Of a stretch of DNA of 64,000 bases, positions 1 to 64,000 are shown piece by piece. Within the stretch, counting starts at the first letter, position 1, and each line of letters starts with the position of its first letter. Both the position numbers and the translations under genes were made by a program. The notes beneath the pieces are model-generated. The model had not been told where the DNA came from and did not search any database. It saw only the letters and a list, made by a program, of their open reading frames with translations. The stretch is from Escherichia coli (GTDB taxonomy: Bacteria > Pseudomonadota > Gammaproteobacteria > Enterobacterales > Enterobacteriaceae). The DNA is taken from assembly GCA_002099625.1 (NCBI GenBank), contig GCA_002099625.1_4857.1; one strand, written 5' to 3'.

Positions 1-981
1 GTCATACACCCGCCCGGAGACTTCCAGGAACTCACGCTTGAGTGTTTTGGTGTTAACGCCGTATAAGTTGCCGTCCCCTGCCCGGATGTTACTGAGGTAA
101 CGTTCACGGATGTGGTATTGAGCCACAGGCAGTAATGCCTTCAGGGTTTGGTACAAACCGATACGGGTATCCGTTGGACGAATCGCATCTTCGCGACCCA
201 TGACCTTGGAACCGGTTGAGAATGAAGACAGTACGTTACGCGTACCGTTCATTAACTTACGTGACGTCACTTTACGACGTGCAAAACCACCTTTACCGTC
301 TTGGATGTTGAAGAAGTACATCCAGATATCATTAAAGGTTTGTTGGAGCTTCCAGCGAACCGGGTCAGTCAGTTCCGTTCGCGTACTGCGGTCGGGGATT
401 GCACGTGCCAGAGAAATCAGACGGCGGTAGAGTCCGCCAATCTCTTCTTCTTGGTCGCGGCCATCCTGACGAATGACCAAATCACGTAATCCCGCAGGCA
501 GAACCAGCACATAGCGGCTGAGACTGACCGGACGGAACTTATTGAAGAAATCGACTGTCTCGTCGCGACGCATCGATTCGTTGCGTCCCGGTGTCAGTTG
601 TTCGTAGTAGCGTAGGAAGAAGTTGAAGCCGGTGTCTGCACCTTTATCACTGGGCAGAGCCGGCTCGAAGTCTTTTTCTTTCTCATTCCAGATAGCGAAT
701 CGCTTCCCGGAACAGATTTCTTCGTACAGCTGTTTCAGCTGGAACAATGCCAAACAAACGGTCGGCGAAATGATATCCAGTTTGATATCAATGTACGAGA
801 ACGTTGAGTCTCGTGCTTCGCTCCCTGTGAGGCCAAAAATTTCGGTTGAATACAGTCCTTCAGGGTGAAAGTTTTTCGTCAGTCCCTGAAAGGTGTCTGT
901 TGTTGTAACTGGTTTTAAATGCGACACCAGGGACTTGTTGACGTTTAACAAGTAAAAGTCAACCCAGTTTAGCTTTCTCAC
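1..981 (-). CDS. RNA polymerase beta-prime-like subunit, N-terminal part (3-prime partial, runs off window start)
   Basis: Translation of the reverse strand gives GLYSTEIFG, LPAGLRDLVIRQDG...GGLYRRLISLARAI and DGKGGFARRKVTSRKLMNGTRNV, which align by eye to E. coli RpoC segments GLFCARIFGP, LPPDLRPLVPLDGG...NDLYRRVINRNNRL and [23 protein letters not shown]. GTG start at 981 with AGGAG 7 nt upstream. Not in the ORF track because no stop falls inside the window. Confidence 0.7.
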   Translation of the reverse strand, partial: MRKLNWVDFYLLNVNKSLVSHLKPVTTTDTFQGLTKNFHPEGLYSTEIFGLTGSEARDSTFSYIDIKLDIISPTVCLALFQLKQLYEEICSGKRFAIWNEKEKDFEPALPSDKGADTGFNFFLRYYEQLTPGRNESMRRDETVDFFNKFRPVSLSRYVLVLPAGLRDLVIRQDGRDQEEEIGGLYRRLISLARAIPDRSTRTELTDPVRWKLQQTFNDIWMYFFNIQDGKGGFARRKVTSRKLMNGTRNVLSSFSTGSKVMGREDAIRPTDTRIGLYQTLKALLPVAQYHIRERYLSNIRAGDGNLYGVNTKTLKREFLEVSGRVYD

Positions 982-1010
982 TTTTAAGCTCCTGAATTGG
1001 AAGAAACATT

Positions 1011-4000
1011 ATGGCAAAAAGAGGCAAAGACGGTTTCGATGATATCGATTTAGATAGACTCGACGACTGGGATGATTTCGGTGAACCACCCCGTCCCAAA
1101 GACGAGAAAAAACGAAGCCCGATACTCAGTACCCTGAATGTTGCCAGGAAGTCGGCGTTGTCAACTATCTGGCCAGAAGGGAAACGCGACCAAGTTATCC
1201 TCAAGGGGATGCCTAAGCCGGCAGCTGATGCATACGAGGGCTATCAGTCAGCGGCAGCTGCAGCAAAGGACATTTACGCCCATACGAAAGGGGAGCTTGA
1301 GAAGACCGAGCGCACGCTGAAGATGCAAGCGCGTCAACTCGGTCCGACAATGAAGAAATACTTGCCGGATGCAGTTACTAAACGCTTCGACAAGTGGTCA
1401 AAATCTGACCAGTTAGATTACCAGAACTACGATCCGAATCAGGCATTGATGGATCGTGAACTGGGCGACGTATTCTCAGGTGTGCCAAAGGACGCCGATG
1501 AGCAACGTCAGCTGCAGGATCGCATGGTAGAGGACAAGCTCCGTGACAGCATCAAAGAGATGCGCGCGGATGCAATGCACCAAACCATGATTGGGATGGC
1601 GAAAGATATTAACCTGTTAACCGGGTTAAGCCGTGGGGTATTCTTAAACATCGAGCGTAAGAAGCTCGAATTGCAATACCGCACCCTGTTCGCCATTCAA
1701 GACATCGTGAAGATGAAGCAGTCGGAGTTCGATCGTAACACGCCTGCTTTAGAAGCCATCGTGAAGAACACGGCACTGCCGGATTACGCGAAGGAAGATT
1801 TCTCAGAAGTCCGTTGGGCGAACGTTAAACGCCAGGCTGCGGAATGGATGAACCCGTTGCGTTATGCTGACGGGTTTATGGACATGATTCGCGAAAATAC
1901 CAAGAAGAAAATTTCTGGTATATTTGGCGAAGGTCGTGGTTTGTTAGAGTCCGTTCTCGGCATGGGTGTTGAAGACGATTTCGGCATGAGCGATAGCTCT
2001 TCGTTGACTGCCGAACGTCGCAAAACAAATGCTCGCGATAAAGCAACTGCATGGGGTAGCGGATTCCTTGCGAAGAAACTACTCGGCCCACAAATCGAGA
2101 AACTCCAGAAATGGACTCGTGAGGAGATGGAGAAAAATCCAGAGGTCATGAAACGCCTGCAGAAGGGCGCGTTCACCTTTGGTAATCTTTCCTCTATCTC
2201 GAACTCAGCTATCGCAGGCGAAACGCAAGGACCGTTGGCGGATTTGTTCCGGGTATTGAATGAACTCGGTATTGTCCAACCGTTAAACCGCGAGAAAGCT
2301 TTTCTTGATGAGCGTAATGGCGAAACGTTAAGCCGTTCGGCGAAGTTTGACCGCAAAGCGTATCTTAGCATAGTTGAAGTTATTCCTGCCTGGCTGGCAG
2401 AGATTAACAAATCTGTTCGTCGTGGCTATGGCGAACATGCCGACCTGGAATATGACATCACCAGCCGTGGTTTCGTAGACCGCAAAGTGGTCGGTAATCG
2501 TGTACGAAAAGCGGTTGCAAATGATGAGCAGCGTCTGCGTCTTCAGAATTCCATTAATAGCACTGTGGATTTTGTTGACCGCGGCAAAACACTCTCGCAG
2601 AAGGATCGTCAGCATCTTGCCGACTATATTGAGTCGCGTGCCTCGCAGGGCCGTGCATTCGACGTAGAAGCAATTTTGAAAGACCCGATGCATCTTCATC
2701 GGTATATGCCAGGAAACTCTGCAGAACGCATTAAGGAAGCGTTACAGGGGCATTCTGATAGCCTGGTCGGTGGTAGCAACGAATTAAGTAACGAACTGGC
2801 TCGCAAAATCTCCACAGTGCAGTCATCTATCACCCAACGTCAGGCAATTATCGACGAGGCGGTGAATATTTACGGCGAGCGAGCGTTGCGTGATGCGGGT
2901 ATCTTTAACTACGACGCGAAGAGTGACACCTTCGGCGTGGATAAAGACCTGTCCGATCCCTATACCTTGTTTAATGACTTGGCGATGGGTAAGACACGCA
3001 GCGGGCGTGCATTGACTCGTGACCAGGAGATTCAACGTAAGCTGCAAAATGGTTCGGCGTTAGGCGACTATCTGCGCCGAATGAACCAAGGGGCAAGTGG
3101 TGGTGCCGATGACACGTCGTTACCGCCGGCTTTACGTGGCGGTGGTAAAGGCCGCGGAATGTCGCCTCGGCAGCTAGCCGCGGTTCTCTACGGTGAAACC
3201 TCGACTAACTTTGTTGAATTGTTGAGTCAACGTAACCGTGGCGAAGAAGCGCCACGGAATAACTTTGACGGTATCATCGAAGCGATTCGGGGTAACAACA
3301 ACAGTGACACCCTCCAGAAAATTCTGGAACACGTCAGAAGCATGGACGAAGAAGGGGTTCTCCTGGCTTCGTTAGCAGGGGGTGCTGGTTCTGGCGATGA
3401 AGAAATGGGCCCGCCTCGCCCTGGCGGTGGTAGCGGTGGCGGTAAACGCCGTCGTATTATCATCGGTGAGGATGGGCTTATTCGTCGTTGGGGTGGTGTG
3501 TTGTTCGACACCGCAACAGGAATCGGCGGCTTTGCAAAACGTGGTGTTAAGGGTGCCTGGAATAAACTGAACCAGTTCGGTGGCTGGGCACGCGGTAAAG
3601 TCGCAGGAATGGGTGGCGGAGAAGGTCCTGGTTTCTTAACCCGGATGCGTGGCCTTATTAGTGGTAGTGTCCGTGGGGGCTTTGAAGCAGTAAGCTCTTT
3701 CGGTAAAGGACTACTGGGTATCCGCGACATTTACGATGACCACGGTAATGTTGTTCTGCAGGGCGCACGCCTGGAAGCTGGGGAATACTACCAGGTTATT
3801 GATGGTAAGATGGTTCAGTTGAAAACACTGGACGACATCAAGCTGGGGAGCGACATTGTTGACTCCGCAGGTAATCTGGTATTAGCGGCCGCTGACTTAG
3901 CCGCTGCGGGTAAACTCCGCTACTATAAAGGCGGGAAAATCCAAGCACTGACCCAAGGTCTGGCCAGTAAGATTGGTTTAGGCTTTAATAAGGTGGCTAA

Positions 4001-7000
4001 GCTACCGAAAAGGTTCCTGGATTTCCTGTCACCAAAAGCGGGCAGCATCGTTGGTAAGATTAAGGACTGGCTGAACGAGATTCCGGAAGGCGAAGAAAAG
4101 ACACGTCTCCAGAAAGCGTTCAACCGTGTAACGAGCTTACCGGGTAAAGTGCTCGGTTTTGCGAAACGTGGTGTCGATCGTCTGAAAGACATGATTACCG
4201 ACAACCCACTGACGCGTTGGTGGAAAGGCCGTAAAGATGGTGGGGGTGGTGGTTTCAGTCTCTTCTCATCAACCGGCAAGAAAACCAACCACATCCTTAT
4301 CCGTATCTATAAACTGTTGAACCAACGTTTACCGGGAGATCCGGAAGACGAAAGTTGGACAGAGGAAATGGAGAAGGGCGTCGGGGGTGGCGGTAGTACG
4401 ATCGGTCGTGCAGTACGCGGGGCGTATGATCGTGCGAAAGCGTCATTGTCTGAACGTTTTGGTGGACGTTGGTCAAGAACAAAAGCGTTCTTTGGTCGTG
4501 GACGTGACCGCCTGCGTGGTTGGTTCAGTGGTTTCCGAGGCCGGGCTGGGGATATGCTCGATGGATATCGTGGAGCACGACACGACATTGCTACACGTTA
4601 CGAAGTTGAACGTCGGTTGGCTGGACGCGATGACGATGTTGCTGAGTTTTATCGCAGCCATTTGAACGCGAAAGGTGGCCTTTCTGGCCGTAAAGTCTAC
4701 GGCGATGCGAAGGAAGACCTTGAGACCGCACGTGATGCAGCAGGGAGGGTTATTAACAAAGGGAAGAATGCTGCCAAGTCTGCAGGTGCAAGGTTATTCG
4801 AACGCTTGGACCGAATGATTGGCTTGCAAGAGATGTCGTGGTTTAACACCATGCGCGAATCAGTATCCCGTGCAGGTGGTGACGATGGCATTATTCGCAC
4901 CATGTTTGCGAAGTTCGGTAAACGTAACAAGCCGCCTGAAGGTGATGAAAAACGCGACTACTTTAACTTCTTCAAACGTTGGCGTGAGAAACGTAAGGAG
5001 AAGAAAGAGAAAGCGCAGGGCTCCAAAGGGAAATCTGGCGGTCTGTGGGATATGGTGAAAGGCTTACCTATCATCGGCCCCATCGTCAGTATCTTGGGAA
5101 CTGTGGGTAATATACTCGGTTCTATCACGAAATGGGGGGTGTTAAAACCCGTAGGTCTTTTAGGTAAGGCTGCGTGGAACGTTGGTAAGTTCGCAGTAAC
5201 CCGTTTGGCGGCACCCGCGGTGTCCGCTGTGGCAACTGCGGCATCTGCCGTCGTGACAGCAGTGGGCTGGCCGGCAATTCTTATCGGTGGCGCGATCGCT
5301 GCGGCAGGTTACGCCGCGTACAAGATCGCAACGACTACCTATACCCAGTACCTGGATAAGATGCGTTTAGCTCAGTACGGTTTCCGTGATTACGATAAGT
5401 GGTCGTCGGACGACGGGGCGAAGGCGCGTTACTTAGAAGACGCATTGCGTGAGTATGTGTCTTACGCGGAAGATGGCCAAGCCAGTCTCCGCGGACTAAG
5501 TGGAAAAGACGTTCAGAAGTTAGCTGAAGGGTTCGGTATCAACGTTGAGGAAAAAGGCGAGATGTTGGCCTTCCAAGCGTTTATGCTTCAGCGCTTCATT
5601 CCGATTTATCTCCGCTGGATTACGGCACTGAAATCGATGCCGAACAGTATCCAGTTGGCTGACGTCGGCGATGCGAAGAAAGTATCGAAAGAGGACATGC
5701 AGACACTCTTCAACAAAATGAAGATGACTAAGGATGCAAAAGCGTTCTCTTCGTTAACTGACCCACGCAAAGTCAACCAAGGTTTCTTCTCGAAAGCTTG
5801 GGACGTTGTAACCTTTACACCGAAGGAGTTTTTGAGCGGTGAAGAGGTTATGGAAGTGCAGAATGAAGTTGAGCGTGCAATCAAGTTCAGAATGGACGAT
5901 AAGAAAGCACGTAAGTACGGAATGGCACCGGCTGTAGAGGGGATTAAGTCCGCGGGCGTTGATGAAGCTATCAACAAACTTGGACAGTTGGATAACGAAC
6001 GTAATAAAAATCTGGCGAAGGTAGAGGGTTGGGAAGACGGAACAGAGCAGGTTCAGATTCAGGTAGACTGGAATGCGGTGCTCGACCAGAAAGACATGAA
6101 TGCGATGGAGTCGGTACGTTGGAAGACTTATGGTTTTACCACCATCGACAACGCCACACGCACGTTGATTACGGTATTCGAGAAAAACGTCATCAAAGAC
6201 ATTGACGTGAAAACCGCAAGCTACAAAGGTGATTGGAAGAAAGCAATCGCCTCAATGGTTCCAGACGCTATCGGCACACCGAAAGAAGATCGTTTGAAGC
6301 GGTGGTTCTTTGACCGTTTCTTACCGGTATTCATGACGTACTTGGTTGGGGTGAAACGCTACCTGCCAACAGCTGATCCGCTGAACTTGAAACTGACCGG
6401 CGGTTACCTGTACGAAATCAGTTTGATGATGTCAACAGCTTATAGCTTGAAGGGCGGTATAAGACAGTCGGTGTGGGAAGTGAATATCAACCCATTAGGG
6501 GGCGATGCTAACACTAATCCGTCGTCTATCAAAGCCGAGCTGGAAACGCTGAAGCTGTTATCAAAAGAAGCTGACCTTGCCGTGCGTAACATGATTAAAG
6601 CCATTAAAAATAATGGCAAGCGTGCACGCTGGAAGGATCGTAACAAGAACCGCAGTTCTCTGGAAGTCACCGGTGAAGATGAAGAAGACTCGAACATCAG
6701 TTCGGGAGATTCTTTGTCATCTGACGGTGCTCGCGCCTCAGGCTACATTCCATCGGGCACGAGTGGCGGTGTGCCGGGTAACTTAGGTCAAGTCGTCGAT
6801 GCGGTTGGTGGTGTGCGGAACTACGCTGCAATGACCACTGGTTCGTCGTCGATTAACCTGAGTGATGTGAAAGACGGTGATTATAAGTCACTGGCTGAAA
6901 AATACCCGATAGAAATGTTGGGTAGAAAGGGTGCGTTGAACGTTCCGAATATCAAAGCATTGATTACCGATGCAGCGAACATGATGGGCGTGCCACCTGC

Positions 7001-8132
7001 AGTGGCGTTAGCAATGGCTAAGGCGGAGTCCGGATTTAACTACACCGCTAAAAACCCGTATGCTTCGGCGTCTGGGTTGTTCCAGTTTGTTAACGGCACG
7101 TGGGACGGGATGATGAAGGGGTATTCGCGGAAGTTTGGTATTCCGCGTGTTAACCAAATGGACCCGTGGGCGAATGCTATACTGGGTGTACAGTTCATTC
7201 GTGACAACATCCAACAAGCACAACGTGACCTGGGTGGTAAAGCACCACCTCCAGCCGTGGCTTATCTGTACCACTTCCTAGGTGCAGGCGGCGGTAAGAA
7301 ATTCCTGGAAGCGTGGAAGCGTAATCCGAATATGGCGGCATCGAGTGCTCCTGGGATTACATCCGCAATATTGAGAGGGAATGCCAACGTCTTCTACAGC
7401 AACGGTCGTATACGTAGCGTAGATGGGGTTATTCAGGAACTGAACCGCCGCATGGGTGCAATTTCCGCCAACGAAGTCGCTGCCGATCCGAGCAAGACGA
7501 AGGATATGGTTGCAGGATTGTCGCCTAATTCACCAACCAACCCGGCAGCGGCAATGGGTGCACCGGCCGCTAATGACCCGAGTCTGTCGCCAGCAGATAA
7601 CCTGCCAGCAGATAATGCTAATCGTCGTGATGACGCATTGACGCAGAAAGGGGCCATGGCGGCACAAGATGCAATGGCTACCGCCGCAGGTAATGTAGGA
7701 CCAGCAGCACCTACACCAACCACAGGCGGTACCGGAACATCCGATGCCTCAACAACGGCCGAAACCGTAGCGTCGCAAGCTGCAGCAGAAGGATTGTCTG
7801 CGACGGATGTTGCTAAAGTGAAAGCAGGCGCGGAAGCGCAGGTTAACGCAGCAGCTCGTCCAGTTGCCGCTCCAACTTCTGATGCTACAGCATCGACGCC
7901 AACGCTGAATGGTGACCCGATAGATGTTCAGCAGCTCAAGGTACTGATTCAGTCTCGCGATTACTTGAAAGAGATTCGTGATATTTTGAAATCAAATCCA
8001 AGAGCGGCAAACGACACACGGGGTGGTAGTATCCAGCAAGCGGCAAATGTGCCTCCTCCTGGCTCAGCTGCACGTAGGCAGGAAATAACCCAACCGACAC
8101 CGTCGTTAAACGTAAGTCGGAAAGCAAGCTAA
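1011..8132 (+). CDS. Giant virion-associated protein (2373 aa) with C-terminal SLT lytic transglycosylase domain; resembles the phiKZ gp181 class
   Basis: Single uninterrupted ORF. SLT motifs ESGFNYT...ASASGLFQF...AYLYHFLG at about nt 6940..7340. Gly-rich repeats, a long hydrophobic segment (AAPAVSAVATAASAVVTAVGWPAILIGGAIAAAGYAAY) and an Ala/Pro/Thr-rich C-terminal tail. Confidence 0.8.
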   Translation: MAKRGKDGFDDIDLDRLDDWDDFGEPPRPKDEKKRSPILSTLNVARKSALSTIWPEGKRDQVILKGMPKPAADAYEGYQSAAAAAKDIYAHTKGELEKTERTLKMQARQLGPTMKKYLPDAVTKRFDKWSKSDQLDYQNYDPNQALMDRELGDVFSGVPKDADEQRQLQDRMVEDKLRDSIKEMRADAMHQTMIGMAKDINLLTGLSRGVFLNIERKKLELQYRTLFAIQDIVKMKQSEFDRNTPALEAIVKNTALPDYAKEDFSEVRWANVKRQAAEWMNPLRYADGFMDMIRENTKKKISGIFGEGRGLLESVLGMGVEDDFGMSDSSSLTAERRKTNARDKATAWGSGFLAKKLLGPQIEKLQKWTREEMEKNPEVMKRLQKGAFTFGNLSSISNSAIAGETQGPLADLFRVLNELGIVQPLNREKAFLDERNGETLSRSAKFDRKAYLSIVEVIPAWLAEINKSVRRGYGEHADLEYDITSRGFVDRKVVGNRVRKAVANDEQRLRLQNSINSTVDFVDRGKTLSQKDRQHLADYIESRASQGRAFDVEAILKDPMHLHRYMPGNSAERIKEALQGHSDSLVGGSNELSNELARKISTVQSSITQRQAIIDEAVNIYGERALRDAGIFNYDAKSDTFGVDKDLSDPYTLFNDLAMGKTRSGRALTRDQEIQRKLQNGSALGDYLRRMNQGASGGADDTSLPPALRGGGKGRGMSPRQLAAVLYGETSTNFVELLSQRNRGEEAPRNNFDGIIEAIRGNNNSDTLQKILEHVRSMDEEGVLLASLAGGAGSGDEEMGPPRPGGGSGGGKRRRIIIGEDGLIRRWGGVLFDTATGIGGFAKRGVKGAWNKLNQFGGWARGKVAGMGGGEGPGFLTRMRGLISGSVRGGFEAVSSFGKGLLGIRDIYDDHGNVVLQGARLEAGEYYQVIDGKMVQLKTLDDIKLGSDIVDSAGNLVLAAADLAAAGKLRYYKGGKIQALTQGLASKIGLGFNKVAKLPKRFLDFLSPKAGSIVGKIKDWLNEIPEGEEKTRLQKAFNRVTSLPGKVLGFAKRGVDRLKDMITDNPLTRWWKGRKDGGGGGFSLFSSTGKKTNHILIRIYKLLNQRLPGDPEDESWTEEMEKGVGGGGSTIGRAVRGAYDRAKASLSERFGGRWSRTKAFFGRGRDRLRGWFSGFRGRAGDMLDGYRGARHDIATRYEVERRLAGRDDDVAEFYRSHLNAKGGLSGRKVYGDAKEDLETARDAAGRVINKGKNAAKSAGARLFERLDRMIGLQEMSWFNTMRESVSRAGGDDGIIRTMFAKFGKRNKPPEGDEKRDYFNFFKRWREKRKEKKEKAQGSKGKSGGLWDMVKGLPIIGPIVSILGTVGNILGSITKWGVLKPVGLLGKAAWNVGKFAVTRLAAPAVSAVATAASAVVTAVGWPAILIGGAIAAAGYAAYKIATTTYTQYLDKMRLAQYGFRDYDKWSSDDGAKARYLEDALREYVSYAEDGQASLRGLSGKDVQKLAEGFGINVEEKGEMLAFQAFMLQRFIPIYLRWITALKSMPNSIQLADVGDAKKVSKEDMQTLFNKMKMTKDAKAFSSLTDPRKVNQGFFSKAWDVVTFTPKEFLSGEEVMEVQNEVERAIKFRMDDKKARKYGMAPAVEGIKSAGVDEAINKLGQLDNERNKNLAKVEGWEDGTEQVQIQVDWNAVLDQKDMNAMESVRWKTYGFTTIDNATRTLITVFEKNVIKDIDVKTASYKGDWKKAIASMVPDAIGTPKEDRLKRWFFDRFLPVFMTYLVGVKRYLPTADPLNLKLTGGYLYEISLMMSTAYSLKGGIRQSVWEVNINPLGGDANTNPSSIKAELETLKLLSKEADLAVRNMIKAIKNNGKRARWKDRNKNRSSLEVTGEDEEDSNISSGDSLSSDGARASGYIPSGTSGGVPGNLGQVVDAVGGVRNYAAMTTGSSSINLSDVKDGDYKSLAEKYPIEMLGRKGALNVPNIKALITDAANMMGVPPAVALAMAKAESGFNYTAKNPYASASGLFQFVNGTWDGMMKGYSRKFGIPRVNQMDPWANAILGVQFIRDNIQQAQRDLGGKAPPPAVAYLYHFLGAGGGKKFLEAWKRNPNMAASSAPGITSAILRGNANVFYSNGRIRSVDGVIQELNRRMGAISANEVAADPSKTKDMVAGLSPNSPTNPAAAMGAPAANDPSLSPADNLPADNANRRDDALTQKGAMAAQDAMATAAGNVGPAAPTPTTGGTGTSDASTTAETVASQAAAEGLSATDVAKVKAGAEAQVNAAARPVAAPTSDATASTPTLNGDPIDVQQLKVLIQSRDYLKEIRDILKSNPRAANDTRGGSIQQAANVPPPGSAARRQEITQPTPSLNVSRKAS

Positions 8133-8180
8133 TCGTAGGGGGTGGCAACACCCCCTAATCATCTTACAGAGAGGTTTTAC

Positions 8181-10403
8181 GTGGAAGCAAGACAACTAAA
8201 AGATTCAGGATGGGTAACCGGCCTGTTTGGCGGTACAACCGCACAGCGCGATGAGCGCTTCCTGGGTTTGCGTCGTTACTCTAACGCGATGCTCTCGTTT
8301 GAAGATACCACGATGGGTGGTTCGCAAGCGTTAAATGCGCCGCCGCAGTTTACGATGTTTGCTGATCCGAGTTCAACAGGTGCCTTTGCACAACCTGATG
8401 CGGGTCGTGGCTCGTACTCAAAGTACGTTAAAGGTCAAGACCAACGTGGTTCCTATCGTCTAGGGACTTTCTATTACGAAGCTATTAACCAAAACAGTTT
8501 TTATCTTCATTGTCGTTTCGGTAAACCCCGATATATCGGGGTCGCTGCATTCTTCGCGAATATGTACGATTCCAACCTAGCGTATCTGGCGCGCACAGGT
8601 GACTACCCAGGTATGTTACGTGCGATGGGGACGTATGTTGCCGCCGCAGCAATATGGGCTGCAGTAGGTACGGTTGCCTTTGCGGTTATTCTGATTACGC
8701 CACGTATGTTGAAGATGGTGCTGAACAAGCAGACTTCTCGCTACTACTACGTGAAACCGACAATGCATTTGTATCTGCGCGCTGTGCAGAATATGGTCAA
8801 TACCCAGTTAGTTTATCGCCGATTGGTACCAACGGGTGTGTTAGGGACTTTCCAGCTTGCTAATGCTGTAGATGGGTCTGAGAAAGGCGGTACTGCTAAT
8901 AAGTACAACGGCGACCGTAAAGAGTGGTATTCCATGCTGCCAGAAATCTGGACAGCTGATGGTGAGTTCGATATCTATCGAATGATTAACCGCTACCAAA
9001 CATTAGCCAACTACCAGGCGAAAACCATCGATAAAATTCGTAAAGAGTCGAGTAACGAAGAGGACATGGCTCGTCGTTTGCGAAACTTCTATCTGGAAGC
9101 GACGTACTCAACAACCCATTTGGAGAAAGCTGCGCAGTACGAGGTTTCTTTACGTAACCTTGAATACGTAGCCAAAGCCGGTAAAGGGTACGATGCTGGT
9201 TTTGAAAACGTCGATAACAAAGAAGACGAACTGGTAGCAGGGATGAACGGAAGCATTCAGGATGCTCAGTCACAAGGAGGTAAAGCTGAAAACTTCGAAA
9301 ACGAAGGTGATGCGCAACGTAAAGAGCTTGCCGAGCGTATGGCACAGGTTGAAAAGAACCAGGCTCAGGTTGCTAAAAGTCAGACCGAAGCAAACTCAAT
9401 GGATGAGAATAATCTCGACATTGGGAAGATTGAAAACTGGATGGACCAAGGCCAGAAAGAATCTGTCGGTAGCGTCTTCAAAGACTATATCGATATTTTA
9501 GAAGGCGCTATGGATGGGTTAACTTCGAACATCGCTTCGGAGATACGCAATGGTTCGCAGTGGATTACTTGGCGTGTTGATGGACGTGATACCGTAGGGC
9601 GTTCGTTCTCCAACACCACCAAAGAACCTGAAATCTCTGGCACGGTTAACTCCGCCACACAGAAAGCACGTTCTTTGGAAGTAAACCTCTCTGGTGGTAA
9701 GACTGGTTTCGACGCAGTCGATGGTCTCATTACTGGGTTGAAGTCCGCCTTTACAGGCGCACTCGATTTCTTGCATTTATCAGGGATTATGTCGCTGTAC
9801 AACTCGTCAGTGATTGACTTCCCGGAAGTGTGGGACTCCTCAGACACCTCAGGTGACGATATCTCGCTAAGCATTCCCCTTCGCTGTTGGTCGGGTAACG
9901 ACTTAGATGTGTTCCAGGATCTGATTGTCCCGTTGTCGTTCTGGTTAGCGGCAGTTTGCCCGTTAGCAACCGGTAAACAATCGTTTACGCACCCGTTCTA
10001 TCTGGAGTGTTATTCTCGTGGTCGTTATTCCATGCGTAATGCCATGGTAACTAACTTGAGTCTCCAGTTTGGTACAGGTGGGTTAGGGTGGCGTGCTGAC
10101 GGTCTGCCGTTGTCGTGTGATATACAGGTAACTATTCGTGACCTGTCACGCGTTATGTACATGCCGATTGTAACCGATATTGGTGTGTTTGATGATGATA
10201 ACAAGTTCAGTGAATTTATGTCTGTGTTGGGTGCTGCCACGCTTTACGAGCGTACCAACGGTATCGCGCAGGCTAAAATCAACGCGTCTATCTGGGCGCA
10301 GAACTGGGCAAGTGCCTGGTCACAGGGCAGCATCGTCAACGCCGCGTTAGATATCATACCGGCACGACAAATCGCGAACATTTTCCTACCACAAGCGCGA
10401 TAG
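8181..10403 (+). CDS. Hypothetical protein (about 741 aa), probably virion-associated
   Basis: Long ORF immediately after the giant gene. Start chosen at GTG 8181 (GAGAGG 6 nt upstream); the track start at 8142 lies inside a hairpin. Contains one hydrophobic segment. Confidence 0.6.
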   Translation: MEARQLKDSGWVTGLFGGTTAQRDERFLGLRRYSNAMLSFEDTTMGGSQALNAPPQFTMFADPSSTGAFAQPDAGRGSYSKYVKGQDQRGSYRLGTFYYEAINQNSFYLHCRFGKPRYIGVAAFFANMYDSNLAYLARTGDYPGMLRAMGTYVAAAAIWAAVGTVAFAVILITPRMLKMVLNKQTSRYYYVKPTMHLYLRAVQNMVNTQLVYRRLVPTGVLGTFQLANAVDGSEKGGTANKYNGDRKEWYSMLPEIWTADGEFDIYRMINRYQTLANYQAKTIDKIRKESSNEEDMARRLRNFYLEATYSTTHLEKAAQYEVSLRNLEYVAKAGKGYDAGFENVDNKEDELVAGMNGSIQDAQSQGGKAENFENEGDAQRKELAERMAQVEKNQAQVAKSQTEANSMDENNLDIGKIENWMDQGQKESVGSVFKDYIDILEGAMDGLTSNIASEIRNGSQWITWRVDGRDTVGRSFSNTTKEPEISGTVNSATQKARSLEVNLSGGKTGFDAVDGLITGLKSAFTGALDFLHLSGIMSLYNSSVIDFPEVWDSSDTSGDDISLSIPLRCWSGNDLDVFQDLIVPLSFWLAAVCPLATGKQSFTHPFYLECYSRGRYSMRNAMVTNLSLQFGTGGLGWRADGLPLSCDIQVTIRDLSRVMYMPIVTDIGVFDDDNKFSEFMSVLGAATLYERTNGIAQAKINASIWAQNWASAWSQGSIVNAALDIIPARQIANIFLPQAR

Positions 10404-10425
10404 TACACCACAGAGGTAGCGCATT

Positions 10426-10977
10426 ATGAGTTTATTTGGAAAGACCGCAAAAGAGTTGGTTTACGATCTTATCGTGTCCCAGAATCCCGGACTGACTGGC
10501 AAGGGCGTGACCATCGATAAATTGTCGTTCGGTAACCCGTCGCACATCACCGCATCCGATCCTGACCCAGAACAGTACACCAGACTGAACACCAGTCTCG
10601 ATGTTTCTGGTATCGTTGAGAAAGGTACGTTTGGTAAGATGGGTCTTACTTACCGTCGACTGGACGTAGCTCACCTGTTTGAAAACGTGGTGCTGTCTGT
10701 GGACGGTAGTAGCGCCAATACAGCCGCCGACCTCGTTCCGTTGTTACAGGCCAAGTACAATTGGTTGATTGATGCGAGCGAGATTTATGCGACGGAGTCA
10801 ATGACGTCTTCCACGAAACACAATTTGCGTTTCAATGGAAAGTCACTGGCGTGGACGGGTACGGTTGAAGTTTATTTGACCGAAGTTCCGAGCGATGGTG
10901 TCGATATCAGTAAACTGATCACCGTTACCGAGTTGAACGGTCTGGTTTATGACATCTCTGACATGACTCAAGCGTAA
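10426..10977 (+). CDS. Hypothetical protein (183 aa)
   Basis: ATG with GAGGT RBS; followed by a bidirectional hairpin terminator. Confidence 0.6.
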   Translation: MSLFGKTAKELVYDLIVSQNPGLTGKGVTIDKLSFGNPSHITASDPDPEQYTRLNTSLDVSGIVEKGTFGKMGLTYRRLDVAHLFENVVLSVDGSSANTAADLVPLLQAKYNWLIDASEIYATESMTSSTKHNLRFNGKSLAWTGTVEVYLTEVPSDGVDISKLITVTELNGLVYDISDMTQA

Positions 10978-11035
10978 CAAAAAAATAAGTAATGCGAGTA
11001 CCCCTAACGGGGTACTCGTTTGCTTTATTTTTTAG
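10977..11035. terminator. Bidirectional intrinsic terminator between convergent genes
   Basis: A-run, stem CGAGTACCCC / GGGGTACTCG (10995..11018) with TAAC loop, then T-run. Confidence 0.6.
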
Positions 11036-11454
11036 CGTTCAATAATCACTTTTACGATATCTTCTACCGGAGGGTAATACCACAGAACCACGCTGTTTCG
11101 TCCCAAGTCTTTTGGAAACGTTTGACAGTACGCAATGTCGGTGCCGAAGCGTTCAGAGAGCTTTAAAACGTTCTCTGGGAATTGACAGCCTCCTCGCCAA
11201 TCATGCGTATAGAGTACCTGCTGTAGTAACTTCACATTAGCATCGAAGAAGTACAGATTTTCTACCGGTGCAATGTGAGGTACCGGAATCGGTGTGTCGG
11301 TAAGTACGAACTCCAAACCACCGCATTGTTCTGAACGCTCCGCTAGGAATTTCAGATGCCATGGCATTAGACCGTGGTCTTCCCAGACGATGTTGTTGAC
11401 CAGTAAACGATCAACGTATTCATCGTAATCAACCGTGAACAGTTTCTTCGCCAT
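11032..11454 (-). CDS. Hypothetical protein (140 aa)
   Basis: ORF on minus strand, tightly packed with the upstream gene. Confidence 0.5.
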   Translation of the reverse strand: MAKKLFTVDYDEYVDRLLVNNIVWEDHGLMPWHLKFLAERSEQCGGLEFVLTDTPIPVPHIAPVENLYFFDANVKLLQQVLYTHDWRGGCQFPENVLKLSERFGTDIAYCQTFPKDLGRNSVVLWYYPPVEDIVKVIIER

Positions 11455-12343
11455 CTTTCACCTTCTGCTCAAGTTCAGCGGCAGTCATGTCTGCTTCTTT
11501 AACGAAGATACCGTCCGCGTTCAGGAAACCCTTACGGTCTTTGATTTCGTCCCACGCCAGAGAGAAGCACTGTTCCAGAGTCATATCGTACGCATTAGCC
11601 AGCGCATTGGCGTATTCGACCATCTGAGCGAAGTGACATTCGATCATTACCGCGTCGCTGTTCTCGAAGTGTTTATATTCGAGTTGCTTAGCTGAGTCGA
11701 TGCCGGCTTGATCCCAGATGTAATCAACAGCTGCTGTGAGATGGAAACGCATTTTGTGGAACAGGTAATGACTGTTCCCGGCAAGTGGGTTCTTTGAACG
11801 CGCTTCGTTGACATATGTGCTGATATCGGTCGAGTCAAACTTAATGAGTTCCATCAAGTTAACCAACACGACCAGAGCATCACCGATACCGTCCATGATG
11901 TAACGGCGTTTGTTTTTACTGATACCGGTTGCCGCTTCACCGTCTTCTTCGTAGAGTTTGGTGGCTTGGCTATACCAGACGCCGTTATCCAGAATACCAC
12001 GCGCTTTAGACCAACCCATAACGTTAGTAATACATTGTGGGATGGTGTACAAAGGTACGTAACGCGGACGATCAACCGTACCACGATACTCGACACCTTC
12101 CAACGTCCACGGCATTTCGAAATCATTTATTTCCAAACTCTGGTCGCCTGTGAATACTTTACCTTCGACGTAAGTGTGACCGGTTTCACTGTTCACGCAC
12201 AGGGTGTACAGTTTCTCAAAGGACCACGGTTCAACAAACTGACGTTGGCAGAATCCAGCCAGAAGCTCATTAATCTGTGCCAGGTACTGGTTAGGTTCAA
12301 CAATAACGTTATACGGAATCTGGATAATGAAACGGTCGCCCAT
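11429..12343 (-). CDS. Hypothetical protein with possible MazG-like all-alpha nucleotide pyrophosphohydrolase motifs
   Basis: AAGGAG RBS before ATG at 12343. Segments GDALVVLVNLMEL and EYANALANAYDMTLEQCFSLAWDEIKDRKG resemble MazG/dCTPase helices (weak, by eye). Confidence 0.5.
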   Translation of the reverse strand: MGDRFIIQIPYNVIVEPNQYLAQINELLAGFCQRQFVEPWSFEKLYTLCVNSETGHTYVEGKVFTGDQSLEINDFEMPWTLEGVEYRGTVDRPRYVPLYTIPQCITNVMGWSKARGILDNGVWYSQATKLYEEDGEAATGISKNKRRYIMDGIGDALVVLVNLMELIKFDSTDISTYVNEARSKNPLAGNSHYLFHKMRFHLTAAVDYIWDQAGIDSAKQLEYKHFENSDAVMIECHFAQMVEYANALANAYDMTLEQCFSLAWDEIKDRKGFLNADGIFVKEADMTAAELEQKVKDGEETVHG

Positions 12344-12354
12344 TTTGATAGCTC

Positions 12355-12397
12355 CTTAAACAAAAAAAAATAAGTAGGGTGTCCATATGGACACCCT
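12355..12397 (-). terminator. Intrinsic terminator (minus strand)
   Basis: Stem TAGGGTGTCC / GGACACCCTA (12374..12397) followed on the minus strand by a 9-T run; the next gene's RBS follows directly. Confidence 0.55.
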
Positions 12398-12407
12398 AAT
12401 ACGTATT

Positions 12408-12596
12408 TTAAATCTTGCACGCACCACCAGTGCAGTTGTCGTCGTCTTTCGACGGGTCAACGCCACCTTCCACACCTGCGTCAGGGTCAAGTCCAGGGAT
12501 AACCATCTCGTCATCCGGAGACATGTTTACATCCGCACCTAACCCATCACGATACATGAACGTTGTGGCTTGCCCACGACCGAGTTCTCCAGCCAT
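12408..12596 (-). CDS. Small hypothetical protein (62 aa)
   Basis: Short ORF between a terminator and the downstream gene; Gly/Asp-rich. Confidence 0.3.
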   Translation of the reverse strand: MAGELGRGQATTFMYRDGLGADVNMSPDDEMVIPGLDPDAGVEGGVDPSKDDDNCTGGACKI

Positions 12597-12608
12597 ATTT
12601 TCCTCTAC

Positions 12609-13088
12609 TTAATTAATCAGGTGTATCACAACGTCTGGCGTTACTACGTCGACCAGACTGCGATAGATTTTATCGTAACTGAACTTGTTGAAGAAGAAAC
12701 CCGCTTCATCGACAATAACCAAGCCGAATTTCTCGTAGCCGGATATACCAGCACCCGTCGCGCGTTTCCAACCCTCGGGCAAGTAGTTACAGTGCACGGT
12801 CAGCCAACCGTTCCCAGCGGCTTTTTCATGGAATTTCTCCACCACTTCGCTCCGTAACGCTTCGTTGTGAACCAGATACAGAACGCTGCCGTGGAACTTT
12901 GCTGACATATCAACAGCGTGTGTTGTAACGCCTTTCTGACGACCAGCGCCATAGCGGATAGTGCGGAACTCGCTCAGTGCAATATGTGGTAAAAAGCCAC
13001 AGCTGCGGGCTTCATTGGAGTCCAGTTCGATAAGACCTTTGGACAGTTCTTTTACTACGGCGCGATAATCGATCCGAGTTATAGACAT
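12609..13088 (-). CDS. Hypothetical protein (159 aa)
   Basis: ORF in the minus-strand gene array; contains LVIVDEAG (Walker-B-like) but no clear P-loop. Confidence 0.5.
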   Translation of the reverse strand: MSITRIDYRAVVKELSKGLIELDSNEARSCGFLPHIALSEFRTIRYGAGRQKGVTTHAVDMSAKFHGSVLYLVHNEALRSEVVEKFHEKAAGNGWLTVHCNYLPEGWKRATGAGISGYEKFGLVIVDEAGFFFNKFSYDKIYRSLVDVVTPDVVIHLIN

Positions 13089-13099
13089 CTGTTTTCACC

Positions 13100-13867
13100 T
13101 TATTTGTAGTTAACCGTATACGGCGCGCCCTGCTTAGTAAAGCCAACCGTCAGCTTGCTCGCCTCTTTCTTTACCCATGCGGGTAATTCTTCACGGAATG
13201 CCGGGTTCAAGAACCAAATCTGCTCATAGCGCCCGTCAATCTTTTCAACAACACGTTCCCAACCTTCGACGTACGTCAACGAGAACCATTTAAAACGCGC
13301 ATGGCGTGCCCAGTAGTGGTATTCGATGGTTCGACCGACGTGAGTCAAGACATCAATCAGAACTTGGTAGAAGCTCGGCTTTCCGATGACATGGGTATAC
13401 TCGAAGATAACAGATTCTTCGCCAGGGACGAAGTTATCTTCAAAATTCTTCTCCCCTGCTAAAGGTACCATTATCGTGTCGTTGTTGATACACAGCAACC
13501 AGTGCTTATTCGAAAATATCGGCGTGTCGCCCGAGAAACGAGCCCAGCGATAATTTTCAATCGCGACGCCAATCTGTGGCCGTAGTGTATCGACCACCTT
13601 CGCTATCGCTGCAGGATCTATCGGCTCATAGACCAGACAAATCGCTTGCACTTGCTCTCTTTCCTGCTCAGGTTCCGCAGGTCGTGGTCGCCGCCCCAGC
13701 ATCAAAATCCCACTAAGATTAGTTTCCCCAATCTCAATGATTTCTATTTCGCTAGTAGGAAGCTGCCGTTTAGCGTCCTCCATGTCGACGGCCCCTAATA
13801 ACCCGTATTCGTAGTCGTCGAATTCCACTGTGTAGAATTCATCGGAGAACGCAAAGAGTTTCATCAT
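13100..13867 (-). CDS. Hypothetical protein (255 aa)
   Basis: ORF in array. Confidence 0.5.
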   Translation of the reverse strand: MMKLFAFSDEFYTVEFDDYEYGLLGAVDMEDAKRQLPTSEIEIIEIGETNLSGILMLGRRPRPAEPEQEREQVQAICLVYEPIDPAAIAKVVDTLRPQIGVAIENYRWARFSGDTPIFSNKHWLLCINNDTIMVPLAGEKNFEDNFVPGEESVIFEYTHVIGKPSFYQVLIDVLTHVGRTIEYHYWARHARFKWFSLTYVEGWERVVEKIDGRYEQIWFLNPAFREELPAWVKKEASKLTVGFTKQGAPYTVNYK

Positions 13868-13868
13868 C

Positions 13869-14132
13869 TTATTTCTCCATTGTTTTAAAGAGAACGTCTA
13901 CGCTGTTACGGAGCATATTCAATTCTTCTTCTTTCTTACGCAGCAGCATTTCAGGAGCGTTCTTTGCAAACTCTTTCAATGCCATTTGGACGACATGCGA
14001 ATCGGTTTCGTCCGGGAACAGGGCCTTTAATGCAACCCATTCTTCCGCCGTGAAAACATCGCCTTTGCGAACATTACGCTGTTGTGGTAGTCGAATTGTT
14101 TTACTGAGTCGGTCAGTCATAGCTCCACCCAA
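13869..14132 (-). CDS. Hypothetical protein (about 87 aa)
   Basis: ORF in array; start uncertain. Confidence 0.4.
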   Translation of the reverse strand: MGGAMTDRLSKTIRLPQQRNVRKGDVFTAEEWVALKALFPDETDSHVVQMALKEFAKNAPEMLLRKKEEELNMLRNSVDVLFKTMEK

Positions 14133-14653
14133 ATCAGTTTAAAGGTATTACCTTCTAAGCCGGTCGGATGGATAATCATCGCTTCGGTATAGATAGGCTC
14201 TTCTTCTGCAATACGGTGCTCAGCTGCTAAGCCTGAAAGGTGCATGTAGAGGTCTTCATCCATATCCCCGTTAAAAGATGAGGTCAGGATGAAAGGTGTG
14301 GATTCTGCGATTTGCAAAAGCGTTTCTTTGCTAATCTGCATCTCCATTGTCCGACGTCGTTCCATCCAACTGCCTTGTTCGTGGATATACGGGTCGGTAT
14401 TAATGCGAACGACAGGTTCCGTAGACATACCCAGACCACGCGACATCATCTGGATAGCCAGAAGCGTCCACCATTCTTGTTCAGCTATCGGGAAACCGAT
14501 GGCTTTCATTGTACCGTCTGGTTGTGGAACGTGCAATTGTCCACGATGTTCGTCTGGAAACTCGATGATCTTCTGTCCGTTGATAGGAATAAACGGCGGT
14601 TCGTCCGTAGCAACCACCGCTTTAGGCTTGAAGGGAACGACGTTGTCAGCCAT
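14117..14653 (-). CDS. Hypothetical protein (178 aa)
   Basis: ORF in array. Confidence 0.5.
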   Translation of the reverse strand: MADNVVPFKPKAVVATDEPPFIPINGQKIIEFPDEHRGQLHVPQPDGTMKAIGFPIAEQEWWTLLAIQMMSRGLGMSTEPVVRINTDPYIHEQGSWMERRRTMEMQISKETLLQIAESTPFILTSSFNGDMDEDLYMHLSGLAAEHRIAEEEPIYTEAMIIHPTGLEGNTFKLIWVEL

Positions 14654-14665
14654 AAACGCTCCTAA

Positions 14666-15703
14666 TTAGATAGCGACAGGTGCTTTAATTGGGTCGTGTG
14701 ATACGTAATCCTGGATCTCAAAATCATCGAACTTATAATCGAAGATAGATTCCGGTTTACGTTTGATGACCAGTTTCGCCAAAGGTAAAGGTTCGCGCGT
14801 CAGCTGCAGCTTGGCCTGCTCCAGATGGTTGGAGTACAGATGCACGTCACCGCCGCTCCAAACGAAATCGCCTGGCACCATGTTAACTTGCTGAGCTACC
14901 ATGTGTACGAGTAATGCGTAAGACGCGATATTGAACGGTACGCCAAGGAAAAAATCTGCACTACGTTGATAGAGCTGGCATGAAAGAATGCGGCGAGGTA
15001 TTTCAAGTGCGTCCATCTCAACGTGGAACACTGCGTCATCTGCTACAGCTTCATTACTAAAGCGGGAATCGTTAAATTGATCTGGAAGGTTCTTTTCAAA
15101 CCAATCAAGGCGCTCGTCGATAGACAGCTCACGAGTGTAGAACTGAAAGAACGCATGACACGGAGCTAACGCCATTTGATCCAACTCGCCCACGTTCCAT
15201 GCGCTGACAATAATACGACGACTGTCCGGGTCGTTACGCAGCTGGCCCATAACCGTCTGGATTTGGTCGTGCTCTTTCAGAAGTACACGCGCATCGAACA
15301 TTTGTGAACCATCGTCCGCGTCGCCATAATCTGCGTATCCAGCATCCTGCAGTTTCTCGAGTAAAGCTGCATTTTTCTTAGGCACCAGTTTCACATCTTT
15401 CCAACGTCTCCATTGTGCACCATAGATTTCACCTAGGTCACCGTTCTCATCTTGCCACTCACGCCAGATTGTGACCCCGTTGTCTTCCAGATATTTGGTG
15501 TTGGTGTCACCGTTAAGGAACCAGAGAAGTTCGTGAATAATAGAACGCAGGTGGAGTTTTTTAGTCGTGACTAACGGGAAGCCTTTGCGCAAATCAAAAC
15601 GCATTTGGCGACCAAAGACGGAGAGCGTCCCTGTCCCAGTACGATCGCCCTTAACATGCCCTTCATCCAGAATATTCTGCATCATTTCAAGATACTGTTT
15701 CAC
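14666..15703 (-). CDS. thyA: Thymidylate synthase (ThyA family) with two internal insertions
   Basis: Near-identical blocks to E. coli ThyA: [51 protein letters not shown] (catalytic Cys), [45 protein letters not shown] and C-terminal PIKAPVAI. Start re-picked at GTG 15703 with AAGGA RBS so the N-terminus matches MKQYLE. Confidence 0.85.
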
Positions 15704-15705
15704 AA

Positions 15706-16575
15706 TTATTTTCCTTTCAATAAATTCAAAATGTCTCTTAAATCGTCGTTCGCACAAATGTTTACGGCGTTACCGTCGAACTTAACATCAACGCGAGGGT
15801 TACGATTGAACAACATTTGTTTTCTTACTATCCACGGTTCAAAGTGCGCCTTGAGAAGCTCTTGCAGCTTTTCGTTCATAATGTCCTCCATCCGCAGCAA
15901 TAGCTGCGGCATGGCGACTTCACCGTTATGTTCGGTTTGTAAATCATTCGATGTGGCCAAAAGGCAATTTACAATAATGTCGTGAACTGACTCGTTGGTT
16001 TTGTACACCGTCTGATAGGTTTGTTTCGCCAAATCGTCGTCGGATAACGGCAACGATGCTTTGAGCAGTTCGCCGAGCGTGCTTGTCGTTTCAGGCGTCT
16101 TAACGAGCTTACGATGGCCATTAAAAACAACACGGTCAAACTCCAGCCCGCAACGACACGCCAACAATTGATACTGTCTCATCAACTTACGAAGCAGCGC
16201 GCTATAACTCTTAGCGTCAGGTTCTGGTTCACGCAAAACAACACTAACGGTCTCGACTGCAATTAACATGAGCTGCTGCAGTTGTCCTTCTTTCGTGCCA
16301 GTTGTAGTACGAACAGACACCGCATCACTCAACGGAACGACAATATCACCGAGGTTAGAATGTGGACCGAGGTGTAGCAGCGCGGCAAATGTCCAAATCG
16401 ATTCACCGATACCGGCAGCCACCTTTAAGTTATCCAGTTCATCGACACCTGCTGAGATCCTGCCGAGTGTGACGTAATACTTCACCAACTGACGTTCAGT
16501 CGCTTTCTGTTGGTAAATATCTGTCTTGCGAAACCACTCTTCGACTGCCTGAACTTGCTGAATGATGCTAGGCAC
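15706..16575 (-). CDS. Hypothetical protein (about 289 aa)
   Basis: ORF directly upstream of thyA; start re-picked at GTG 16575 with GGGAGGAAG RBS to limit overlap with the preceding gene. Confidence 0.5.
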
Positions 16576-16990
16576 AGACTTCTTCCTCCCGATACGCGTA
16601 GCAGATTGCAAAGTTAAGCTGGCCGGTTGCGCGAGAAACGACAACGGCGATAGTCTGGTCTTCCACACCCGACATCGGTGTGCCCTGGTTAACCATTTGA
16701 CCTGCGGCCTTGCTTACCGGACCCAGCAAACGCCAGCTGTACAGACGGCTACGTAACGCTGCGTTTTGTAAGAAAGCGGAGCCGCAATCATAGTCGACAT
16801 TAAACGCTGCAAACATTGGACCACAGTCTGCCATCGTGCCGTTTAACGGCAGCTCGCTCGTTACCACAATCTTCACAGGCTTGTCTTTGAGACGCTGTGC
16901 TAACGCTTCCCAGTTAGCGTTATTAGTGCCAGCGATGATGGTGTTGTTCAGAAGTAAGCCAACGCCTTTTTCAAACGCGATATTGTTCAT
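16568..16990 (-). CDS. Hypothetical protein (140 aa)
   Basis: ORF in array; no motif recognised. Confidence 0.45.
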   Translation of the reverse strand: MNNIAFEKGVGLLLNNTIIAGTNNANWEALAQRLKDKPVKIVVTSELPLNGTMADCGPMFAAFNVDYDCGSAFLQNAALRSRLYSWRLLGPVSKAAGQMVNQGTPMSGVEDQTIAVVVSRATGQLNFAICYAYREEEVCA

Positions 16991-17038
16991 TATAGTTCTC
17001 CTTGAGGTCTTTTACATACGTACAGCCGTGGCCGTAAA

Positions 17039-17401
17039 TTATCGAAGAATAAGAATTTGACTACAGTCGTGCACATTGTACGTATTCATCCTGGGCTTGC
17101 TAGGCGGGTTGAATCCCATCAATAATTCGCACAATACACGACCAGGCTGCCCACTGAAGATAACCAGATGCGTGGTGTCTTCGCCGTCTCCAAGTCGGGA
17201 GAAAGCAACGCGTGGCGACGCAGCTTGCGTGTAGAGTTGCAATAGTTGAAACTTACCTTCTGCGAAGGGAGCAAGTTTCTCTTTCCACTCGACCATAGAT
17301 GTTTCGTCGAGTTCTAACGTGCGTACACGTCTCCCGTCACTATCCGGAACACCACAAACAAACACGATTCCGTGACGATTAAAGAAGAAGCCGATTTGCA
17401 T
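17039..17401 (-). CDS. Hypothetical protein (120 aa)
   Basis: ORF following a terminator. Confidence 0.5.
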   Translation of the reverse strand: MQIGFFFNRHGIVFVCGVPDSDGRRVRTLELDETSMVEWKEKLAPFAEGKFQLLQLYTQAASPRVAFSRLGDGEDTTHLVIFSGQPGRVLCELLMGFNPPSKPRMNTYNVHDCSQILILR

Positions 17402-17414
17402 TTACATACTCCTT

Positions 17415-17453
17415 AAGATAAAAAATAAAGATACCCTCTCCCGAAGGAGAGGG
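17415..17453 (-). terminator. Intrinsic terminator (minus strand)
   Basis: Stem CCCTCTCC / GGAGAGGG with CGAA loop (17434..17453), T-run on the minus strand. Confidence 0.55.
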
Positions 17454-17459
17454 CACGAC

Positions 17460-18122
17460 TTAGATGCGGGTTTCATTATCCCAGTAGTTCCGAATGACTT
17501 CCTGGGCTTCAGCATCCGACGGGTTGCCTGGAATAGCGTCTTCTACTGCAAACGGCAATACGTCCTTGATAGACGTCAGCTCAAATCGCTCAACTTCCAG
17601 TTCGACTTTTACCCACTCGCCGAATGTAGTGGAGTCGCGCAGTTCGTTGACAAGGTCTTCGAAACCTGCCTGCGATTCGATAACTGGGTGACCTGCCAGT
17701 TTAAAGAACAAGTCGATATCCCAATGCTTCGCACCTTGCTCTGCCAGTTCACCTGGTTCGAGTTTGATACGACGCACGAGATGTGCAAGATTGCCATCTT
17801 CGTAGAAGGTCAGACCCGAGGCAAACCCGATATCCGAGTTCTCTTCGATACGACCATCAGATGCTTGTCGTTTTAACGTTAAGACTGCGGTTTTATCGGT
17901 GGACAACCGCACACGACGTTTGCCGTTAACGACCGGCATGATGACATCCAGGAACGTTTCACCTGTCTGACCAAACAGCCATTGCCAACCTTCTTCAGTG
18001 GGTTTAACCCACATGCAATACTCACGTTCCTTCTCCGTAGAGATGGACTCACGCGCAACAGTAATGACTTCTTTTTCCTGCTGCTCGTCTAAGTTTTTGA
18101 GAATATCAAATAGTCCCATCAT
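17460..18122 (-). CDS. Hypothetical protein (220 aa)
   Basis: ORF in array, ends before the hairpin at 17434..17453. Confidence 0.55.
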   Translation of the reverse strand: MMGLFDILKNLDEQQEKEVITVARESISTEKEREYCMWVKPTEEGWQWLFGQTGETFLDVIMPVVNGKRRVRLSTDKTAVLTLKRQASDGRIEENSDIGFASGLTFYEDGNLAHLVRRIKLEPGELAEQGAKHWDIDLFFKLAGHPVIESQAGFEDLVNELRDSTTFGEWVKVELEVERFELTSIKDVLPFAVEDAIPGNPSDAEAQEVIRNYWDNETRI

Positions 18123-18957
18123 CGATTCCTAGTTTCTTCAAAAGTTCGGTTCGATCAAACGTACTGTCCTCAGGATCGATATGTTCAGCTATCATCTCAA
18201 TCAGATTTGGTAGCCAGTCCCAGTGTGCTGGGAATATCTTACGCCCTTGCATCATGTAATAATGCTTAAGCGGGATACGTGCTCGCAGAATCTCTGCAAA
18301 TACATTACCTAACGATGTCCCGTCGACCGACAGTATAAAGAGTTTATTTACCAGCGCATGGATAAAGCGGCTTTCTGTAACCGGGGTAAATGAACCGGGC
18401 TTATAACTGGTTCCTCCGTAGATTTCCGCTTTCAGATTACGACCTAGCCGGATACAGTCGCTGCCATCTAGTGCACGCAACTTCTCAATATCAGGCCAGG
18501 TGTTCACTGCCTGTCGCATGATATCAAATTCCATCACCGAAGTGCGGTTATCAATTTCACGCATTAAGTAATCCAGAATACGCAGGTAATGATAATAACC
18601 TTCGAGCGTCCGGAAAGGTCCGTGGGGGGTAACAAAATACTCACCAGGGCGAGCATAGAAGTTACTCGCCATCCGACCTATCTCAGTTCGCCCCTGCGAA
18701 TAGATGTTGAAGTGATTCAGACCGTCTGTAGACGGCGTGATATCCACCAAGGTACTCTGGTAACCCATACGCAGTAAATAGCGTACAAAGGCTTCCTTTT
18801 CTTCTGGTGGTAGGATGGGACGTAAAACAGGATATGTGGCTTCTACCGAGGCGGGCAACGTAAACCCAAAAGCAGCCGCCAAAGCATCCACCGATGCACC
18901 ATCGACACGTAGACGTTCCAACGCACTACGCAAAAACTTACCTTCATCTTTCGACAT
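18106..18957 (-). CDS. Hypothetical protein (283 aa)
   Basis: ORF in array. Confidence 0.55.
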   Translation of the reverse strand: MSKDEGKFLRSALERLRVDGASVDALAAAFGFTLPASVEATYPVLRPILPPEEKEAFVRYLLRMGYQSTLVDITPSTDGLNHFNIYSQGRTEIGRMASNFYARPGEYFVTPHGPFRTLEGYYHYLRILDYLMREIDNRTSVMEFDIMRQAVNTWPDIEKLRALDGSDCIRLGRNLKAEIYGGTSYKPGSFTPVTESRFIHALVNKLFILSVDGTSLGNVFAEILRARIPLKHYYMMQGRKIFPAHWDWLPNLIEMIAEHIDPEDSTFDRTELLKKLGIDDGTI

Positions 18958-18966
18958 AGAGGTACC

Positions 18967-20241
18967 TTACAAGGCGAAATAGCTCTGCACCAGCGTACTG
19001 GCAGACTGATATTGGACACTACCACCGGCGATAACGTACGGACGTTTCTCGGTGGTCAGGAGTGCTTGAATCGCATTACTGTTGGCGTACGTGTAAAGCT
19101 TAAGCTCAACCATTCCAGGATTCGTTTTAGAGATATCCCAGTTTGGATTAAGCGCATTAAACAACGTCAACAGTCGCTGACCGTAGGTGCTGTAACCCAC
19201 CCCCGGCTCAACGTTAAGGTTCATCAGAAGATTCTGAATAACAGTATCTGCAATCTCAGCACCTTGACCTGGCTGTAGTTTAGGCAAGTAATACTCAACA
19301 GAATTGAGATTGCCAGCAGCCGCAGCCTGTATCATCAGTTCGCCGTACAACGCTTGTTGTGCAATAGGATCGGTGATAGCCTGAATCATCGGATCGATGC
19401 GATTCGGCAGACCGTATTGATTGAGCTTTGTGGACATACCGTATATCAACGCAGACGAGGTGTTGATATCCAGCGAGGAGAAATTCCCACTCCCGCCCGT
19501 AAAGCTATCAATGATCCCGTCGATAGACAAGAAGTCGTCCAGGTCCTTAAAGCTATCAAACGTGTGCGTAACATCGTCAATCAGTGCGGTGACTTGCCAC
19601 TTGGCGCTATTGGCCATATCGACGTAGTTACCGATTTCACGCTGTACCTCACCAGGCAGTTTGGCAAGCTGTCCCGCGATGTTCATCGTGGACTCCAGGC
19701 GAGCTTTCACTGACGCATAATCTGTCCCGACCGCGCTTAAAGCGCTATCGCGAAGATCAGTCAGTGTATCCCATCCCTTACTTAACAGACTACCTGCACC
19801 GCCCGGTGAGAGATAGCTCAGTGCAGTTTTCCCTTCCTGGTTTACCTTCTGAAAGGGTTCGGACACATCGCGCTTCTGTGGATCGATAACTGGCAGCGCT
19901 TCTTTCGTGTTGGAAGCAAAAGTAGGCACACGTTGAGGCGGCGATACTCCGGAAGCCGCTGAACCTGCTGCCTTTTTACCACCTACCGTGACTTGGTCGC
20001 CACCCCCGAACACGTTACCAAATTTTTCACTTATCGTGTTGCCAATGTTGGAGATCTTGTCGAAAGTTTCCCCTGCTTTGGCGGTTACGTTATTGTACAA
20101 ATTTTGAGCACTTTCAATACCGCGCTCGGCATTACCAATTGTTGACTGGACACGGTTTTGAACATCGTTAACTTTGTTCTCTATTGCGCCCGTTGTGCTG
20201 CTTATCTGGTTGGTAATCCCATCAAGGTTGTTCAGTTTCAT
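18967..20241 (-). CDS. Hypothetical protein (424 aa)
   Basis: ORF in array. Confidence 0.55.
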   Translation of the reverse strand: MKLNNLDGITNQISSTTGAIENKVNDVQNRVQSTIGNAERGIESAQNLYNNVTAKAGETFDKISNIGNTISEKFGNVFGGGDQVTVGGKKAAGSAASGVSPPQRVPTFASNTKEALPVIDPQKRDVSEPFQKVNQEGKTALSYLSPGGAGSLLSKGWDTLTDLRDSALSAVGTDYASVKARLESTMNIAGQLAKLPGEVQREIGNYVDMANSAKWQVTALIDDVTHTFDSFKDLDDFLSIDGIIDSFTGGSGNFSSLDINTSSALIYGMSTKLNQYGLPNRIDPMIQAITDPIAQQALYGELMIQAAAAGNLNSVEYYLPKLQPGQGAEIADTVIQNLLMNLNVEPGVGYSTYGQRLLTLFNALNPNWDISKTNPGMVELKLYTYANSNAIQALLTTEKRPYVIAGGSVQYQSASTLVQSYFAL

Positions 20242-21100
20242 TGGAACTCCAGAATCTATACGTCGCTAACGGAACGTCGTCGCTGACCTCATATTCTCTA
20301 CCGCTACGATGACGAACTTTGAAAGTGATTTCGAACTCACGTACGTCCAGCGCTTGTAAGATTATTAGAAACCAACGCCAGGTGATTGCCTCGGTGTGAC
20401 GCATCGCCTGTTTCATGTTGTTTCGTCTGTCCCCACGTTTGGATGATGTGCCTGGGCACAACTTAGGGTTGTTGACGTAGTTCGTCGTCCACCGTTCCAG
20501 TTTATCACCATCGATTTTATACCCACGAATAACTTTGTAGATTAAACGCAGGAGAATGTGCTTCATCACATGTTCGATAGTGTGGTCGATGTTCGCGACA
20601 TACTCGTTAACGTCGTAAGATGCGGGATGCTCGAAACGCTCTTTACGTTTCTTCCTGTTCTCATTACGTAAGTTCTTAATGAAGTCCTCACGCACAAACG
20701 TACTGTCGAATACAAAACACTTCGTGTCAAAGCTTCCCCGCTTAGTCAGCAGGGTGACTGTTAGCGTTTGCATCTCCAGGATAACTAATCCCTCGATGAA
20801 ACGTTTCCACGTAAAATCGACTGTCAGGTTACGTACCGAACCACCCGTAAGTGAGGTGTTCAGCCGGTTAACGCGGTCGGTCATCGTGGTCAGTTTGCTG
20901 TCACGAAACTGTTTCAGATACTCCGGGTCGTTGACATGTTGACGGATAAGGTCTTTCCATATCCCGTCGCTAATACCCATCAACTTAACCAGATTCCAAT
21001 AAGCTTTCCTTAACGGGTAGCTGGAATCTGACGCCGGTGGCGTACCGTGCCAAATTTGCTCGCGTGTGCTATTCAGCGGCGGCTTTTTCTCATCATCCAT
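20222..21100 (-). CDS. Hypothetical protein (292 aa)
   Basis: ORF in array; basic patches. Confidence 0.55.
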   Translation of the reverse strand: MDDEKKPPLNSTREQIWHGTPPASDSSYPLRKAYWNLVKLMGISDGIWKDLIRQHVNDPEYLKQFRDSKLTTMTDRVNRLNTSLTGGSVRNLTVDFTWKRFIEGLVILEMQTLTVTLLTKRGSFDTKCFVFDSTFVREDFIKNLRNENRKKRKERFEHPASYDVNEYVANIDHTIEHVMKHILLRLIYKVIRGYKIDGDKLERWTTNYVNNPKLCPGTSSKRGDRRNNMKQAMRHTEAITWRWFLIILQALDVREFEITFKVRHRSGREYEVSDDVPLATYRFWSSNETEQP

Positions 21101-21133
21101 ACATCACCTTGTTACAAGGGAATAGATTAAAAG

Positions 21134-21664
21134 TTAGAGATAGTGTTCCACTATCACTTCTAACTCGCGGAAGATATGTGCGGTTTGATTAAACAGCGTA
21201 TCCTGTTCGGGTGTTTGTTTATCAAATGCACGCTGATACAGTTCTAACATAGCGAAGACTGTGCGCAGTTTATCGCGCGCGACTTCAGGATCGGATGCAC
21301 CGAAATAATGATCAAGCCATCGTGGTTCTGAACTCTCTCCTTTTCTATCGATTGCCTCAGGCAACTCTAACCAACGTTGATTGGGAATGTTGCTACTGGA
21401 TACACGGTTATACTCAGAAATGAAGAATTCCAATCGCTCCACCAACGTGTCAAAATCTCGAATACGTAATTCGAGTTGTCCACGCAATGAAAAAGGAAGG
21501 TATTCTTTCCCATTATATTCCAGAGGCTCTGTAATGAGTTCTAAGCCCACCATCACTCTGTGCAGGGTGTTATGGGTATTCTTATGAAACTCAGCCTCCA
21601 AAGAGCGTCTGCGAGCTTCTATAGCCTTACGACGCAGGAGTGTTGAAAGCCATTTAAAAAGCAT
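21134..21664 (-). CDS. Hypothetical protein (176 aa)
   Basis: ORF whose upstream region carries the TAGATAATATCT near-palindrome. Confidence 0.5.
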   Translation of the reverse strand: MLFKWLSTLLRRKAIEARRRSLEAEFHKNTHNTLHRVMVGLELITEPLEYNGKEYLPFSLRGQLELRIRDFDTLVERLEFFISEYNRVSSSNIPNQRWLELPEAIDRKGESSEPRWLDHYFGASDPEVARDKLRTVFAMLELYQRAFDKQTPEQDTLFNQTAHIFRELEVIVEHYL

Positions 21665-21697
21665 AGGTGTTATCCTATTATGAGATGTTGTCTCGGA

Positions 21698-21710
21698 TAG
21701 ATAATATCTG
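21698..21710. promoter_or_regulatory. Near-palindromic motif TAGATAATATCTG (site 1 of 3-4)
   Basis: In the divergent region between 21134..21664 (minus) and 21741..22211 (plus). Confidence 0.4.
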
Positions 21711-21740
21711 TCTGAGTTCTTTTTGAGATGAGGTTATCCC

Positions 21741-22211
21741 ATGAGCGAAGAAGTGAAATACCAAGCGTTCGACGGAGATGTGGACAACGAAGATTCGCTT
21801 CTCCGCCAAACACAACAGCTACGCGTTAAGCTCGTCACGGATATGGTGAACGACGGTGAAGTACACAAAGACTTAAAAGCCGTCGACCGAATCGAACGCC
21901 TAATCAACGGCATCGACAAACAGGTCATGACGAAGCGGAAAATTAAAGCTGCTGAGAAAGGCGCTGAGGCGACTCAAGATTTGGCCAACAGTTTAAACGG
22001 CTTCTTAATGACCCGTGCAGGCGTTGGTATCAAACGTCACGACGATGAAGAAGATTTAAATAACGGATACCAACCCACCGTCCCACAGATTGCCGCAGTA
22101 CGGCCTCCGAAAGAAGGTGAGTTGGCACCAGTAGGCGAAAAGATTGACGTTGACCAGATCATGGCGTCTGCGTTTGCGAGTCGTCGTCCTGCTGATGACG
22201 ACGAAGACTAA
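21741..22211 (+). CDS. Hypothetical acidic protein (156 aa, C-terminal DDDED)
   Basis: Isolated plus-strand ORF inside the minus-strand block; its 3-prime end overlaps the convergent gene 22159..22887 by 53 nt. Confidence 0.5.
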   Translation: MSEEVKYQAFDGDVDNEDSLLRQTQQLRVKLVTDMVNDGEVHKDLKAVDRIERLINGIDKQVMTKRKIKAAEKGAEATQDLANSLNGFLMTRAGVGIKRHDDEEDLNNGYQPTVPQIAAVRPPKEGELAPVGEKIDVDQIMASAFASRRPADDDED

Positions 22212-22887
22212 ACAGAGCAGTGTCCTTTACGTCAGTACCGACGTATTGAGCAAGAAAACGGGTGGACTCCTTAAAGGGGTTCACCTTATCTCTTTTTATT
22301 TGCGCGATTGCTTCTTCCGTCAATTCGCTGGTCAGCATACTCGGTCGGGTAATGGTGAAATCCGGAATCGGTTTCTGGAAATGGCCCGCGTGTTGTTCTA
22401 TCCACGGGTACCAGTCGTACATTATCCAACCGTCCCACGCCGAAGCAAGTCGTCCTGGTGTAAGATCGCTGTGAGGAATAACAACGACGTCTACTTGCAC
22501 TTCGTTGTAGTAGTAGCGAAGTTCTTCCAAAAACGCATGACGTTCTTCATCATCGAGATCGGCGTATGGCCACAGGTTAAACGTTAAGACAGGTCGCTCG
22601 ATAGGAGCGTGCATCTGTATCGTCATTAACATTGCCTGTACTTCGTTCTTTAGCGTAAGCAACATTTCTGTTGGCTGCGCGTTCTGCAACGCGCGTTTAT
22701 CACGCTCCGCGAACTTTTTATTCCAGTCCTGAATTCCTACCACTTCGGCCCACGCATCCGTGAACCGCATCCGATACACTTCTAAATCAAGCTTCTCTAA
22801 TACATCAGGCTGCAGCACTTTCGCCCAACCAATTCGTGTATCGAAGATTGTGTCGATATCGACTAAGAAACGGCGTCCTAATCTCAT
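22159..22887 (-). CDS. Hypothetical protein (242 aa)
   Basis: ORF; ATGA-type overlap with the upstream gene. Confidence 0.5.
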   Translation of the reverse strand: MRLGRRFLVDIDTIFDTRIGWAKVLQPDVLEKLDLEVYRMRFTDAWAEVVGIQDWNKKFAERDKRALQNAQPTEMLLTLKNEVQAMLMTIQMHAPIERPVLTFNLWPYADLDDEERHAFLEELRYYYNEVQVDVVVIPHSDLTPGRLASAWDGWIMYDWYPWIEQHAGHFQKPIPDFTITRPSMLTSELTEEAIAQIKRDKVNPFKESTRFLAQYVGTDVKDTALFSLRRHQQDDDSQTQTP

Positions 22888-23552
22888 TCCGGGCGTCCTA
22901 AGTTGTTACCGATGTGCATTGCTTTAAAGTACGAAGACCATGTACGCGGCGCTTTTGAACTGGTACGCTCAGCCCCTTCCAGGTTGATGCGACCTTTACC
23001 GGTTTGCCGTAGCGATTGATAGAACGCACGTTGTAACGTATCGTTACCACCACGCGCCCACAGGAACTCCTGGAGCGTTGAGTCGTGTCCATCCGAGTAC
23101 ATGATGTACGCTTCTGGAAACGAAACACCCGAGGCTTTGGAAGGCCCTACTACCTGACCTGAGAGTTTATCGCGGACTTTATCGTTCTTCGCCACCGCCA
23201 TTTTCTTCTCTTGCATCTGCGTCTGGCGACGTGCAGGTAGCCGGAAGACTAAATGGGGGTAACGGGTACGCTGTAGGATACCGGTTTTCGGTTCCGTGAG
23301 CCACAGGCGCTGACACAAGTTCAGTCCCATCGCTTCGCAAATTTTAATATTGCGCATATGGTCAATTTTGACCTTGCCGCCAGTTGGGTTGTAAACAGGC
23401 AACCCTTCGCGCAGACGATTGAACTCTTCGTCAGACATTCGTGAGAAAGCGCGCTTGGCAGCTTCCGCGTTAATCCCGGTCGGGTCAACTAAGTTCAGTA
23501 ACTGTAAAGCATAAGCTTCTGCTTTTTTTCGCCGTGCCGGGTCTAATCTCAT
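22884..23552 (-). CDS. Hypothetical protein (222 aa)
   Basis: ORF, 4-nt start/stop overlaps with neighbours. Confidence 0.5.
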   Translation of the reverse strand: MRLDPARRKKAEAYALQLLNLVDPTGINAEAAKRAFSRMSDEEFNRLREGLPVYNPTGGKVKIDHMRNIKICEAMGLNLCQRLWLTEPKTGILQRTRYPHLVFRLPARRQTQMQEKKMAVAKNDKVRDKLSGQVVGPSKASGVSFPEAYIMYSDGHDSTLQEFLWARGGNDTLQRAFYQSLRQTGKGRINLEGAERTSSKAPRTWSSYFKAMHIGNNLGRPE

Positions 23553-23824
23553 TTTTTCATCCTCTCGCGGAGCACTGGAAGAACCACACGTTCCAGGTCT
23601 TCAATCCAGTACGGGATATCTTCATTGTGTTCAGGCACACCGACCGCATCAACCTTCGGTTTATCATTAATCAGGTTGCCGTAATGGGCATTTACCTGAT
23701 GACTAAATTCAGACAGTGCATGTCGCGGTGCTGAGAACTCGTTATGGAACGCGGTGCTAAGTTCCTGGCTAATACCAGCGAGACCCAGACACAGACGCTC
23801 TACAATATCTTTCTGATAACGCAT
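23549..23824 (-). CDS. Hypothetical protein (91 aa)
   Basis: ORF in array. Confidence 0.45.
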   Translation of the reverse strand: MRYQKDIVERLCLGLAGISQELSTAFHNEFSAPRHALSEFSHQVNAHYGNLINDKPKVDAVGVPEHNEDIPYWIEDLERVVLPVLRERMKK

Positions 23825-23837
23825 CGCTAATCCTCAG

Positions 23838-23864
23838 GGGAAAAAACAGGCGGGTTGCCCCGCC
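23838..23864 (-). terminator. Intrinsic terminator (minus strand), weaker
   Basis: Stem GGCGGG / CCCGCC with TTGC loop, followed on the minus strand by TGTTTTTT. Confidence 0.4.
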
Positions 23865-23869
23865 CATGC

Positions 23870-25363
23870 TTATTTCTTCTTAGTCAAGAACTTAGGTTCC
23901 AGACCATCCACGGCCATCGCCAGTAATGACATTGCTGTTAAGCAACGCTTACCACCTTTGACTTCCTGATCCTTGAACATCCAGTATTCCACTGTATTGT
24001 CCAGAATTTCATTCCAGTCCCACTTTTCGTCGATAACTTTATAAAGCTCCGCCGGTGAGAGATGGTACTTCATTTCCAGTCGGTGGTAGTTATTCTGCAT
24101 GTACGCTAGTGCGGCGGTGATTTCCAACGCACGGCGCAAACGCGGGTTGCTGTCACACATGTCGCGAATCGTGGTACGCATGAAAGATGTACCAGGTAGC
24201 AAATCGAGGGTATAGTTAGCACCACTACGTTTGTAGCCCCATTCATCTTTCAGTGTGTCGCTCAGGTAATGCCACAGAGAGAGGTGATAAAGCAGACCCA
24301 TCTCCTGCGAGAAGACCATTTTGAACTTAACGCCTGTGTGACCACCCTTCGCACGGTACTGCGTGAAAACAATTTCTTTCAGGTCGTTCACCGAAGCATT
24401 CATTGCTTTCGAACGCGCAGTCGGGTATTTCTCTTCGTTTACACCGGTCTTCGCGTTGTAAGTCTGATCCTGCTTCAACTCACCAGACTTGGTTGCAACC
24501 AGCAGGGAGTTAGTTAAGAACGACAACTGACGGCGCGGGATACCCGCAAACTTCAGATCATCGCCTGCATCGTCCAACAGTTTACCGTTCGCCTTCGGTC
24601 CACCACGGCCACCTGCCGCCATTGCTTTACCCGCATCGTCGGCCAACTGAGCAACGAAGCCCATATAGAAACCACCACGCGCAAACGCAGACGGCCAACG
24701 GCTCATCATGTTCGATTTCTGCAGCGCATCGTGGGCGTTCAGGATGTTCTGTTCAGAATCACCGACCTCTGATTTGGCGTGTTTCTCTTCCAGGGAAGAG
24801 GTGTGCCATTCGGACAGGGAGTCAATCGAGTACAACCACGGGTCGAGAATCTTTTTCGCAGAGCGACGGATTGGGTCCGGGAACGGTGTTTCACGTGCCT
24901 TACCAGCCATATACTCTTTGAAACGTTTTTCGACTTCGTCACGGATATAAGCAGAGTAATACTCCTCACCCGCCATGATATCCGAGCCAACCATGTTGTA
25001 ACGACCTTCGTGGATCAGGTCCAGCACGCCGCCTGTTGGCGATACTTCTAATCCGTTTGCTTTCGCTGCGGAAATGTACCCCGTTTCCAGACGACTTAAT
25101 GCTGCCGTAACTTCGGTATCGTATTTCGATCCCCAGGCTGCATTATAACGTTGCAGAATCATGAAAATACAGAAGTCCAATAAGGTAGACTTAAAGGTAT
25201 TACCACGACCTGCGAAGCCCATGATGTGGGCAAAACCACCGTTGAGGTAGTACAAACCATCTTCCCCGCGCTCGTAGTTACCGAGAGCGTGGTCCATGAT
25301 GGTATATACGTTAAAACGAGGGCGAATCACTTCACCCATGACTTGTTTAGCTGGACCTGCCAT
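23870..25363 (-). CDS. Possible RecA/UvsX-like recombinase (497 aa)
   Basis: N-terminal GGFAHIMGFAGRGNTFKST resembles the T4 UvsX P-loop region (GG..G.L.LAGPSKSFKSN, recalled from memory); the rest was not alignable by eye. Confidence 0.4.
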   Translation of the reverse strand: MAGPAKQVMGEVIRPRFNVYTIMDHALGNYERGEDGLYYLNGGFAHIMGFAGRGNTFKSTLLDFCIFMILQRYNAAWGSKYDTEVTAALSRLETGYISAAKANGLEVSPTGGVLDLIHEGRYNMVGSDIMAGEEYYSAYIRDEVEKRFKEYMAGKARETPFPDPIRRSAKKILDPWLYSIDSLSEWHTSSLEEKHAKSEVGDSEQNILNAHDALQKSNMMSRWPSAFARGGFYMGFVAQLADDAGKAMAAGGRGGPKANGKLLDDAGDDLKFAGIPRRQLSFLTNSLLVATKSGELKQDQTYNAKTGVNEEKYPTARSKAMNASVNDLKEIVFTQYRAKGGHTGVKFKMVFSQEMGLLYHLSLWHYLSDTLKDEWGYKRSGANYTLDLLPGTSFMRTTIRDMCDSNPRLRRALEITAALAYMQNNYHRLEMKYHLSPAELYKVIDEKWDWNEILDNTVEYWMFKDQEVKGGKRCLTAMSLLAMAVDGLEPKFLTKKK

Positions 25364-25378
25364 TTAGCGCTCCGTCAA

Positions 25379-25678
25379 TTAGCGTTTTTTCAGTGGGAGT
25401 AACAGACGACGTTTATGCCAAACTTCGAAATGCACTTCTGCCCACTCGGTGACTTGGTTGTCATCCTTAGGATTGATGTTAGAAATGCTTTTGAAGCGGT
25501 TACGGTTACGTTCGTCGATTTCGATTTCCAGAACGCGTTGACCATCAGCACGTGTGGTCACGTTCAGGATTTTACCAACCACGATCGGACTACCATCGGT
25601 ATTCTTCTTCGTCGGGGTGGTGTAAATCTCAGGTTCGATACGAGAGGTTAAAGCGCGAGTCAGTAATTTGATTCTCAT
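25379..25678 (-). CDS. Hypothetical protein (99 aa)
   Basis: ORF in array. Confidence 0.45.
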   Translation of the reverse strand: MRIKLLTRALTSRIEPEIYTTPTKKNTDGSPIVVGKILNVTTRADGQRVLEIEIDERNRNRFKSISNINPKDDNQVTEWAEVHFEVWHKRRLLLPLKKR

Positions 25679-25776
25679 CAGATGTTACCTTTTTGCAGTT
25701 CTCGTACATAAGGTTTGGGTGATACGTAAAAGACTTACTATGTAGCCCAATCCCTTATATATTCGAGGTTGATAGA

Positions 25777-26532
25777 ATGAATGTTAATCCACTTGCAGCG
25801 TTGTCGGGCTTTGTTGCCAAAGCATCCACGATTCTGCCTAAAGCCTTTAGCGGCTCTCAACAGGAACTCGCGCTGACCACCTATGACGACATGTCTGATG
25901 TGTCCAAGTGGATGCAGCAAGAGAAGTTTTTAAACTTTACCGGAATGCTTGTACCCGTACCACCGGGCTTCAACACGTATGTGATGGACCACATAGAACG
26001 GTTGGAATCTGTATGGGCTGTGCTCCAGAAGATTCAGGAAGGGGTTTTAAGTCCCATCGACAAACGTTTCGGCGCGATGACACACGACCTGGGCATGTTA
26101 ACTCTGCCGATTGGGTTTAAGTTCAAAGACCTGAACTATCCACTGAAAAACATCAATCCGAAAGACCTGGTTGAAAAACTGGCGAAGTCGTACACCAACA
26201 ATGTGATCGACCAGCGTGCGATTGAAAAGACCTACCACAGTGCAGGTGAGATTGACGTTGCGTTTAATCGTGCCAAAGCGCTGAACCTGGAAGTGACTAA
26301 GAAACTCCAGAAAGGTATTGACCGTACAGTTGAAAGCATCAACGTCTCTGTAGACATTATCTCTAATTCACAAGTCCATCCTAATGTGGCGGCAGAGTTA
26401 GTGAAAATGGCTGACATGGGTGCTGACTGGGTTGAGCTGTTCGGACTGTTTATGAAACAGATTAATGAACTGACAGAATGCCTGAACGTAACCGGTGATC
26501 GCCTCAAGACCCTGAAAGCAAACAAAAAATAA
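25777..26532 (+). CDS. Hypothetical protein (251 aa)
   Basis: Plus-strand island bounded by an AT-rich divergent region and a bidirectional terminator. Confidence 0.55.
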   Translation: MNVNPLAALSGFVAKASTILPKAFSGSQQELALTTYDDMSDVSKWMQQEKFLNFTGMLVPVPPGFNTYVMDHIERLESVWAVLQKIQEGVLSPIDKRFGAMTHDLGMLTLPIGFKFKDLNYPLKNINPKDLVEKLAKSYTNNVIDQRAIEKTYHSAGEIDVAFNRAKALNLEVTKKLQKGIDRTVESINVSVDIISNSQVHPNVAAELVKMADMGADWVELFGLFMKQINELTECLNVTGDRLKTLKANKK

Positions 26533-26588
26533 AAAGTAAGCAGTACCCACTCCCCTTACGGGAGTGGGTAGGCTTTATTTTATTTCGG
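26527..26588. terminator. Bidirectional intrinsic terminator
   Basis: A-run, stem TACCCACTCCC / GGGAGTGGGTA (26544..26570), T-run; lies between convergent genes. Confidence 0.6.
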
Positions 26589-26594
26589 ACCGAT

Positions 26595-27137
26595 TTAGAA
26601 TTTACTGATAGCAAGAGGCTGCATTGGCTCGACCACAATCAGTATTTCTTTCAGACGTGAAACGATATGCTCCCAGACCTGTGCTTCGAGGTGACGTAGC
26701 ATGGTGGTGAACTCACCCATGTACATCTCTTTATACTCGTCGCGGTTGAGATGTTCCCACGCTTCTTTCAATGGGCCTGCTTCCGGTCCAGACATCTTAA
26801 TCATCATTTCGATGTCCTTCATTTCATCAAACGCTTTACCGACCTTATCAATAACCTCATCGGTCTTGAGTTCGAGTGAGAAGCGACCCATCTTAGACTG
26901 CAGGAAGCCGTCTTCAATGTCTTCGTCGTTGTATTCGAAACACGCAATACGTTGCGCGAGTTGATGAACTTCATTTACCGCGATATTGACGTACGCCGCA
27001 GAGATAAGTCCAGCGAGGTGTTGACGATCGATATTCTTCGGTATCAGATAGTCTTCACACTTACGCTTAAACTCGAACAACGCCGCTGGAAATATTTCAC
27101 GAAATTCGTCATCGAGTAAATCAATGAATATTTTCAT
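26595..27137 (-). CDS. Hypothetical protein (180 aa)
   Basis: ORF in array. Confidence 0.5.
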   Translation of the reverse strand: MKIFIDLLDDEFREIFPAALFEFKRKCEDYLIPKNIDRQHLAGLISAAYVNIAVNEVHQLAQRIACFEYNDEDIEDGFLQSKMGRFSLELKTDEVIDKVGKAFDEMKDIEMMIKMSGPEAGPLKEAWEHLNRDEYKEMYMGEFTTMLRHLEAQVWEHIVSRLKEILIVVEPMQPLAISKF

Positions 27138-27673
27138 TCAACAGGTTTCCCATATTTCTCGCCGAGATACAGCAGTTCGCGACGACAGATAGCCAGCACC
27201 TTCATCTCCGCCTCACGATACAGCTTGGTGATTTTGTCAATGATTGGCTGGTCAACGATATCGGACCATGTTACCGTATCCGTAACGTTCGACGTTTGCC
27301 CGTTAATGACCACAGCAACATATGTCTCGCCCAGGTTCTCTTGATGTAACCCCGCCAGAGATTCACCAACCTTATCAAAGGCTTCACTCAATAAGTCGGT
27401 GATTTGGTCCGTCCCTTCTACCAGTTCAAAACGATGGGGATAGTTCAGAATGTTACGCAGCCGCGTGAACATACGTTCAATAAGCTGATTTACCATATCC
27501 CCAGTGTCACAGATAGCCACATCTACACCCGAACCTATTTCGTCAGACAAACGATTTTCGTGGACGGCCAACGCATCGTGAAGTTCAAATTCCACGTCTC
27601 GTTTTAATCCTAACAGAATTTCATCTAGCTGACGTCTCGACTCCGACAGAGCGAAGTCAATTACGATTTGCAT
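27134..27673 (-). CDS. Hypothetical protein (179 aa)
   Basis: ORF in array; 4-nt overlap with the downstream gene. Confidence 0.5.
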   Translation of the reverse strand: MQIVIDFALSESRRQLDEILLGLKRDVEFELHDALAVHENRLSDEIGSGVDVAICDTGDMVNQLIERMFTRLRNILNYPHRFELVEGTDQITDLLSEAFDKVGESLAGLHQENLGETYVAVVINGQTSNVTDTVTWSDIVDQPIIDKITKLYREAEMKVLAICRRELLYLGEKYGKPVE

Positions 27674-27683
27674 CTAATGCTCC

Positions 27684-28091
27684 TTAAAAGTTACTTACCT
27701 CGGGCTGCGTATACCAGTATCTGCACGCTACGAGATCCACAACGTTATATTTCAGTTGTCCACCGTGCTGTGACGTGTCTGCCAATTCATGCGCAAGCTT
27801 GTACGCCAAGTCTTCACGGTTGTCGAGGATAAGCAACACAACACGCTGCACCTCATTAAAGATATCCGGTTCACGTAAACAACTGTAGCGCTCGCTAAGA
27901 TGCTTAATAACGCCTTTATAAACATCTCCTGGTACAGCAGTGCCATTTTCTGCTACGTGGAATGAAACAAGCACGATTTTAATTAAAATCTCGACAACCA
28001 TGGAGTATATCATTCCACGGTTGCCGTTAATTTCCACATGCTTTAGATACTCTTGCAAGTCCATCAATGACTCGCTATACACCTTTAACAT
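27684..28091 (-). CDS. Hypothetical protein (about 135 aa)
   Basis: ORF; start re-picked at the first ATG (MLKVYSESL). Confidence 0.45.
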   Translation of the reverse strand: MLKVYSESLMDLQEYLKHVEINGNRGMIYSMVVEILIKIVLVSFHVAENGTAVPGDVYKGVIKHLSERYSCLREPDIFNEVQRVVLLILDNREDLAYKLAHELADTSQHGGQLKYNVVDLVACRYWYTQPEVSNF

Positions 28092-28102
28092 AGCGACCAC
28101 CT

Positions 28103-28480
28103 CTAGTTGGTTGCCGGCCACACCCCTGGCGATGGGATTGCATCGTATCCACGCCATTTCTTAATCACGACAAGGTTCGAGCCTGGAAGACCATCTAAAT
28201 CAAAACCAACAGTAGCAACGACATCAACTTCAGCATCCAGCGATACCTGATCGCGACCCTGTGTTCTGAAATGTGCAAGAGACACCAGTTTACCGCCAGT
28301 AATCGCAGTATCGCGAATAAGACGTGCCATATTGCGCATCTCTACTGTCACTTCTCCACGAATAGCGACACTCAGCGTTGCTTTATTTAACCAGGCTTCT
28401 TGTCCCGGTTCGACAATATAGAGAATCACACCTTCTTTGTAATACTGTTTTACCATCGTTTCAAATTCGTCTTGCGTCAT
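28103..28480 (-). CDS. Hypothetical protein (125 aa)
   Basis: ORF in array. Confidence 0.5.
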   Translation of the reverse strand: MTQDEFETMVKQYYKEGVILYIVEPGQEAWLNKATLSVAIRGEVTVEMRNMARLIRDTAITGGKLVSLAHFRTQGRDQVSLDAEVDVVATVGFDLDGLPGSNLVVIKKWRGYDAIPSPGVWPATN

Positions 28481-28493
28481 TTTAAATACTCCT

Positions 28494-29228
28494 TCAGTAG
28501 TTTAGTTTCTCAGCGACTTCTTTACGGATGCGACACATCACCACCATCGCACCATTCGGAATTTGGCTCACGCAGTTATCCGTGTAAAACTTACCTCCAC
28601 ACAGATAAAAGTCCAGACACATGGCATCGGTCAGCTCGTGCCACAGGGTGCCGAAACCATACTGCCAAGGACCGGAATGAATGACATCGTAATCGCCTTC
28701 AGTTATGCCAAATGCGGCAGTAGCGGAAGACCACAATGTTGAGGAGGTGGTATAAGTGTCATACCAGTAACCGAGCAGACGATGGTTACGACGTATCTCA
28801 GCTAACCGCTCGTACATTGGGATGAATACATCTTCCACCTGCGTGACAAAATCAGCCAGCATCAACTTTTCCGTGAACCACTCGATCCACGCAAAGATTT
28901 GTTCTTCAACGTCTTGTTGGCTTAACCCCGTGGCAGTAATGCCTTCTTCGTAGGTGTAACCTTCGTAGACGTCAACAACATTAATCTCTACATGTTCTAG
29001 CGTGAACAACCGTTCGGTGTTGATGCAGTCGTACATCTCTTGTAACCACGCAGTGAAGACTTCTATACAGACGTTGATGGCTGTGTACTTGAATTCATCG
29101 CGCAGTGGATACCACTGTGGGTTATCCTTTAGTTCGTTCTTCGCGAACGCGGGCCAATGCTTTTCGAACAACGCTTCAAAGAACTGGGGCGTGAGGTTTA
29201 AAAGCACTGGCACTTCGACTTTAAGCAT
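28494..29228 (-). CDS. Hypothetical protein (244 aa)
   Basis: ORF; the TAGATAATATCTA near-palindrome lies about 35 nt upstream of its start. Confidence 0.55.
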   Translation of the reverse strand: MLKVEVPVLLNLTPQFFEALFEKHWPAFAKNELKDNPQWYPLRDEFKYTAINVCIEVFTAWLQEMYDCINTERLFTLEHVEINVVDVYEGYTYEEGITATGLSQQDVEEQIFAWIEWFTEKLMLADFVTQVEDVFIPMYERLAEIRRNHRLLGYWYDTYTTSSTLWSSATAAFGITEGDYDVIHSGPWQYGFGTLWHELTDAMCLDFYLCGGKFYTDNCVSQIPNGAMVVMCRIRKEVAEKLNY

Positions 29229-29261
29229 CGTGAATAAATTCTCCTTAAGGTTACGTCCCTG

Positions 29262-29274
29262 TAGATAATATCTA
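29262..29274. promoter_or_regulatory. Near-palindromic motif TAGATAATATCTA (site 2)
   Basis: About 35 nt upstream of the start of gene 28494..29228. Confidence 0.4.
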
Positions 29275-29281
29275 TCTCAGA

Positions 29282-30022
29282 TTACTTTAAGAGATGCAAG
29301 AAGCGTGCTGCCTGTTCTGTAAAGTGAAAATACTCGATGGTATCAGGTTCGTCCGAGTGAATGTCATCCGGGTCCAGCAGGTAGCCCGAGATATCATCCG
29401 TTAAAACCCAAGCGTCTCCCTGCAGGAAAATACCCATCGGTTTTTCTACCACGGACATCACCAAGTCGGAATAAGAGTTACCTTCTGCTACCTTTACAAT
29501 GTCTTCACACGGGTCAACAATATACAGGTTGCAGAGACTACGATCTTTAAGACTGCGATGAAACATCGCTCGATCGTACCAAATAACCTGAGAACAATTA
29601 TCTTCGTCACCCGCCACATCGACCAACTCTGTCCAGAAACGATGTAAGAACCAGTTCAACGCACCGGTTATTAGCTCGTTCGGTTTCAGCATTCTAACGT
29701 GTTCGTCGTACAACTCTTCCATTGTCCAGATTCGACAATGCTCACGATCGATTGTCGGTAGCGGAGGTATTTGCGGCGGGACTTGTTTAGGCATCGGTTC
29801 ATCACATCTTGCGTTGTAACGCGCAATTGTTTCGGTAACCAGCTCTGCCACAACATCACAAGCCGCTTCAAATCCCCACTTGTACAACACGTCGTAATCT
29901 TCCATGGGCGCAGCACCAAACTCACGGTTCGTTGCCATCCACGACATCCATCCGTATTGCTCCACACAGTTAATCAGACTTTGTGTGTGGAGCGTGAGCG
30001 ATTCACTCACGACTCGCAACAT
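29282..30022 (-). CDS. Hypothetical protein (about 246 aa)
   Basis: ORF; start re-picked at ATG 30022 immediately after the upstream stop. Confidence 0.5.
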   Translation of the reverse strand: MLRVVSESLTLHTQSLINCVEQYGWMSWMATNREFGAAPMEDYDVLYKWGFEAACDVVAELVTETIARYNARCDEPMPKQVPPQIPPLPTIDREHCRIWTMEELYDEHVRMLKPNELITGALNWFLHRFWTELVDVAGDEDNCSQVIWYDRAMFHRSLKDRSLCNLYIVDPCEDIVKVAEGNSYSDLVMSVVEKPMGIFLQGDAWVLTDDISGYLLDPDDIHSDEPDTIEYFHFTEQAARFLHLLK

Positions 30023-30023
30023 G

Positions 30024-31538
30024 TTACACCTCTTCTTCTCGCAGTATGCGACGGTTTGCGTAATACGCACACCACAACCCATGATACTCTTTACCGATAT
30101 AGATTAAGAAGTAACGGATGTAGTATTTTTCAGGACGACACACCGCGATGTAATAACGGCCTTCGGGTTCTTTAATACGGTTGATTTCCGTACGCGATGG
30201 AATATCGATACCGCGAGTCAAAATAACCGAGACAGGTCGTTTACCCATCGGAAAGTCAATCTTTAACGTTATTGACTTATCGACGCTACGGTAGTATTCC
30301 TTAACAGGCTTACCTTTGTCATCGAACAACAAGTCAGTAATATCATTTAAGACATAACCCTTTTCCTGATGCAGAACATCTCTCAACGTTGTAGCGAGTT
30401 CGTCACGAATATCCAGCGCACGGTACGACAATAAGGGCGGGCGAAGCATTCTGGAGATGGCCAGGTCTTCAAAGAACCAGACATTGGAATCTTCTCCACT
30501 GAAATGCATCTTGTCTGCCGGTAATCCATCACCTGCCACGTCAACGAACTTCTTACGTTTAACGAACTCATTGTTAACAACACCGATTGGATCATACTGC
30601 CGCATCTTCGGTGTATCTTTCCATGCCAGGGCGGCGTGGTTGTTTACAATCGTGTAGATGTTATCCCACGGTTGTTTAGTGAACATTACGGAAAAGTGTG
30701 CATCAGGAATCATTTTCCCAATAAACACCAAGTCGTCCTTGTTCTTTGCATGGTTGCCACCAAACATGTAATAGAAAGTTTCATCTTTCACTTTTACAGT
30801 AGGATGGTCCTCGTTCACCAACGGATAGCAATATTTAACCGTACAAATCGGCGGATATGCCGCAAGGTTCATCCCAGCGGCGATGGGCTCGGGTTCCGCG
30901 GATGCAGGCAACTCATCCTTCGACCAGTACGGCTGATATGGAACGCCGTCGTTGGTCGCTGTGATGGCTGAACCTTTTCTAGCCAATTCGTCCGCCCGGT
31001 CGTTACCGTAGTGGCCGGAGTGTCCTTTGATTTTGATAACCTTAACACCCCGTCCTTCTTTTTTCATCTGCTGTTTGATTTCCCAGATACGAACAATAAG
31101 TTCTTTGTTCGCCAGCGGAGTACCGTCAGCACGAACCCAACCACGTTTATGCCAGCCGTCTATCCACTCGTTAAAAGTGTTTACAACGTAACTGGCATCC
31201 ACGTAGATGATATAGTTCTTCGCGCGGAAGGGCGCGTTCTCAAACAACGTGATGAAGGCGATTAACTCGCCCACATCTGAGTAGAACTCTTTCGGAACGG
31301 GAATAACGGCGTCGACAAATTGAACGGTGTCCGGCAACTCCGGACACTTCACATCCTGCGGCACTTTTTTGTATCCAACAGTGGTAATCCGTTCTGAAAC
31401 ACCCGGATGGCTATAAGCCTGACTGTCTTCCAAATCTCCGTTGTTGAATAAATAACCATGAATACCAGCCCCCGAACCTTTCGGGGACTCAGTATGACTA
31501 CCATCGGTATAAATAACCGCTACGTCGACGTCTTTCAT
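30024..31538 (-). CDS. RNase HI-domain protein with about 310-aa C-terminal extension of unknown function
   Basis: N-terminal YTDGS, IIYVDAS, WHKRGWVRADGTPLANKEL and KGHSGHYGNDRADELARKG match the RNase HI catalytic DEDD pattern (compare E. coli RnhA FTDGS / KGHAGHPENERCDELAR). Confidence 0.75.
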   Translation of the reverse strand: MKDVDVAVIYTDGSHTESPKGSGAGIHGYLFNNGDLEDSQAYSHPGVSERITTVGYKKVPQDVKCPELPDTVQFVDAVIPVPKEFYSDVGELIAFITLFENAPFRAKNYIIYVDASYVVNTFNEWIDGWHKRGWVRADGTPLANKELIVRIWEIKQQMKKEGRGVKVIKIKGHSGHYGNDRADELARKGSAITATNDGVPYQPYWSKDELPASAEPEPIAAGMNLAAYPPICTVKYCYPLVNEDHPTVKVKDETFYYMFGGNHAKNKDDLVFIGKMIPDAHFSVMFTKQPWDNIYTIVNNHAALAWKDTPKMRQYDPIGVVNNEFVKRKKFVDVAGDGLPADKMHFSGEDSNVWFFEDLAISRMLRPPLLSYRALDIRDELATTLRDVLHQEKGYVLNDITDLLFDDKGKPVKEYYRSVDKSITLKIDFPMGKRPVSVILTRGIDIPSRTEINRIKEPEGRYYIAVCRPEKYYIRYFLIYIGKEYHGLWCAYYANRRILREEEV

Positions 31539-32257
31539 TATTCTCCTCGCAACTGCGGTGGAACGTATTCACCTGTGCACATTTCGCGGTGGGCTTCTAA
31601 CATGCGTTCGAAGCCGTACGTACGCGCGACCAGGGCCAAATGATAGATGCGTGCCGTAGAATACGCTTCCTTCGCAGCATCAAAGCTAGCGTTATGCTCG
31701 TACGCTTCTTTGCCACGGGTCCAATGGTGCGCTTCTGCGTGCCAGTTCGGTTCCAGGCCAAACGCATATGCAATACGTTCTGCAGTCCGGTCAGAGTCCA
31801 ATATAGAAAACTTGCGGTACTTGCCCGGCGGGATATCGCACTGCGCGAATGCGTTCATCAGAATTGGAGCATCGAAATCGGGACCGCGCATGGTGATAAC
31901 CATTTTCACGTTGCCCAGATCATCCAACCATTTTTTGGCCGCCCACAGTGCTTCTGGCAGTGGAGTGGTCCCAGAAAACGCTTCAATACGTGCTTTCTCG
32001 CTCGGTGCGTATTCGGGGTCGCCTTTACCTTCCCAATAACCGACCGTTTGTGGATCGATGTAGAAGATTTCTTTTGCTTTTGCATCATTGGGGTCGATTT
32101 TGTGGTAACATGAACCGATCATTTTCATTGTCGGAACATCGAATGCCACGTTTGCCAACGTTAAGATGTAGGCATCTGGACGTAAAGCCAGGGTCTCTAA
32201 GTCCGTCCCAACAACAACGGTGGGCGTTAAAACAGGCAGAATTTTAGGATATGTCAT
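31538..32257 (-). CDS. DEDDh-family 3-prime to 5-prime exonuclease (DnaQ-like)
   Basis: VVGTDLETLAL (Exo I DxE) and YEHNASFDAAKEAY (HxAxxD motif). Confidence 0.6.
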   Translation of the reverse strand: MTYPKILPVLTPTVVVGTDLETLALRPDAYILTLANVAFDVPTMKMIGSCYHKIDPNDAKAKEIFYIDPQTVGYWEGKGDPEYAPSEKARIEAFSGTTPLPEALWAAKKWLDDLGNVKMVITMRGPDFDAPILMNAFAQCDIPPGKYRKFSILDSDRTAERIAYAFGLEPNWHAEAHHWTRGKEAYEHNASFDAAKEAYSTARIYHLALVARTYGFERMLEAHREMCTGEYVPPQLRGE

Positions 32258-32300
32258 TTCAACTCTCCACGAGATTATATATCACACTATTGACTATTAA

Positions 32301-32341
32301 CGTAAAAAAGGAAATCCCCTCTTACCCGAAGGTAAGAGGGA
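32301..32341 (-). terminator. Intrinsic terminator (minus strand)
   Basis: Stem CCCCTCTTACC / GGTAAGAGGG with CGAA loop; T-run on the minus strand. Confidence 0.55.
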
Positions 32342-32345
32342 GTTT

Positions 32346-32825
32346 TCATTGCACAAGGCAACTACTTTTGTGCCGTTCGTAGGCATGATTAAAAGACTCT
32401 CTGTCTTCGCGATAGCTGCGAATGAGAGACTTAATCTGTCGTGACAAATCACGACTAATGTCCTGAGGGCTACGAGAACCAGGGTCGAGATATATCCCGG
32501 AGGGTATATCATGAAGAGTGGGGCGAATAAACTCTTCACAAAGCGGTGCGGCCATCGGGGTGCGCCACCCCTTAGCTTCTGCGTAATTGTTCAACGACTT
32601 AGCGTACAGATAAACGTAATAAGCATAAGCGTTCACATCCGCAACAAACATTTTCCCTGCCAGCTTTTTCGCCTCAGGACTGTTCCCACCAGCATAAACT
32701 GGTGGGTGTTCTAAAGGACGAAAAGGCCAATCTCCGGTTGAGGAGTAATCTGGGTCTACGTGACGGATGGCTCCAGGGCATCCTGTCAACAATAGCACCA
32801 GTATCGCCACCAAAAATAACTTCAT
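32346..32825 (-). CDS. Lipoprotein (159 aa); outer-membrane spanin candidate
   Basis: Signal peptide with lipobox LLTG-C (MKLFLVAILVLLLTGC); directly downstream of a membrane protein with coiled-coil character. Confidence 0.5.
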   Translation of the reverse strand: MKLFLVAILVLLLTGCPGAIRHVDPDYSSTGDWPFRPLEHPPVYAGGNSPEAKKLAGKMFVADVNAYAYYVYLYAKSLNNYAEAKGWRTPMAAPLCEEFIRPTLHDIPSGIYLDPGSRSPQDISRDLSRQIKSLIRSYREDRESFNHAYERHKSSCLVQ

Positions 32826-32834
32826 GTATGCTCC

Positions 32835-33344
32835 TCATGGATTATTAAGCGTACTGATAATCTCCTGTCGGAAATCATTTGCCTCCTGCGACCCTACCGG
32901 GCGAGAAGCGGCCTGGTATTTCTTGGCAGGTGGGCTAGACGGATTTAACGGTGCCGGCGGTGTTACCGGCTTGAGTTCTACAGGCGGAACCGCGGCCTCA
33001 GTGCCTGTTCCTGTTGGAGATTTGGTACCATCATATGGCGGTCGAGAACCCAGGCACGTGAAGAGACGATCGTACAACTTATTGTTCTCCACTTCGCCAT
33101 GATCGGACTTCTCTTTTAGCTCCTTATAGGATATCTCCAGATACTGAGTACGCGATTGAACGCTAACCAGTGTGTGGTATTGAACAATGTAGGCGTATGA
33201 GACAAATGCAGAGAACGCGATCAGTGCCACTATCACTAGTGTCACTATTTTCCCGGCTCGTGTTACTTTCTCCCCCTCGCCCGGTTTAAATGCTTCCCAC
33301 AGCATTTGTAAGAATGGAAGCAGTTTGAAAACTGATGCTATCAT
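32835..33344 (-). CDS. Membrane protein with predicted coiled-coil and Pro-rich C-terminus; inner-membrane spanin candidate
   Basis: One TM helix (IVTLVIVALIAFSAFVSYAYIV), then a heptad-like segment and a proline-rich tail; 9-nt gap to the lipoprotein gene. Confidence 0.4.
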   Translation of the reverse strand: MIASVFKLLPFLQMLWEAFKPGEGEKVTRAGKIVTLVIVALIAFSAFVSYAYIVQYHTLVSVQSRTQYLEISYKELKEKSDHGEVENNKLYDRLFTCLGSRPPYDGTKSPTGTGTEAAVPPVELKPVTPPAPLNPSSPPAKKYQAASRPVGSQEANDFRQEIISTLNNP

Positions 33345-33368
33345 GCTCACCTCGGAGAGTTTTTAATT

Positions 33369-34748
33369 ATGTATGATTTACAAGGCTTTATTCAAATAGC
33401 GGCTCTGATTGATAATGGCCCTGGCAACACCGCTCCGGTAGGTGAGTTGTCTGAGCTGTCATATTCGTTCGCTAAAAGCAAGCAGTATTTTACTAAAGAA
33501 AATCTGCAGGTGGAACTGGTTGCTTTTACTTCTAAACGTGACGAGTTGCCTATTAAGACCCCGGCCGTCTTTAGCGACCACGTTCTTACTGTTTCCCAAT
33601 GGATCTACCAACAGTCTATCCTGGGCAACTTAAGAAACGACGAAGTTGAATTCCAGCGTTTGCTGTTGGGGCAATTTAATAGTGTCATCAGCGGTGTTCA
33701 GTCTGGCGCGATGATTCAGACTAACAGTAACTGGTTCCCACGTTGGGTCAGTTGGAAACTTGAAACCACAGCAGATAAAGTCGAAGACCCATCTGATGTG
33801 AATAACCAGATTATTCTCTGGTTTGCTGATGAAGATTTCAATCAGGACTATACCGGATTTGAAATTGAAGTCCAAATGCCGATATTACCGGTTGATACTT
33901 TCTTGGCTGTGAAATCTGTAGTCGAAAAGGCAATGGAAGGGTTCAACCTTCCGGATCACCATAATAAGATTAACGAATTAGCTGACGGTTATCCGTACAC
34001 TAGCCTGATTACTAACATCTATACTTGGCACGACCAGGAAGACTTTGATTCCACCTTACCGATACCGATGTCGGCTATCATCTACGGACGCGCGGGTCGT
34101 AACCCGAGCAGGATTAAACAAGCGTTGCGTGATTACATTTTGGCAAACTCCAGTTTTACTGTGGCGTTGGGTGTCAAGGTGTTCCCAGAAATCTTTACGA
34201 CCACCAAGTTCACAATTGTTCCGGGTTGGTCAATTCGTGGGATTCCAAATGAGGAAGACGTTGCGGCATTATACTCGCCGATTCTCCCATATGATTTCTG
34301 GGTCAAAGCAATCTCCCGATTTGGGGAGTGGACTGTTCAAACCATTACGGAAAAAAATAGTGGAGCAATCTCAACTCCAACTACCGATGTAACGGATTTA
34401 CCGTCCATCTATAAATCACTAAACGCTGTAGTTATCGCAGGCCCTGAAAACGATTCACGCAAAACGACCCTGCACGATACGATTCCCGACTACGCATTAA
34501 TCGGCACTAACAATGCAGATATTGCGAGAATGTCGAAGAAAACCACCGAGTGGCTGGACCTGTTCTTCCAGGCGTTAATCGCAGCGGAAGAGTATCACCC
34601 ACATTCCACCCCGCTGGATATCGTGAAGCTCGTAGACGACGTTGATCCTAATGTTTACTTCTACGTCTTCGAATTCGATAACGTGGAGTATCGTGTCTTG
34701 GCCCGCAAAGCTGTTTGGGATGTCCCTGCGGCAGAGCCAGAAGCCTAA
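33369..34748 (+). CDS. Hypothetical protein (459 aa), possibly structural
   Basis: Plus-strand island ORF; divergent from the spanin-like gene with an 18-24 bp gap. Confidence 0.6.
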   Translation: MYDLQGFIQIAALIDNGPGNTAPVGELSELSYSFAKSKQYFTKENLQVELVAFTSKRDELPIKTPAVFSDHVLTVSQWIYQQSILGNLRNDEVEFQRLLLGQFNSVISGVQSGAMIQTNSNWFPRWVSWKLETTADKVEDPSDVNNQIILWFADEDFNQDYTGFEIEVQMPILPVDTFLAVKSVVEKAMEGFNLPDHHNKINELADGYPYTSLITNIYTWHDQEDFDSTLPIPMSAIIYGRAGRNPSRIKQALRDYILANSSFTVALGVKVFPEIFTTTKFTIVPGWSIRGIPNEEDVAALYSPILPYDFWVKAISRFGEWTVQTITEKNSGAISTPTTDVTDLPSIYKSLNAVVIAGPENDSRKTTLHDTIPDYALIGTNNADIARMSKKTTEWLDLFFQALIAAEEYHPHSTPLDIVKLVDDVDPNVYFYVFEFDNVEYRVLARKAVWDVPAAEPEA

Positions 34749-34758
34749 GGAGGGTTAA

Positions 34759-35382
34759 ATGGCACAACTGTTGCCTAACACGCCTCAGGTTAACCTTGAG
34801 GGGTTGTTCAAGGTTAAGGCACCTTATACGTTGCCGGATAAAGTGATTTATCGTGTTGACGCGGTACAGAACTTTCCGAAACTCCAACGTAACAACATTG
34901 ACGTTTATAACAAGTATTATAAACCTGTCGGCCTAACTCGTGACGACTATATCAGCGACGCTAATGTCGAAGCCTCGATTGTAACATTAAAGTCGAGGGA
35001 CGGTCAAGTCTACGAGTTGCCTGATACGTACATTGAGACGTATCCTGGACTGAACGGGTTAAATTATAGACGCAATGTGGTGGTTATTGACCTGGCATTA
35101 ATACCCGAATACGTCGATGTCACACTGCTAACGAACGACCTGAAAAGCATCTTAGAACGCGGTTTAGGAATCGATGCACGTGTGGACATCACATCGATGG
35201 ATTACGAAGGGACGGTGACGGAAGAAGAACACTTGCAAATGGAAGCGGTGCGTAAAGCCAAAATCCGTGAGCAGATTCCTCTGACAGAACAAGTTGCAAC
35301 ACTCACTAAGCAGAATCAAGAACTGCAGGCGTTGAATGATGCGATGTTGAAAATCCTGAAAGATAATGGGTTAACAAATTAA
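34759..35382 (+). CDS. Hypothetical protein (207 aa)
   Basis: ORF with AGGAGGG RBS; C-terminal coiled-coil-like segment; followed by a bidirectional terminator. Confidence 0.55.
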   Translation: MAQLLPNTPQVNLEGLFKVKAPYTLPDKVIYRVDAVQNFPKLQRNNIDVYNKYYKPVGLTRDDYISDANVEASIVTLKSRDGQVYELPDTYIETYPGLNGLNYRRNVVVIDLALIPEYVDVTLLTNDLKSILERGLGIDARVDITSMDYEGTVTEEEHLQMEAVRKAKIREQIPLTEQVATLTKQNQELQALNDAMLKILKDNGLTN

Positions 35383-35436
35383 AGAAAAAAAGAACTACCT
35401 ACTCCCAAGGGAGTAGGTAGGCTTTTATTTTTTTAT
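35381..35436. terminator. Bidirectional intrinsic terminator
   Basis: A-run, stem CTACCTACTCCC / GGGAGTAGGTAG (35395..35420), long T-run. Confidence 0.6.
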
Positions 35437-35440
35437 CGCA

Positions 35441-36598
35441 TTACTTGCCGATGATATCGCGGACCATTGCTTTGATTGTGGCAGCGGTACGTTTCTTTTT
35501 CGGCAGCTTGCGGATTTCTGCGTACAGTTTATCCAGGTTCAGCGTTTTCTGTACCTGCGCAACAATCTGCATTTGCTCTTCGTCGATCTTCACTTCGACG
35601 GTTTGTTCCTGCATTTTGCCCAGTTCCTGAATCACACTGGAAACCGATACCGGATAAGCTGTTGATTTTGGACGTTCGATACCGAGGGTGACAAAGATTT
35701 CGTCGTCAATAAACACATTTTCGATATCAACCAAGTTTTCCAGAATGATTTCATCGTGGCCTTCATCTTCCGACGCATTCGGGTATGGACGTTTGTAGGT
35801 GTAATCCCACACGTCATAACCGAGTTTATCTGCGAGTTGTACGAAACCTTCCCAGGTTACTTCGCCGGGGTTGATAGTCTGACCACGGAAACCGGGGTTG
35901 GCCGTAAAGACTTTCACCCAGTCGATGTTCGCGATGTTACGGCACTCTTCCAGCGGCGCGTAACGATCTCCCACTTCGTCATTGTCAGTCTCTTCAACAT
36001 GCTCTGCTTCACAACGCTCGAAAGTAACTGAGTGTGGTTTACCGTCACCGAAGATAACGGAGGCAGCACGCCAGTCTTCGATAGTCCACTGGACATGAGT
36101 CAATTCAATGTAACAATGCCCAACCTTAGCACGGCCCTGTGGGGCACTTACTGGTTTAATCAACTCACCTGGTTCGAAGAAGAATCCGTCAGAATGTGCA
36201 ATGGCATACCAGACACCATCAACACCTTCAACGAGAATAGACCAGTTATAAGGCGCGTGGCAATTTTGGAAAGCTACGCCCAGCATACTTCCCCAACGGT
36301 CATCTGGCGAATATTTCAGTGGCGGCAGGTTATCAAACTGAAGAGTTTGAGAAGAAAGGCACAACTTATTACGCAGGTGCGGCAGCGGCAGATAAGCCTC
36401 CACATTGTTATCGACCAGCGCATTGTAAAGATCCGGGTTGATAACACCGGTGCCAGTGACGTGTTGTGCAATCAGAGCTTCTGAATATGCACGAATACCC
36501 TCGTAGCTAAGCACATACGCACGGTCACGTACTACACGAGCCATATCTTCGATTACGGAAATTGGAAATTGCATGTTAATAGTCCTTATAAAAGTCAA
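35441..36598 (-). CDS. Hypothetical protein (385 aa)
   Basis: ORF after the bidirectional terminator. Confidence 0.55.
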   Translation of the reverse strand: MTFIRTINMQFPISVIEDMARVVRDRAYVLSYEGIRAYSEALIAQHVTGTGVINPDLYNALVDNNVEAYLPLPHLRNKLCLSSQTLQFDNLPPLKYSPDDRWGSMLGVAFQNCHAPYNWSILVEGVDGVWYAIAHSDGFFFEPGELIKPVSAPQGRAKVGHCYIELTHVQWTIEDWRAASVIFGDGKPHSVTFERCEAEHVEETDNDEVGDRYAPLEECRNIANIDWVKVFTANPGFRGQTINPGEVTWEGFVQLADKLGYDVWDYTYKRPYPNASEDEGHDEIILENLVDIENVFIDDEIFVTLGIERPKSTAYPVSVSSVIQELGKMQEQTVEVKIDEEQMQIVAQVQKTLNLDKLYAEIRKLPKKKRTAATIKAMVRDIIGK

Positions 36599-36634
36599 TG
36601 GTATTTTCAGATGATTAGTTACTGCTGTAAAAAA

Positions 36635-36901
36635 CTAGTTACGGTCGGAATTAAAGACGTGCCAGGTACTACGCCAGCGAAAGAATCGGGTTATGAAACC
36701 ACGTATGTGGTAGCCTGAGAACAACATCCAGATGGTAAGAAAGAGTTGCGCCCATGGAGACGTGAGTTCCATCAGATGCGCGACGATCGCACCGATCACC
36801 AACATTACCGTAGAGAATAACAAACTATACATCATCGGAATGTTGTGGCTATAGCGTTTCTCCATCCAGTAGAGAAAATTTATTAAACGTTTCACGAACA
36901 C
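36635..36901 (-). CDS. Small membrane protein (88 aa, two predicted TM helices); holin-like candidate
   Basis: Hydrophobic segments SLLFSTVMLVIGAIVAHL and LFLTIWMLFSGYHI. Confidence 0.4.
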   Translation of the reverse strand: MFVKRLINFLYWMEKRYSHNIPMMYSLLFSTVMLVIGAIVAHLMELTSPWAQLFLTIWMLFSGYHIRGFITRFFRWRSTWHVFNSDRN

Positions 36902-36910
36902 ACACCCAAG

Positions 36911-36947
36911 AATTAAATAAAAGGTGGTCAGACCCGAAGGTCTGACC
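36911..36947 (-). terminator. Intrinsic terminator (minus strand)
   Basis: Stem GGTCAGACC / GGTCTGACC with CGAA loop; T-rich run on the minus strand. Confidence 0.5.
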
Positions 36948-36952
36948 GTTAA

Positions 36953-37546
36953 TTACGCTTCGGCCTCAAAGAACGGCTGGTTCGGTACCACTGCATATTC
37001 GAGCACGAAAAGATGTTCTGGGGCATCTTCTGCTCGCCACAGTTTGTGGCACGTTGCCAGTTTTTCCAGGATGGTCAACCAGCTGAGCTGGCAGAAAGCA
37101 CGATCGCCGAAGAACAGTTTCTGCAGTGCAATCGACACATCCATATACGCCTGTTTGAAGTCGAGTTCTTTATCGTAACCCGCCGACTGTCGCCACGTCA
37201 GCACGAAGCCTGCTTCGGTTTCGTTAATTGCTGGACGTAAACCACAAATCCACATCAGCGCCAGATTAACGTTCCAGTCGAATTCGATACCTTCGTCTTC
37301 GTCATCACCAAACGCCGCGTTTAACGCGTCGTAGAAACCGTGGTTCTCTGCGAACCATTCGCCGTACTCAACGTAGACAGGTGCTTCGACAGCTTCCCCA
37401 TCGGCTTCACCGATAGGACGCTCAACGTAGTTCGGATTGGTTTGAACGTGTTCCGCACCCGCGCGAATCAGTTCGTAAACGTCTTTGGCGGTGATTTGTG
37501 CGGCTGTTTTAAGACCTGGATACCAGGGGCGTGTTACGAGTGTCAA
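36953..37546 (-). CDS. Hypothetical protein (197 aa)
   Basis: ORF; 4-nt overlap with the upstream SLT gene. Confidence 0.5.
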   Translation of the reverse strand: MTLVTRPWYPGLKTAAQITAKDVYELIRAGAEHVQTNPNYVERPIGEADGEAVEAPVYVEYGEWFAENHGFYDALNAAFGDDEDEGIEFDWNVNLALMWICGLRPAINETEAGFVLTWRQSAGYDKELDFKQAYMDVSIALQKLFFGDRAFCQLSWLTILEKLATCHKLWRAEDAPEHLFVLEYAVVPNQPFFEAEA

Positions 37547-38265
37547 AGCAATGCTCCTTTCATGATAGTGTTATTTGCCAGTAATGTACCGGCCGCAGGT
37601 GATATTTTGGTGTACAGCGTATCCCAGATTTTCTGAAGTTCGGCGACGCGTTGGTCGTGGTCTTCCTTCGCAAAAGCAAGCTGACGTGTTTCAGCTTTCG
37701 GTGGTGTCATTTTCGCACCGTAGAATGCTGCGTCTTTTCGGTAGCTGGCCATCCAGCGTTTCCCGACCGGTGATTTCTTTTTAATCATCGCAACAGCAGC
37801 ACCCTCACCGAAGCGGTAGCCTAAAGCGATTTCGGCTGTGCTCGGCTTGCGTTTGAGTTGTTTTGTCAGATGATCCTCGATGTGTTTCATGTAAACGGCA
37901 GCAAGCTGTACAGCATACTTCGGTTTATTAAGGTCCGCATTCTTTGGGATGTTAAGTTGTTTCCCATACAGACGTATCATGGAGCGTTTAGTGCCTGTCG
38001 TCATTTGGACAACACTACTAGCACTGCTCGATTTATTCTTACCCACGTTTTTATTAAAACGGGATTCACGATAAATGGTGGTCGCGAGCATCCCGGCATG
38101 TACGCCTTGTTTTCGAGATGCGGTGACGATGAGAGGTTTAATCTCATTGAACTGGTCCTGGATAAGGACGAATTCTTTTTGGTGTTTGTTACTGGTGGTC
38201 TGGTAAGAAGCGTTGCTGTTGAACGTAGTCATTGCTACCAGAAGAAATAAAATGGTGCGAAACAT
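37543..38265 (-). CDS. Secreted SLT-domain lytic transglycosylase (240 aa); endolysin candidate
   Basis: N-terminal signal peptide (MFRTILFLLVAMTTFNSNA) and SLT motifs TIYRESRFN ... VVQMTTGT. Confidence 0.6.
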   Translation of the reverse strand: MFRTILFLLVAMTTFNSNASYQTTSNKHQKEFVLIQDQFNEIKPLIVTASRKQGVHAGMLATTIYRESRFNKNVGKNKSSSASSVVQMTTGTKRSMIRLYGKQLNIPKNADLNKPKYAVQLAAVYMKHIEDHLTKQLKRKPSTAEIALGYRFGEGAAVAMIKKKSPVGKRWMASYRKDAAFYGAKMTPPKAETRQLAFAKEDHDQRVAELQKIWDTLYTKISPAAGTLLANNTIMKGALL

Positions 38266-38355
38266 GGATGTATCTCCAAACGGATTTATACTTTTCCGTT
38301 CCCAATCCGGGAAGACGGCGCGGACGGCATTGTGCTCCTTTGTAATGTGCCCTGA

Positions 38356-38367
38356 TGATAATATCTA
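38356..38367. promoter_or_regulatory. Near-palindromic motif TGATAATATCTA (site 3)
   Basis: Between the macro-domain gene and the secreted SLT gene, about 90 nt upstream of the latter. Confidence 0.35.
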
Positions 38368-38865
38368 TTTGAAACTATTTGGGATGATTTTCTCTGCTTC
38401 CTTTAGCAGTGTGTCCGGTAAATAGAATCGATAAGTCTGCTCCGTGTGTTGTAGTCGTTTCTGTAAGTGTATAAAGATTTCCAATCGCTCATGGTAACGT
38501 AACCAACCGTTAGCCATCCCTAGGGGCGGTATCGCAATCCCTCCTTCTAAGTCTTCCCCTAGTCGCGCCAGCGCATCAATGCCGGACGTGACATAGTAAA
38601 TCTGCGATTTATAGCGAAAATGGGTTTTAGTAGGAAGGAGTATTACCCCTTCCTCAGGATAACAATAGACCTCACCGATAACGATTTGCTCTTTACGACA
38701 TTTCTGGCGATAGTCATTATAAAGCGATGGGAAGCGTTCTCGGCACGCCAAAGCAATGCCCCTTCCCATTGCACCAACACAGTTAACTGTAACGACCTTG
38801 AAGCGCTCAGGCGCGTTAAACAAGTCGTGGGAGATAACGGCCTCGTCGATCAGTTCGAGTGACAT
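38365..38865 (-). CDS. Macro-domain protein, TARG1/DarG-like subclass (166 aa)
   Basis: VTVNCVGAMGRGIALACRERFP matches the TARG1-type C..MGAGIA..F...F motif (recalled from memory); downstream IAIPPLGMANGWLRY fits the second conserved block. Confidence 0.6.
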   Translation of the reverse strand: MSLELIDEAVISHDLFNAPERFKVVTVNCVGAMGRGIALACRERFPSLYNDYRQKCRKEQIVIGEVYCYPEEGVILLPTKTHFRYKSQIYYVTSGIDALARLGEDLEGGIAIPPLGMANGWLRYHERLEIFIHLQKRLQHTEQTYRFYLPDTLLKEAEKIIPNSFK

Positions 38866-39064
38866 CTATTGCCATACCCCATTGTGAAATAACCGGAGAC
38901 TGAAGCAACGATTCCAGCTCAGTAAGAACTCTGGCTTTTGCTTCTTCGCGCAACTTACGGACTTCCGGGTCAGGTTTTCCTGCGCCCAAATATTGGGGTT
39001 CTGTTTGTGGGGTAGGGAAGCCACAGAAAGAACCAACCGTTATTCCGATGATTGTTTTTTGCAT
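38816..39064 (-). CDS. Small hypothetical protein (82 aa)
   Basis: ORF whose 3-prime end overlaps the macro gene start by 50 nt; may be shorter or spurious. Confidence 0.3.
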   Translation of the reverse strand: MQKTIIGITVGSFCGFPTPQTEPQYLGAGKPDPEVRKLREEAKARVLTELESLLQSPVISQWGMAIDVTRTDRRGRYLPRLV

Positions 39065-39487
39065 TTAGCTATTCCTTTTCACCCAGGCTTGTACCGCTGA
39101 CTCGAAACCTTCGTGTTCGATACCGAGTCGTTTCATTGCCAACATAGTGTTGAGGCTATTCGTAATTTCTTCACGGTAGCGATGGTCGTCCATCTTACGC
39201 CAACACTTCTCCGGGTCAACACCTAGGCGTTGGAGTAGATACGCCTCACGCACCATACCAGGCCGCCAGAACTTAGGACGGGTAATCGCAATTTCAATCA
39301 TCGGCGTCATGTCCAATGTGTGCGCGAGAATACTAACCGGCGTTTCCCCAACTTTATCACGTAGCGCTAAACGTAACCACCACTGAACATTTGCTTTGGT
39401 TTCAGGTAACAGGTCGTAGAATAAGGCTGTTTCTTCTTCTGATAAATGATCGTATAGTGATTTTGTTTCGCGAATAGCGGTAACCAT
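39065..39487 (-). CDS. Hypothetical protein (140 aa)
   Basis: ORF in array. Confidence 0.5.
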   Translation of the reverse strand: MVTAIRETKSLYDHLSEEETALFYDLLPETKANVQWWLRLALRDKVGETPVSILAHTLDMTPMIEIAITRPKFWRPGMVREAYLLQRLGVDPEKCWRKMDDHRYREEITNSLNTMLAMKRLGIEHEGFESAVQAWVKRNS

Positions 39488-39498
39488 TTTAATGCTCC

Positions 39499-39762
39499 TT
39501 AGGGTAAAGTTGCCTCCCAGTCGTGGTGGTGAGGCTCAGGCAGCGTACCAAGCGCTGCTTTAATACACGTACTCAGCGGAGTATCATCGAACGCAACACG
39601 CCCGATAGTACCCACGTTGATGTGTTTAGGATTTACGGGTAAGAACTCCTTCACCCGCTCGTACTCAGCCCAACAGACATCGGTGTTTAAAGCTGAAAAC
39701 CCAGGACGGTGAAACATAAATAGCACTCCTCGCGTAAAAATACCCCACTCATAGTGAGGCAT
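39499..39762 (-). CDS. Hypothetical protein (87 aa)
   Basis: ORF in array. Confidence 0.4.
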   Translation of the reverse strand: MPHYEWGIFTRGVLFMFHRPGFSALNTDVCWAEYERVKEFLPVNPKHINVGTIGRVAFDDTPLSTCIKAALGTLPEPHHHDWEATLP

Positions 39763-39787
39763 AATCGTAAGGAGTGCTAAAACAGGA

Positions 39788-40303
39788 CTATGCTACCGCA
39801 GTCCTTAAAGGTTCATCTGCTTCCGCAGGAACCTGCTTCTTAAATTCAAGCCATTGTCCGTCTGTAGAGACGGTCTTGTCAAAACCGCGAGCGGTAAAGA
39901 ACGCAATACCAGCTTCCTGGCAAGCGTATATTCCCCCATGCGCACTGGTGAACTGTTCATTCACATCAAGCGCATCAAAAATCTGCGTCATCGTTTTACG
40001 ACGGCGTGCCATTTCAGACACGAACATCGTACGAATCTTCAGAACCCCAGCGATTACGCGATACAAACAGTAACCAACAGGGGTGCCCCCTTCCAGAGCA
40101 ACGCAAGCACGGTTCCCCGCCAACAGTTTCTCCAGAGTGAGGTTCGGAATCTCACCTTTTTCGATATGGAGTATGGTACGTTGGTGGTTCAGAAATTTAT
40201 AATGCAGCCCCAACAGCTGTTTATTTTGTGCTTCCGTTAAATCTGAAGATGAGGAAAGAATGACAATTTCGGCCATGAGCTGAATTCCTAAGTGAGCTTT
40301 CAC
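39788..40303 (-). CDS. Hypothetical protein, possible GNAT-like acetyltransferase fold
   Basis: Weak resemblance only (ALEGGTPVGYCLYRV ... GIAFFTARGF). Confidence 0.4.
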   Translation of the reverse strand: MKAHLGIQLMAEIVILSSSSDLTEAQNKQLLGLHYKFLNHQRTILHIEKGEIPNLTLEKLLAGNRACVALEGGTPVGYCLYRVIAGVLKIRTMFVSEMARRRKTMTQIFDALDVNEQFTSAHGGIYACQEAGIAFFTARGFDKTVSTDGQWLEFKKQVPAEADEPLRTAVA

Positions 40304-40422
40304 CTGCGATGAAAGCGAGTAACGAAGAATTGCGTTTGTGTTTTCTTAAGTTTACCGGTAAAGCTTAGCGGTGTATACCGCTGCAGGTAAAGACCAGTTC
40401 TCTATCGGAACCGTGTCTTTAA

Positions 40423-40701
40423 TCAGCAACGTCGTTGAAAACGTCGCGATGCTGAGGTAACCTTCCGTCGCCACATTCGCTCATGGCGCTTCTGATTACC
40501 ACGCCAGTCTTCCCCGACTGTGCGTGAAACTGCAAAATCGTCCGGCCCGCAGACTTCCGCGATGTCTGCTAGAAGGTTCTTTGAAGACCCTATAGCCATC
40601 CCCACGCTCGAAAGAACGATACGCCGGGTTGGCTCGGCCGCCCCTGAACCCACGACCACGGGATCAGAGACTGTTTCACTGTCACATGATACTTCTCCCA
40701 C
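40423..40701 (-). CDS. Hypothetical protein (92 aa)
   Basis: ORF with GTG start and GGAGGG RBS, downstream of the micro-gene string. Confidence 0.35.
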   Translation of the reverse strand: MGEVSCDSETVSDPVVVGSGAAEPTRRIVLSSVGMAIGSSKNLLADIAEVCGPDDFAVSRTVGEDWRGNQKRHERMWRRKVTSASRRFQRRC

Positions 40702-40719
40702 TTCGTAATTACCCTCCTG

Positions 40720-40827
40720 TTAAAACCAACCTTGCGTCAATGCAAGGATTGCGCCTAGGGCGTATGCGCCTGCTCCTAGTACCAGGCTACAGATGATACA
40801 CCCAACCCACTTCACTAAAATAACCAT
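40720..40827 (-). CDS. Micro-protein P5 (35 aa), single TM helix
   Basis: MVILVKWVGCIICSLVLGAGAYALGAILALTQGWF; its ATG overlaps the 3-prime end of P4. Confidence 0.4.
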   Translation of the reverse strand: MVILVKWVGCIICSLVLGAGAYALGAILALTQGWF

Positions 40828-40946
40828 GATGCCAGAAATGCTCCGATTGCACAGATGATAATCGTAATGCCAAGGTCTGTCCAGGTGGTACCATCATACG
40901 CACCTGTTGCAATCATGGCTGCGTTGACACTATTCACGACTGTCAT
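40815..40946 (-). CDS. Micro-protein P4 (43 aa), single TM helix
   Basis: MTVVNSVNAAMIATGAYDGTTWTDLGITIIICAIGAFLASWLF; its start overlaps the P3 stop region. Confidence 0.4.
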   Translation of the reverse strand: MTVVNSVNAAMIATGAYDGTTWTDLGITIIICAIGAFLASWLF

Positions 40947-41133
40947 AAGCCGGGTCCCTTAAACGCGGGGGCTTGCTCCACAGATTACCGAAGTAAACCC
41001 CTTCTAAGAACACCAAAACAACTAAGCCCCAGAAGGCAGGCGTGGCACGAGACAAGAAAATGCCCATCAGCACTACAGTGTGCATTACCACAACTGCCCA
41101 AAACTTTAAACGACCCGGTTTACGTGTTGCCAT
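40930..41133 (-). CDS. Small membrane protein P3 (about 67 aa), two hydrophobic segments
   Basis: MATRKPGRLKFWAVVVMHTVVLMGIFL...GLVVLVFLEGVYFG; start re-picked at the first ATG, overlapping the P2 3-prime end. Confidence 0.4.
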   Translation of the reverse strand: MATRKPGRLKFWAVVVMHTVVLMGIFLSRATPAFWGLVVLVFLEGVYFGNLWSKPPRLRDPAYDSRE

Positions 41134-41224
41134 GGAATGCCCATCCTTTCGTGCGGATAATCCAACCCCAGGCACCACGAATCAACCACAGTGCGATACC
41201 GGTTAGTACGATACCTTCAATCAT
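41120..41224 (-). CDS. Micro-protein P2 (34 aa), single TM helix
   Basis: MIEGIVLTGIALWLIRGAWGWIIRTKGWAFHGNT; its ATG overlaps the P1 stop as ATGA. Confidence 0.4.
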   Translation of the reverse strand: MIEGIVLTGIALWLIRGAWGWIIRTKGWAFHGNT

Positions 41225-41412
41225 GTCCGTTCCCCTATATCTCGCCACTCACAACGCGTGTCAAAAAGACGTTCTTTAAGAGCAGAGGCTAAATACACAA
41301 CCGCAGCGATAACCACCACGGTTGCACAAAAGGAGAGGTACAGCACCATCACAACAAACTGAAGGAACTGAAAACCCCACCAAGCCCATAAGCGCCAACC
41401 TTTATGATGCAT
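41221..41412 (-). CDS. Small membrane protein P1 (63 aa)
   Basis: Hydrophobic core FVVMVLYLSFCATVVVIAAVVYLASAL; start overlaps the stop region of the SbcC-like gene. Confidence 0.45.
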   Translation of the reverse strand: MHHKGWRLWAWWGFQFLQFVVMVLYLSFCATVVVIAAVVYLASALKERLFDTRCEWRDIGERT

Positions 41413-43912
41413 ATTTGATTATTACCCCTTCGTTATACACCGGTGGAAGCGTCACACCTTCTGGTTCTACGACACAGTAGGTGGCTTCGTTAAGTTTAGA
41501 ATGAACTTCCGCTTCATGCGAAACGACCAGCAATTGAGAAAACTCTCCCGACAACGCCAACGATTTAATGAAGTTAACTAATCGGTTTTTGTGTTCTTCA
41601 TCCATGCCTTCAGATGGTTCATCCAATAACAAAGGATAGTTTTGTAAACCAAGTGCTTTATACGCCGTTAAACGAAACATCATGTTGAAAATAATGCGCT
41701 GTGCTTTTGAACCTTTCTTCACATCCGGCACCAGTTCTTCATGGTCTTTTAATCGCACTGGGAATGTATAATCCAAATCCCCGTCGGTTAAATCGCATGG
41801 AATAACCTGCATCGGATATGCCCACACCATCTCAATATACCGATTCATTAAATCCATGATGCGTGTAATCGCAGAATAGAAGTAACGTCTCAGTAAACCT
41901 TTTTCAGGAGAGACCGCGTTAATAATCAATCTGGCGTGGTGATGCTCTTTAAGCAATTCAGCTTGCTCTTTCTCCAGTTCCGCTAAGCGGGCAATAGCGC
42001 CTTCCATTTGTCGAAAACGTTCGCGCGCCGAGGTGTATGCATCTAACTTCGCTTCACGCCGGTTTAATAACTCGCGGACCACGACATTATTAACGGAAAT
42101 GTTCATTTCCGATATTAGATGCTCGTAACCTTTTTGGAAGCGTTCAATTGCATCCTTGGTTTGTTGCAACTGAGCAGTCTCACGTTCCAACTCACTGGCT
42201 TGTTTACGGTATTCTATTAACCGCCGATTAGCCCCATCCAGCTGTGACCGTACGTGTTCGATTTTCTGACTTAATGCGCCGTCGACGTTACCGACCGCAG
42301 CAACCGCTTCCTGCCACTCTCTTTCTGCTGTTGCAAGTTTTGCCGACTGACGTAGGTACATCATAGCCGATTCCATTTCTTCGGTAAAGGCACGTGCAAT
42401 AGCACCATAACGATCACGTGACGTAGTGAAGATATCCAACTCTTGCAGTTTGCGGAAGAACAAACCCACAACAGGATGATTGGAGTAAGACATGACGATT
42501 TCTCGAATCGTTCGTAAACTGCGAACGTCTTCTTCAATCTCTTTGCGGTCACGCAGAAGACTTTCCATTCCGACTTTCAGCTGTTTCTTCCAACCCTCGT
42601 TATCGTTGATCGCATTCTCAATTTCAGGTAGCGACTTGCGAATACCTGGACGGAATCGGTGGTTACATTGGGGGCAATCGACTTCTGCGGTTTCTAAGAA
42701 GTGCTGACGGTCGTGGTACAAACCGTGTAACACATTCTCGCAGCGCTGCAGTTTTTCAGATAGGTCTGCGGAGGTTAAATCCATACCCTGTAAACGTTTC
42801 TCTAACGCGCCCAGACGCTCTGTTGTCTTTAATTGGTCCAGATGCATAGACAACGGCAAGTTCCAGTTACAGGCGTCGTTTAGTGTGCTCTGAATGCTAT
42901 CCACGTCGATGCGGGTACCTTCAAACAGTTCAGGGAACAACCAATTTTGCTGGAATGTCGAAAGTTCCTGTTTTAAGCTGTCGATGGTTTGCTTTAGGCC
43001 GGCGTGATTACGCATCAGGTACGATTGTCGCGATTCCTCGTCCAGTAGCTGGGACAACTCTTTGTTGTACATACTGCATTCGGTCTCGGCTGAAGCTGCT
43101 TGTTCGCGCCATGCCACTACACGACTTTGAAACTCGTTAATCAGCTCGTCGGAAGGCAGTACACCGTACCGTTCCATGATAAGCTTTACAGCTGGCTGTA
43201 ATGACACAATACGTTTTCGGATACTATCAACCGAAACGGCGTTGTCTAGGCCAGGTCTCGCTTCAATTGTGCGGTTTAATTCCTGAAGCTCAGCATCGAG
43301 TTCTTTCAAACGAACTTCTAAACGTGCACGATCTTCTTCATCATCAACGACGCGCATTTTTGCTTCGCCGATTTTTCGTCCGGTGTGTTCGATGGCCCCG
43401 CTTAAACTGGAAGCGAGTTTACGCAAACGTCGATAGCAGCCAACGACATACGTTAAATCCGATTCTGACATTAACGTAAACCATTTGCGACGAACTTCGG
43501 TAGTGGCGTCAGTTAATAAGGTCTCGCCATTAATTAACTCTTTGATTTCTTTGGTGATTCCGGTTAACTGTTCCACCATGGAGTTGTAAACTTTGGCGTT
43601 TACCGAGTCCACAATAGGGACGCCTTTGGTGATATTGAAAATACTACAAGACAAAGAAGACCCACGTCGCAGGACTTCAAACTTAAGACGGTCGTCCCCG
43701 ACTAACGCGTAGTTAGTGTAAGAACCACCTTCACGGAATTCAGATTTTGCTGGAGCTAAGGGGAGAAAAACAGACAGGAGGCTTGTTTTACCGCAACCAT
43801 TGCCACCGAGGATGATGGTAACGGTTGACTTAAGGGTGAAATCAAACGTTTCGATTTCGTGTAACCCCATACCGGTAAATCCTTTCAAAATGATACGTTC
43901 GACCTTGAGCAT
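41402..43912 (-). CDS. SbcC/Rad50-like SMC-family ATPase (836 aa)
   Basis: N-terminal Walker A GGNGCGKTS, long predicted coiled coils, central CPQC zinc-hook-like motif, C-terminal Walker B / D-loop LLLDEPSEGMDEE and H-loop VVSHEAE. Confidence 0.8.
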   Translation of the reverse strand: MLKVERIILKGFTGMGLHEIETFDFTLKSTVTIILGGNGCGKTSLLSVFLPLAPAKSEFREGGSYTNYALVGDDRLKFEVLRRGSSLSCSIFNITKGVPIVDSVNAKVYNSMVEQLTGITKEIKELINGETLLTDATTEVRRKWFTLMSESDLTYVVGCYRRLRKLASSLSGAIEHTGRKIGEAKMRVVDDEEDRARLEVRLKELDAELQELNRTIEARPGLDNAVSVDSIRKRIVSLQPAVKLIMERYGVLPSDELINEFQSRVVAWREQAASAETECSMYNKELSQLLDEESRQSYLMRNHAGLKQTIDSLKQELSTFQQNWLFPELFEGTRIDVDSIQSTLNDACNWNLPLSMHLDQLKTTERLGALEKRLQGMDLTSADLSEKLQRCENVLHGLYHDRQHFLETAEVDCPQCNHRFRPGIRKSLPEIENAINDNEGWKKQLKVGMESLLRDRKEIEEDVRSLRTIREIVMSYSNHPVVGLFFRKLQELDIFTTSRDRYGAIARAFTEEMESAMMYLRQSAKLATAEREWQEAVAAVGNVDGALSQKIEHVRSQLDGANRRLIEYRKQASELERETAQLQQTKDAIERFQKGYEHLISEMNISVNNVVVRELLNRREAKLDAYTSARERFRQMEGAIARLAELEKEQAELLKEHHHARLIINAVSPEKGLLRRYFYSAITRIMDLMNRYIEMVWAYPMQVIPCDLTDGDLDYTFPVRLKDHEELVPDVKKGSKAQRIIFNMMFRLTAYKALGLQNYPLLLDEPSEGMDEEHKNRLVNFIKSLALSGEFSQLLVVSHEAEVHSKLNEATYCVVEPEGVTLPPVYNEGVIIKYAS

Positions 43913-43963
43913 GTTTGCCTTCTAATGAGAAAGTATTAGTCGTTCATATCCAAAAGGCCATGC

Positions 43964-43997
43964 GTAAAAAAGAAGAAATGGAACCCCGAAGGGTTCC
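43964..43997 (-). terminator. Intrinsic terminator (minus strand)
   Basis: Stem GGAACCC / GGGTTCC with CGAA loop; T-run on the minus strand. Confidence 0.5.
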
Positions 43998-44008
43998 AGA
44001 GAGGAGAG

Positions 44009-44635
44009 TTACTGCGGAATAAACTTACGGTGTCCGAGCGATTCCCAAAAACTGTCGGTGCGCTCTTTGGTTAATTCATACCACGCACGCCCGGCATCAG
44101 AATCGACAACCTTTAACGTTTCAGTAAGCAGGAATTTGAACAGTTCAGCGCTACGACCAGGTGCTACACCGTCGAGATATATCGGAATTAAATAACCGGT
44201 TTTGATTTCTTCGTACGGTTGCGATTGGTGCTGACCAACAACCCAGGCATCAGCAGCGCTACCGACCAAAGTGGTGTTTACAGTTAACTCATCAGAAATC
44301 CAGTTAACTGTATCAGCCATTATTGAATCGCCATTGACGTAGAAGAAAACTAAACGTTTAGGTTGTTCCACCGAACCAGCCAAATCTAATGCAGTAGTTC
44401 CGGTGAAGATCGTATTATTGGGATTACGTTCTGCAATAGGTAGAGCAAACCATGCTTCGAGCTGTTCCCAGCTACGTGGTAATGCTTCTTTAAACCACTT
44501 TACTAGCCGCGGGTATTCCAGAAACCCTTCGACTTCTTCTTCCATCAGATTGATACGCAGTTTGGTATCCTGACGATTCGCTTTCTGACACGTCACCATG
44601 TCGTCAATGAAACGAATCAGGGTAATCTCGTTCAT
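44009..44635 (-). CDS. Hypothetical protein (208 aa)
   Basis: ORF between two hairpin terminators; no phosphoesterase motifs. Confidence 0.5.
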   Translation of the reverse strand: MNEITLIRFIDDMVTCQKANRQDTKLRINLMEEEVEGFLEYPRLVKWFKEALPRSWEQLEAWFALPIAERNPNNTIFTGTTALDLAGSVEQPKRLVFFYVNGDSIMADTVNWISDELTVNTTLVGSAADAWVVGQHQSQPYEEIKTGYLIPIYLDGVAPGRSAELFKFLLTETLKVVDSDAGRAWYELTKERTDSFWESLGHRKFIPQ

Positions 44636-44650
44636 GTTTAATCCTTCTTC

Positions 44651-44681
44651 AACAAAAAAAGAAGGTAGCCTACGGGCTACC
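44651..44681 (-). terminator. Intrinsic terminator (minus strand)
   Basis: Stem GGTAGCC / GGCTACC with TACG loop; 7-T run on the minus strand. Confidence 0.5.
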
Positions 44682-44689
44682 TCTCGTAT

Positions 44690-45190
44690 TTACAGCCCCA
44701 TATGCATAAGGGAAATGATTGGGACCTTACGGCCACGAATCATTGCATACGGTTCGTACATTTGTGCGTTAGTTTCGAATAACTCACAGGCCGGAATGCG
44801 GTCACCGGTAGAGAGTTGTAAGACTTCAATTTGGTCGCCCCAGAAGTTATTCACTAATACATGGTCGACCGTGTTGTCTTCACGACCTTCTGGGGTGTTG
44901 CAATAAGTGGCTGCAGCGTACCAGCCCTTACGGTATGCTTCATAACCCGCATGAAGCATCCGGTAGTACGGGCGAAGTTGTGGGGCATTCAGAGTAGCAT
45001 CTAGCCACTCGCTGTGAATGGTGTTAATTAATACGGTTGCTTCTGCTGGCCAGTCGGTGCGGTTTAGGGTTAACTCGCCTAACAGCTTTAATTTCCAGCC
45101 AGTGGAAAGAATAGCACGGGTACGTTCGGGATTGACGTTCATCTGAGTAAAGAAAGAAGAACGGGTATCGTCGAGAATGTTCATGTTCAT
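44690..45190 (-). CDS. Hypothetical protein (about 166 aa)
   Basis: Start re-picked at ATG 45190 (MNMNILDD) with AAGGA RBS; AATCGACTATT motif 21-30 nt upstream. Confidence 0.5.
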   Translation of the reverse strand: MNMNILDDTRSSFFTQMNVNPERTRAILSTGWKLKLLGELTLNRTDWPAEATVLINTIHSEWLDATLNAPQLRPYYRMLHAGYEAYRKGWYAAATYCNTPEGREDNTVDHVLVNNFWGDQIEVLQLSTGDRIPACELFETNAQMYEPYAMIRGRKVPIISLMHMGL

Positions 45191-45210
45191 TTGCTTAATC
45201 CTTACGAGTA

Positions 45211-45220
45211 ATAGTCGATT
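45211..45220 (-). promoter_or_regulatory. Promoter-like motif AATCGACTAT (minus-strand sense)
   Basis: Between a terminator and the RBS of gene 44690..45190; 21-30 nt upstream of its ATG. Confidence 0.4.
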
Positions 45221-45290
45221 AAAAAGGACCCTGCGGCTAAGTGTTGGGGATATCACCGCAGGGCCAAAGTGAGATGGGTCGTCATCTCAC
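45221..45290 (-). terminator. Tandem hairpins with T-run (minus strand)
   Basis: CCCTGCGG / CCGCAGGG (45229..45263) and GTGAGATG / CATCTCAC (45269..45290); T-run after the first hairpin on the minus strand. Confidence 0.45.
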
Positions 45291-45319
45291 GTTATAACAT
45301 CAGTCTGAAAACTTTTCGG

Positions 45320-45703
45320 TTACTGGTCGAGCGCTACTGAACCACGCACCACCCCTTGCTGTTCAATAACCAGGAGGCGTTGTTTGGTTTTCGTATTGTA
45401 AGCGAGCGACGCGCGAAGCGTCGGGTCGCACGTTATTGTCTCTACTGGCACAATCTCTTGTGCCTTTGAGTTCAACAGAAAGTAGTAACCTGCCGGACAA
45501 GTTTCCTCGCCCTTTGCGTGGACTAGGATGTACTCGTCGTGCCGGCTGACTTCTTCACATCTACCATCGTCACCAGTACAGACTTCGAACGAAGGCGGAT
45601 TGTACTGATACGGTGTGCCTGGTAGTAAATCTTCTACGCTGGTTGTAGCTGAAGCAGAAGCGGTAAAGAACACCGCCACGATAATACCCATAAATCCACG
45701 CAT
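45320..45703 (-). CDS. Secreted Cys-containing small protein (127 aa)
   Basis: N-terminal signal peptide MRGFMGIIVAVFFTASASA; several Cys residues. Confidence 0.5.
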   Translation of the reverse strand: MRGFMGIIVAVFFTASASATTSVEDLLPGTPYQYNPPSFEVCTGDDGRCEEVSRHDEYILVHAKGEETCPAGYYFLLNSKAQEIVPVETITCDPTLRASLAYNTKTKQRLLVIEQQGVVRGSVALDQ

Positions 45704-45716
45704 GTTGTTTCCTTAC

Positions 45717-46127
45717 TTAAAAGTCGAGTTTATTGATACCTACGTTTTTCTTAATCGTAGGGTCGTACATGATAACCGTCAGGGCATTATCACCTGGGTC
45801 GCGAGTAAACTCAGCAACGGCTTCACCACTGCAGGCTTGGTTATCATTGTAGTTCATGGATTCGGCTTGCCCGGTTGCCATGTTAATAACCCCGTATTCA
45901 GGGTCGCCACATGCGACACCGCCCATCGTTTTCACTAACAGGTAACGGTTGTTATCGGACATCGCAACGATCTGGCAGCTACCGCCTTGTACGTCAGAGT
46001 TCTGGCACCAGAACGGCCCGCCGTATTCGTGATCGTTAACAACTTTTGGTAACTCGATACTTCCAGCGCGAGCGAAGAAACTAATGGCCAGAGTAGCAAG
46101 TAAAACTGGTAATAAAAAATGTTTCAT
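45717..46127 (-). CDS. Secreted Cys-containing small protein (136 aa), paralog of 46150..46641
   Basis: Signal peptide MKHFLLPVLLATLAISFFARA; shares PFWC...C...V...CG with the next gene. Confidence 0.55.
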   Translation of the reverse strand: MKHFLLPVLLATLAISFFARAGSIELPKVVNDHEYGGPFWCQNSDVQGGSCQIVAMSDNNRYLLVKTMGGVACGDPEYGVINMATGQAESMNYNDNQACSGEAVAEFTRDPGDNALTVIMYDPTIKKNVGINKLDF

Positions 46128-46149
46128 AATAGCACCTCAATTTTTTGAG

Positions 46150-46641
46150 TTATTCTGAATAGTCGATTGTTTTGATGGTTTCCATACCGTAGTACATAGC
46201 GATGGAGGCCAGAGTTTTGGTATCCGGTCGCTGTACAAAACCGGCCCTGAAATCTTTGCTGCAAATTTTCTCCACTGATAGTTCATCACGATTAGGGATA
46301 AGCCATAACGCGTCACCATTGTGACGGTCGACTGCACCCCACCAACCACCTGGGCAATCTTTATCGCCAGGACGGTGTACGATAGCGACACGACCGTTGA
46401 AGGATATGTCAACTACACGACACTGTTTCTTAAGCAGCTTACGCGCATTGCACCAGAACGGCTTATCATTAAGATTGATGGTGCGGGTATATGCTGGAAT
46501 GCTGCCGTTAATACTGCCCTGGAACCCGCTGAATTCGTCAGCGTGTGCCTTAGAAATCCGTAGCCCAACAACAACTGCCATCAACAGCACAGTAAAAAGC
46601 ACCACTTTGGCCAAGTGGCGATTAACGTTATTGCATTTCAT
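46150..46641 (-). CDS. Secreted Cys-containing small protein (about 163 aa)
   Basis: Start re-picked at MKCNN; signal/anchor segment VVLFTVLLMAVVVGL; PFWCNA...C...CPGGWWG. Confidence 0.5.
   Translation of the reverse strand: MKCNNVNRHLAKVVLFTVLLMAVVVGLRISKAHADEFSGFQGSINGSIPAYTRTINLNDKPFWCNARKLLKKQCRVVDISFNGRVAIVHRPGDKDCPGGWWGAVDRHNGDALWLIPNRDELSVEKICSKDFRAGFVQRPDTKTLASIAMYYGMETIKTIDYSE
46159..46168 (-). promoter_or_regulatory. Promoter-like motif AATCGACTAT (minus-strand sense)
   Basis: 32-41 nt upstream of the ATG of secreted-protein gene 45717..46127. Confidence 0.4.
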
Positions 46642-47029
46642 TTTTAATATCTCCACGATTAAGGGTGATGCGACCGACGAGCACATCGTTGTGATAAAAG
46701 CTCACAGCAACCATATTCGGTAATTCCAGTGGTGACACACTGACCGAGGTGACTTTTGGTTGATTGCACGATATGTCAATCAACCGCTGATACATTTTCA
46801 ATTTCTTATCAGCGATAACCAGCCCTGTGCAGTTCTTACCGTCCGTCAGTCTGTAGATTTGTAACTGTTCGACCTCACGCATCAGTTCTGGTTTTTCATT
46901 CGGCGCAATGCCATAATCCGAATCAGCTGATGTGTATTCAGTCACGTCTGGCTTATCGAAAGCATAAGTTGCTGCAATACCACATGCGGCCAGAACTACT
47001 ACTGCTTGTAAGAACTTCTTGATAGTCAT
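46628..47029 (-). CDS. Secreted small protein (133 aa)
   Basis: Signal peptide MTIKKFLQAVVVLAACGIAATYA; AATCGACTATA motif 11-20 nt upstream of the ATG. Confidence 0.5.
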   Translation of the reverse strand: MTIKKFLQAVVVLAACGIAATYAFDKPDVTEYTSADSDYGIAPNEKPELMREVEQLQIYRLTDGKNCTGLVIADKKLKMYQRLIDISCNQPKVTSVSVSPLELPNMVAVSFYHNDVLVGRITLNRGDIKNEMQ

Positions 47030-47039
47030 GTTTTACTCT

Positions 47040-47049
47040 ATAGTCGATT
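47040..47049 (-). promoter_or_regulatory. Promoter-like motif AATCGACTAT (minus-strand sense)
   Basis: Between terminator 47054..47083 and the ATG of secreted-protein gene 46628..47029. Confidence 0.4.
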
Positions 47050-47053
47050 GGTT

Positions 47054-47083
47054 TAAAAAAGAATAGGCTACCCGAGGGTAGCC
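47054..47083 (-). terminator. Intrinsic terminator (minus strand)
   Basis: Stem GGCTACCC / GGTAGCC with GAG loop; TATTCTTTTTT on the minus strand. Confidence 0.55.
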
Positions 47084-47112
47084 AGTTGAGTTAATCTCTT
47101 AACTCTCACCTA

Positions 47113-47132
47113 GGTAATATATATCTGAGATA
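47113..47132. promoter_or_regulatory. Degenerate variant GGTAATATATATCTGAGATA (possible site 4)
   Basis: Shares TAATAT..ATCTGAGAT with site 1; sits between the stop of 47135..47731 and its terminator. Confidence 0.2.
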
Positions 47133-47134
47133 TT

Positions 47135-47731
47135 TTACAATGTGAAGGTTGTGTTAAGAATACGAAAACCCAATGCTCGCTTAGCGATTTGCATATTTGC
47201 AGGCGTGAAGTCCACCAGTTTGATTTGAACGATCGATAAATCGTAAAGCTTGTGAAGCACTTCGATTTTGTGTCGCCAATCTGTTTTTTGGTGCAGCTCT
47301 ATCGTCGTCGGTAACTCACCCAGTCTCGGCAACTGCGCCCCAAGTAAACGATGATGGACTTTACCGTTTATAGTTGGGGTGCCTTCCGTGACCATCAGTC
47401 GCGCATCGATGTAGTTATTTCGCTTAGCGTACTCCATAAAAGTTTTGACATTTATCTTTTCCTCGTATAGAATGCTGCGAAAGTATTCGTAAATGATGTG
47501 TCCTGCCTCCCTACCGCTTTCCGAGTCTGGAATAACCTTATCGATGAAAATCGCAGAGACCACTTCGCTCCCACGCGAATGCATTGTAATGACCCTATCC
47601 CCGTGCTCTGCGGCAGTTAATAATCCACTCACATCAAGCCCCACCGGAAACAAGCCACGACTACGCATTACGTGCAGGTCTTCTAACTTGTTCTCTTGCA
47701 GTCGTAAAATACGTTCTGTCATATACCACAC
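47135..47731 (-). CDS. Hypothetical protein (198 aa)
   Basis: ORF between two hairpin terminators. Confidence 0.5.
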   Translation of the reverse strand: MWYMTERILRLQENKLEDLHVMRSRGLFPVGLDVSGLLTAAEHGDRVITMHSRGSEVVSAIFIDKVIPDSESGREAGHIIYEYFRSILYEEKINVKTFMEYAKRNNYIDARLMVTEGTPTINGKVHHRLLGAQLPRLGELPTTIELHQKTDWRHKIEVLHKLYDLSIVQIKLVDFTPANMQIAKRALGFRILNTTFTL

Positions 47732-47754
47732 CTCAAATTAATTTGAGTTAAGTG

Positions 47755-47796
47755 TAAAAAATAAGAGGACTCCAGTAACCGCGAGGGTTACTGGAG
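47755..47796 (-). terminator. Intrinsic terminator (minus strand)
   Basis: Stem CTCCAGTAACC / GGGTTACTGGAG with GCGA loop; T-run on the minus strand. Confidence 0.55.
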
Positions 47797-47801
47797 ATAA
47801 A

Positions 47802-48329
47802 CTACACACTCAACGTTTCAATGAATTTGATGCGCGCTGGGTGAAATGTGTGATAAACAGTTACTGGCGCGTGCGGGCCTTCGGCTGCGTGTATTGCGCC
47901 ATCGTATCCGCTCAGCAACAGATGGTCATATATCGCACTACAGTTATACGCCACCGATGCCCATAGTGGTAACTTGTCAAACTCTTTAGGGTGTTGGTGG
48001 TAAACCTCCATCAAACCCTTTTCAGGATGACGCTCTTGGATACGCTCCCACTCATTTGTTTCAATGAGCAAGTTCCCTTTCTTCTGTGCAACTGTCTGGT
48101 ATTGATGCGGGGAAAGAATCTCGCGGAAATTACCGATATCGACGAACGGGTCAGTAGGATCGTTGATAAACGGATTGGTGATTTCCAAAGAAACGTGGTT
48201 GATTAGCCAGCTGGGATTCGCTTTAACAATTTCAGCAGGGACATCGATGTCTTTATAGACAACTTGAGAACGTGAAAGGTTAGCCTCAACAAACGGCTTA
48301 TCAGTAACAATATAACCTTCGAGTTTCAT
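47802..48329 (-). CDS. Hypothetical protein (175 aa)
   Basis: ORF in array. Confidence 0.5.
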   Translation of the reverse strand: MKLEGYIVTDKPFVEANLSRSQVVYKDIDVPAEIVKANPSWLINHVSLEITNPFINDPTDPFVDIGNFREILSPHQYQTVAQKKGNLLIETNEWERIQERHPEKGLMEVYHQHPKEFDKLPLWASVAYNCSAIYDHLLLSGYDGAIHAAEGPHAPVTVYHTFHPARIKFIETLSV

Positions 48330-48892
48330 TATAAGGCTCCTTTAAAGTGATATGTTAAGCTTTCTACGAGATGGCAGGTTTGGCTTTCAAAGAAGTGTAA
48401 AATGGGCTCAATGGGCACACCGCCGAGATTATAGACTATTACGTCCTGCTTTAATCCGGCCTCGACTTCGCTAAGAAACGATTCGGTTGCGAGTTCACTC
48501 TCTGACGAGGAAAGGGTAATCGTTGTTTCCCCGTCGCCGCTGCTACCAGAGACATCCTGTAAACGCAAAACGGTCGGTACAGTTTTACTGATACGAATAT
48601 CTGGCGGGAGTGTAACCTCCAGTAGCGGTGTACGGACTTTACGCGCAAGATAGTTGGTGAATAGATTGGGATCAAGCTCACTGACGCCACAGCAAATGCA
48701 GTTCAGTAAGGTCGACAAGCTTGTCGTTTTGCGTTCAAATATCCCCTTGATCTGTTTGGCTTTATCGCTATAAAGGAACACCAACAGCTGGTCGGGGTTA
48801 TCCGGTAAATCACTTTCAACCCCTTCCCACTCCGGATCGTTGCGGATGTGCTCTTGCCAGATATCGTTTCGAATTTCTAGTAAACGGAACAT
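48329..48892 (-). CDS. Hypothetical protein (187 aa)
   Basis: ORF in array. Confidence 0.5.
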   Translation of the reverse strand: MFRLLEIRNDIWQEHIRNDPEWEGVESDLPDNPDQLLVFLYSDKAKQIKGIFERKTTSLSTLLNCICCGVSELDPNLFTNYLARKVRTPLLEVTLPPDIRISKTVPTVLRLQDVSGSSGDGETTITLSSSESELATESFLSEVEAGLKQDVIVYNLGGVPIEPILHFFESQTCHLVESLTYHFKGAL

Positions 48893-48901
48893 ACGCTCAC
48901 C

Positions 48902-49483
48902 TTACGCAATGTAAATACCACGGTGGTTACGGAAACCGTGTTCTTCGGTAAGGTAACGCGCATAGGTGTGCTCAACGGATGGGGTGTAGCAAACCAGATG
49001 CAGTTCCTGACCTTCAGCTAGGCCCGGTAACATGACGTTTAGCCAATCCATCCCGCCGTTCTGCTGTAACGTATCTTGCGACAGCGTTAGTGGCTGAACA
49101 ATATGCGCTGGGTTACTGTCGTCTTCGCTTTTCGTAAAACGAAGAATAGCCGGACGGGAACCATCTACTAGTACCGTGCGTGGTAAGTCAAAAGCAACCA
49201 CCTTCGCTTTCTGTTCGTAGGATGATTTATAACGACGTAACAGTCCAATATCGGTATCTAGTACGGTAGCCATCACGTTATACAGCATCACTAGACGGTC
49301 GTCGTTATCGGTGGTGACGTGTTTTACGAACACCAACATCGGAACACCTTCGCGTTGGAATACCACGAAGTCTGCTTCTTTGTATTTCTCGCAACCTTCT
49401 ACTACCCGTGGGGCTTTCACGCGATAGCGGCGGGTCAGTTCTTCGTAGTTCATTTCATGTTGTTCAATAATTGGTTGTGGCAT
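48902..49483 (-). CDS. Hypothetical protein (193 aa)
   Basis: ORF in array. Confidence 0.5.
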   Translation of the reverse strand: MPQPIIEQHEMNYEELTRRYRVKAPRVVEGCEKYKEADFVVFQREGVPMLVFVKHVTTDNDDRLVMLYNVMATVLDTDIGLLRRYKSSYEQKAKVVAFDLPRTVLVDGSRPAILRFTKSEDDSNPAHIVQPLTLSQDTLQQNGGMDWLNVMLPGLAEGQELHLVCYTPSVEHTYARYLTEEHGFRNHRGIYIA

Positions 49484-49504
49484 GGTTAAATACTCTTTAC
49501 GGTT

Positions 49505-49533
49505 AAAAAATAAGAAGGGGGTACAAGACCCCC
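49505..49533 (-). terminator. Intrinsic terminator (minus strand)
   Basis: Stem GGGGGT / ACCCCC; T-run on the minus strand. Confidence 0.45.
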
Positions 49534-49543
49534 GATGACGAGA

Positions 49544-50782
49544 TTACAGTAAACGCAAATCAGCGACAAACAATAGTTGACGGCCGTACTTAGTCACTTC
49601 TTTCCAGCCATTGTTAACACCCCATTTGATGATGGCATCGTAATGCCACTGTTTCAGTTCGTTGGTACCCCACGCATCCCGTACCGCCTTCGCCGACATC
49701 AAATAAGCAGGTTCGGCAACGGAGCGCATTTCAGAATCTGGCAGGCGAGAAACAACGGAACTGTTCACACGTTGCAGTGTACCGGACACTTGCACCCAGA
49801 ATGCGGGCGATACCATATTTGTCGGTCGACAGTCAAATACCCAGGCCGTGTCATTTTCACTGGCCGGGGTCTTACGCTTATAGATGCTTAACAGTATTTC
49901 CGATTGGATAACTTCGCGGAAAACGTTAAGAAGGGTGACGACCTTCTCATTAACCACCTCACCCTTTTCGACCTTATAGTAATCTTTAAGGTTTCCGGGC
50001 TCTGTTATCGGCATTACTGACCAAACATCGGCGTCTAACATCTCACCGAAATAATGGTTAGCGTTTTCATCAGATGTCCAGAACATCGTATTGCCATCAT
50101 TGGCTATGGTGACTAGATCACGCAGTGCTTCCTTGGTGTCTTCGTCAATTTCCACAGGTTTGGCTGCTTCTCGCGGTGCGTTTTTCGTGTAGAATCTGCG
50201 CTTGCTTACCGCTCTATTCCATACGGTAGTAATTTGGTACGCAGTGAATTCGGGGAACTGCTGCACTAACACTTCCGCATCAACATCGAGTCGCTCTGAA
50301 TTAAAGTTTTGTAATTTCTCATTAAACCCTGTATTCAGCTCTCCGCCAGTCCACCAGTTGCTATCGCTTAGTGCAGGCATGTCAGGTGTTAACTCGAACA
50401 CCGGTTTACCGGTCAGCAGAGTAAGAATGTAGTGCACCCACATTGTGTTACCCTCAGCAATGGCGCGTCCGATGTTTTGATTACCCGATAGGTAAGCTAC
50501 CCGCGAATCCCCTTCGAATGTCATGGTTAACTCAACCCACGGCGCTAAGTCAGAGACGTGGTGGCCTAAACGGCACTTTACTTCCCCTTTGTCAAGCAGC
50601 CTCTTTTCGACAACGGTTGAGAGCTTTTGTGGCAGGTACGCACAATCCTGCCACGTTACGTCGCTGTAAGCCATACTCCGAACACTGAACTGCATTCCCA
50701 ACAGTACAATTGAGTTAGTAATTACTGCATTAAAGAATGCTTCTTTCGGTGTCTGGTAAACTAATTCGTATTCGTTATACAT
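49544..50782 (-). CDS. Hypothetical protein (412 aa)
   Basis: ORF after a hairpin terminator. Confidence 0.55.
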   Translation of the reverse strand: MYNEYELVYQTPKEAFFNAVITNSIVLLGMQFSVRSMAYSDVTWQDCAYLPQKLSTVVEKRLLDKGEVKCRLGHHVSDLAPWVELTMTFEGDSRVAYLSGNQNIGRAIAEGNTMWVHYILTLLTGKPVFELTPDMPALSDSNWWTGGELNTGFNEKLQNFNSERLDVDAEVLVQQFPEFTAYQITTVWNRAVSKRRFYTKNAPREAAKPVEIDEDTKEALRDLVTIANDGNTMFWTSDENANHYFGEMLDADVWSVMPITEPGNLKDYYKVEKGEVVNEKVVTLLNVFREVIQSEILLSIYKRKTPASENDTAWVFDCRPTNMVSPAFWVQVSGTLQRVNSSVVSRLPDSEMRSVAEPAYLMSAKAVRDAWGTNELKQWHYDAIIKWGVNNGWKEVTKYGRQLLFVADLRLL

Positions 50783-50902
50783 TTGGTATTTCCTTTAAAG
50801 TACACTAAAGTGACCAAAAACTGTTACTAAAGAACAGTTGGTGTTTAAGCGACTGTGGGTTTATACACAATGCTCACTAAGATGACATCTATCTGTAAAA
50901 AC

Positions 50903-51220
50903 TTAGTATACAACCAGTACGATGCAGTCATCGATAGCCAGATTCAGTAATGCGTAGTCGTTACTTAACCGCTGGTAACGCATCCCTTTTTCAAACTGAC
51001 TTAGTTGTTCAGTCGGCATGACGTATACCGCGCTTTGCACTACTCCCGTAAACAGTTCGTTGTAGAACTGGTCTACTTCCCCGACTTTGTAAAAGCGCAT
51101 TCTTTGATTGTTAGCAAAGACGCTGTCTAGCTTCCCGTTACTGGCTTTCTGTACCGCAGTAAAGGCACTGTCTGCATCATTACGCTCTAATGCACTTTTA
51201 ATGGTTTGAAATAAAGACAT
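50903..51220 (-). CDS. Hypothetical protein (105 aa)
   Basis: ORF diverging from the plus-strand gene at 51401. Confidence 0.45.
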   Translation of the reverse strand: MSLFQTIKSALERNDADSAFTAVQKASNGKLDSVFANNQRMRFYKVGEVDQFYNELFTGVVQSAVYVMPTEQLSQFEKGMRYQRLSNDYALLNLAIDDCIVLVVY

Positions 51221-51380
51221 GGTACTGCACTCCTCGTTAGGTTAAAAGTCAAGGTCAACTACAAAAAGGATGTCGGTATCCTACGGATACCTCCGTTTAT
51301 GTTCGCATCCAATACATAAACCCCCTTACCCCCGTACTCTCCTCGATTGTCAAACGATGAGATCGAAACGTAAAAAAGTG

Positions 51381-51390
51381 TAGTATGAGA
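51381..51390 (+). promoter_or_regulatory. TAGTATGA element upstream of a plus-strand gene (candidate promoter core)
   Basis: TAGTATGAGA 11-20 nt upstream of ATG 51401; similar element at 54101..54110 and a TATTATGAG variant at 21675..21684. Confidence 0.3.
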
Positions 51391-51400
51391 GGAGGGTGGT

Positions 51401-52333
51401 ATGAATAAATCTAAGTCAGGGTTGCACATCTTCTCGATAGGTATCGTCGCGGAAGATAAACCTCGTGGTGCCACTCGAGTTAAAGTCATCCCTATCGAAG
51501 TTAACTTTATTAATCCTACAGCTGTCGATGCAACAGAGACACCTGTAGAGAAGCAACACAACAGTTTAAGTGGTACTGACAACCTTACTGTAAAGCAAGG
51601 TAATGCCATCACTGCAAAATGGATGAAGTCCAACAGCAACCGGGTTAACCCTCCGGATGTGAAAAAAGAAGACTACGTAAGAATCTGGCGTATCGGTGAA
51701 ACCGATATGTACTTCTGGGAAGATTTAAACAACAGTAACGTTAAGCGACTGGAAGATGGGGTATACGCCTGGTCTGCTGACCCAGTAAACCAGATGGCCG
51801 ATGACCTCTCTAACGCCTACGTACTGAATATCTCCCCGATGGATGGTCACGTTACTTTACGTACCAGTATGACTAACGGTGAGAAAAATGCGTATTTGCT
51901 CCAGCTGAATACCCGTGATGGGTTTTGCCAGTTAGTGGATGACGAAGGGCGTAAGTTCTACCTCAATTCTCCGGAGGATGACTTAGGGTTTGAAAACGCC
52001 TGCCGGTCGAAGATTAATATCAATAAAGAGGACGCTTTCATTTATGCTAAACGTTCTATTAATCTCGAGACAAAGACGATTAACGAGAAGTGCGAAACTC
52101 GCAACTCTACAGCGTCGAAAAACATGGCATGGACGACTGAAGACTGGAAGACCACATGCCCAACGAATCTATTTACCGGTAACCTGGAAGTAGGTAAGAA
52201 TTTCCTCTATAACGGCAAGGGTGAGGGTAAGGGCACATTCACAGTTACCGAATCGGTTATCGGCGGCATCACCTTTACTCTTCACGTACATACTGGCCAT
52301 GGTCCGGGCAACGACACCAGTACACCGCACTAA
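51401..52333 (+). CDS. Hypothetical protein (310 aa)
   Basis: ORF with GAGGAGGG RBS; TAGTATGA motif 11-20 nt upstream. Confidence 0.55.
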   Translation: MNKSKSGLHIFSIGIVAEDKPRGATRVKVIPIEVNFINPTAVDATETPVEKQHNSLSGTDNLTVKQGNAITAKWMKSNSNRVNPPDVKKEDYVRIWRIGETDMYFWEDLNNSNVKRLEDGVYAWSADPVNQMADDLSNAYVLNISPMDGHVTLRTSMTNGEKNAYLLQLNTRDGFCQLVDDEGRKFYLNSPEDDLGFENACRSKININKEDAFIYAKRSINLETKTINEKCETRNSTASKNMAWTTEDWKTTCPTNLFTGNLEVGKNFLYNGKGEGKGTFTVTESVIGGITFTLHVHTGHGPGNDTSTPH

Positions 52334-52372
52334 GTTATTTACGTGTGTGGGGTATAATGTGACAATAAACCC

Positions 52373-52424
52373 CTAACTGTAACGATAACCCGAATCGCTT
52401 GTGCACAGTTAGCCACTTTTTTCG
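52373..52424 (+). terminator. Possible long-loop hairpin terminator after 51401..52333
   Basis: Inverted repeat CTAACTGT / ACAGTTAG (52373..52380 and 52405..52412) followed by TTTTTT. Confidence 0.3.
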
Positions 52425-52540
52425 CACAAAAGCCGGTTTATTGTCAACTAATTTACGAGTCGGGGCAGTTAATATGCCTCGAAGTACAAGTAGTTGAACA
52501 TAGGGTTCTTCTGCTATCATTTGTTAATGGAGATAAGTAA

Positions 52541-52750
52541 ATGAGCATTCGTGAAATCACCGCAGGCAGCGACGTTTCTGGTCTGGTAGAAGCAGGCACC
52601 GTTCAGGTTTCTGGACTGAGCACCGTTACCGAAGTTACCGAAGCGCTGGCTAAGAAAGCCGAAGCTGAAGGCGGCGTAGCATTTAAAGTTACCGCTTGCG
52701 GCGGCAACAACAAAATGTTCGGCAACGCCATCTATTACATAAACGCGTAA
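52541..52750 (+). CDS. DUF1471 (YhcN/BhsA/McbA-family)-like small protein without signal peptide (69 aa)
   Basis: GTVQVSGLSTVTEVTEALAKKAEAEGGVAFKVTACGGNNKMFGNAIYY matches the enterobacterial BhsA/YdgH pattern GTIS..G....LEE.LA.KA.E.GA..F.IT...G.N..HGTA.IYK (recalled from memory). GGAGA RBS; an in-frame stop immediately upstream excludes a signal peptide. Confidence 0.55.
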   Translation: MSIREITAGSDVSGLVEAGTVQVSGLSTVTEVTEALAKKAEAEGGVAFKVTACGGNNKMFGNAIYYINA

Positions 52751-52761
52751 TCGGCCTGCGG

Positions 52762-52820
52762 GCAAAAAAGATATAGGTACCCTACTCCCGTTGGGAGTAG
52801 GGTTTACCTTTTATTTTTTT
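52762..52820. terminator. Bidirectional intrinsic terminator
   Basis: A-run, stem TACCCTACTCCC / GGGAGTAGGGT (52778..52804), 9-T run. Confidence 0.6.
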
Positions 52821-54073
52821 CGTGCTTTGTAGCGATGCATTTCAACAAATGGCTTACCCCAAGCCCCGAAAGGCCCGACGATTGCCTGCGCGTCGTTTAC
52901 CAAATTCTGGTTATACCAACGCGCGTTCCCCAACAAAAAGTTTTCCCGGTCGAAGAATGTGGTATTAAAGACCCACTCCCCTTCTTCCCAGGTCGGCCAG
53001 TACCCTACACATTTACCAATACGGTTAAAGATAGGACCTAGCGTCTTCTTCCCATCTGGGTCAGTCGGGTCTTTTAAATAGAACCGGCCCCAGATAGCGT
53101 TGTGGCTTATTCCGTGAATCTCTTTTTCGAGATACGGGTTGTCTATCGTAAAGATAAACGAGGATTCGTGCGTCAGCAACGCTTTTAACGTTTCTGAGTT
53201 ACGAATACGTTGAACGGACGTAGGCGTACTTAAATCACCTACACCGATGGCGTCCCAATCGTAATAGCGACGGGTTTCCAATACAATCTTCGCCACGCTA
53301 AGGTTTGGCAGACTCAGCATAATCGCACGGTCGCTGAAATAGCCCTGCGGTGGCAACCAATGCAGAATACCCCCGATGACGAACCCAACGGTTTTCCCTG
53401 TAATGGAATCGGGTAAGGTCAGCATTAACGAAGAATAGTAATCTCGCGTAGTATCGAGTTTGTTCATCGTTAAACTGGATATGGGGTAGGTCTTTACTTT
53501 ACCGATATTTGCCATCACCAGACAGCCAATGTCTGGCGTATTGGCACGCCGCACGATATTACCAGCGCCGGTTAAGCGAACGCCCACTGGGTCAGATTGG
53601 TGAGGTACCCACTGGCCATTGATGTTGTACAGCACCCCAGTACGGTATTTCTCTTTCCACTCATCGTCGCAGACTACAACAACGTCGTGTGCATCATCGG
53701 GATTGAAGTCCTGAGTGTAATGGTACCCAGGAGGGCACAGGTGCGTTTCTACGGGCACATCTGCATTAATAGACTGGTAGTGTGCCTCAACGAATTCGAG
53801 CTTCGGTAGGCCCTTCCCAAGCGTTGGAATCGCGATTCCTGACTTGGTGTTTAACCAATCTTGCAACGTGTCCGTACGGTTTTGTAAATCAGCCAGGTGA
53901 TACTGGCTATAGAAGGTATATTCAGCACCTAGTGCTTCTAGTCCTACTTCGAAAAAGTGGTAGTTAGCACAAAGGGTATTTAAGGGCTGCGTGACATCGA
54001 TGGTTCCCCAAGTTCGGGTGTCTCGAGAGAAGCCAAAAGCGCTGTCGGCCCGCACTTGATAAGCAGTAGTCAC
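52811..54073 (-). CDS. Hypothetical protein (420 aa)
   Basis: ORF between a bidirectional terminator and the plus-strand structural block. Confidence 0.55.
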   Translation of the reverse strand: MTTAYQVRADSAFGFSRDTRTWGTIDVTQPLNTLCANYHFFEVGLEALGAEYTFYSQYHLADLQNRTDTLQDWLNTKSGIAIPTLGKGLPKLEFVEAHYQSINADVPVETHLCPPGYHYTQDFNPDDAHDVVVVCDDEWKEKYRTGVLYNINGQWVPHQSDPVGVRLTGAGNIVRRANTPDIGCLVMANIGKVKTYPISSLTMNKLDTTRDYYSSLMLTLPDSITGKTVGFVIGGILHWLPPQGYFSDRAIMLSLPNLSVAKIVLETRRYYDWDAIGVGDLSTPTSVQRIRNSETLKALLTHESSFIFTIDNPYLEKEIHGISHNAIWGRFYLKDPTDPDGKKTLGPIFNRIGKCVGYWPTWEEGEWVFNTTFFDRENFLLGNARWYNQNLVNDAQAIVGPFGAWGKPFVEMHRYKARKK

Positions 54074-54100
54074 TGGCTGTTTCCTCTAAGGATTCGGGTC

Positions 54101-54110
54101 ATAGTATGAA
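54101..54110 (+). promoter_or_regulatory. TAGTATGA element upstream of the 1237-aa gene
   Basis: ATAGTATGAA about 30 nt upstream of ATG 54141. Confidence 0.3.
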
Positions 54111-54140
54111 CTCGACGCCCTCAGAGAAAAGGAGTGTAAA

Positions 54141-57100
54141 ATGGCTGTCGTCCCTGACCCGCACTATCAAGAACCGGGGAATATGCAGACCGGTGAAGCG
54201 GTAACGCCGATCGGTACTAAGTACCGGATGTTGTTCCCCGCACACGCCCCCTTTTATACCACATCCCTGGTGGTCAAGAGTGGCGGCAAGAAATTAACAT
54301 TAGGTGATGATTACGTCATCACCCATGCGTACGTTACGGGCATGGCACGCACTGGCCATGTTTGTCATGGTGGTGTGTGGATTACCAACCCGAAATATCA
54401 GAGTGGCTTTACACTCGATTACCACGCAATTGGCATCGGTGAAGCCACTGCAGAAATGATCGCCGCAGAACGAGAAGCGAATAAAGATCGCTATCCCGTG
54501 GACTGCCAATGGGATAACGTCATTGGGGATTTATATTTCCCACCGGTCGATATTAAGTTCGACTGGGAAAACTGGCGTGGCGAATCCGAGTTGATGGAAG
54601 CCATTGTTGCGGTTGGCGCTAAGCTCGGTGAAGCGATCAGTCGCGTTGACCCGATTGCTCGTAACACGTTAGACCTTCAATATCGCGCCGGTGTCACGCT
54701 TATCACATCCGAGCAGTATGCGACGTACGACGGTACTGGCGGCTACACGTATAACGCGAAACGTCGTCGTTATTCGTTATCTTACCAGAACACGACGTTC
54801 AATGCGTATTCGTTAGCGGTAAAACACCGTTTACCGAGCATTCCACCGGAAACAACGTTAAACCCAGGCGAGTTGATCGATTGGATGCTCTGTTACGCAA
54901 ACGGTGGGACAAGTATCCTGCGTCTTCAGTTGAAGCAACGCGCGATTTATCTTACCTTAACGACGGCGATTGGTTCTGGTTCGTCTAATTACAGCTATAC
55001 GTTGACGACTGGCCTGACCGATACCGAGTTGGCGGGTGATATTGAGCTTAGCGTGGTCAGACGCGAAGGTAACGGCGTTTACGACATTACCGTTAAAACA
55101 AGCAAGCAAACCGTTAACTACAGCTTTAACGTTGACAACCCACCGAGCGAATTTGCACCAGGGTATCAGAAAACTGATGTCGCAAAATGGTTGAAGTTTA
55201 AATCGGGCGTCAACCTAAACTGGTGGGCAGGTGAGAACGATTACGTCCAGATTCGTTCATTACCAGGCGCACCGGCACCTGACGTTAACAACGACGTGTA
55301 CCAGCTGCTGGTAAAATATCACCAGATTGTCGATAAGCTGTACCGTGATGCACCGGCACATACGCACGTGCCGCGCAAGGATAACCCACATCGCGATTCG
55401 TGGGGCGCAATCCGTGCTTTGGAGAATAACGGTATTGCTTCGGACGCGACACTGGTATACGGAAAAACGCAACCGCAGCTGACAGATTACGTTAACAATC
55501 TGTTGCCGAAACTGTCAACGCTGGCGAATAAGCTTTTACGTTTACCGGCGGCTGCACAGTCTATCAACGGCACTTTCGGTATGAGGCCTGGCCTGACTTC
55601 GATAACGTCAGCAGTGGGTACCGATGAGTCTGAAGGAGTGGGTGCACAATTCACGGTTGACCCGAAGGTTATCCGTTTTATTGGACGCGATTCGCAAACC
55701 GTTAACGCCGGGAACAATCCGATTACATGGCAAGGTGGGGCTAACCAACTCATCCTTTATCCGGATTCCCGTGGATTGGAGTTCAACGGTAAGAAACTAT
55801 TGGACCCTACTACGGTCGGGCCGTACCTGCCGGGTAACGAGTCAGGTGGTGATGGACTGTTTTACGGAACATCCACAGCTACTGTAACCATTAACGGCAA
55901 CGGTATTCAGTCTGTTCCGTTCATTTGTACTTTTGTTCCACCGGAGTCCGACGACCTTGGCCTGATGGCTGTCCGTTTGTTGGCTACTGAATTCGGTGAT
56001 CGTGAGGACTTGGCCGCAACGCCGGCACTCATCAAGAAATTGGATCAGCAGTTTACGGGCAAGTTGGTTGCTGTTAAATCGTACATCAACGACATGCCAC
56101 TGACGAGTTCTATTTACATCGATAAAACTAACTTCGGCTTATCGAACGTACAGAACATCCCAGATGTGCAATTGCCGATTTCCCCGCTCCAACGAGCTGA
56201 GCTGGACAAGTACGCAGTCGTCGGTCACACACACACTCCTGCTGCGCTCGGGATTAAGCGTGCAACAACGACGGAGTTCGGTTTAGTACAGTTCGGCACC
56301 GCGGTTGACGATGCCACGCTGGCATTAGACGGCGGTGAGGTCATCCGACAGGCGGACGCCATCACAGAGATAGAGAAGGTTGCGAAGACAGTCGACTCTG
56401 GTGCTTCAATCAACATTATTCGTTACGGTTTACCCGGCACGGACATCATTGAAAACGGCATCACTTACACCGACTGGATGGTTACTATTAAAGCGAACGA
56501 TTATTTCGTTGGTCGCGAGTACAAAGTACCTCTCTCCACATTTAACTTGGCGGAGCTATTCCCAGCGACGCACGAAGATGCTGAGTTTGGCGTGTATGTT
56601 GACGCGGCGGGCGATGACGGCAAGTACATTATCTACGAAAATCCAAACACGGCAGAAACTGAGACGATGACCAAAATAGGTTCCATCATCACCAGTGAAA
56701 CCGGTGTGGTTTTTGTAGAAATCCGCAACGTGACGCGTTTAGGTGAGTTCCGTGAATTAGGCGAGCATATCGAGGATGATAACGCCCATATTCGTCGGGG
56801 CATGACGCAAGCTGAATTCGGATTTACTTACGGTACTGGCGGGCCTGTGTGGTCCACGGGCGCACCGGGTACAAAACGTATAGATGCCGATTGGCGTTAC
56901 GCGCAGGCTAGCAGCTATACACCTATGTTGAAAGCGGACTACGATCCGGCTGCTGATAAATGGACGTTTAAAACAACCAGTTTATCTGTAACCGATTATC
57001 GTTTTGTCCACAACACATTCCCGATGTTCCAGAATAACGGCATTACCGCAACGTGGACACCTTTAACCGCAACAGCGGACAGTGTGCTAGAAACGGTAAT

Positions 57101-57854
57101 TGGGTGTTGCCATCACTCGGCCACGTTCATGCACCGTATTTCTGTACTCGTCGCACGCACCGCAGGACGTATTACCACTCCAGGCGGCGTGAGCACGTAT
57201 GCGGGAATCGCGGTTAACTACGGACGTGCTGCACAGGTTGTTATTGGTCTGAATGGCGTTACTGGTGCCGGCCATGACTGGACGGCACTTAATCCATCGG
57301 TGCGTTTCAGCCACGCGCGAACAGCGGACGGTATTTCGTTCGTGGGAACGATTAACATCGATTCCAAAACGATTAACTTTGAGCTGACGCTAACCGCGAC
57401 AACAAAGACGCTGAAATACACCTTGCAGTCGACCGGCGAGTCGTGGACTGAGGATTTGTCTACCCGTCTCCGTCCTGACTATATCGACTTGACGAAACTG
57501 ATTACCGATCCGAGTACGCCGATTTATCACGGCGTGGGTGGTTTGTTTAGTTCCGACACAGAAGCGCGTTTGACTTACGCTAACCTGAACACGATGCCGA
57601 CAAAGAATCGTTATTACGCCACGTTCCTTGACTATGCGATTAACTATTCCGGCTTAAACCGCGCAAGATTCTTTACTGGCGTGGTGGATGCAGGTTCAAC
57701 GATCAATGAGATGAACAGCGCGATGTGCAACTATTCATACAGTTCGTTCCGACCAGTGGATACAGGTAAAATTCCACTGGTGGCACACCCGTCCAAGATG
57801 ATGACGTTCAATCCGAAAAACACGTCAGGTCGAACACTTATTATTCGTGATTAA
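54141..57854 (+). CDS. Large hypothetical virion protein (1237 aa), tail-fibre-like
   Basis: Long ORF with AAGGAG RBS, Thr/Gly/Asn-rich composition typical of fibre or receptor-binding proteins. Confidence 0.65.
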   Translation: MAVVPDPHYQEPGNMQTGEAVTPIGTKYRMLFPAHAPFYTTSLVVKSGGKKLTLGDDYVITHAYVTGMARTGHVCHGGVWITNPKYQSGFTLDYHAIGIGEATAEMIAAEREANKDRYPVDCQWDNVIGDLYFPPVDIKFDWENWRGESELMEAIVAVGAKLGEAISRVDPIARNTLDLQYRAGVTLITSEQYATYDGTGGYTYNAKRRRYSLSYQNTTFNAYSLAVKHRLPSIPPETTLNPGELIDWMLCYANGGTSILRLQLKQRAIYLTLTTAIGSGSSNYSYTLTTGLTDTELAGDIELSVVRREGNGVYDITVKTSKQTVNYSFNVDNPPSEFAPGYQKTDVAKWLKFKSGVNLNWWAGENDYVQIRSLPGAPAPDVNNDVYQLLVKYHQIVDKLYRDAPAHTHVPRKDNPHRDSWGAIRALENNGIASDATLVYGKTQPQLTDYVNNLLPKLSTLANKLLRLPAAAQSINGTFGMRPGLTSITSAVGTDESEGVGAQFTVDPKVIRFIGRDSQTVNAGNNPITWQGGANQLILYPDSRGLEFNGKKLLDPTTVGPYLPGNESGGDGLFYGTSTATVTINGNGIQSVPFICTFVPPESDDLGLMAVRLLATEFGDREDLAATPALIKKLDQQFTGKLVAVKSYINDMPLTSSIYIDKTNFGLSNVQNIPDVQLPISPLQRAELDKYAVVGHTHTPAALGIKRATTTEFGLVQFGTAVDDATLALDGGEVIRQADAITEIEKVAKTVDSGASINIIRYGLPGTDIIENGITYTDWMVTIKANDYFVGREYKVPLSTFNLAELFPATHEDAEFGVYVDAAGDDGKYIIYENPNTAETETMTKIGSIITSETGVVFVEIRNVTRLGEFRELGEHIEDDNAHIRRGMTQAEFGFTYGTGGPVWSTGAPGTKRIDADWRYAQASSYTPMLKADYDPAADKWTFKTTSLSVTDYRFVHNTFPMFQNNGITATWTPLTATADSVLETVIGCCHHSATFMHRISVLVARTAGRITTPGGVSTYAGIAVNYGRAAQVVIGLNGVTGAGHDWTALNPSVRFSHARTADGISFVGTINIDSKTINFELTLTATTKTLKYTLQSTGESWTEDLSTRLRPDYIDLTKLITDPSTPIYHGVGGLFSSDTEARLTYANLNTMPTKNRYYATFLDYAINYSGLNRARFFTGVVDAGSTINEMNSAMCNYSYSSFRPVDTGKIPLVAHPSKMMTFNPKNTSGRTLIIRD

Positions 57855-57866
57855 GGAGATTTTTGA

Positions 57867-60800
57867 ATGAAAACGTATCCTTACGATCCTCGGGGTGTAA
57901 ATCCTGAGTGTCACTTCATCGAGGAACGTATCATCGACTCCGACAATCCTAACGATCGGGTGGTGATGCTAGATCATCGCCCGTTTTTCGAAGGATTGGT
58001 GGTAAGGCTCGCCGGCTCGTCCATACCGCTTACCCGCGGGACGGACTATGAGCTGGAGTATGCTTTAACACCGTTGGACGACTCGGTGACGACCCCGGTG
58101 TTTTGCGGGGTGCATCTTATTAACCCTAAACTGCGTGGTGCGGTGGTCTTTGAAGGCCAGATGCTCGGGGGTACGTTTTACAGTGGTTTGATTGAGATGT
58201 TGGATGAGCTAGTTAAGGCACTCAACAATCCAACGGCTGCAGATTGGCTGCTTTTAGGTAATCGTCCTTCCCTGTACCCAGCCACTCCTGCAGCGGTAGC
58301 TTGGTCAGACATGCTGAATAAAAAGTATGTTGCCTCTGCAGTGCATGATGTGGAGTTAGATGCCGGGGCGGCCAACGAGCAGATCCGTGAAAAGCTTACT
58401 GAGCTGAAAGATGCGGTTTTGGGCTTAGGAACTGAAATCGCCACATTTAACTACCCCGGACACATTGCGTCCACTAACCCTCATGGGACTACCGCGGCGC
58501 AGGCCGGTGCGCATCCTGTCAACCTGAAAACGCCAGATACTTTCCTGGCGTATGGAAAGACGTTGCGTCAGTTAACCAACGAGGTCCGTGCACTGGGTCT
58601 GCAACAATCGGATATCGACAAGTACATTTCTAAATGGGTGTCGAAAGAATCCAAAGGGGTGTTTAATGCGACGATATCCGGTACTCGTGCCCTGTTCCGT
58701 TCTCCTGCTGGTGAATCCGAAATTGTGTTCTCTGCTGAGGCATTCACTCTTAAATCTAATGGCTCTGTTGTGTTGGCGTGTGGGTATGCCGACACTACTG
58801 GAACCGTCCGGTTTATGGAGTGGAAAGCAGGCATCAATACATTACGTATTGAGTCGACTGGCAGTGCCTTGGGGATGGATAAGCTGACGCTTAATGGTAC
58901 GACGTTACTGACCACAACTGCTCTCATGGGCTATCAACAAGACCCTGGTACCAGCGGTGGTACCGTTGACCCGGATGACAACAAACTGTACATTAGCGGG
59001 GTGAACGGCATTACTTTCACGGGTAAAGGGTCAAAAGCCGATCCCGTCACCGGGAAGGTCACAGCCAAACCCGCGACGACCTCTGAACCTGGCGTTGTGA
59101 CGTTGACCGATAAGCCGAGCGATGTAGTCAAAGGACAAGCAGCCACCCCGGCTTCGCTCTTACCATACGAGGGTGATCTGTCTTCGTACGTCAGGAAGAC
59201 AACGCTGCTGAATAACCAGCCGATGGACACCGGTAGCCGAACGCTAACGAAAAAGGATTTGGGTCTGGACTTGGCTGATAACACAGCTGACGTCGATAAA
59301 CCACTTTCTGATGCGTTGGCAGAAGCAGTTACCGATCTTAGTGATAAAGGTCACCATCACAACTTCGCCGATTTACAGATCCCAACGGCTTCTCAAACAG
59401 TTCCCGGTATCGCTCGATATTCTACCAACCTAAATAGCTTGTCGGATAATCGCGGCGTTACCCCGAACGTACTGAACGATTTGTCAAAACGTTTAGACGT
59501 AGTTGCAGCTGCGCTAGCAAACGCGAAAGAGGACACCGTGACCGATTTTGCCGCTGTGCGCGGTAAGACTTGGACTGTGGGATCTACACGTACCACAGTC
59601 GCCGTAACGGATTTGAATTATTTCTATCTGTTAAATGGTGCACGTAAAGAGGGGACGGTATCTGGTTCGATAGACCTGCAAACCACACCGATGTTCCAGT
59701 GGTTCTCTCCAGATAACCGTATGGAAAGAACGTGGCAGAACGCGGTAATTAATACCGGTGCCGGTATTGATTTTAGTGGGTTTGAGGTTGCCGTCCCGGA
59801 AACGAACTACGGTGCGCAGATTGGTTTAACGACAACCGGAATGGGTGATTTGTCAGTCGTTAACCTCTTGGCGAAAACGTGGGTTCGTTGCGACTCTGGT
59901 AAGCTGCGGATTTGGGTTCGTGGCGGTGGTGCTGTTTCTGTTTATCTGGACGGTGAAATTATCGGTGCGGGTATTACAGAAGCGGGGTATCTGGAGGCGA
60001 CTGTCAAGGAGGGATGGAAGCAACACTGCTTAGCGTTCCGTGCAGAGTGTAACGATAGCGCTAAAGCGGCTGCAATCCGTTTCACAATCTACGACGGTGA
60101 CTTTGCGGTTGGGGCCTCTGATAAAAACACCAAGGTTGCTCGCCTTCAGGAGTTTGTTAAGACTCCGAACGGTTTAAGGCATTACCTTTACGTGAACATG
60201 ATAACCGATGCGTTATATTCACGCGCCGAACCTATTGTGGACACGGAAGGTATTAACCTGGAACGTGGGTATATCGGCCACATTGATGTCCCTGACGCGG
60301 GATTGGTTGCAGGCACGACTTACGAGTTTGAAACGACATTTGATTTTGGCATGGCGTCCGAACTTAAACGGCACTTCGAAACACGTCTAGCACACGGGGT
60401 GAGTAACACCGACTGGTCGTTGACGGATAACCCGAAAATGCTGCCGTTGAATAAGGTTGATCCATTACCTAAACAATGGCTGTATGCGTATCCAACTAAC
60501 CCGTCTGTATCTGGGGATAACCTCGTTCGTTTAGATCGTGGGTTATTTGATTATAAATTCGTAAGTGCCACCTCGCTCAGGATTCTTCTTGCGGCGGTTG
60601 TTTCCACTGAAAACGCGTCCCCGTATTGCTGGTTTACACCAAGCAACCCGAAAGAAAATGGAATGGCGACATTCGAGGGTTCGGTGGTAATCGACACTGA
60701 TTATCCTGAAGTCCCAAAAACCTCGGACGTCGAAGTTTCATTAAACTTCATGGCCCCTTCTGCTGATGGGAAAGGTAAAACCAGAGTCCTGCGGTGGAGT

Positions 60801-61997
60801 AACTCCCACACCAGTTTAAACTGCGGCTTTATTGCTGCGCCGTACGATAAACCAACCGGAAGAATTGCCACCACACAATCCAGCGTTACTAATACGCTGG
60901 TTGATGCTCCTCGTGTAATCAAGAGCGTGGATGTTCAGTCGCCTGACTGTTTAGACTATCTCCCGGTTTCAATCGCTAGCGAGTTCGCAGCCATTGGTTC
61001 GCGCTGGCTTATTCGTTATCGCTATATTGTTGATACGCAGATACTGCGAATATCGTCGATTAGTAAGATAGGTGGGCAGGCTTCGGCGACTGTTCGTGAG
61101 ATAGAATACGACATTCCGTTTGACGCGATTGATTATTTTAAAGGTGGCGCTTTATCGATTGGTGTTACTGGCCTCGAAACTGGTGAAGGCGTCACAATCA
61201 ACCACGGTTTGATGGACCCTTCCACAACAGAAGTGGATTTAAATCGTTTCCATTATCTACGCTCGCTATTTGAGTCGTATATTGAGCGTTCTCCGGACAG
61301 CCAGTCTTCTGGGCATGAGGAGATGTCGATATCAACCGTCGCGTTCGCGAACTTTGGAGATAACGTCGATAACCCGGTTACGGAATACATCACGATGTCT
61401 GCTGCAAGTGAGGGTTATCCGGAACTTGCACCGAACGGTAAACTCCCCGCACCGTTTTACAAAGGGCTGCAGAAACGTGGTGCTCCGCTACTTGAGTCGG
61501 CTCCTGCAGACTATACGTCTAACGGTGGTGAATGGAAGTACGGCTTTATGCGGGCTTATCGCCCAACTCAAAATGAGCGTTTTGTGTCGGTAAATGGGAC
61601 AATGCTCTCTAACTACCCTGGATATATCATCGTGGGTAGTGAGAAAATTCCGGGTAATGTTATACCTTTCAGTGCATCGACAACAGCTGTTCAGATATCT
61701 GGGACTCTTGCCCGCACGAAACCGATGCAGCCAATTCACATCGTGTTCGTGCCTCCGGAAGGTTCTGTGCCGCCGCTGCAAGCGAAGTTCACTATTAACG
61801 GTGTGGGTAGTAGTGGTAATCCGATGTTCGTGATTACTGAAACGACACCGGTGGAACTTCGCACGGGTGGCGAGACGATTCTCATTGAGAAGCGTAATCC
61901 ATTCCACATCCCCACCAGGACATGGGATTGGATTTTACAAACGTTGGATACTGAACGTAGAAACGAAGGCAACAACTCGGGTGAGTGGGCCTCTTAG
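57867..61997 (+). CDS. Large hypothetical virion protein (1376 aa), tail-fibre-like
   Basis: Long ORF 12 nt after the previous one, AAGGAG RBS; followed by tandem hairpins. Confidence 0.65.
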   Translation: MKTYPYDPRGVNPECHFIEERIIDSDNPNDRVVMLDHRPFFEGLVVRLAGSSIPLTRGTDYELEYALTPLDDSVTTPVFCGVHLINPKLRGAVVFEGQMLGGTFYSGLIEMLDELVKALNNPTAADWLLLGNRPSLYPATPAAVAWSDMLNKKYVASAVHDVELDAGAANEQIREKLTELKDAVLGLGTEIATFNYPGHIASTNPHGTTAAQAGAHPVNLKTPDTFLAYGKTLRQLTNEVRALGLQQSDIDKYISKWVSKESKGVFNATISGTRALFRSPAGESEIVFSAEAFTLKSNGSVVLACGYADTTGTVRFMEWKAGINTLRIESTGSALGMDKLTLNGTTLLTTTALMGYQQDPGTSGGTVDPDDNKLYISGVNGITFTGKGSKADPVTGKVTAKPATTSEPGVVTLTDKPSDVVKGQAATPASLLPYEGDLSSYVRKTTLLNNQPMDTGSRTLTKKDLGLDLADNTADVDKPLSDALAEAVTDLSDKGHHHNFADLQIPTASQTVPGIARYSTNLNSLSDNRGVTPNVLNDLSKRLDVVAAALANAKEDTVTDFAAVRGKTWTVGSTRTTVAVTDLNYFYLLNGARKEGTVSGSIDLQTTPMFQWFSPDNRMERTWQNAVINTGAGIDFSGFEVAVPETNYGAQIGLTTTGMGDLSVVNLLAKTWVRCDSGKLRIWVRGGGAVSVYLDGEIIGAGITEAGYLEATVKEGWKQHCLAFRAECNDSAKAAAIRFTIYDGDFAVGASDKNTKVARLQEFVKTPNGLRHYLYVNMITDALYSRAEPIVDTEGINLERGYIGHIDVPDAGLVAGTTYEFETTFDFGMASELKRHFETRLAHGVSNTDWSLTDNPKMLPLNKVDPLPKQWLYAYPTNPSVSGDNLVRLDRGLFDYKFVSATSLRILLAAVVSTENASPYCWFTPSNPKENGMATFEGSVVIDTDYPEVPKTSDVEVSLNFMAPSADGKGKTRVLRWSNSHTSLNCGFIAAPYDKPTGRIATTQSSVTNTLVDAPRVIKSVDVQSPDCLDYLPVSIASEFAAIGSRWLIRYRYIVDTQILRISSISKIGGQASATVREIEYDIPFDAIDYFKGGALSIGVTGLETGEGVTINHGLMDPSTTEVDLNRFHYLRSLFESYIERSPDSQSSGHEEMSISTVAFANFGDNVDNPVTEYITMSAASEGYPELAPNGKLPAPFYKGLQKRGAPLLESAPADYTSNGGEWKYGFMRAYRPTQNERFVSVNGTMLSNYPGYIIVGSEKIPGNVIPFSASTTAVQISGTLARTKPMQPIHIVFVPPEGSVPPLQAKFTINGVGSSGNPMFVITETTPVELRTGGETILIEKRNPFHIPTRTWDWILQTLDTERRNEGNNSGEWAS

Positions 61998-62075
61998 GAC
62001 GGACTGCCTACGGGCGGGTAGTCCGTAGGTAAACCGCCCTTCCGTTATTGGGAGGGCGGTCTCCGTTTTATTACA
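61998..62075 (+). terminator. Tandem hairpins with T-run after the 1376-aa gene
   Basis: ACGGACT / AGTCCGT and ACCGCCCT / AGGGCGGT stems, then CTCCGTTTTATT. Confidence 0.5.
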
Positions 62076-62092
62076 GATTAGGAGTGTTTGCA

Positions 62093-64000
62093 ATGCCGAG
62101 AGAAGATGCGGCGCAGTTTAACGGTACCCTCAGTACCGCTACTTACCCGAACCGTTATTCGACGGTCATTCCCGTCGAAGCACCGTTCTATCGCATCGGG
62201 TTAACGTTAACCGTTACCGATAAAACAACCGGAACCAAACGCAAGTTAATAGAAGGTCTTGATTATTTCTTAGGACATTACTTCCAGGAATTAGCCGAGG
62301 CTGAGAACGATGCAATATACGGCAGCATAATGCTGCTGAACGCCACAGAGGTAGAATACGAGTTGTTGTCGGTTGGTCGACAGTATCGCATCCCTGCTTC
62401 TGAAATCGGCAAGTATCTGGTTAAGACGGATATGAAAGACCCACGCAACTGCGATTGGTCTGAGCTGATGAAATATCCGCCGATTATCTCGCCAATCGAC
62501 CCGCCAAAAGATCTCGAAGAAGCCATCCTTCGCGATGAGATTGTAAAGGCGCTGGAAGATATCCGACTGGGCATTTTAGAACGTGCCCACGAACTGGATG
62601 AGGCTTTTGCCGAAGTTACCGATTTGATTTATCAGAACGGTAAAAAGGTGTTTGATGACGAAATGTATCAACACCATCTGATTAAAAATGCACATGGTTA
62701 CACCTGTGGCGATATCGGTGCACTCCCTGTGCTCGGTAAGGCCGTGGATGCGACTAAGGCGTTTGGACGTACACTGGCAGAGTTAGTGACGCTAATGTCT
62801 ACCAGCGGTATCCAACAGAAACATGTTGACATGCTTCTGGATAATACCCTGGGTGATTTACTGGGCCGTATGCGTGTTCTGAATAACGACGCGATTACGT
62901 TCCAAACAACGTCTGGCCACGTTATCAGCATGAAGGGTGAGAAGTTCATCATCACCTCGACAAAACCGCTGGTATTAAAAGCTGACCAGGATAACAACGA
63001 ACCGGGTATCGCTACGGAGTTCAGTGCTGGTCTGAACACGCTTTGGGTTCACTCGGGTAAAGCAGGTGACAAGTGGGGCGCTTATGATGCAGGTGTGCTT
63101 GCTCCTGTGTATAACAGCGTCTATCTCGTTACACCGGATATGGTTAAGATGTACTTGACCTCGGTGAAGATACTTCCAGCAAACGCCTACTTCAAGTCCA
63201 GCGACACGTTGAAGATTTACGGCTCTGGTAAAGAAACAAACAAAGTTTACATGAATGCGGAACTGCCTGCAGCAACCACAACTGTGCAGGGCTTGTTTGC
63301 GATTACTAACCTTTCGGCGTCCGCTGCAGCGTCCACAGCGATTTCCCAAAAAGCTGTTACTGACTTGAAGAACAAACTAGACGGATATGTGGACGACACG
63401 TATACGGTCAATGGTAAAGGGTTTGTGTTAGACGAAAACGGTCAAATGCATTTAACATTAACCGCGTCGGATTTCGGTATTGAGAAGATGAACAATACCG
63501 GACCGCTGGAGAAACCGGTTACTAATGCGTTGCGCACCGTGCTATCAGGCAAGGCACTCTCAACACACACCCACACCATTGCTGATCTCGATAACGTGCC
63601 GTACGCATCCACGTCTGTTACAGGTTTGGCTAAACTGTGGGATGCTATTGACACCACAACAGATAAGATGGTTACTGCCCGCCAGGGTTTCTTGCTCGAA
63701 CAGAAAATCGGTACACTGAATGACAAGATTGCTACGTTGTTGCCGGCATGGACCGTTGGCGGATCATCGTACGGCAACAATAACTTCTTGCCTATACCTG
63801 TCCAGGGGAACTACGAAGGGTACACCAAAAACCAAACTTGGCAAAAAGGACTGGCGCGTTACGAGGCTGGTAAGGTTTACTCGTTGCGTAATGGTTCCAA
63901 CGGGAACCCGCCAGGTGACTGGGCTATCTATTACGCCTATGCTGATGTGTCGCCAAGCAATACGCTGGAAAATATGCAGCAGACGTCCGTACGTTATCAC
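62093..64000 (+). CDS. Large hypothetical virion protein (5-prime partial view, continues past window end)
   Basis: ATG at 62093 with AGGAG RBS; open by eye over 636 codons to the window end; absent from the ORF track because no stop falls in the window. Confidence 0.6.
   Translation, partial: MPREDAAQFNGTLSTATYPNRYSTVIPVEAPFYRIGLTLTVTDKTTGTKRKLIEGLDYFLGHYFQELAEAENDAIYGSIMLLNATEVEYELLSVGRQYRIPASEIGKYLVKTDMKDPRNCDWSELMKYPPIISPIDPPKDLEEAILRDEIVKALEDIRLGILERAHELDEAFAEVTDLIYQNGKKVFDDEMYQHHLIKNAHGYTCGDIGALPVLGKAVDATKAFGRTLAELVTLMSTSGIQQKHVDMLLDNTLGDLLGRMRVLNNDAITFQTTSGHVISMKGEKFIITSTKPLVLKADQDNNEPGIATEFSAGLNTLWVHSGKAGDKWGAYDAGVLAPVYNSVYLVTPDMVKMYLTSVKILPANAYFKSSDTLKIYGSGKETNKVYMNAELPAATTTVQGLFAITNLSASAAASTAISQKAVTDLKNKLDGYVDDTYTVNGKGFVLDENGQMHLTLTASDFGIEKMNNTGPLEKPVTNALRTVLSGKALSTHTHTIADLDNVPYASTSVTGLAKLWDAIDTTTDKMVTARQGFLLEQKIGTLNDKIATLLPAWTVGGSSYGNNNFLPIPVQGNYEGYTKNQTWQKGLARYEAGKVYSLRNGSNGNPPGDWAIYYAYADVSPSNTLENMQQTSVRYH

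Follow-up and report, generated by a model that had tools for sequence, protein, structure and literature searches.

A reading frame predicted to encode the beta-prime N subunit of the virion RNA polymerase of an SPN3US-type jumbo phage

The reading frame at the window edge

The window, as we call the whole 64,000-nucleotide stretch of DNA analysed here, opens inside a minus-strand reading frame that faces a giant plus-strand gene across a short spacer. These features, and a second polymerase gene further in, are:

1..981, minus strand: predicted virion RNA polymerase (vRNAP) beta-prime N subunit gene, first 327 of 537 codons, called from the ORF, identity to SPN3US gp240, PHROG 2986, phiKZ gp180, a profile search of the PDB and the predicted fold
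982..1010, no strand: divergent intergenic spacer of 29 bp holding both ribosome-binding sites, read directly from the sequence
1011..8132, plus strand: gene for a giant virion protein of 2373 aa, orthologue of SPN3US gp239 and phiKZ gp181, called from Pfam, PHROG and BLASTP
22884..23552, minus strand: second predicted vRNAP piece, 222 aa, orthologue of SPN3US gp218 (beta-C), called from the ORF and PHROG 3233

Translation of 981..1 gives 327 codons without a stop, open at the window edge. We read the full gene in near-identical genomes, where it spans 1614 nt and encodes 537 aa; the window holds 61% of it, the first 327 of 537 codons, and the remainder lies past position 1. The first-pass annotation had recommended looking beyond the window for the rest of the gene and for other split subunits, and these genomes supplied both: the gene stops at 537 aa, and further subunits are encoded elsewhere (below).

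The start codon is a GTG at 979-981 on the minus strand, with AGGAG upstream at 989-993 and a spacer of 7 nt. An alternative GTG at 925-927 would fit the length of 519 aa given for gp240 by Thomas et al. 2016 (PMC5105663). We dropped this candidate: a Shine-Dalgarno sequence is missing there but present, as AGGAG, before the GTG at 979-981, and homologues, including phiKZ gp180, also speak against it by reaching about 10 residues upstream of a conserved LLNV.

Within the spacer, AGGAG at 989-993 belongs to the minus-strand gene and GGAAGA at 999-1004 to the plus-strand gene, and the divergent start codons lie too close together for promoters to fit between them. We considered the phiKZ late-promoter TATG for the divergent pair; a 4-nt motif is too short to judge by sequence, and the only TATG in the 29 bp overlaps the ATG of the gene at 1011..8132.

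Over its 327 window-encoded residues the product is identical in amino acid sequence to SPN3US gp240 (SPN3US_0240, AEP84073.1 / YP_009153534.1), whose gene differs from the window at 10 nucleotides, all of them synonymous third-position changes. The same region of phage 1252 differs at 20 nucleotides, again with no amino acid change. Because the nucleotide differences from SPN3US and phage 1252 alter no residue, the frame is a real gene under purifying selection. The closest relatives, SPN3US included, have the same start codon, the same 29-nt spacing to gp239 and the same downstream gp241.

One could read the frame instead as a decaying remnant, or as the start of a contiguous full-length beta-prime gene of another element, such as a gene of a bacterium: some near-identical proteins bear Salmonella enterica names in the database, and Pfam finds nothing in the protein. 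We consider this very improbable. Synonymous differences throughout argue against decay, and all the relatives that we read have the gene complete, at 537 aa, with a separate gene beginning 18 nt further on. The genes of the 241,679-bp contig behind the "Salmonella" record stand in phage order, which marks the contig as an entire phage genome within a bacterial assembly, and at least 80% of the query is present in 293 phage records.

Phage group and split polymerase subunits

A translated search found the fragment in 325 phage-genome records. The best belong to SPN3US, a Salmonella phage of ~240 kb, and to relatives such as the SPFM series, SEGD1, phage 1252, Proteus phage 7 and Escherichia phage EC001. 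Over its first 25 kb the window has 97-98% DNA identity to SPN3US-group genomes, in the opposite orientation, and the whole window corresponds approximately to SPN3US 149.3-213.3 kb. The window DNA is distinct from every record examined; AAHHUU010000001.1, which encodes a 100%-identical protein, has 352 mismatches to it in 10,981 nt. The SPN3US record is classified as Seoulvirus, and SPN3US is listed among the nucleus-forming Chimalliviridae. Sequence comparison thus places the window in a nucleus-forming jumbo phage of the SPN3US group (Seoulvirus, Chimalliviridae), an identification that extends from the one gene to the whole 64,000 nucleotides. The first-pass annotation had proposed a phiKZ-like jumbo phage from the polymerase gene alone, and the identity to ~240 kb Seoulvirus phages, together with a match of the window protein to PHROG 2986 at 1e-141, bears this out.

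The giant gene at 1011..8132 diverges from the 981..1 gene at a distance of 29 bp. Its product carries a Pfam SLT lytic transglycosylase domain at aa 1984-2072 (window 6960-7226; 2.1e-9), matches PHROG 3201 end to end (E=0) and the transglycosylase family PHROG 4067 at 2e-29, and aligns to phiKZ gp181 by BLASTP at 1e-29 with further colinear segments. The divergent pair is also present in phiKZ. The gp180/gp181 adjacency that the first-pass annotation had named for that phage therefore exists, and it is reproduced here by 981..1 and 1011..8132.

In SPN3US, gp240 is encoded at 212357-213970 (537 aa), the divergent SPN3US_0239 encodes 2372 aa, and SPN3US_0241, which lies 18 nt downstream of gp240, encodes 1401 aa. 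This layout is repeated in phage 1252 and in the 241,679-bp Salmonella enterica contig. Neither Pfam, which detected no RNA-polymerase domain in the downstream 1401-aa protein, nor a single-sequence search of gp241 against the PDB, which returned chance matches only, identified that neighbour.

The product of 22884..23552 matches PHROG 3233 ("RNA polymerase beta subunit") at 9e-94, and its SPN3US counterpart gp218 is annotated at 189763-190431. Direct BLASTP against E. coli RpoB and a search against the PDB gave nothing significant for this protein. We assign it as beta-C on the basis of PHROGs and the literature: gp218 was described as beta-C, and as present in the SPN3US head, by Thomas et al. 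2016 (PMC5105663). Further annotated polymerase pieces lie at SPN3US 39365-40660 and in the non-virion polymerase (nvRNAP) set. Taking these genes together, we show that gp240 is one of several separately encoded pieces, the others being beta-N (gp241), beta-C (gp218), beta-prime-M (gp42) and beta-prime-C (gp244). The beta-N gene gp241 is immediately downstream of gp240, and gp42 and gp244 are encoded elsewhere in the genome.

Beta-prime blocks, profiles and fold

Pfam matched no family, RNA-polymerase domains included, in the fragment or the full-length protein, even at E<=10. Searched as a single sequence with phmmer against the PDB, the fragment had no match and the full-length protein gave only non-significant matches at E=0.39-0.94. 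We note that the alignment at E=0.39 laid three colinear stretches of the full-length protein on plastid beta-prime (VLPPELRP...LYRRVI, GK.GRFR...GRSV and NADFDGD).

Because these single-sequence searches gave nothing significant, a profile was needed. We collected 679 homologues at E<=1e-3 and built it from an alignment of 35 with identities of 37-100%. Against the PDB, the best match of the profile is the beta-prime N-terminal subunit of phage AR9 (E=1.5e-14, domain i-Evalue 3.4e-13), covering profile positions 35-255, wholly inside the window-encoded part. Plastid RpoC1 follows at 2e-11, with the cyanobacterial gamma subunit and with bacterial beta-prime at about 1e-7 to 1e-8. The best 60 of 88 PDB matches are listed, and all 60 are beta-prime or gamma chains. 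By hhalign, residues 138-252 align to E. coli RpoC 216-356 with 91% probability (E=1e-6); the same profile against E. coli RpoB yields a probability of 0.2% and no match.

Three blocks of beta-prime sequence lie in the window-encoded part:

820..879, minus strand: beta-prime block 1, aa 35-54, TKNFHPEGLYSTEIFG, including GLYSTEIFG, from alignment with aa 28-45 of AR9 beta-prime N and 37-66 of plastid beta-prime
403..513, minus strand: beta-prime block 2, aa 157-193, YVLVLPAGLRDLVIRQDGRDQEEEIGGLYRRLISLAR (VLVLPAGLRD...LYRRLIS), from PDB and RpoC alignments
223..306, minus strand: beta-prime block 3, aa 226-253, IQDGKGGFARRKVTSRKLMNGTRNVLSS / GKGGFARRKVTSRKLMNGTRNVLSS, from the profile against the PDB and the RpoC alignment

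Block 1 is the counterpart of the N-terminal GLFCxRIFGP segment of cellular beta-prime. Block 2 corresponds to E. coli beta-prime about 248-285 (VLPPDLRP...LNDLYRRVI), which on established E. coli numbering is the lid and clamp core. Block 3 corresponds to about 329-356, the switch-2 region on the same numbering, and its residues G229, K230, R241, G246, T247, R248 and V250 are invariant among the 35 homologues. All three are colinear with cellular beta-prime. These alignments show that the protein carries the beta-prime clamp, lid and switch-2 blocks.

The window ends upstream of the catalytic motif, and we read the catalytic residues from near-identical genomes. Full-length proteins that share the window's first 327 residues have GGDYDGD at aa 480-486, with D482, D484, G485 and D486 invariant among the 35 aligned homologues; the DxDGD site lies about 150 codons past the window edge. 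We thereby show that, beyond the window, the protein carries a double-psi-barrel with the Mg-binding D-x-D-G-D motif.

An AF2 model built from the alignment has a mean pLDDT of 80.5, with low confidence at residues 229-256 (switch-2) and 478-485 (the catalytic loop). Foldseek of this model against the PDB again placed AR9 beta-prime N at the top (5e-13), ahead of beta-prime from plastids, cyanobacteria and E. coli, and all the fold matches listed are beta-prime or gamma chains. Global TM-scores stay low, at about 0.3. The predicted fold supports the sequence evidence and cannot stand alone. Resting on profiles, predicted fold and orthology, the beta-prime assignment is confirmed.

Set beside the N-terminal halves of cellular beta-prime (E. 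coli RpoC 1-~520, cyanobacterial gamma, plastid RpoC1), the window protein is only about 12-14% identical, with blocks colinear to theirs: GLFxxRIFG, VLPPxLRP...LYRRVI, GKxGRFRxxLxGKRVxxSxRSVI and NADFDGD. In cyanobacteria and plastids the N-terminal part of beta-prime is likewise a separate polypeptide. The protein departs from a canonical RpoC in having no Pfam RNA_pol_Rpb1 domain and in a gene that stops at 537 aa, against a contiguous ~1200-1500 aa. It also lacks the N-terminal Zn-binding Cys cluster of bacterial beta-prime: the first two conserved blocks, GLYSTEIFG and YIDIKLDIISP, are only about 12 residues apart, the fragment has cysteines at 76 and 90 only, and no Cys is invariant among the 35 homologues. 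By hhalign, a 17-residue gap lies opposite E. coli beta-prime ~310-326, the rudder-side segment.

The first-pass annotation had called the product beta-prime from three successive clamp blocks. We find the blocks to be real and colinear, RpoB unmatched, and the listed PDB and fold matches to be beta-prime or gamma throughout. The two outcomes that it had set against its own reading, best hits to an unrelated family and a contiguous full-length beta-prime, are not what we observed.

Most database records call this gene something else. The entries for SPN3US and its relatives, like PHROG 2986 itself, read "RNA polymerase beta subunit", in keeping with a fragment of an RpoB-like subunit. We give that reading next to no credence. 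The leading PDB profile matches and the probabilities for RpoC and RpoB reported above oppose it, the DxDGD motif is a beta-prime hallmark, and beta-prime N is the subunit to which Thomas et al. 2016 assigned gp240 in the vRNAP (PMC5105663). Other records label the same gene "alpha chain" or "RNA polymerase III large subunit", so that the labels are unreliable. Since the profile matches beta-prime chains and not E. coli RpoB, we judge from the alignments that the "beta subunit" label is wrong and that the gene encodes beta-prime, which corrects a widespread annotation error: the subunit is neither beta nor alpha.

The virion rather than the non-virion polymerase

Phages of this kind encode two sets of split polymerase genes, and we compared the window protein with both. 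BLASTP aligns it to phiKZ gp180 with 31% identity over 324 residues (E=3e-46), and phiKZ gp55, the beta-prime N of the non-virion enzyme, is not matched by BLAST or hhalign. A further beta-prime-N-like gene of SPN3US, at 17704-19299, adjoins the chimallin homologue, and its product is the orthologue of phiKZ gp55 (E=8e-43). The two SPN3US paralogues have the DFDGD segment alone in common. The non-virion paralogue retains a Cys-rich segment.

Gene order in phiKZ is as in SPN3US: gp180 diverges from gp181, and the beta-N gene (gp178), head proteins and the prohead protease accompany it. The phages differ in the length of the subunit (490 aa for phiKZ gp180, 537 aa for the SPN3US-type protein), in an extra phiKZ gene, gp179, between gp180 and gp178, and in the spacer to gp181, which is 75 bp in phiKZ and 29 bp in the window.

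The closest solved relative by both profile (1.5e-14) and predicted fold (5e-13) is the AR9 non-virion beta-prime N subunit (PDB 7S00/7S01 chain d). The AR9 enzyme resembles the one considered here in its split beta-prime without the bacterial Zn ribbon. It differs in being a non-virion enzyme, from a uracil-DNA phage, with a promoter-specificity subunit and a different promoter, and its beta-prime N subunit is 14% identical to the window protein.

These structural matches are what would favour an nvRNAP beta-prime N subunit of the phiKZ gp55 / AR9 gp270 type, acting after infection on late genes in the phage nucleus. The solved structures that were matched include no virion enzyme, and the AR9 non-virion enzyme heads the list for that reason. 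Against a non-virion role stand the missing similarity to gp55, the existence of a separate gp55 orthologue in SPN3US, the gp180 match, and a gene order shared with the virion cluster (gp181, gp178, head protease); gp240 was moreover found in heads by mass spectrometry, in SPN3US virions as well as in tailless heads (PMC5105663). We regard the non-virion alternative as highly unlikely, and the comparisons place the gene in the virion polymerase set. This agrees with the split virion enzyme proposed in the first-pass annotation: the best phiKZ counterpart is gp180 and not gp55, and a frame of 537 aa is followed by a 1401-aa gene.

Almost certainly, then, 981..1 encodes the N-terminal 327 of 537 residues of the vRNAP beta-prime N subunit of an SPN3US-type jumbo phage, the orthologue of gp240 and gp180. 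The gene itself and its subunit type have been known since 2016, as have the location of the product in the head and the requirement for gp241, and the locus adds nothing new biologically on these points. In that work, an amber mutation in gp241 led to loss of gp240, gp42, gp218 and gp244, and the authors concluded that the SPN3US enzyme is assembled prior to head entry (PMC5105663). For phiKZ gp180 there is direct evidence that the virion enzyme is injected and is kept out of the phage nucleus (PMC10612078). Reviews describe the injected enzyme as transcribing early genes, including those of the non-virion polymerase, within the early infection vesicle, and describe infection as rifampicin-resistant.

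A promoter-like element in the non-coding fraction

Sigma70-like sites are not in excess in the window: positions 1-20000 contain 16, against 20.6+-4.4 in shuffles. A word search for words concentrated in the non-coding 6% of the window found two elements. One of these is the 15-nt, AT-rich word AGATAGATATTATCT, with an extended form of about TTTC-AGATAGATATTATCT-nnGTGA. Five intergenic sites of its family occur in the window, each lying on the minus strand and preceding a gene of that strand:

21699..21713, minus strand: promoter-like AGACAGATATTATCT, about 35 nt upstream of the gene at 21134..21664 (minus)
29263..29277, minus strand: promoter-like AGATAGATATTATCT, identical to the consensus, about 35 nt upstream of the gene at 28494..29228 (minus)
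38356..38370, minus strand: promoter-like AAATAGATATTATCA, upstream of the gene at 37543..38265 (minus)
47112..47126, minus strand: promoter-like AGATATATATTACCT, within a 448-bp non-coding stretch
50880..50894, minus strand: promoter-like AGATAGATGTCATCT, about 100 nt upstream of the gene at 49544..50782 (minus)

The motif was derived from the window, and the 176 kb of SPN3US that are non-homologous to the window served as an independent test, with at most 2 mismatches allowed. We found 15 matches there, where 0.35 were expected and 100 shuffles gave 4 at most. The non-coding 5.4% of this sequence contains 13 of them, and for 14 a gene in the same orientation starts within 250 nt. This held-out test speaks to the location of the motif and not to its function. 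Among the SPN3US genes with a AGATAGATATTATCT-type site in front of them are the chimallin homologue and two genes of the non-virion polymerase.

The core ATATTAT resembles the AR9 early promoter AAATATATATTAT-(6N)-G, which was mapped experimentally. A review generalises that each such phage has an AT-rich early element of about 10 nt near -10, a pattern with which AGATAGATATTATCT agrees. From its sequence and placement, the motif supports, short of proof, the presence of putative non-sigma70 early promoters. Promoters of that kind were a prediction of the first-pass annotation, and the locations of AGATAGATATTATCT lend it backing. The identification of the polymerase gene would explain why sigma70 logic is unsuited to promoter annotation in the window.

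A candidate enzyme and promoter pair

Transcription independent of the host RNAP, which the first-pass annotation had predicted, has been shown for phiKZ and AR9 and is a prediction for SPN3US. Complete independence is not to be assumed for SPN3US, because two Ralstonia jumbo phages that have both polymerases are, according to a review, rifampicin-sensitive. The literature describes the phage as having no alpha, omega or sigma homologues.

A scheme for the enzyme's role would run as follows. The gene would be expressed late, and the enzyme would assemble before or during head filling. It would be injected with the genome, free of sigma, alpha and omega homologues, and once injected it would start early transcription, including that of the non-virion polymerase genes, from AT-rich AGATAGATATTATCT-type elements.

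More tentatively, AGATAGATATTATCT could be a promoter that the sigma-less, five-piece vRNAP reads directly, with the absent Zn ribbon and the short rudder-side segment forming part of autonomous DNA recognition and opening by an enzyme that passes through the tail. We hold this to be a possibility with the odds against it. If it is true, the locus and AGATAGATATTATCT would constitute a defined enzyme/promoter pair for an enterobacterial host. As a by-product, the analysis provides an explicit early-promoter-like consensus for this phage group and its coordinates, a possible starting point for mapping transcripts or studying the vRNAP in vitro.

The other element from the word search consists of a GC-rich hairpin and then (C)TTATTTTTT, and in many cases the next start codon lies 20-30 nt further on. 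TTATTTTTT is the commonest intergenic word in the window; it is the T-tract of hairpin terminator-like sites, and we set it aside as a promoter candidate for that reason.

Putative transcription signals in the window

A promoter-like element, AGATAGATATTATCT, recurs on the minus strand of the window, 5' of minus-strand genes:

21699-21713, minus strand, promoter-like element
29263-29277, minus strand, promoter-like element
38356-38370, minus strand, promoter-like element
47112-47126, minus strand, promoter-like element
50880-50894, minus strand, promoter-like element

The element is conserved, with 15 further copies in the remaining SPN3US genome, nearly all of them intergenic and co-oriented. 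It is similar to the early promoters of the virion polymerase in both AR9 and phiKZ.

GC-rich hairpins followed by a (C)TTATTTTTT tract lie at the following window positions:

10981/11025, hairpin and T-tract, bidirectional
12366, hairpin and T-tract
17421, hairpin and T-tract
26525, hairpin and T-tract
35425, hairpin and T-tract
47757, hairpin and T-tract
49506, hairpin and T-tract
52811, hairpin and T-tract

These sites are terminator-like. The T-tract is stereotyped to an unusually fixed degree, all nine window copies of the TTATTTTTT 9-mer are intergenic or at gene ends, and the sites often fall just 20-30 nt 5' of the following start codon.

The beta-prime-N gene diverges from the gene for the giant SLT protein; both are presumably late, and a spacer of just 29 bp (window 982-1010) lies between their start codons, compared with 75 bp for the corresponding spacer in phiKZ. 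Because the spacer is this short, the promoters of the two genes must sit within each other's coding sequence; we identified no candidate promoter for the pair. We also found no tRNA genes and no Rfam families at the gathering threshold in the whole 64 kb window, whereas SPN3US and phiKZ carry tRNAs elsewhere in their genomes.

Start codon and Zn-ribbon region of the beta-prime-N gene

SPN3US gp240, the orthologue of the beta-prime-N protein, is 537 aa long in GenBank and RefSeq but 519 aa in Thomas et al, 2016 (PMC5105663). The shorter form would match an internal GTG start at 925-927, which lacks a Shine-Dalgarno sequence. AGGAG precedes the upstream GTG at 979-981, and homologues reach that far.

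The non-virion beta-prime-N paralogue (SPN3US 17704-19299) keeps a Cys-rich segment, CPAPIAHRYNLGCKCPTCG, with which CDC...ICDIC of phiKZ gp55 aligns. Compared with this paralogue, the virion protein (window 1-981) has no such segment, and the two enzymes therefore differ in their N-terminal Zn-ribbon region.

Public annotation and Salmonella deposits

Public names for the beta-prime-N gene (1-981) conflict (beta subunit, alpha chain, RNA polymerase III large subunit, hypothetical), and the SLT-domain giant protein (1011-8132) is named a tail fiber protein. Records of phages SPFM1, 8, 9, 10 and 12 hold beta-prime-N versions of odd lengths (273-566 aa) that score highly in HMMER, yet their BLASTP alignments cover just 18-19% of the query; the gene calls in these assemblies appear to be frameshifted.

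Salmonella enterica protein deposits include matches identical or ~91% identical to the window's beta-prime-N fragment, one cluster having 207 members. The one contig examined, AAHHUU010000001.1 (GCA_007203135.1; 241,679 bp), is a complete phage-sized genome in phage gene order. SPN3US-like phages thus travel with sequenced Salmonella isolates, either in a carrier state or as contamination.

Follow-up and report, generated by a model that had tools for sequence, protein, structure and literature searches.

Conserved intergenic hairpins, probable leaky intrinsic terminators, in a genome segment of an SPN3US-like jumbo phage

Classification and features

The window, i.e. the whole stretch of DNA that was analysed (64 kb), is assigned to Seoulvirus (SPN3US-like phages, family Chimalliviridae), the giant Salmonella phage type, with 95-97% identity to the published genomes. 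Most SPN3US-like genes are annotated as hypothetical. Fifteen intergenic hairpin sites (T1-T15) are located between positions 10994 and 62060. They have GC-rich stems of 6-12 bp, loops of 3-5 nt and T-rich tails, and the stems vary in length and sequence from site to site. The initial annotation had claimed at least fifteen GC-rich intergenic hairpins, which is confirmed by the 15 sites listed here and by their excess over shuffled sequence. An accessory hairpin and a possible further terminator are included in the list.

T1, 10994..11019, both strands: bidirectional, between the convergent genes 10426-10977 (+) and 11032-11454 (-); 11-bp stem, loop UAAC (+) or GUUA (-), T-rich tails on both strands; -20.8 kcal/mol, z -6.0
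T2, 12375..12398, minus strand: 10-bp stem, loop AUAU, tail CUUAUUUUUUUUU; -18.3 kcal/mol, z -5.9; RBS of a MazG-like gene 16 nt past the stem
T3, 17431..17456, minus strand: 11-bp stem, C(UUCG)G loop, tail CUUUAUUUUUU; -20.2 kcal/mol, z -5.7; begins 3 nt past the stop codon of 17460-18122, next start codon 29 nt downstream
T4, 23846..23867, minus strand: 9-bp stem including G·U pairs, loop CAAC, U6 tail abutting the stem; -15.9 kcal/mol, with the weakest z-score among the sites (-1.7); next start codon 21 nt downstream
T5, 26544..26570, both strands: bidirectional, between the convergent genes 25777-26532 (+) and 26595-27137 (-); 11-bp stem, 5-nt loop; -23.6 kcal/mol
T6, 32316..32341, minus strand: 11-bp stem, C(UUCG)G loop, tail AUUUCCUUUUUUACG; -19.2 kcal/mol; begins 4 nt past the stop codon
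T7, 35395..35420, both strands: bidirectional, between the convergent genes 34759-35382 (+) and 35441-36598 (-); stem CTACCTACTCC/GGAGTAGGTAG; -20.6 kcal/mol
T8, 36926..36947, minus strand: 9-bp stem, C(UUCG)G loop, tail ACCUUUUAUUUA; -17.8 kcal/mol; next start codon 24 nt downstream
T9, 43979..43998, minus strand: 8-bp stem, C(UUCG)G loop, tail UUUCUUCUUUUUUACG; -14.1 kcal/mol; SbcC/SMC-like gene downstream
T10, 44662..44683, minus strand: 9-bp stem, loop CGUA, tail CUUUUUUU; -15.2 kcal/mol; RBS 13-16 nt past the stem
T11, 47066..47083, minus strand: 7-bp stem, loop CUCG, tail UAUUCUUUUUU; -14.3 kcal/mol
T12, 47770..47796, minus strand: 11-bp stem, 5-nt loop, tail UCCUCUUAUUUUUUAC; -18.0 kcal/mol, z -6.8
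T13, 49517..49533, minus strand: 6-bp G/C stem, 5-nt loop, tail UUCUUAUUUUUU; -11.1 kcal/mol, z -2.7
T14, 52779..52803, both strands: bidirectional, flanked by 52811-54073 (-) and a small (+) gene whose end, near 52755, is placed by homology to SPN3US_0172; 11-bp stem, 3-nt loop; -23.5 kcal/mol
T15, 62033..62060, plus strand: 12-bp stem, tail CUCCGUUUUAUU; -23.1 kcal/mol; downstream of the gene for a 1376-aa virion protein, next gene's RBS 20 nt past the stem
Accessory hairpin, 61999..62026, plus strand: 2 nt past the stop codon and just upstream of T15, without a T-run of its own
Possible terminator of the (+) gene 21741-22211, 22260..22286, plus strand: 12 pairs at -17.3 kcal/mol with tail UAUCUCUUUUUAUU; located within the 3'-terminal part of the convergent (-) gene

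Relatives within the Chimalliviridae are transcribed by two phage-encoded multisubunit RNA polymerases (RNAPs) and do not need the host enzyme (PMC7598289). A sigma70 promoter scan of the window gave promoter-like sites at or below shuffle expectation, which fits a phage that makes no use of host promoters. The Rfam scan of the whole window gave no curated family above the gathering threshold, and the tRNA scan of the window found nothing. A literature search for SPN3US-like phages yielded no transcript 3'-end data or transcriptome.

Abundance and stability of the hairpins

A consensus scan of the central 40 kb returned 42 and 44 terminator-like sites, compared with 19.4±4.8 and 20.1±5.0 in shuffles. 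Relative to dinucleotide shuffles, perfect stems were also in excess, both at lengths of at least 8 bp (38 loci vs. 11.8±3.6) and of at least 9 bp (21 loci vs. 4.2±2.2). A strict scan (perfect stem of at least 6 bp, dG of -9 kcal/mol or lower, at least 6 T per 8-nt tail window) gave 23 strand-specific matches in the window, whereas 60 shuffles gave 1.7±1.2 with a maximum of 4. Intergenic DNA makes up 6.0% of the window yet holds 21 of these 23 matches, and the concatenated intergenic DNA alone yielded 19 matches (0.16±0.39 in shuffles). Chance or base composition as the source of the hairpins is thus ruled out by the shuffles, including those confined to intergenic DNA.

According to ViennaRNA, all 15 sites fold as single hairpins with energies from -11.1 to -23.6 kcal/mol (z from -1.7 to -6.8), and for 13 of them none of 200 shuffles folded as well. 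Terminator prediction, proposed as a check in the initial annotation, came out in favor, with every site passing the sigma70-era terminator pattern of the consensus scan. All 15 also passed a tail test (at least 5 T in 8 nt, beginning 0-2 nt past the stem). The T-richness of the tails is highest at +6 to +11 after the stem, and the first run of at least 4 T mostly follows the perfect stem at a distance of 3-9 nt (median 5), after a C/T-rich spacer. The geometry of the U-tract is therefore looser than the textbook arrangement of a stem followed by a U-tract. Loops of 4 nt occur at 10 of the 15 sites, and the two pairs adjacent to the loop are CC/GG at 13. TTAT is present in 11 of 19 tails, which does not differ significantly from the 8.0±2.0 predicted by tail composition alone (P about 0.1).

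Placement and strand logic

An A-run and a T-run are both present at T1, T5, T7 and T14 only. These four sites, matched on both strands by the strict scan, occupy four of the five convergent gene junctions of the window, and both of their flanks are conserved in three genera. The initial annotation was thus right in calling several hairpins bidirectional, whereas the A-run/T-run flanks that it ascribed to the set as a whole exist at these four convergent junctions and are lacking at the other eleven sites. The fifth convergent junction carries the hairpin at 22260-22286. At divergent junctions no terminator-like hairpin was found, apart from a palindrome that forms part of a promoter-like motif (21692-21716).

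The eleven one-sided sites are all co-oriented with the upstream gene. The stem begins 2-10 nt past the upstream stop codon at nine of them (about 9 nt at T2, as read from the sequence), the exceptions being T11 (51 nt) and T15 (35 nt). T11 is preceded, about 30-45 nt upstream, by an AT-rich motif that is invariant and resembles an early promoter, so that T11 is regarded as promoter-proximal and located in a 5' UTR.

The distance from stem to start codon ranges from 21 to 66 nt over the eleven unidirectional sites. An RBS placed 10-20 nt after the hairpin, as described at several sites in the initial annotation, was indeed found at T2, T3, T4, T10 and T15 (within 11-20 nt of the stem). As terminators, the one-sided hairpins must consequently be leaky. 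If they stopped transcription efficiently, the next gene would be silenced at these five sites, where the RBS is too close. Among the explanations originally offered for such proximity, read-through is the only one that fits at T2, T3, T4, T10 and T13, because merely 21-33 nt separate stem and start codon there; a promoter is possible at T6, T9 and T12.

Loop sequences

The plus strand reads CGAA in the loops of four of the 15 sites (17434-17453, 32317-32340, 36926-36947 and 43979-43998). Since all four lie downstream of minus-strand genes, CGAA is the antisense of the functional loop: the frequent CGAA loops of the initial annotation are real at these positions, but only as the complement of the C(UUCG)G that transcripts of T3, T6, T8 and T9 carry. 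The hexamer CTTCGG occurs 42 times in the window. Its 4 intergenic copies are the only ones that close stems of at least 8 bp, whereas stems at the 38 copies inside genes do not exceed 4 bp. UUCG accounts for four of the eight tetraloops at unidirectional sites (rough binomial P about 2e-8), and CUUCGG was the commonest combination of loop and closing pair among the unidirectional matches in all six genomes scanned.

C(UUCG)G hairpins were reportedly described in intercistronic regions of phage T4 by Tuerk and colleagues in 1988. Like the hairpins studied here, those of T4 combine an unusually stable UUCG tetraloop with a closing C-G pair, are over-represented between genes, and are tied to termination and mRNA 3'-end stability. 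The two phages, however, belong to unrelated lineages with different transcription machinery, and the conservation of UUCG over three genera with covarying stems is directly documented for the present phage.

Conservation among relatives

Orthologous sites in three genera, Seoulvirus, Erskinevirus and Machinavirus, have kept hairpins. Among the bidirectional sites, T1 is kept in SPLA3, SPAsTU and phiEaH2 (in the last of which G/C replaces C/G), T5 in six of six relatives with compensatory changes in 5 of 21 pairs, and T7 in all relatives. The T7 stem CTACCTACTCC/GGAGTAGGTAG was found again at 12 loci on 8 IMG/VR contigs, and CCTACTCC is common to T7 and T14.

Among the one-sided sites, T2 is kept in phiEaH2 with altered outer pairs, T4 in SPAsTU and pEa29, and T15 in three genera (its loop is UUCG in pEa29); the accessory hairpin at 61999-62026 is retained with altered stem bases in SPAsTU, pEa29, phiEaH2 and Machina. 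At T3, T6 and T9 the UUCG loop remains unchanged across orthologs while the stems change: it is retained at T3 in SPAsTU and phiEaH2, and is the same across three genera at T6 (compensatory changes in 7 of 11 pairs) and T9 (3 of 8 pairs). The loop of T10 reads UACG in SPN3US, SPLA3, SPAsTU and phiEaH2, that of T11 reads UUCG in SPN3US, SPAsTU and pEa29, and the stems of T13 covary in SPAsTU and pEa29. At T8, T12, T13 and T14 stems have been replaced outright with a hairpin still present; T8 orthologs combine other stems, and T12 orthologs unrelated stems, with UUCG or UCCG loops, and Machina has another stem at the T14 site.

In the transcribed orientation, 18 G·U pairs were counted against 4 A·C pairs. 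Together with the compensatory stem changes, this bias points to selection at the RNA level. At four sites the loop is flipped to its reverse complement between close relatives, a count that covers three close and four distant genomes (IMG/VR holds few Seoulvirus genomes).

Comparison with known terminators

The closest precedent comes from phiKZ (Phikzvirus) and 201phi2-1 (Serwervirus), which belong to the same family, Chimalliviridae. ONT-cappable-seq mapped 3' ends of both phages to a conserved hairpin-plus-TTAT motif, with 6 bidirectional terminators in phiKZ and 15 in 201phi2-1, and eight terminators of 201phi2-1 were functional in vivo (PMC10914365, PMC11512511). The hairpins of the window resemble this motif in general architecture. 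They share with it the C-G-closed, GC-rich stem whose 5' arm is rich in pyrimidines and whose 3' arm is rich in G, the 4-nt loop (often UUCG), the T-rich tail with a single interrupting A (CTTTATTTT), the bidirectional copies at convergent genes, and the copies in 5' UTRs right after promoters. The same scan, applied to 50 kb of phiKZ, found 19 look-alike matches (e.g., CCCTCCC-TTCG-GGGAGGG-CTTTATTTT), and the phiKZ stem GCCCTCTCC/GGAGAGGGC is identical to the core of T3.

The differences lie in the stems, which are longer (8-12 bp, 6-12 bp in the full set, vs. about 7 bp) and much more varied in sequence, in the T-run, which is usually set back from the stem, and in the kind of evidence, as the 3' ends were mapped in phiKZ and 201phi2-1 and the present hairpins are known from sequence. 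The phiKZ consensus BCCYCCCCHWWDGGGRRGGBYTTATKYYGT had no match in the window with up to 3 mismatches (4 in 50 kb of phiKZ), and a relaxed version had none either (11 in 50 kb of phiKZ). Membership in the phiKZ sequence motif was therefore rejected.

Bacterial rho-independent terminators likewise combine a GC-rich stem, a loop of 3-5 nt and a U-rich tail right after stop codons, and in their bidirectional forms, as here, an upstream A-tract lets the element work on both strands. In contrast to these, the present U-tracts are often distal and interrupted by C, many hairpins lie 11-20 nt from the next RBS and would thus be intra-operon attenuators, and the polymerases are, judging from the family, probably divergent phage multisubunit RNAPs acting in a phage nucleus.

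Interpretation

From position, strand logic, thermodynamics, covariation across genera and the precedent of phiKZ and 201phi2-1, which together support the terminator reading of the initial annotation, we infer that the hairpins are in all likelihood leaky intrinsic (factor-independent) terminators of an SPN3US-like jumbo phage. Past the stop codon, a GC-rich hairpin of high stability would form in the nascent RNA, its loop often being the C(UUCG)G tetraloop, which folds fast, and the weak rU:dA hybrid over the pyrimidine/U-rich tract would then release the transcript. At convergent gene pairs, both strands would be served by one palindrome with an A-run on one side and a T-run on the other; in same-strand arrays, the one-sided leaky hairpins would attenuate transcription and so set relative expression levels. 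A retained hairpin would also shield the 3' end of the upstream mRNA. Because the phage belongs to the Chimalliviridae, the polymerases acting at T1-T15 are probably its own multisubunit RNAPs.

As a supplement to termination rather than a replacement, T6, T9 and T12 may tentatively be regarded as terminator-promoter modules, in which TTTTTTAC with a G or A after it (the last T-run letters together with AC) would serve as a promoter element of a phage RNAP and start transcription of the next gene anew. All five copies of TTTTTTAC in the window are intergenic and on the minus strand, their orthologous sites in three genera keep the element (also at the hairpin-less positions 36627-36634 and 51370-51377), and the next start codon usually follows after 44-53 nt; the late promoters of phiKZ are similarly tiny, T(-3)ATG(+1) (PMC7598289). 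However, the element is short, has only these five copies and is missing from the sites with the closest RBSs, and a T-run ending in A-C could be a mere preferred end of the U-tract.

It is rather doubtful that the hairpins form a dedicated stop signal that has co-evolved with the non-canonical multisubunit RNAPs of nucleus-forming jumbo phages. This reading draws on the identical stems at non-orthologous sites, the invariance of C(UUCG)G and the set-back U-run, which may mean that the polymerase or a phage termination/antitermination factor recognizes a specific sequence.

A role in RNA stability or processing in place of termination is improbable. Hairpins of this kind would block 3' exonucleases or mark endonuclease cuts, so that transcription through long operons yields stable segmental mRNAs; such a stabilizing role has been proposed for REP-type stabilizers and, in phage T4, for many of the intercistronic C(UUCG)G hairpins. 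The close RBSs at T2, T3, T4, T10 and T15, which imply that read-through is common, would agree with it, as would the extreme stability conferred by UUCG loops and the presence of hairpins without T-runs (8136-8157 and 61999-62026) right after stop codons. Yet none of the 15 sites lacks a T-rich tail, the tails are conserved from genus to genus, and convergent junctions carry T-runs on both strands, which termination needs and stabilization does not. The equivalent elements of phiKZ and 201phi2-1 match primary 3' ends and drops in read depth (PMC10914365, PMC11512511). The two roles are not mutually exclusive.

That the palindromes act as DNA (cruciforms, protein-binding sites, recombination or replication signals) is very unlikely: the stems are perfect inverted repeats and the loop flips among close relatives are a DNA-level event typical of palindromes, but UUCG is always on the transcribed strand, G·U outnumbers A·C in that orientation, one-sided T-runs follow the direction of the genes, and stem sequence is free to vary while pairing is kept.

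Implications

With this analysis, part of an SPN3US-like genome has a map of its transcription units, which comprises 15 predicted stop signals, a candidate motif for restart and five probable early promoters. The current understanding of termination is not changed by it. Signals of this kind had already been mapped in the related phages phiKZ and 201phi2-1. Both the bidirectional elements and the hairpins with UUCG loops are candidates for testing termination by unusual phage RNAPs, and might find use as compact insulators in phage engineering. If the hairpins were indeed a dedicated signal, the linked restart element TTTTTTAC would give compact terminator-promoter modules. For the family, the results suggest that the terminator architecture mapped in Pseudomonas jumbo phages extends to the enterobacterial Chimalliviridae, where it would be held by selection on RNA pairing.

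Classification, gene layout and polymerases

By Megablast, the window falls within the SPN3US group, which comprises giant Salmonella phages; across 7.5-20 kb it shares 97% identity with SPLA3 and 95% with SPN3US. Its gene order recurs in Erwinia phages from other genera. Seoulvirus belongs to the Chimalliviridae (NCBI taxonomy). Two multisubunit RNA polymerases, one virion and one non-virion, are encoded by relatives in the family, whose transcription does not depend on the host enzyme (PMC7598289, PMC10914365). Matches to sigma70-type promoters were at or below the shuffle expectation in every block of the window (1-64000), e.g., 13 vs. 25.2±4.8 at 40-60 kb and 4 vs. 10.6±2.8 at 54-64 kb, which is consistent with a genome avoiding host promoters. 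Between 11 kb and 54 kb most genes lie on the minus strand, which bears on how the hairpin loops must be read.

Frequency of terminator-like hairpins

The following features are considered:

10994 to 62060: T1-T15, fifteen intergenic GC-rich hairpins with T-rich tails (T1, T5, T7 and T14 two-sided; T15 on the plus strand; the others on the minus strand)
22260-22286, plus strand: hairpin with a T-rich tail at a convergent junction where the genes overlap

A built-in scan returned 42 and 44 terminator-like sites in two central 20-kb blocks (about 20±5 when shuffled), and perfect stems of at least 8 bp occurred at 38 loci (11.8±3.6 expected). Under a strict criterion (perfect stem of at least 6 bp, dG of at most -9 kcal/mol, at least 6 T per 8-nt tail window), 23 strand-specific matches were obtained, vs. 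1.7±1.2 in shuffles. Intergenic DNA makes up 6.0% of the window, yet holds 21 of these 23 matches, so that the intergenic hairpins reported in the initial annotation are real; shuffling of the intergenic DNA alone gave 0.16±0.39 matches, vs. 19 observed. Each of T1-T15 folds as one hairpin (-11.1 to -23.6 kcal/mol), and for 13 of the 15 none of 200 shuffles folded equally well.

Anatomy and placement

Stems are 6-12 bp long and ten of the loops comprise 4 nt. The two pairs adjacent to the loop are CC/GG at 13 of 15 sites, and the 5' arm is strongly pyrimidine-rich at seven (e.g., GCCCTCTCC, TCCCTCTTACC, CTACCTACTCC). The first five or so tail positions are C/T-rich, T frequency is maximal at +6 to +11, and the T-rich tail is usually broken by one A (e.g., CTTTATTTT or CTTATTTTTT). 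At 9 of the 11 unidirectional sites the stem begins 2-10 nt past the upstream stop codon, with T11 (51 nt) and T15 (35 nt) as exceptions. At the 11 sites, 21-66 nt separate the stem from the next start codon.

An upstream A-run, a downstream T-run and a match on both strands were found together only at T1, T5, T7 and T14, which occupy four of the five convergent gene junctions and have varied loop sequences; the fifth is the junction with the plus-strand hairpin at 22260-22286. The bidirectional design described initially is thus confined to these four and does not extend to the remaining eleven, while the closely following ribosome binding sites were recovered at T2, T3, T4, T10 and T15, as Shine-Dalgarno sequences 11-20 nt past the stem.

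The CGAA loops of the initial annotation are present at T3, T6, T8 and T9, all behind minus-strand genes, so that the transcript itself has C(UUCG)G, an extra-stable tetraloop. The window contains 42 copies of CTTCGG, and stems of at least 8 bp enclose only the four intergenic ones, all on the minus strand. UUCG accounts for four of the eight tetraloops of unidirectional sites (rough binomial P ~2e-8). Orthologs of T11 and T12 also have UUCG or UCCG loops and those of T10 have UACG, so that UNCG is the rule at one-sided sites. Among unidirectional matches, CUUCGG was the commonest combination of loop and closing pair in all six genomes scanned.

Conservation and covariation

Orthologous intergenic regions were compared in six genomes: SPLA3, SPN3US, SPAsTU and pEa_SNUABM_29 (Seoulvirus), phiEaH2 (Erskinevirus) and Machina (Machinavirus). 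The hairpin was present in all orthologs examined for T1-T9, T12, T14 and T15. No equivalent of T10 and T13 was present in Machina or phiEaH2, in which the genes lie directly next to each other, and a neighboring hairpin takes the place of T11 in Machina. Entire stems were exchanged at T8, T12, T13 and T14, with the hairpin kept. Double compensatory changes affected 7 of 11 pairs at T6, 3 of 8 at T9 and 5 of 21 at T5, and transition mismatches in the transcribed orientation comprised 18 G·U vs. 4 A·C, the latter at stem peripheries; these counts come from related sequences and do not represent independent events. The G·U bias and the strand-specific UUCG argue for selection on RNA rather than on a DNA palindrome.

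Several loops are inverted to their reverse complement between genomes 95-97% identical, with unchanged stems:

35406-35409: T7 loop, CAAG in the window and CTTG in SPLA3 and SPN3US
44671-44674, plus-strand reading: T10 loop, TACG in the window and pEa29, CGTA in SPLA3, SPN3US, SPAsTU and phiEaH2
47781-47785: T12 loop, ACGAG in SPLA3 and CTCGT in SPN3US
52790-52792: T14 loop, GTT in the window and SPLA3, AAC in SPN3US

The distribution of the T10 loop implies that it flipped more than once, in the manner of the template switches known from palindromes. A stem identical to that of T7, CTACCTACTCC-N4-GGAGTAGGTAG, was found at 12 loci on 8 viral contigs (IMG/VR, L010-L021), three of them on one contig of 240,761 bp; most copies are flanked by an A-run and a T-run, and 7 of the 12 loops are TTCG or CGAA. 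This recurrence shows that a terminator stem is reused at the sequence level at non-orthologous sites.

Probable role in transcription termination

Intrinsic termination is the best explanation for T1-T15, and on the evidence of tails, placement and selection on pairing the initial reading as terminators was essentially right, with corrections to loop strand and bidirectionality. Hairpins, tails, placement and selection on pairing are demonstrated here. Polymerase release, the identity of the polymerase and leakiness are inferred, the last because the next ribosome binding site is so near at T2, T3, T4, T10 and T13, where the downstream gene would most simply be expressed via read-through.

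There is strong precedent for such terminators. Of the 133 termination regions mapped in phiKZ, 61 have a conserved motif of hairpin plus TTAT and 6 are bidirectional; 201phi2-1 has 132 terminators (15 bidirectional), with terminators directly 3' of promoters, and eight were validated in vivo (PMC10914365, PMC11512511). The same scan applied to 50 kb of phiKZ gave 19 matches of similar appearance, six with a UUCG loop and one with a stem that is the core of T3. However, the window stems exceed those of phiKZ in length and diversity, and their T-run stands off from the stem. The literal phiKZ consensus, allowed up to 3 mismatches, matched nowhere in the window but four times in 50 kb of phiKZ; for a relaxed pattern the numbers were 0 and 11. 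TTAT in the window tails showed no significant excess over the compositional expectation. The window hairpins are thus phiKZ-like in architecture and would operate in the same way, but fall outside the phiKZ sequence motif.

That the hairpins are purely RNA stability or processing elements is improbable, since such a role leaves unexplained both the conserved T-runs and the two-sided design at convergent genes. Action of the palindromes at the DNA level is disfavored by the strand asymmetries. T1-T15 are regarded as probable intrinsic terminators of the Chimalliviridae; within the literature searched, no earlier description of such terminators was found for Seoulvirus.

Promoter-like elements and other non-coding structures

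8136-8157: perfect 9-bp GC-rich hairpin, TAGGGGGTG GCAA CACCCCCTA, lacking a T-run
21701-21715, 29265-29279, 38358-38372, 47114-47128 and ~50880-50895, minus strand: AT-rich motif TCAGATA(G/T)ATATTA(C/T)
32302-32309, 36627-36634, 43964-43971, 47754-47761 and 51370-51377, minus strand: 8-mer TTTTTTAC
47029-47134, minus strand: promoter-like motif and two hairpins
51221-51400: conserved, apparently structured non-coding stretch

The hairpin at 8136-8157 lies 3 nt past the stop codon of a tail-fibre-like gene (2373 aa) and may be an RNA stabilizer or a weak pause site; for the following gene, the probable start is GTG 8181, preceded by an AGAGAGG ribosome binding site, and not 8142. On the minus strand, 51221-51400 lies upstream of the gene at 50903-51220 and holds GGGGGnAAnGGGGG and then CGGAGGTA-hairpin-TACCGACATCC, the hairpin stem of which covaries. 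Its plus strand has GTAGTATGAGAGGAGG, a TATG resembling the phiKZ late-promoter core plus a ribosome binding site, directly before the structural gene at 51401-52333.

The AT-rich motif, often followed by (T/C)AGGTGAG, is intergenic and upstream of minus-strand genes. It had 6 matches at up to 3 mismatches (1.2 expected), the copy at 47114-47128 is invariant in three genera, and the motif probably serves this phage group as early promoter, for the virion RNAP (PMC7598289). Within 47029-47134 the invariant motif is followed by two hairpins within about 45 nt, the second being T11 with its T-run. The arrangement resembles ones reported in phiKZ and 201phi2-1 (PMC11512511) and is a putative promoter-proximal terminator, 5'-UTR attenuator or small RNA.

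All five copies of TTTTTTAC in the window are intergenic. Three close the T-runs of T6, T9 and T12, two occur without a hairpin, and the distance to the next start codon is usually 44-53 nt. The 8-mer is conserved at the orthologous sites of Seoulvirus, Erskinevirus and Machinavirus and may be a promoter or restart element. If it is a promoter, T6, T9 and T12 would be terminator-promoter modules, which would add to their reading as terminators.

Follow-up and report, generated by a model that had tools for sequence, protein, structure and literature searches.

What are the two large in-frame insertions in an otherwise familiar thymidylate synthase (TS), how old are they, and what might they do for the phage that carries them? 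The question is raised by a gene in the window, the 64,000-nt stretch of DNA analysed here. The TS coding sequence occupies positions 14666–15703 on the minus strand as one unbroken frame of 345 codons plus a stop codon, identified by the open reading frame itself, by Pfam and NCBIfam matches, and by nucleotide matches to Seoulvirus genes. It starts with GTG (15701–15703); a Shine-Dalgarno-like AAGGA read from the sequence lies 8 nt 5' of this codon (15712–15716, minus strand), and the TAA stop codon of the upstream gene is only 2 nt from the ORF. The same start codon position is ATG in SPLA3 and EC001, and a phmmer comparison with PDB sequences places the N-terminal MKQYLE at residue 1 of the E. 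coli enzyme. The start codon of the SPN3US TS in RefSeq has probably been placed seven codons too late.

The first-pass annotation had called the product a thymidylate synthase, and this is borne out by matches to Pfam PF00303 (E = 3.7e-112; 374 bits against a cutoff of 24.3, which places it in the family), to the NCBIfam TS equivalog NF002499 (434 bits against 405) and to NF002497 (412 against 327). Residue mapping to E. coli ThyA shows that all 17 of the 17 catalytic and ligand-binding residues checked are conserved (R21, E58, W80, W83, Y94, R126, R127, C146, H147, Q165, R166, S167, D169, N177, H207, Y209 and the C-terminal Ile, in E. coli numbering), and the loss of catalytic residues that the annotation had allowed for is not seen. 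In the phage protein the phosphate-binding arginines are R21, R162, R163 and R247, the nucleophile is C182 within the APCH motif (E. coli C146; codon at 15158–15160, minus strand), and the uracil-specifying Asn (E. coli N177) is N258, with the folate and hydride-transfer residues all kept. The C-terminal tetrapeptide PVAI is identical to that of E. coli, and the dimer interface strands FFQFY and LSCQLYQRS are conserved. Judged by its residues, the product is a catalytically complete ThyA-type TS, and it would most likely make dTMP from dUMP and methylene-tetrahydrofolate.

We consider it very unlikely that the protein is instead a TS-fold base-modifying enzyme, a dUMP or dCMP hydroxymethylase whose inserts serve DNA modification. 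Phage TS homologues do include hydroxymethylases, and altered active-site strands (SCFYMMR, SCMLLAR and NCFFLMR) occur in some chimallivirus homologues, but the window enzyme keeps N177, Q165, E58, Y94, W80 and H147 (E. coli numbering) together with the full PVAI segment, which in the E. coli enzyme shuts the active site, and it scores above the curated cutoff of the TS equivalog. The dCMP hydroxymethylases have Asp at the position of E. coli N177, and membership among them would call for this Asp and for a divergent or absent TS C-terminal segment; here N258 is retained and the C-terminus is TS-like.

The window is from an SPN3US-like (Seoulvirus, Chimalliviridae) nucleus-forming jumbo phage. 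It is 96% identical to SPN3US over 17 kb, its TS gene is 90–93% identical at the nucleotide level to the annotated TS genes of Seoulvirus phages, and the protein is the orthologue of SPN3US gp100 (ACQ60_gp037); SPN3US forms a phage nucleus (PMC13282480). Among the best 120 homologues 117 are full-length, all of 336–416 aa, and their source contigs reach 220–245 kb, the size of jumbo phages. Searches of the genes adjoining TS with Pfam and PHROGs gave only a weak MazG-like match in the upstream ORF, and with these collections we saw no obvious partner gene for TS in the window, the neighbours being without known function. Rfam, at gathering threshold, and tRNA scans of the window gave no matches. 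In SPLA3 a gene of the homing-endonuclease type adjoins TS.

The annotation had further described the product as nearly identical to E. coli ThyA, with conserved blocks and a C-terminus that were almost residue-identical, and had suggested recent acquisition from an enterobacterial host. The likeness is less close than that. The two proteins align in three blocks (query residues 1–102, 145–191 and 240–345 with E. coli residues 1–102, 109–155 and 159–264), in which 194 of 255 residues (76%) are identical; 50 of the last 70 residues match, and at the DNA level 72% of the gene can be aligned with E. coli thyA, with 71% identity. The phage core is 74–78% identical to each of the Enterobacterales ThyA proteins tested and 75% identical to that of Aeromonas, whereas the Enterobacterales and Aeromonas enzymes are 85–97% identical to E. 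coli ThyA, and a neighbour-joining tree places the phage clade outside the group formed by both. Capture of thyA from an enterobacterium in recent times, followed by the gain of phage-specific loops, would account for the fact that the closest cellular relatives are Enterobacterales ThyA (56–58% over the whole length, about 75–78% over the core) and for the E. coli-like PVAI terminus and many shared motifs. The low DNA identity, the equidistant core and its branching point speak against it, however, as do the prediction of the inserts as folded domains and a two-insert architecture common to jumbo phages of Salmonella, Escherichia, Erwinia and Cronobacter at only 62–66% identity. A recent capture is thus already contradicted by the evidence, and we give it very little weight; the likeness to host ThyA is ancient.

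The inserts themselves, which the annotation had placed after WRRW and after FFQFY, are real, and the PDB alignment blocks give them lengths of 42 and 48 aa. They were said to have no counterpart in the host enzyme, and indeed the proteins of the best 80 bacterial loci are all 260–277 aa and carry inserts in none of the 80 cases. Conservation in related phages, which the annotation had proposed as a check, is complete in our sample: both inserts are at identical sites in 33 of 33 representatives, whose cores have a mean pairwise identity of 79%. Inserts at these two sites are also frequent among viral TS loci in IMG/VR, and 31 of 80 have an insert of at least 15 aa at the hairpin site. A mis-called frame, an intron or an intein, which would make the inserts artefacts or removed intervening sequences, has some precedent, since T4 td has a group I intron and a metagenomic relative (P0135) has an intein-like insertion at the catalytic Cys. 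We nevertheless give this explanation almost no credence. More than 100 homologues, whose insert sequences differ, keep a single open frame, selection acts at the codon level, and no Rfam family matches anywhere in the window, so that the frame error feared in the annotation is not borne out and an intron of group I or II, as in T4 td, is rejected. Inteins are recognised by a Hint domain of about 130 aa or more, an N-terminal Cys or Ser, and a C-terminal His-Asn followed by Cys, Ser or Thr, and both inserts are too short and lack these terminal motifs, beginning with D or E and ending in KE|H and RRI|L respectively; the only Pfam match is to TS.

Insert 1 comprises residues 103–144 (15272–15397, minus strand), limits that follow from the block structure of the PDB alignment, and lies directly after QWRRW, with 42 aa in place of the six of E. 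coli loop 103–108 (net +36). AlphaFold2 (AF2) predicts a beta-alpha-beta-beta mini-domain (strand 101–108, helix 112–120, strands 124–130 and 137–145; block-mean pLDDT 74–89). Its position is kept in the 33 diverse homologues and G122 is invariant; mean pairwise identity among these representatives is 24%, against 79% for the core, and dN/dS is 0–0.21. We found no free-standing copies of insert 1: its profile matched TS proteins alone among all fetched ORFs, at the same site. The loop after QWRxW that carries it also holds, in human TS, the first of the inserts specific to eukaryotes.

Insert 2 comprises residues 192–239 in the strict sense, 48 aa in place of three (net +45) directly after FFQFY(TR), and the module that it contains extends over residues 190–239 (14987–15136, minus strand; PDB alignment, AF2 and profile). 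It sits in the turn of the beta-hairpin formed by FFQFY and LSCQLYQRS, the first strand of which ends at Y189; no other TS is known to carry a domain at this interface hairpin in the published descriptions. AF2 predicts helices at 195–205, 207–212, 217–221 and 223–232 with block-mean pLDDT of 86–94, in a model of the whole protein that has a mean pLDDT of 80.7. E197, P236 and R238 are invariant among the 33 homologues, all 33 sequences are acidic (net charge −2 to −10), and mean pairwise identity is 31%, again compared with 79% for the core. Among close relatives the differences (0–1 nonsynonymous and 1–2 synonymous) are too few for an informative dN/dS, and the figure of 0.69 obtained with EC001 sets cassettes side by side that are not orthologous. 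An 11-nt direct repeat flanks the insert, but we estimate that about six such pairs are expected by chance in 1.2 kb. In human TS, Y202 is on the perimeter of the dimer interface and touches residues of the other subunit (PMC9831607). Y189 corresponds to this residue, which would put insert 2 at the rim of the interface, a placement drawn from its position in the sequence and from the human TS literature.

The annotation's description of the inserts as loops falls short: the structure prediction that it had proposed gives two folded mini-domains, set on a core of gammaproteobacterial type, and insert 2 is homologous to free-standing small proteins. In a Foldseek search with the full model the best PDB matches are insert-less TS structures with a query-normalised TM-score (TMq) of 0.65 or lower, and no solved TS structure among the PDB matches covers the inserts; the model of the Pseudomonas phage 201phi2-1 TS matches with a TMq of 0.83.

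The module of insert 2 is portable: it is one of a family of units that have adjacent termini and the signature [LF][ST]xxERxx[WY] ... [LF]Dxxx[VI]PxR. We propose the family here, no curated family being available, as a unit of about 40–60 aa present in more than one protein context. The module is a portable three-helix unit that also occurs as separate small genes adjoining TS in other giant phages. The A2 profile, for which the window sequence supplied part of the input, gives residues 190–239 of the TS in the window 66 bits. Among 1.84 billion representatives, a profile search returned TS proteins with the module at the insert 2 site, free-standing module proteins (P0122, 58 aa, E = 1.2e-6; P0131, 49 aa, E = 7e-5) and a non-TS protein with two tandem copies (P0127). 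In several TS proteins, P0124, P0128, P0132 and L011 among them, a module copy occupies a second site. The AF2 model of the free-standing P0122 has the helix layout of insert 2, with its termini likewise adjacent.

Some of the free-standing copies are close companions of TS. P0131 and a second module ORF lie directly 3' of a 464-aa TS, and in Pseudomonas phage Viktualia a 116-aa two-module protein (CDS0064) is encoded directly downstream of TS and overlaps its stop codon; in both Viktualia and L170 the module ORFs are translationally coupled to TS. These TS-adjacent ORFs, which in L170 encode proteins of 49 and 77 aa, come from a single phage group (L170, Viktualia), and the other free-standing copies have no TS within 3–8 kb. 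With the free-standing ORFs as tblastn queries against 50,697 phage genomes, 13 of 16 record matches fell in annotated TS genes, and two more in unannotated records. The profile finds no free-standing copy in the window, where insert 2 is the single copy, and nothing significant among PDB sequences. A word-indexed search with the module alignment found just four proteins, being too insensitive for a short and divergent profile. Pfam and PHROGs searches of the module and of the free-standing ORFs gave only a sub-threshold match to Ish1 (Pfam; E = 0.0013). The likeness to helical motifs of the HeH/SAP/Ish1 type is confined to the C-terminal helix and WLDxxGVP segment of a free-standing relative, and with no match above the gathering score and no significant structural match, we do not place the module in that clan.

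Exchange of the module can be seen at the nucleotide level. The insert 2 region of EC001 is 93% identical to that of Erwinia phage Caitlin over 189 nt, whereas other Seoulviruses match the EC001/Caitlin region over the first 53 nt alone. The module has moved between phage genera as a cassette, exchanged among TS genes through recombination in the conserved flanks. We also considered a palindromic in-frame selfish element like those of Rickettsia and rejected it: folding z-scores are +1.07 for insert 2 and −0.30 for insert 1, and the window holds only one module copy.

We hold with high confidence our conclusions on what the enzyme is, that its inserts are real and old, and that insert 2 is modular. 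What the inserts do is a more tentative matter. An interaction or regulatory role, as the annotation had proposed, is plausible, although such hypervariable sequence would be equally compatible with neutral passenger domains. Our tentative preference is that the inserts, which are predicted to be folded domains, may act as surface adaptors for protein-protein contacts. They would leave catalysis untouched, and might contact either the second subunit, at the rim of the dimer, or further phage proteins of nucleotide metabolism. For the explanation as a whole, that is, the enzyme, its inserts, their modularity and the adaptor role, we give a blended probability of about 0.6.

It is somewhat less likely, in our estimate, that the inserts are stable mini-domains lodged in permissive surface loops, perhaps carried there by recombination or a selfish element, and of no use to the phage. 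In favour of this stand their hypervariability (24–31% pairwise identity beside a 79% core), the status of both sites as general hot spots for insertion among viral TS proteins, the presence of one module at two TS positions as well as in small proteins of other kinds, the cassette swap, and the homing-endonuclease-type gene beside TS in SPLA3. Yet none of the 117 full-length proteins among the best 120 homologues is short enough to have lost an insert, and length and terminal motifs are kept. Purifying selection on insert 1, the high confidence of the predicted folds, the constant acidity of insert 2 and the translational coupling of module ORFs to TS in Viktualia and L170 also argue for use, and the insert DNA is not palindromic as Rickettsia palindromic elements are. 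About as doubtful as uselessness, in our view, is the stronger proposal that insert 2 founds a family, so far undescribed, of small and portable phage domains acting with TS in cis or in trans. Action in cis would be as a graft in the interface hairpin or in the small domain, and action in trans would be through free-standing proteins of one or two modules whose translation is coupled to that of TS, as seen in Viktualia. If this were true, the module would serve jumbo phages as a handle for recruiting, regulating or privatising TS, for example by docking it to phage nucleotide-metabolism proteins or by keeping it from forming mixed dimers with host ThyA, which is 76% identical, and the module's fast, cassette-wise turnover would reflect co-evolution with a partner. 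Improbable by comparison is a role in localisation, with patches on the surface that would let TS cross the chimallin shell around the phage nucleus or keep it from doing so. TS genes with inserts are found above all in jumbo phages that form a nucleus (SPN3US-like, Erwinia and Cronobacter phages, 201phi2-1), but the module is also found in phages and contigs not known as chimalliviruses, such as Viktualia (322 kb) and contigs of 20–90 kb, and in PhiPA3 a TS-GFP fusion is kept out of the phage nucleus (PMC9067925). The phage TS is probably active in the cytoplasm of its host, an argument by analogy in that the localisation data are from Pseudomonas phages and not from SPN3US.

Few enzymes have been studied by structural biology as much as TS, whose insertion sites have served in discussions of how an obligate dimer copes with change; the phage protein is a clean natural case of domain insertion and cassette exchange within a highly conserved enzyme, and its modules could help reveal how giant phages organise nucleotide synthesis outside the nucleus-like compartment. 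Our literature searches found no paper describing these TS inserts, and no description of a folded domain in the TS interface hairpin, of a second-site module, or of free-standing copies beside the TS gene.

With E. coli and Enterobacterales ThyA (PDB 2TSC, 1TYS) the phage enzyme has in common the fold, all catalytic and ligand-binding residues and identical MKQYLE and PVAI termini, but it has 81 extra residues in the two inserts, and its TMq to E. coli TS is 0.65. The TS proteins of other jumbo phages (SPN3US gp100; Erwinia phages Machina, Caitlin, Wellington and Asesino; Cronobacter phage CR5; Pseudomonas phages 201phi2-1 and Viktualia) have inserts at the same two sites and are all annotated plainly as thymidylate synthase, but their insert sequences differ strongly from those in the window. 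Some of these relatives also have a third insert, a second module copy at the small-domain site, where the window TS has two inserts in all, and some have altered active-site strands.

Among better-known enzymes, T4 Td is likewise a ThyA of phage origin that differs from the E. coli enzyme by insertions at the surface, and Finer-Moore et al. (1994) reportedly proposed that these mediate contacts in a phage dNTP-synthesising complex. The T4 inserts, however, are short (about 8–12 aa), occupy different positions and do not form domains of their own, and no insertion is known in the FFQFY/LSCQ hairpin of T4 Td. The inserts of Lactobacillus casei and eukaryotic TS resemble those described here in being lineage-specific, on the surface and compatible with intact catalysis. 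That of L. casei precedes GDLG, whereas phage insert 1 follows QWRxW; the eukaryotic insert follows QWRHF in human TS, in the same loop as phage insert 1, but is only about 12 aa long beside 42. The Rickettsia palindromic elements are said by Ogata et al. (2000) to be in-frame surface units of about 30–50 aa in many unrelated proteins whose function is kept. Those elements are palindromic DNA, whereas the phage insert DNA has no excess of secondary structure, and the phage module copies, represented once in the window, are conserved at the level of protein and not of DNA.

The thymidylate synthase (TS) gene is an uninterrupted reading frame of 345 codons at 14666-15703 (minus strand), and its true start, as read from the sequence, is the GTG at 15701-15703. 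This codon lies 2 nt beyond the TAA stop of the upstream gene, with an AAGGA (15712-15716) 8 nt upstream of it; it is replaced by ATG in the Seoulviruses SPLA3 and EC001, and it gives an N-terminus, MKQYLE, that lines up with E. coli ThyA from residue 1. Listing the open reading frame to 15757 adds only an upstream extension ending at TTG. The RefSeq annotation of SPN3US TS (ACQ60_gp037, L001 8022-9038, 338 aa) uses an internal ATG, and a GTG seven codons upstream of it has a ribosome-binding site and brings back the conserved MKQYLE. The window protein matches Pfam PF00303 (3.7e-112), passes the curated thresholds of two NCBIfam equivalog models for thymidylate synthase, and keeps all 17 residues checked (E. 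coli numbering: R21, E58, W80, W83, Y94, R126, R127, C146, H147, Q165, R166, S167, D169, N177, H207, Y209 and the C-terminal Ile), which disposes of the loss of catalytic residues entertained in the first-pass annotation. Judged by these residues it has all that a ThyA needs, and the inserts lie clear of the catalytic motifs.

With phmmer on PDB sequences the alignment to E. coli TS falls into three blocks, with query residues 1-102, 145-191 and 240-345 equivalent to E. coli residues 1-102, 109-155 and 159-264. Insert 1 (residues 103-144, window 15272-15397, minus strand) follows QWRRW in place of six E. coli residues, and insert 2 (residues 192-239, window 14987-15130, minus strand) follows FFQFY(TR) in place of the three-residue turn of a beta-hairpin. 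This block alignment bears out the positions and approximate sizes first proposed for the inserts; the near identity to E. coli ThyA claimed with them does not hold, the core blocks being identical at 194 of 255 positions (76%), the last 70 residues at 50, and the DNA 71% identical to thyA.

The structure was predicted, as had been proposed, using AlphaFold2 with an input alignment of 33 sequences (mean pLDDT 80.7). Insert 1 is predicted to form a strand (101-108), a helix (112-120) and two further strands (124-130 and 137-145; block-mean pLDDT 74-89), and insert 2 four short helices (195-205, 207-212, 217-221 and 223-232; block-mean pLDDT 86-94). The inserts are covered by no solved TS; the top PDB match, E. 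coli TS, reaches a query-normalised TM-score (TMq) of 0.65. In a library of viral models the closest is the 457-aa TS from Pseudomonas phage 201phi2-1 (TMq 0.83), so that the extra structure appears, at least partly, to be common to more distant chimalliviruses. Placed by sequence position, insert 2 starts one residue past Y189. The human counterpart of Y189, Y202, sits at the edge of the surface between the monomers and touches F59', K47', T55' and D254' of the partner chain (PMC9831607); insert 2 therefore presumably exits at the rim of the dimer interface. By our own reasoning it stands at the end of the hairpin far from the catalytic Cys, which starts the same strand.

In DNA, the TS gene shares 90-93% identity with genes annotated as thymidylate synthase in SPN3US and about 30 further Seoulvirus jumbo phages. 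Across 17 kb around the gene, identity to SPN3US is 96%; this phage forms a nucleus and belongs to the Chimalliviridae (PMC13282480), and its TS is numbered gp100 in PMC5694885. Recent acquisition from an enterobacterial host had been suggested. In a bacterial scan with one genome per species the best 80 loci all encode ThyA proteins of 260-277 aa, none with the inserts, and the closest are from Enterobacterales. The phage core is equidistant from every Enterobacterales ThyA tested (74-78% identity) and 75% identical to that of Aeromonas; the same bacterial enzymes share 85-97% with E. coli ThyA. In a neighbour-joining tree built from the core columns, a rough tree without support values, the phage clade falls outside the group of Aeromonas and Enterobacterales. 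The 120 best homologues in a 5.8-billion-protein collection, 117 of them full-length at 336-416 aa, trace to contigs reaching 220-245 kb or to named jumbo phages of Salmonella, Escherichia and Erwinia, with identities down to 62-66%, and all aligned representatives have both inserts at the same sites, which settles their conservation in related phages. The equidistant core, the outgroup branching and these insert-bearing homologues contradict recent host capture, and the two-insert architecture is therefore older than the split of these phage genera.

Across 33 representatives mean pairwise identity is 79% for the core, 24% for insert 1 and 31% for insert 2, with insert lengths kept and G122, E197, P236 and R238 invariant; all 33 versions of insert 2 are acidic (net charge -2 to -10). 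In a comparison of eight close relatives, dN/dS is 0-0.21 for insert 1 and 0.07-0.14 for the core, the changes in insert 2 being too few for an estimate. A mis-called frame, which the first-pass annotation had considered, does not fit an uninterrupted reading frame whose inserts are coding in relatives. Given this coding constraint, no match to Rfam families anywhere in the window, inserts that lack intein motifs and are below intein size, and no excess secondary structure in the insert DNA (z-scores +1.07 and -0.30), we reject a frame artefact, an intron, an intein and a palindromic element. An 11-nt direct repeat, TGAAAGAA[T/C]GC, lies on both sides of insert 2 (14981-14991 and 15144-15154); chance alone should give about six such pairs in 1.2 kb, and we regard it as coincidence.

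A HMMER search of 1.84 billion representative proteins with a profile of insert 2 only (21 sequences) gave 16 matches at E <= 1e-3, most of them TS-family proteins that have the helical module at the same hairpin position. Three are proteins other than TS: P0122 (58 aa, E 1.2e-6), P0131 (49 aa, E 7e-5) and P0127 (161 aa, two tandem copies). AlphaFold2 of the free-standing P0122 (pLDDT about 80) predicts helices 15-25, 27-34 and 41-50 closed by a small bridge of N- and C-terminal residues, a modelled layout that matches insert 2 and has the geometry needed for insertion into a hairpin. P0131 lies directly downstream of a 464-aa TS on an 86-kb phage-like contig (L170), and a 77-aa second module-like ORF lies between the two, with overlapping stop and start codons; local E-values of the two ORFs are 1e-9 and 1.5e-4. 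When free-standing module ORFs were used as tblastn queries against 50,697 phage genomes, 13 of the 16 record matches fell inside annotated jumbo-phage TS genes (phages CR5, EC001, Lh1B, SA002, KpLz-2_45, STsAS, SPAsTU and Asesino) and two more in unannotated records. Pseudomonas phage Viktualia was matched (E 4e-6) in CDS0064 (L172 3776-4126), a 116-aa product with two modules that overlaps the stop codon of the 460-aa Viktualia TS. CDS0064 and L170 3771-4150 both follow TS directly with overlapping stop and start codons, in a common neighbourhood of NAPRTase ... TS, module protein(s), ... RNA ligase. A second TS site, at the small-domain position, likewise carries the module in P0117, P0123, P0124, P0126, P0128, P0132, P0135 and L011, among which P0124, P0128 and P0132 were outside the profile training set. 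These matches show insert 2 to be a portable module. P0135, an 821-aa metagenomic TS with two helical module copies, also has an intein-like insertion exactly at the catalytic Cys (ALPPC/FTGDT ... THN/CHSFFQF).

The TS locus (14100-15760) is a local hot spot of divergence from SPN3US and the Seoulvirus loci L082-L087. Against a background of about 98% DNA identity to SPN3US, the TS core is 85-92% identical (dS 0.4-0.65), insert 2 is 99% identical (dS about 0.035), and the downstream gene (14117-14653) is 83-85% identical. Compared block by block, codons 1-40 match SPFM4 exactly, codons 281-345 match EC001 almost exactly, and codons 61-100 and 141-160 are unlike all seven comparators; TS alleles are mosaics whose blocks recur in different Seoulviruses. 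EC001 and Lh1B have a different insert 2, 93% identical in DNA to Erwinia phage Caitlin over 189 nt (EC001, L087 2040-2240), of which other Seoulviruses match only the first 53 nt. This similarity, with an EC001 gene upstream of TS that is 42% identical to its window counterpart, indicates a recent exchange of the insert 2 cassette between phage genera. In SPLA3 an HNH / restriction-endonuclease family gene (L086 736-1503; phrog_8790, phrog_374) lies immediately upstream, overlaps the TS start and replaces a portion of the gene normally found there. This candidate free-standing homing endonuclease may drive gene conversion at the TS locus; such an enzyme would produce patchy conversion in the conserved core and whole-cassette replacement of a divergent insert, and could be the source of both the mosaicism and the cassette swap. 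Two sharp 150-nt dips to 75% identity with SPN3US also occur at 10681-10830 and 11431-11553, in a region otherwise 93-99% identical.

Seoulvirus alleles differ naturally on the active-site strand (TS residues 243-254), where the window and SPN3US share one form and 1252, SPLA5c, SPLA3 and EC001 (L082, L084, L086, L087) have QLYARSQDFFLGTP, corresponding to Q165A in E. coli numbering. In more distant chimallivirus homologues the strand reads SCFYMMR, SCMLLAR or NCFFLMR, and variant strands of this kind may reflect altered chemistry. The ORF directly upstream of TS (15706-16668, minus strand) has a weak MazG-like pyrophosphatase match (phrog_715, E 7e-4), and the SPN3US annotation has a MazG nucleotide pyrophosphohydrolase about 3 kb downstream of TS (window about 11403-12344, minus strand); MazG-like genes near TS could serve dUMP supply or nucleotide sanitising.

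A TS-GFP fusion is kept out of the phage nucleus in PhiPA3 (PMC9067925), and by analogy the window TS probably works in the cytoplasm. The main rival to a dedicated function is that the inserts are tolerated passenger domains at permissive sites. Alternatively, insert 2 at the dimer rim could stabilise the homodimer, or privatise it against the 76%-identical host enzyme. Our best guess, with a chance of about one in three, is that the inserts are surface adaptor domains. Two TS sites use the module, it is found both alone and in tandem, one phage group couples it to TS in trans, and its structural end-motifs stay conserved while its surface evolves fast and is always acidic; these four observations favour a binding function that would not be tied to one location on TS.

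The enzyme itself is not new, since dozens of GenBank records already call this gene thymidylate synthase. We found no paper mentioning these inserts, and no curated family for the module or solved structure containing it. In human TS the first eukaryote-specific insert lies in the same loop as insert 1, and it is this site, and not the small-domain site of L. casei TS, that we take insert 1 to occupy.

Follow-up and report, generated by a model that had tools for sequence, protein, structure and literature searches.

Two convergent genes, gp219 and gp220, share their last 53 bp in the window (the whole 64-kb stretch of DNA analyzed here). Both are genuine genes under strong purifying selection. 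The shared bases are constrained in both reading frames, and beyond each stop codon a candidate hairpin lies within the coding sequence of the partner. We consider it rather likely that an ancestor of the clade lost the intergenic spacer, leaving doubly constrained codons at the junction, and that candidate 3′-end hairpins were rebuilt in synonymous sites of the respective partner gene.

The gp219/gp220 locus and the reality of both genes

SPN3US-like jumbo phages that infect Salmonella and E. coli (Seoulvirus) show 98-99.5% identity to region 21100-23600 of the window, and, judged by sequence, the window originates from an SPN3US-like nucleus-forming jumbo phage. The gp220-like gene (SPN3US_0220) occupies 21741..22211 on the plus strand and encodes 156 amino acids from an ATG start codon. 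The product is acidic, as the sequence-only reading had proposed, with a pI of 4.7 and 32 aspartate and glutamate versus 22 lysine and arginine residues. It matches PHROG 5894 over residues 1-155 (E = 6.6e-61) and has homologues in 85 phage records and 45 protein-database clusters. Within a long stretch of minus-strand genes, gp220 is the solitary gene on the plus strand. The gp219-like gene (SPN3US_0219; 22159..22887, minus strand) also starts with ATG and encodes 242 amino acids that match PHROG 3328 end to end (E = 5e-85). Its product is a homologue of phiKZ ORF147, and tblastn finds homologues in 171 phage records, reaching phiKZ, PhiPA3, and jumbo phages of Ralstonia and Vibrio. The SPN3US amber mutant am30 maps to Q91 of gp219, which is listed as essential (PMC5105663).

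gp219 is the last gene of a tightly packed block, gp217-gp218-gp219, with 4-bp overlaps between the stop codon of one gene and the start codon of the next. Upstream of gp219 lies gp218 (22884..23552, minus strand), the C-terminal fragment of the virion RNA polymerase (vRNAP) beta subunit (PMC5105663), and upstream of gp218 lies gp217 (23549..23824, minus strand), which is preceded on the same strand by a gene for a UvsX-like recombinase. Between the stop codon of the latter (23870) and the start codon of gp217 (23824) we observed a GC-rich hairpin (GGCGGGTTGCCCCGCC, 23846-23867) with a T-run on the minus strand; it is likely a terminator, which would leave almost no space for a gp217 promoter. 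On the other side of gp220, the next minus-strand gene is gp221-like (21134..21664), with a promoter-like motif 27 nt 5′ of its ATG.

The convergent overlap of 53 bp claimed from the sequence alone is borne out, as the ORFs 21741..22211 (plus strand) and 22159..22887 (minus strand) share 22159..22211, and both GenBank and RefSeq annotate SPN3US gp220 and gp219 with the identical 53-bp overlap. The same reading had allowed for a mis-called gene, in which case one ORF would be spurious and no true overlap would exist. Pairwise Nei-Gojobori comparisons with unsaturated dS yield dN/dS values of 0.06-0.15 for gp220 and 0.06-0.14 for gp219, far below 1 in both genes. Both families are widespread and match their PHROGs end to end, the gp219 amber mutant is lethal, and synonymous change is suppressed in both frames (see below). 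Moreover, the overlap cannot vanish by choosing another start, because a convergent overlap is defined by its two stop codons. A mis-call is therefore extremely improbable, even though neither protein has a Pfam or PDB match and some public records differ at this place.

These records are the phiEaH2 RefSeq entry (NC_019929; 941-1834), in which the gp220 homologue is absent and the gp221 homologue is lengthened by ∼120 codons antisense through gp220, and that of Caitlin (1869-2291), in which an additional antisense ORF covers the gp220 homologue. Given the conservation of gp220, both look like mis-annotations. Annotators should neither trim nor drop either gene, as happened in the phiEaH2 record. 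In another set of records, LR535901, LR535903-LR535908, LR535911-LR535913, and LR535917 (SPFM1, 5, 6, 7, 8, 9, 10, 12, 14, 15, and 20), the window is matched only as 20-40 short pieces and the gp219 and gp220 proteins are truncated, which points to assemblies with many indels and not to a true disruption of the genes.

A Pfam scan of gp219, gp220, and four neighbors returned no match, and sequence searches of the PDB with gp219 and gp220 returned nothing meaningful. The AlphaFold2 model of gp219, built on a nine-sequence alignment, was poor (pLDDT 55), and Foldseek found no match for it in the PDB at E <= 0.001. An N-terminal DIDT, which has the appearance of a motif, does not fit the HAD pattern DxDxT. 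A literature search for SPN3US together with gp220 found nothing relevant to detection of the gp220 protein.

Conservation, origin, and dual coding of the overlap

Conservation of both frames in related phages had been suggested as a check on the overlap, and the pair and its overlap are indeed present in the window and in all 32 related loci measured. These loci comprise annotated phages of the genera Seoulvirus, Erskinevirus, Machinavirus, Wellingtonvirus, and Derbicusvirus, IMG/VR contigs, and Logan metagenome contigs. The overlaps are 23, 35, 44, 47, 50, 53, or 56 bp long, all 2 mod 3. Derbicusvirus has the 23-bp overlap; in pEa_SNUABM_29 (35 bp), the gp219 tail ends 18 nt sooner and its Q-T-P end is missing, from which one would expect gp219 to tolerate the loss of at least its last 6 residues. 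We regard the convergent arrangement of gp219 and gp220 as not accidental, because the same relative phase is found in the window and all 32 loci, and because this is the sole junction without a spacer among the four close convergent junctions of the window.

Only the outgroup Moabite (Moabitevirus) possesses a spacer, which is 35 bp long and contains the perfect hairpin GTGGAGGG-TAAC-TTCCCTCCAC; its gp220 relative is recognizable in the N-terminal half. In phiKZ-like phages, the gp219 homologues end with ...YFSMF(K/R)(P/A), which aligns with ...LFSLRR(H/P) of the window, and a gap of 44-133 bp follows before the next convergent gene. Because the phiKZ-like proteins stop at this aligned position, the ∼12 gp219 residues past LRR are, by this alignment, a clade-specific extension. 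We infer that the last common ancestor shared by Seoulvirus, Erskinevirus, Machinavirus, Wellingtonvirus, and Derbicusvirus lost a spacer with a bidirectional terminator, of the type retained in Moabite and at the other convergent junctions of the window, and that the two 3′ ends then slid into one another. The gp220 stop codon would thereby have come to lie inside the conserved C-terminal core motif of gp219 (L-F-S-L-R-R), and gp219 would have been extended by ∼12 codons up to a stop made by the invariant Ile-Met codons of gp220. In the window, the gp220 stop TAA lies within the conserved L-F-S codons of gp219 (TTT AGT, reverse complement ACTAAA), and the gp219 stop TGA lies within the I-M codons of gp220 (ATCATG in the window, ATTATG in relatives).

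The dual-coding segment (22159..22211, both strands) reads (I)MASAFASRRPADDDED and stop in the plus frame and (F)SLRRHQQDDDSQTQTP and stop in the minus frame; gp220 ends with ...SRRPADDDED and gp219 with ...HQQDDDSQTQTP. Position 3 of the plus frame is opposite position 2 of the minus frame and vice versa, with position 1 opposite position 1. Therefore, no substitution is silent in both genes. Both tails read RR...DDD because the codons CGT for arginine and GAC for aspartate are mutually reverse complementary in this phase. An (R)RP...acidic pattern recurs in the gp219 and gp220 tails of most relatives.

Synonymous variation in the overlap carries the signature of dual coding. Third-position entropy is 1.06 inside the overlap versus 1.46 and 1.47 outside, and the reduction holds for both genes (Mann-Whitney p ∼5e-4 each). 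Among sequences that encode the same amino acid, codons differ with a frequency of 0.29 inside the overlap versus 0.51 and 0.60 outside. In gp219, Arg-230 is encoded by CGT in 10 of 11 cases, Thr-240 by ACG in 9 of 10, and Pro-241 by CCG in 10 of 11. Ala-153 of gp220 is almost always GCG, with a third-position entropy of 0.57, compared with 1.3-2.0 at other invariant four-fold codons. Besides the second frame, an inverted repeat at the center of the overlap (TCGTCGTCC TGCTG ATGACGACG, 22181..22203, both strands) could account for part of the reduced variation.

The length of the overlap is a different matter. When gp220 was recoded synonymously, most trials left the minus frame open over at least its native length (the median equaled the native length in 18 of 22 lineages, and 73% of the trials for the window reached at least the native length). 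The overlap length is thus not beyond chance, and the gp220 protein sequence alone largely sets the stop of the minus-strand ORF. This result also rules out the open minus frame as proof of selection on the gp219 tail.

Candidate hairpins past both genes

The three other close convergent junctions of the window (10977/11032, 26532/26595, and 35382/35441) have spacers of 54-62 bp, and each contains a bidirectional terminator (10995-11018, 26544-26570, and 35395-35420, both strands) with an A-tract, a GC stem of 10-12 bp, a loop of 2-5 nt, and a T-tract. A single hairpin of this kind is absent between the gp220 and gp219 stop codons, where there is no spacer. The sole hairpin of the overlap, the inverted repeat at 22181-22203, has no flanking A/T tracts and is not followed by a U-run on either strand. 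The earlier claim that the junction has no room for a terminator thus holds for the intergenic position, as there is neither intergenic space nor an intergenic terminator. However, it does not hold beyond that, as hairpins are found on both strands inside the coding sequence of the partner. An Rfam scan of 21000..23000 gave no match with E values up to 1.

On the minus strand, a candidate 3′-end hairpin of the gp217-219 transcript starts 27 nt past the gp219 stop (22063..22132). It runs from 22132 to 22063, antisense to the gp220 codons GYQP...GELAPVG, and is predicted to act as a terminator or stabilizer. Its minimum free energy is −42.7 kcal/mol (z = −4.33, with none of 200 shuffles as good), whereas the plus strand of the same DNA has a z score of only −0.59. 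The hairpin is under selection at synonymous sites of gp220. In the window, the native minus strand (−40.6) is not reached by any of 300 synonymous recodings of gp220 (−26.4 ± 3.8), whereas the plus strand shows no such excess; across lineages, the native hairpin beats the recodings in 19 of 20, with z scores of −1.9 to −5.2.

RNAalifold on 18 lineages resolves an outer stem of 12 bp, with each pair present in at least 15 of the 18 (at least 16 at all but one). Two positions of this stem hold a near-invariant G·U pair, which would be an A-C mismatch on the plus strand. Compensatory changes occur at six pairs of the hairpin, one of which takes UG, GC, AU, GU, and CG, and the apical stem persists despite changes in its sequence. 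On 15 lineages that include the divergent Derbicusvirus and Wellingtonvirus, RNAalifold gives a weak consensus; the structure is clear in the core clade and in the explicit pair count. Derbicusvirus has no minus-strand hairpin.

The hairpin is followed on the minus strand by a U-rich tract (U UAUUUAAAUCUUCUUC, 22045..22062), which is coded by conserved E/D-N codons of gp220. The tract reads UUAUUUAAAUC in the window (UUAUUUAAAUCUUCUUC, UUAUUU) and (R)UAUUUUC(A/U)(C/U) in relatives. It is short and interrupted, and resembles the TTAT that follows the hairpin in the terminator motif of phiKZ (PMC10914365). With a length of ∼70 nt and internal loops, the hairpin itself is atypical for an intrinsic terminator.

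On the plus strand, a terminator scan identified a candidate terminator of the gp220 transcript at 22260..22286, 49 nt past the gp220 stop. This hairpin, antisense to the gp219 codons VNPFKESTR, has 12 pairs (6 of them GC) and a loop of 3. Its z score is −2.31 on the plus strand versus −0.57 on the minus strand. Covariation is seen as well: 77.4% of the cells are paired, compared with 70.0% after shuffling (a value as high was not reached in any of 500 shuffles), and at pair 19-37 six sequences have CG and five have GC. Seoulvirus, Wellingtonvirus, and part of the metagenomic lineages carry the U-run that follows (22287..22302, UAUCUCUUUUUAUUUG; UAUCUCUUUUUAUUU); Erskinevirus and most of Machinavirus lack it. 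The recoding test is significant and the U-run present in about half of the lineages; because it is missing or weak in the others, the plus-strand hairpin is no universal solution.

Two further features of gp220 variation were observed. Its first ∼35 codons (21741-21845) show low third-position variation, with a sliding entropy of 1.1-1.3 compared with ∼1.5 elsewhere, and even relatives that share only ∼68% DNA identity overall differ little in the first 25 nt (ATGAGCGAAGAAGTGAAATACCAAG), which may reflect a translation-initiation or promoter-proximal constraint. In addition, the proportion of synonymous differences between the same two phages is lower in gp220 than in gp219 in all lineages (e.g. 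0.52 versus 0.68 and 0.54 versus 0.73), consistent with an extra RNA-level constraint on gp220 imposed by the antisense hairpin and by the 5′ region.

Transcript ends, antisense overlap, and known systems

The 76-bp spacer between the divergent genes gp221 and gp220 contains a quasi-palindrome (21692..21716, both strands; CTCGGATAGATAATATCTGTCTGAG, reading CTCAGACAGATATTATCTA on the minus strand) that is conserved in 15 of 15 aligned lineages, with the gp220-side arm less conserved. Its core, AGATATTATC (21700-21709), occurs three times in perfect form in the 64 kb, always on the minus strand and in spacers, 25-40 nt upstream of minus-strand genes. The copies of the motif, (C)TCAGA(Y)AGATATTATC(T/A) on the minus strand, lie at 21692-21716, 29264-29279, and 38357-38372, with weaker ones at 45293, 47113, and 50881. 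The 16-mer pattern has 10 matches with up to 3 mismatches versus 1.2 expected. The motif agrees with the conserved AT-rich motifs that, as a rule, precede early operons in jumbo phages that encode RNA polymerases (PMC7598289). It probably represents one class of promoters used by a phage-encoded RNA polymerase, and the copy at 21692-21716 is likely a promoter of this kind for gp221, possibly also serving gp220. The scan also matched 21692-21716 as a plus-strand terminator, but the element is better read as a palindromic promoter-like motif. gp221 thus seems to begin a new unit, which would fit an end of the gp217-219 transcript between 22159 and 21716.

The conserved promoter-like element of gp221 bears on a reading of passive compaction, in which the overlap arose neutrally when the spacer was lost. 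Minus-strand transcription would then continue through gp220 into gp221 and farther, and the hairpin would be a processing site or a block to 3′-exonucleases in a polycistronic RNA, with nothing regulatory about it. Such read-through would agree with an overlap length that is the default of the gp220 protein sequence, with a gp219 tail that has been shortened in nature, with the dense packing of jumbo-phage genes in long co-directional runs, and with a minus-strand hairpin that is long, branched, and followed by a weak U-tract. We nevertheless judge it unlikely: an own promoter-like element of gp221 suggests a unit boundary, the hairpin is under strong selection in a strand-specific manner, and all other close convergent junctions are insulated by a strong terminator, as if the phage avoids head-on read-through.

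In the favored reading, with spacer loss followed by rebuilt 3′ ends, the gp217-219 transcript would end or be stabilized at the hairpin 22132 to 22063 and the subsequent UUAUUU, the gp220 transcript would end at the plus-strand hairpin 22260..22286 and its U-run, and transcription would restart for gp221 at its own promoter-like motif (21692..21716). If both transcripts end at these hairpins, complementarity between the mRNAs would extend over ∼22045..22302 (∼250 nt), and collision of polymerases or duplex-dependent decay could follow. The antisense interference that the sequence-only reading had deduced from the overlap is possible; it is a logical consequence of the arrangement, in which the two transcripts necessarily have complementary 3′ ends. 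A literature search found no transcriptome or promoter data for SPN3US-like phages.

A stronger version of antisense interference would turn the junction into an excludon-like regulatory module that acts as a temporal switch. Once the gp217-219 block is activated, the 3′ extension of its transcript would pair with the gp220 mRNA, or polymerases would collide, so that gp220 is turned off; the reverse could also apply. Arrangement and phase conserved over five genera, the position of gp220 as a lone inverted gene in a minus-strand run, the ∼250-nt transcript overlap created by the placement of the hairpins, and antisense RNAs reported in phiKZ and other phages (PMC10914365) all speak for such a switch. 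However, conserved synteny alone accounts for the conservation, half of the lineages do not conserve the plus-strand element, and Derbicusvirus, with its 23-bp overlap and no minus-strand hairpin, indicates that a module is unnecessary for the pair to coexist. We therefore hold a switch of this type to be quite unlikely. It is just as doubtful that the interdigitated hairpins form a conserved regulatory module that times or balances the vRNAP-subunit block (gp217-219) and gp220 in the phage nucleus, with each transcript ending within the other gene and acting through paired 3′ ends of ∼250 nt or through head-on traffic of polymerases; the long minus-strand hairpin, kept purely via synonymous codons of gp220, would then be the key RNA element.

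The overlap flagged in the window is thus neither an annotation error nor an exotic system but a case of genome compaction. It exemplifies what may become of a compact jumbo-phage genome after convergent genes lose their spacer, namely double constraint and probable transcript-end hairpins in the synonymous sites of the partner. For the engineering or recoding of SPN3US-like phages, it marks a stretch of ∼250 bp (22045-22302) in which nominally “silent” changes would probably have an effect. The coordinates given here may also serve studies of termination by phage-encoded multisubunit RNA polymerases.

Convergent overlaps typically comprise mostly a few bases. Like other convergent overlapping genes of bacteria and phages, gp219 and gp220 are two real genes on opposite strands with shared 3′ ends, doubly constrained bases, and suppressed synonymous change. 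However, their overlap is longer (53 bp) and inherited over five genera in one phase, and a conserved partner motif surrounds each stop codon. Excludons are pairs of antisense transcripts that overlap at their 3′ ends, for example in Listeria. Convergent units, overlapping transcripts, and possible mutual repression would be shared with them, whereas opposing functions or a regulatory outcome would be hypothetical for gp219/gp220.

Bidirectional intrinsic terminators, such as the three in the window and the six regions mapped in phiKZ (PMC10914365), share with the candidate gp219/gp220 hairpins the task of ending two converging units and the build of a GC-rich hairpin followed by a U- or TTAT-type tract. 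In contrast, the gp219/gp220 junction has two strand-specific hairpins ∼130 nt apart (22132 and 22260), each within the partner gene, and the minus-strand hairpin of gp219 is far longer than the canonical terminator stem of 10-11 bp. A location within coding sequence is likewise known from ONT-cappable-seq of Pseudomonas phages including phiKZ, where 28% of the mapped terminators lie in the downstream neighboring gene and 9% antisense to genes (PMC10914365). Whereas those were end-mapped experimentally, the gp219/gp220 terminators are predicted and backed by covariation and synonymous-site tests. The gp219/gp220 junction belongs to kinds already known, overlapping genes in convergent orientation and terminators located within coding sequence, and its new details are the specific hairpins and their maintenance at synonymous sites.
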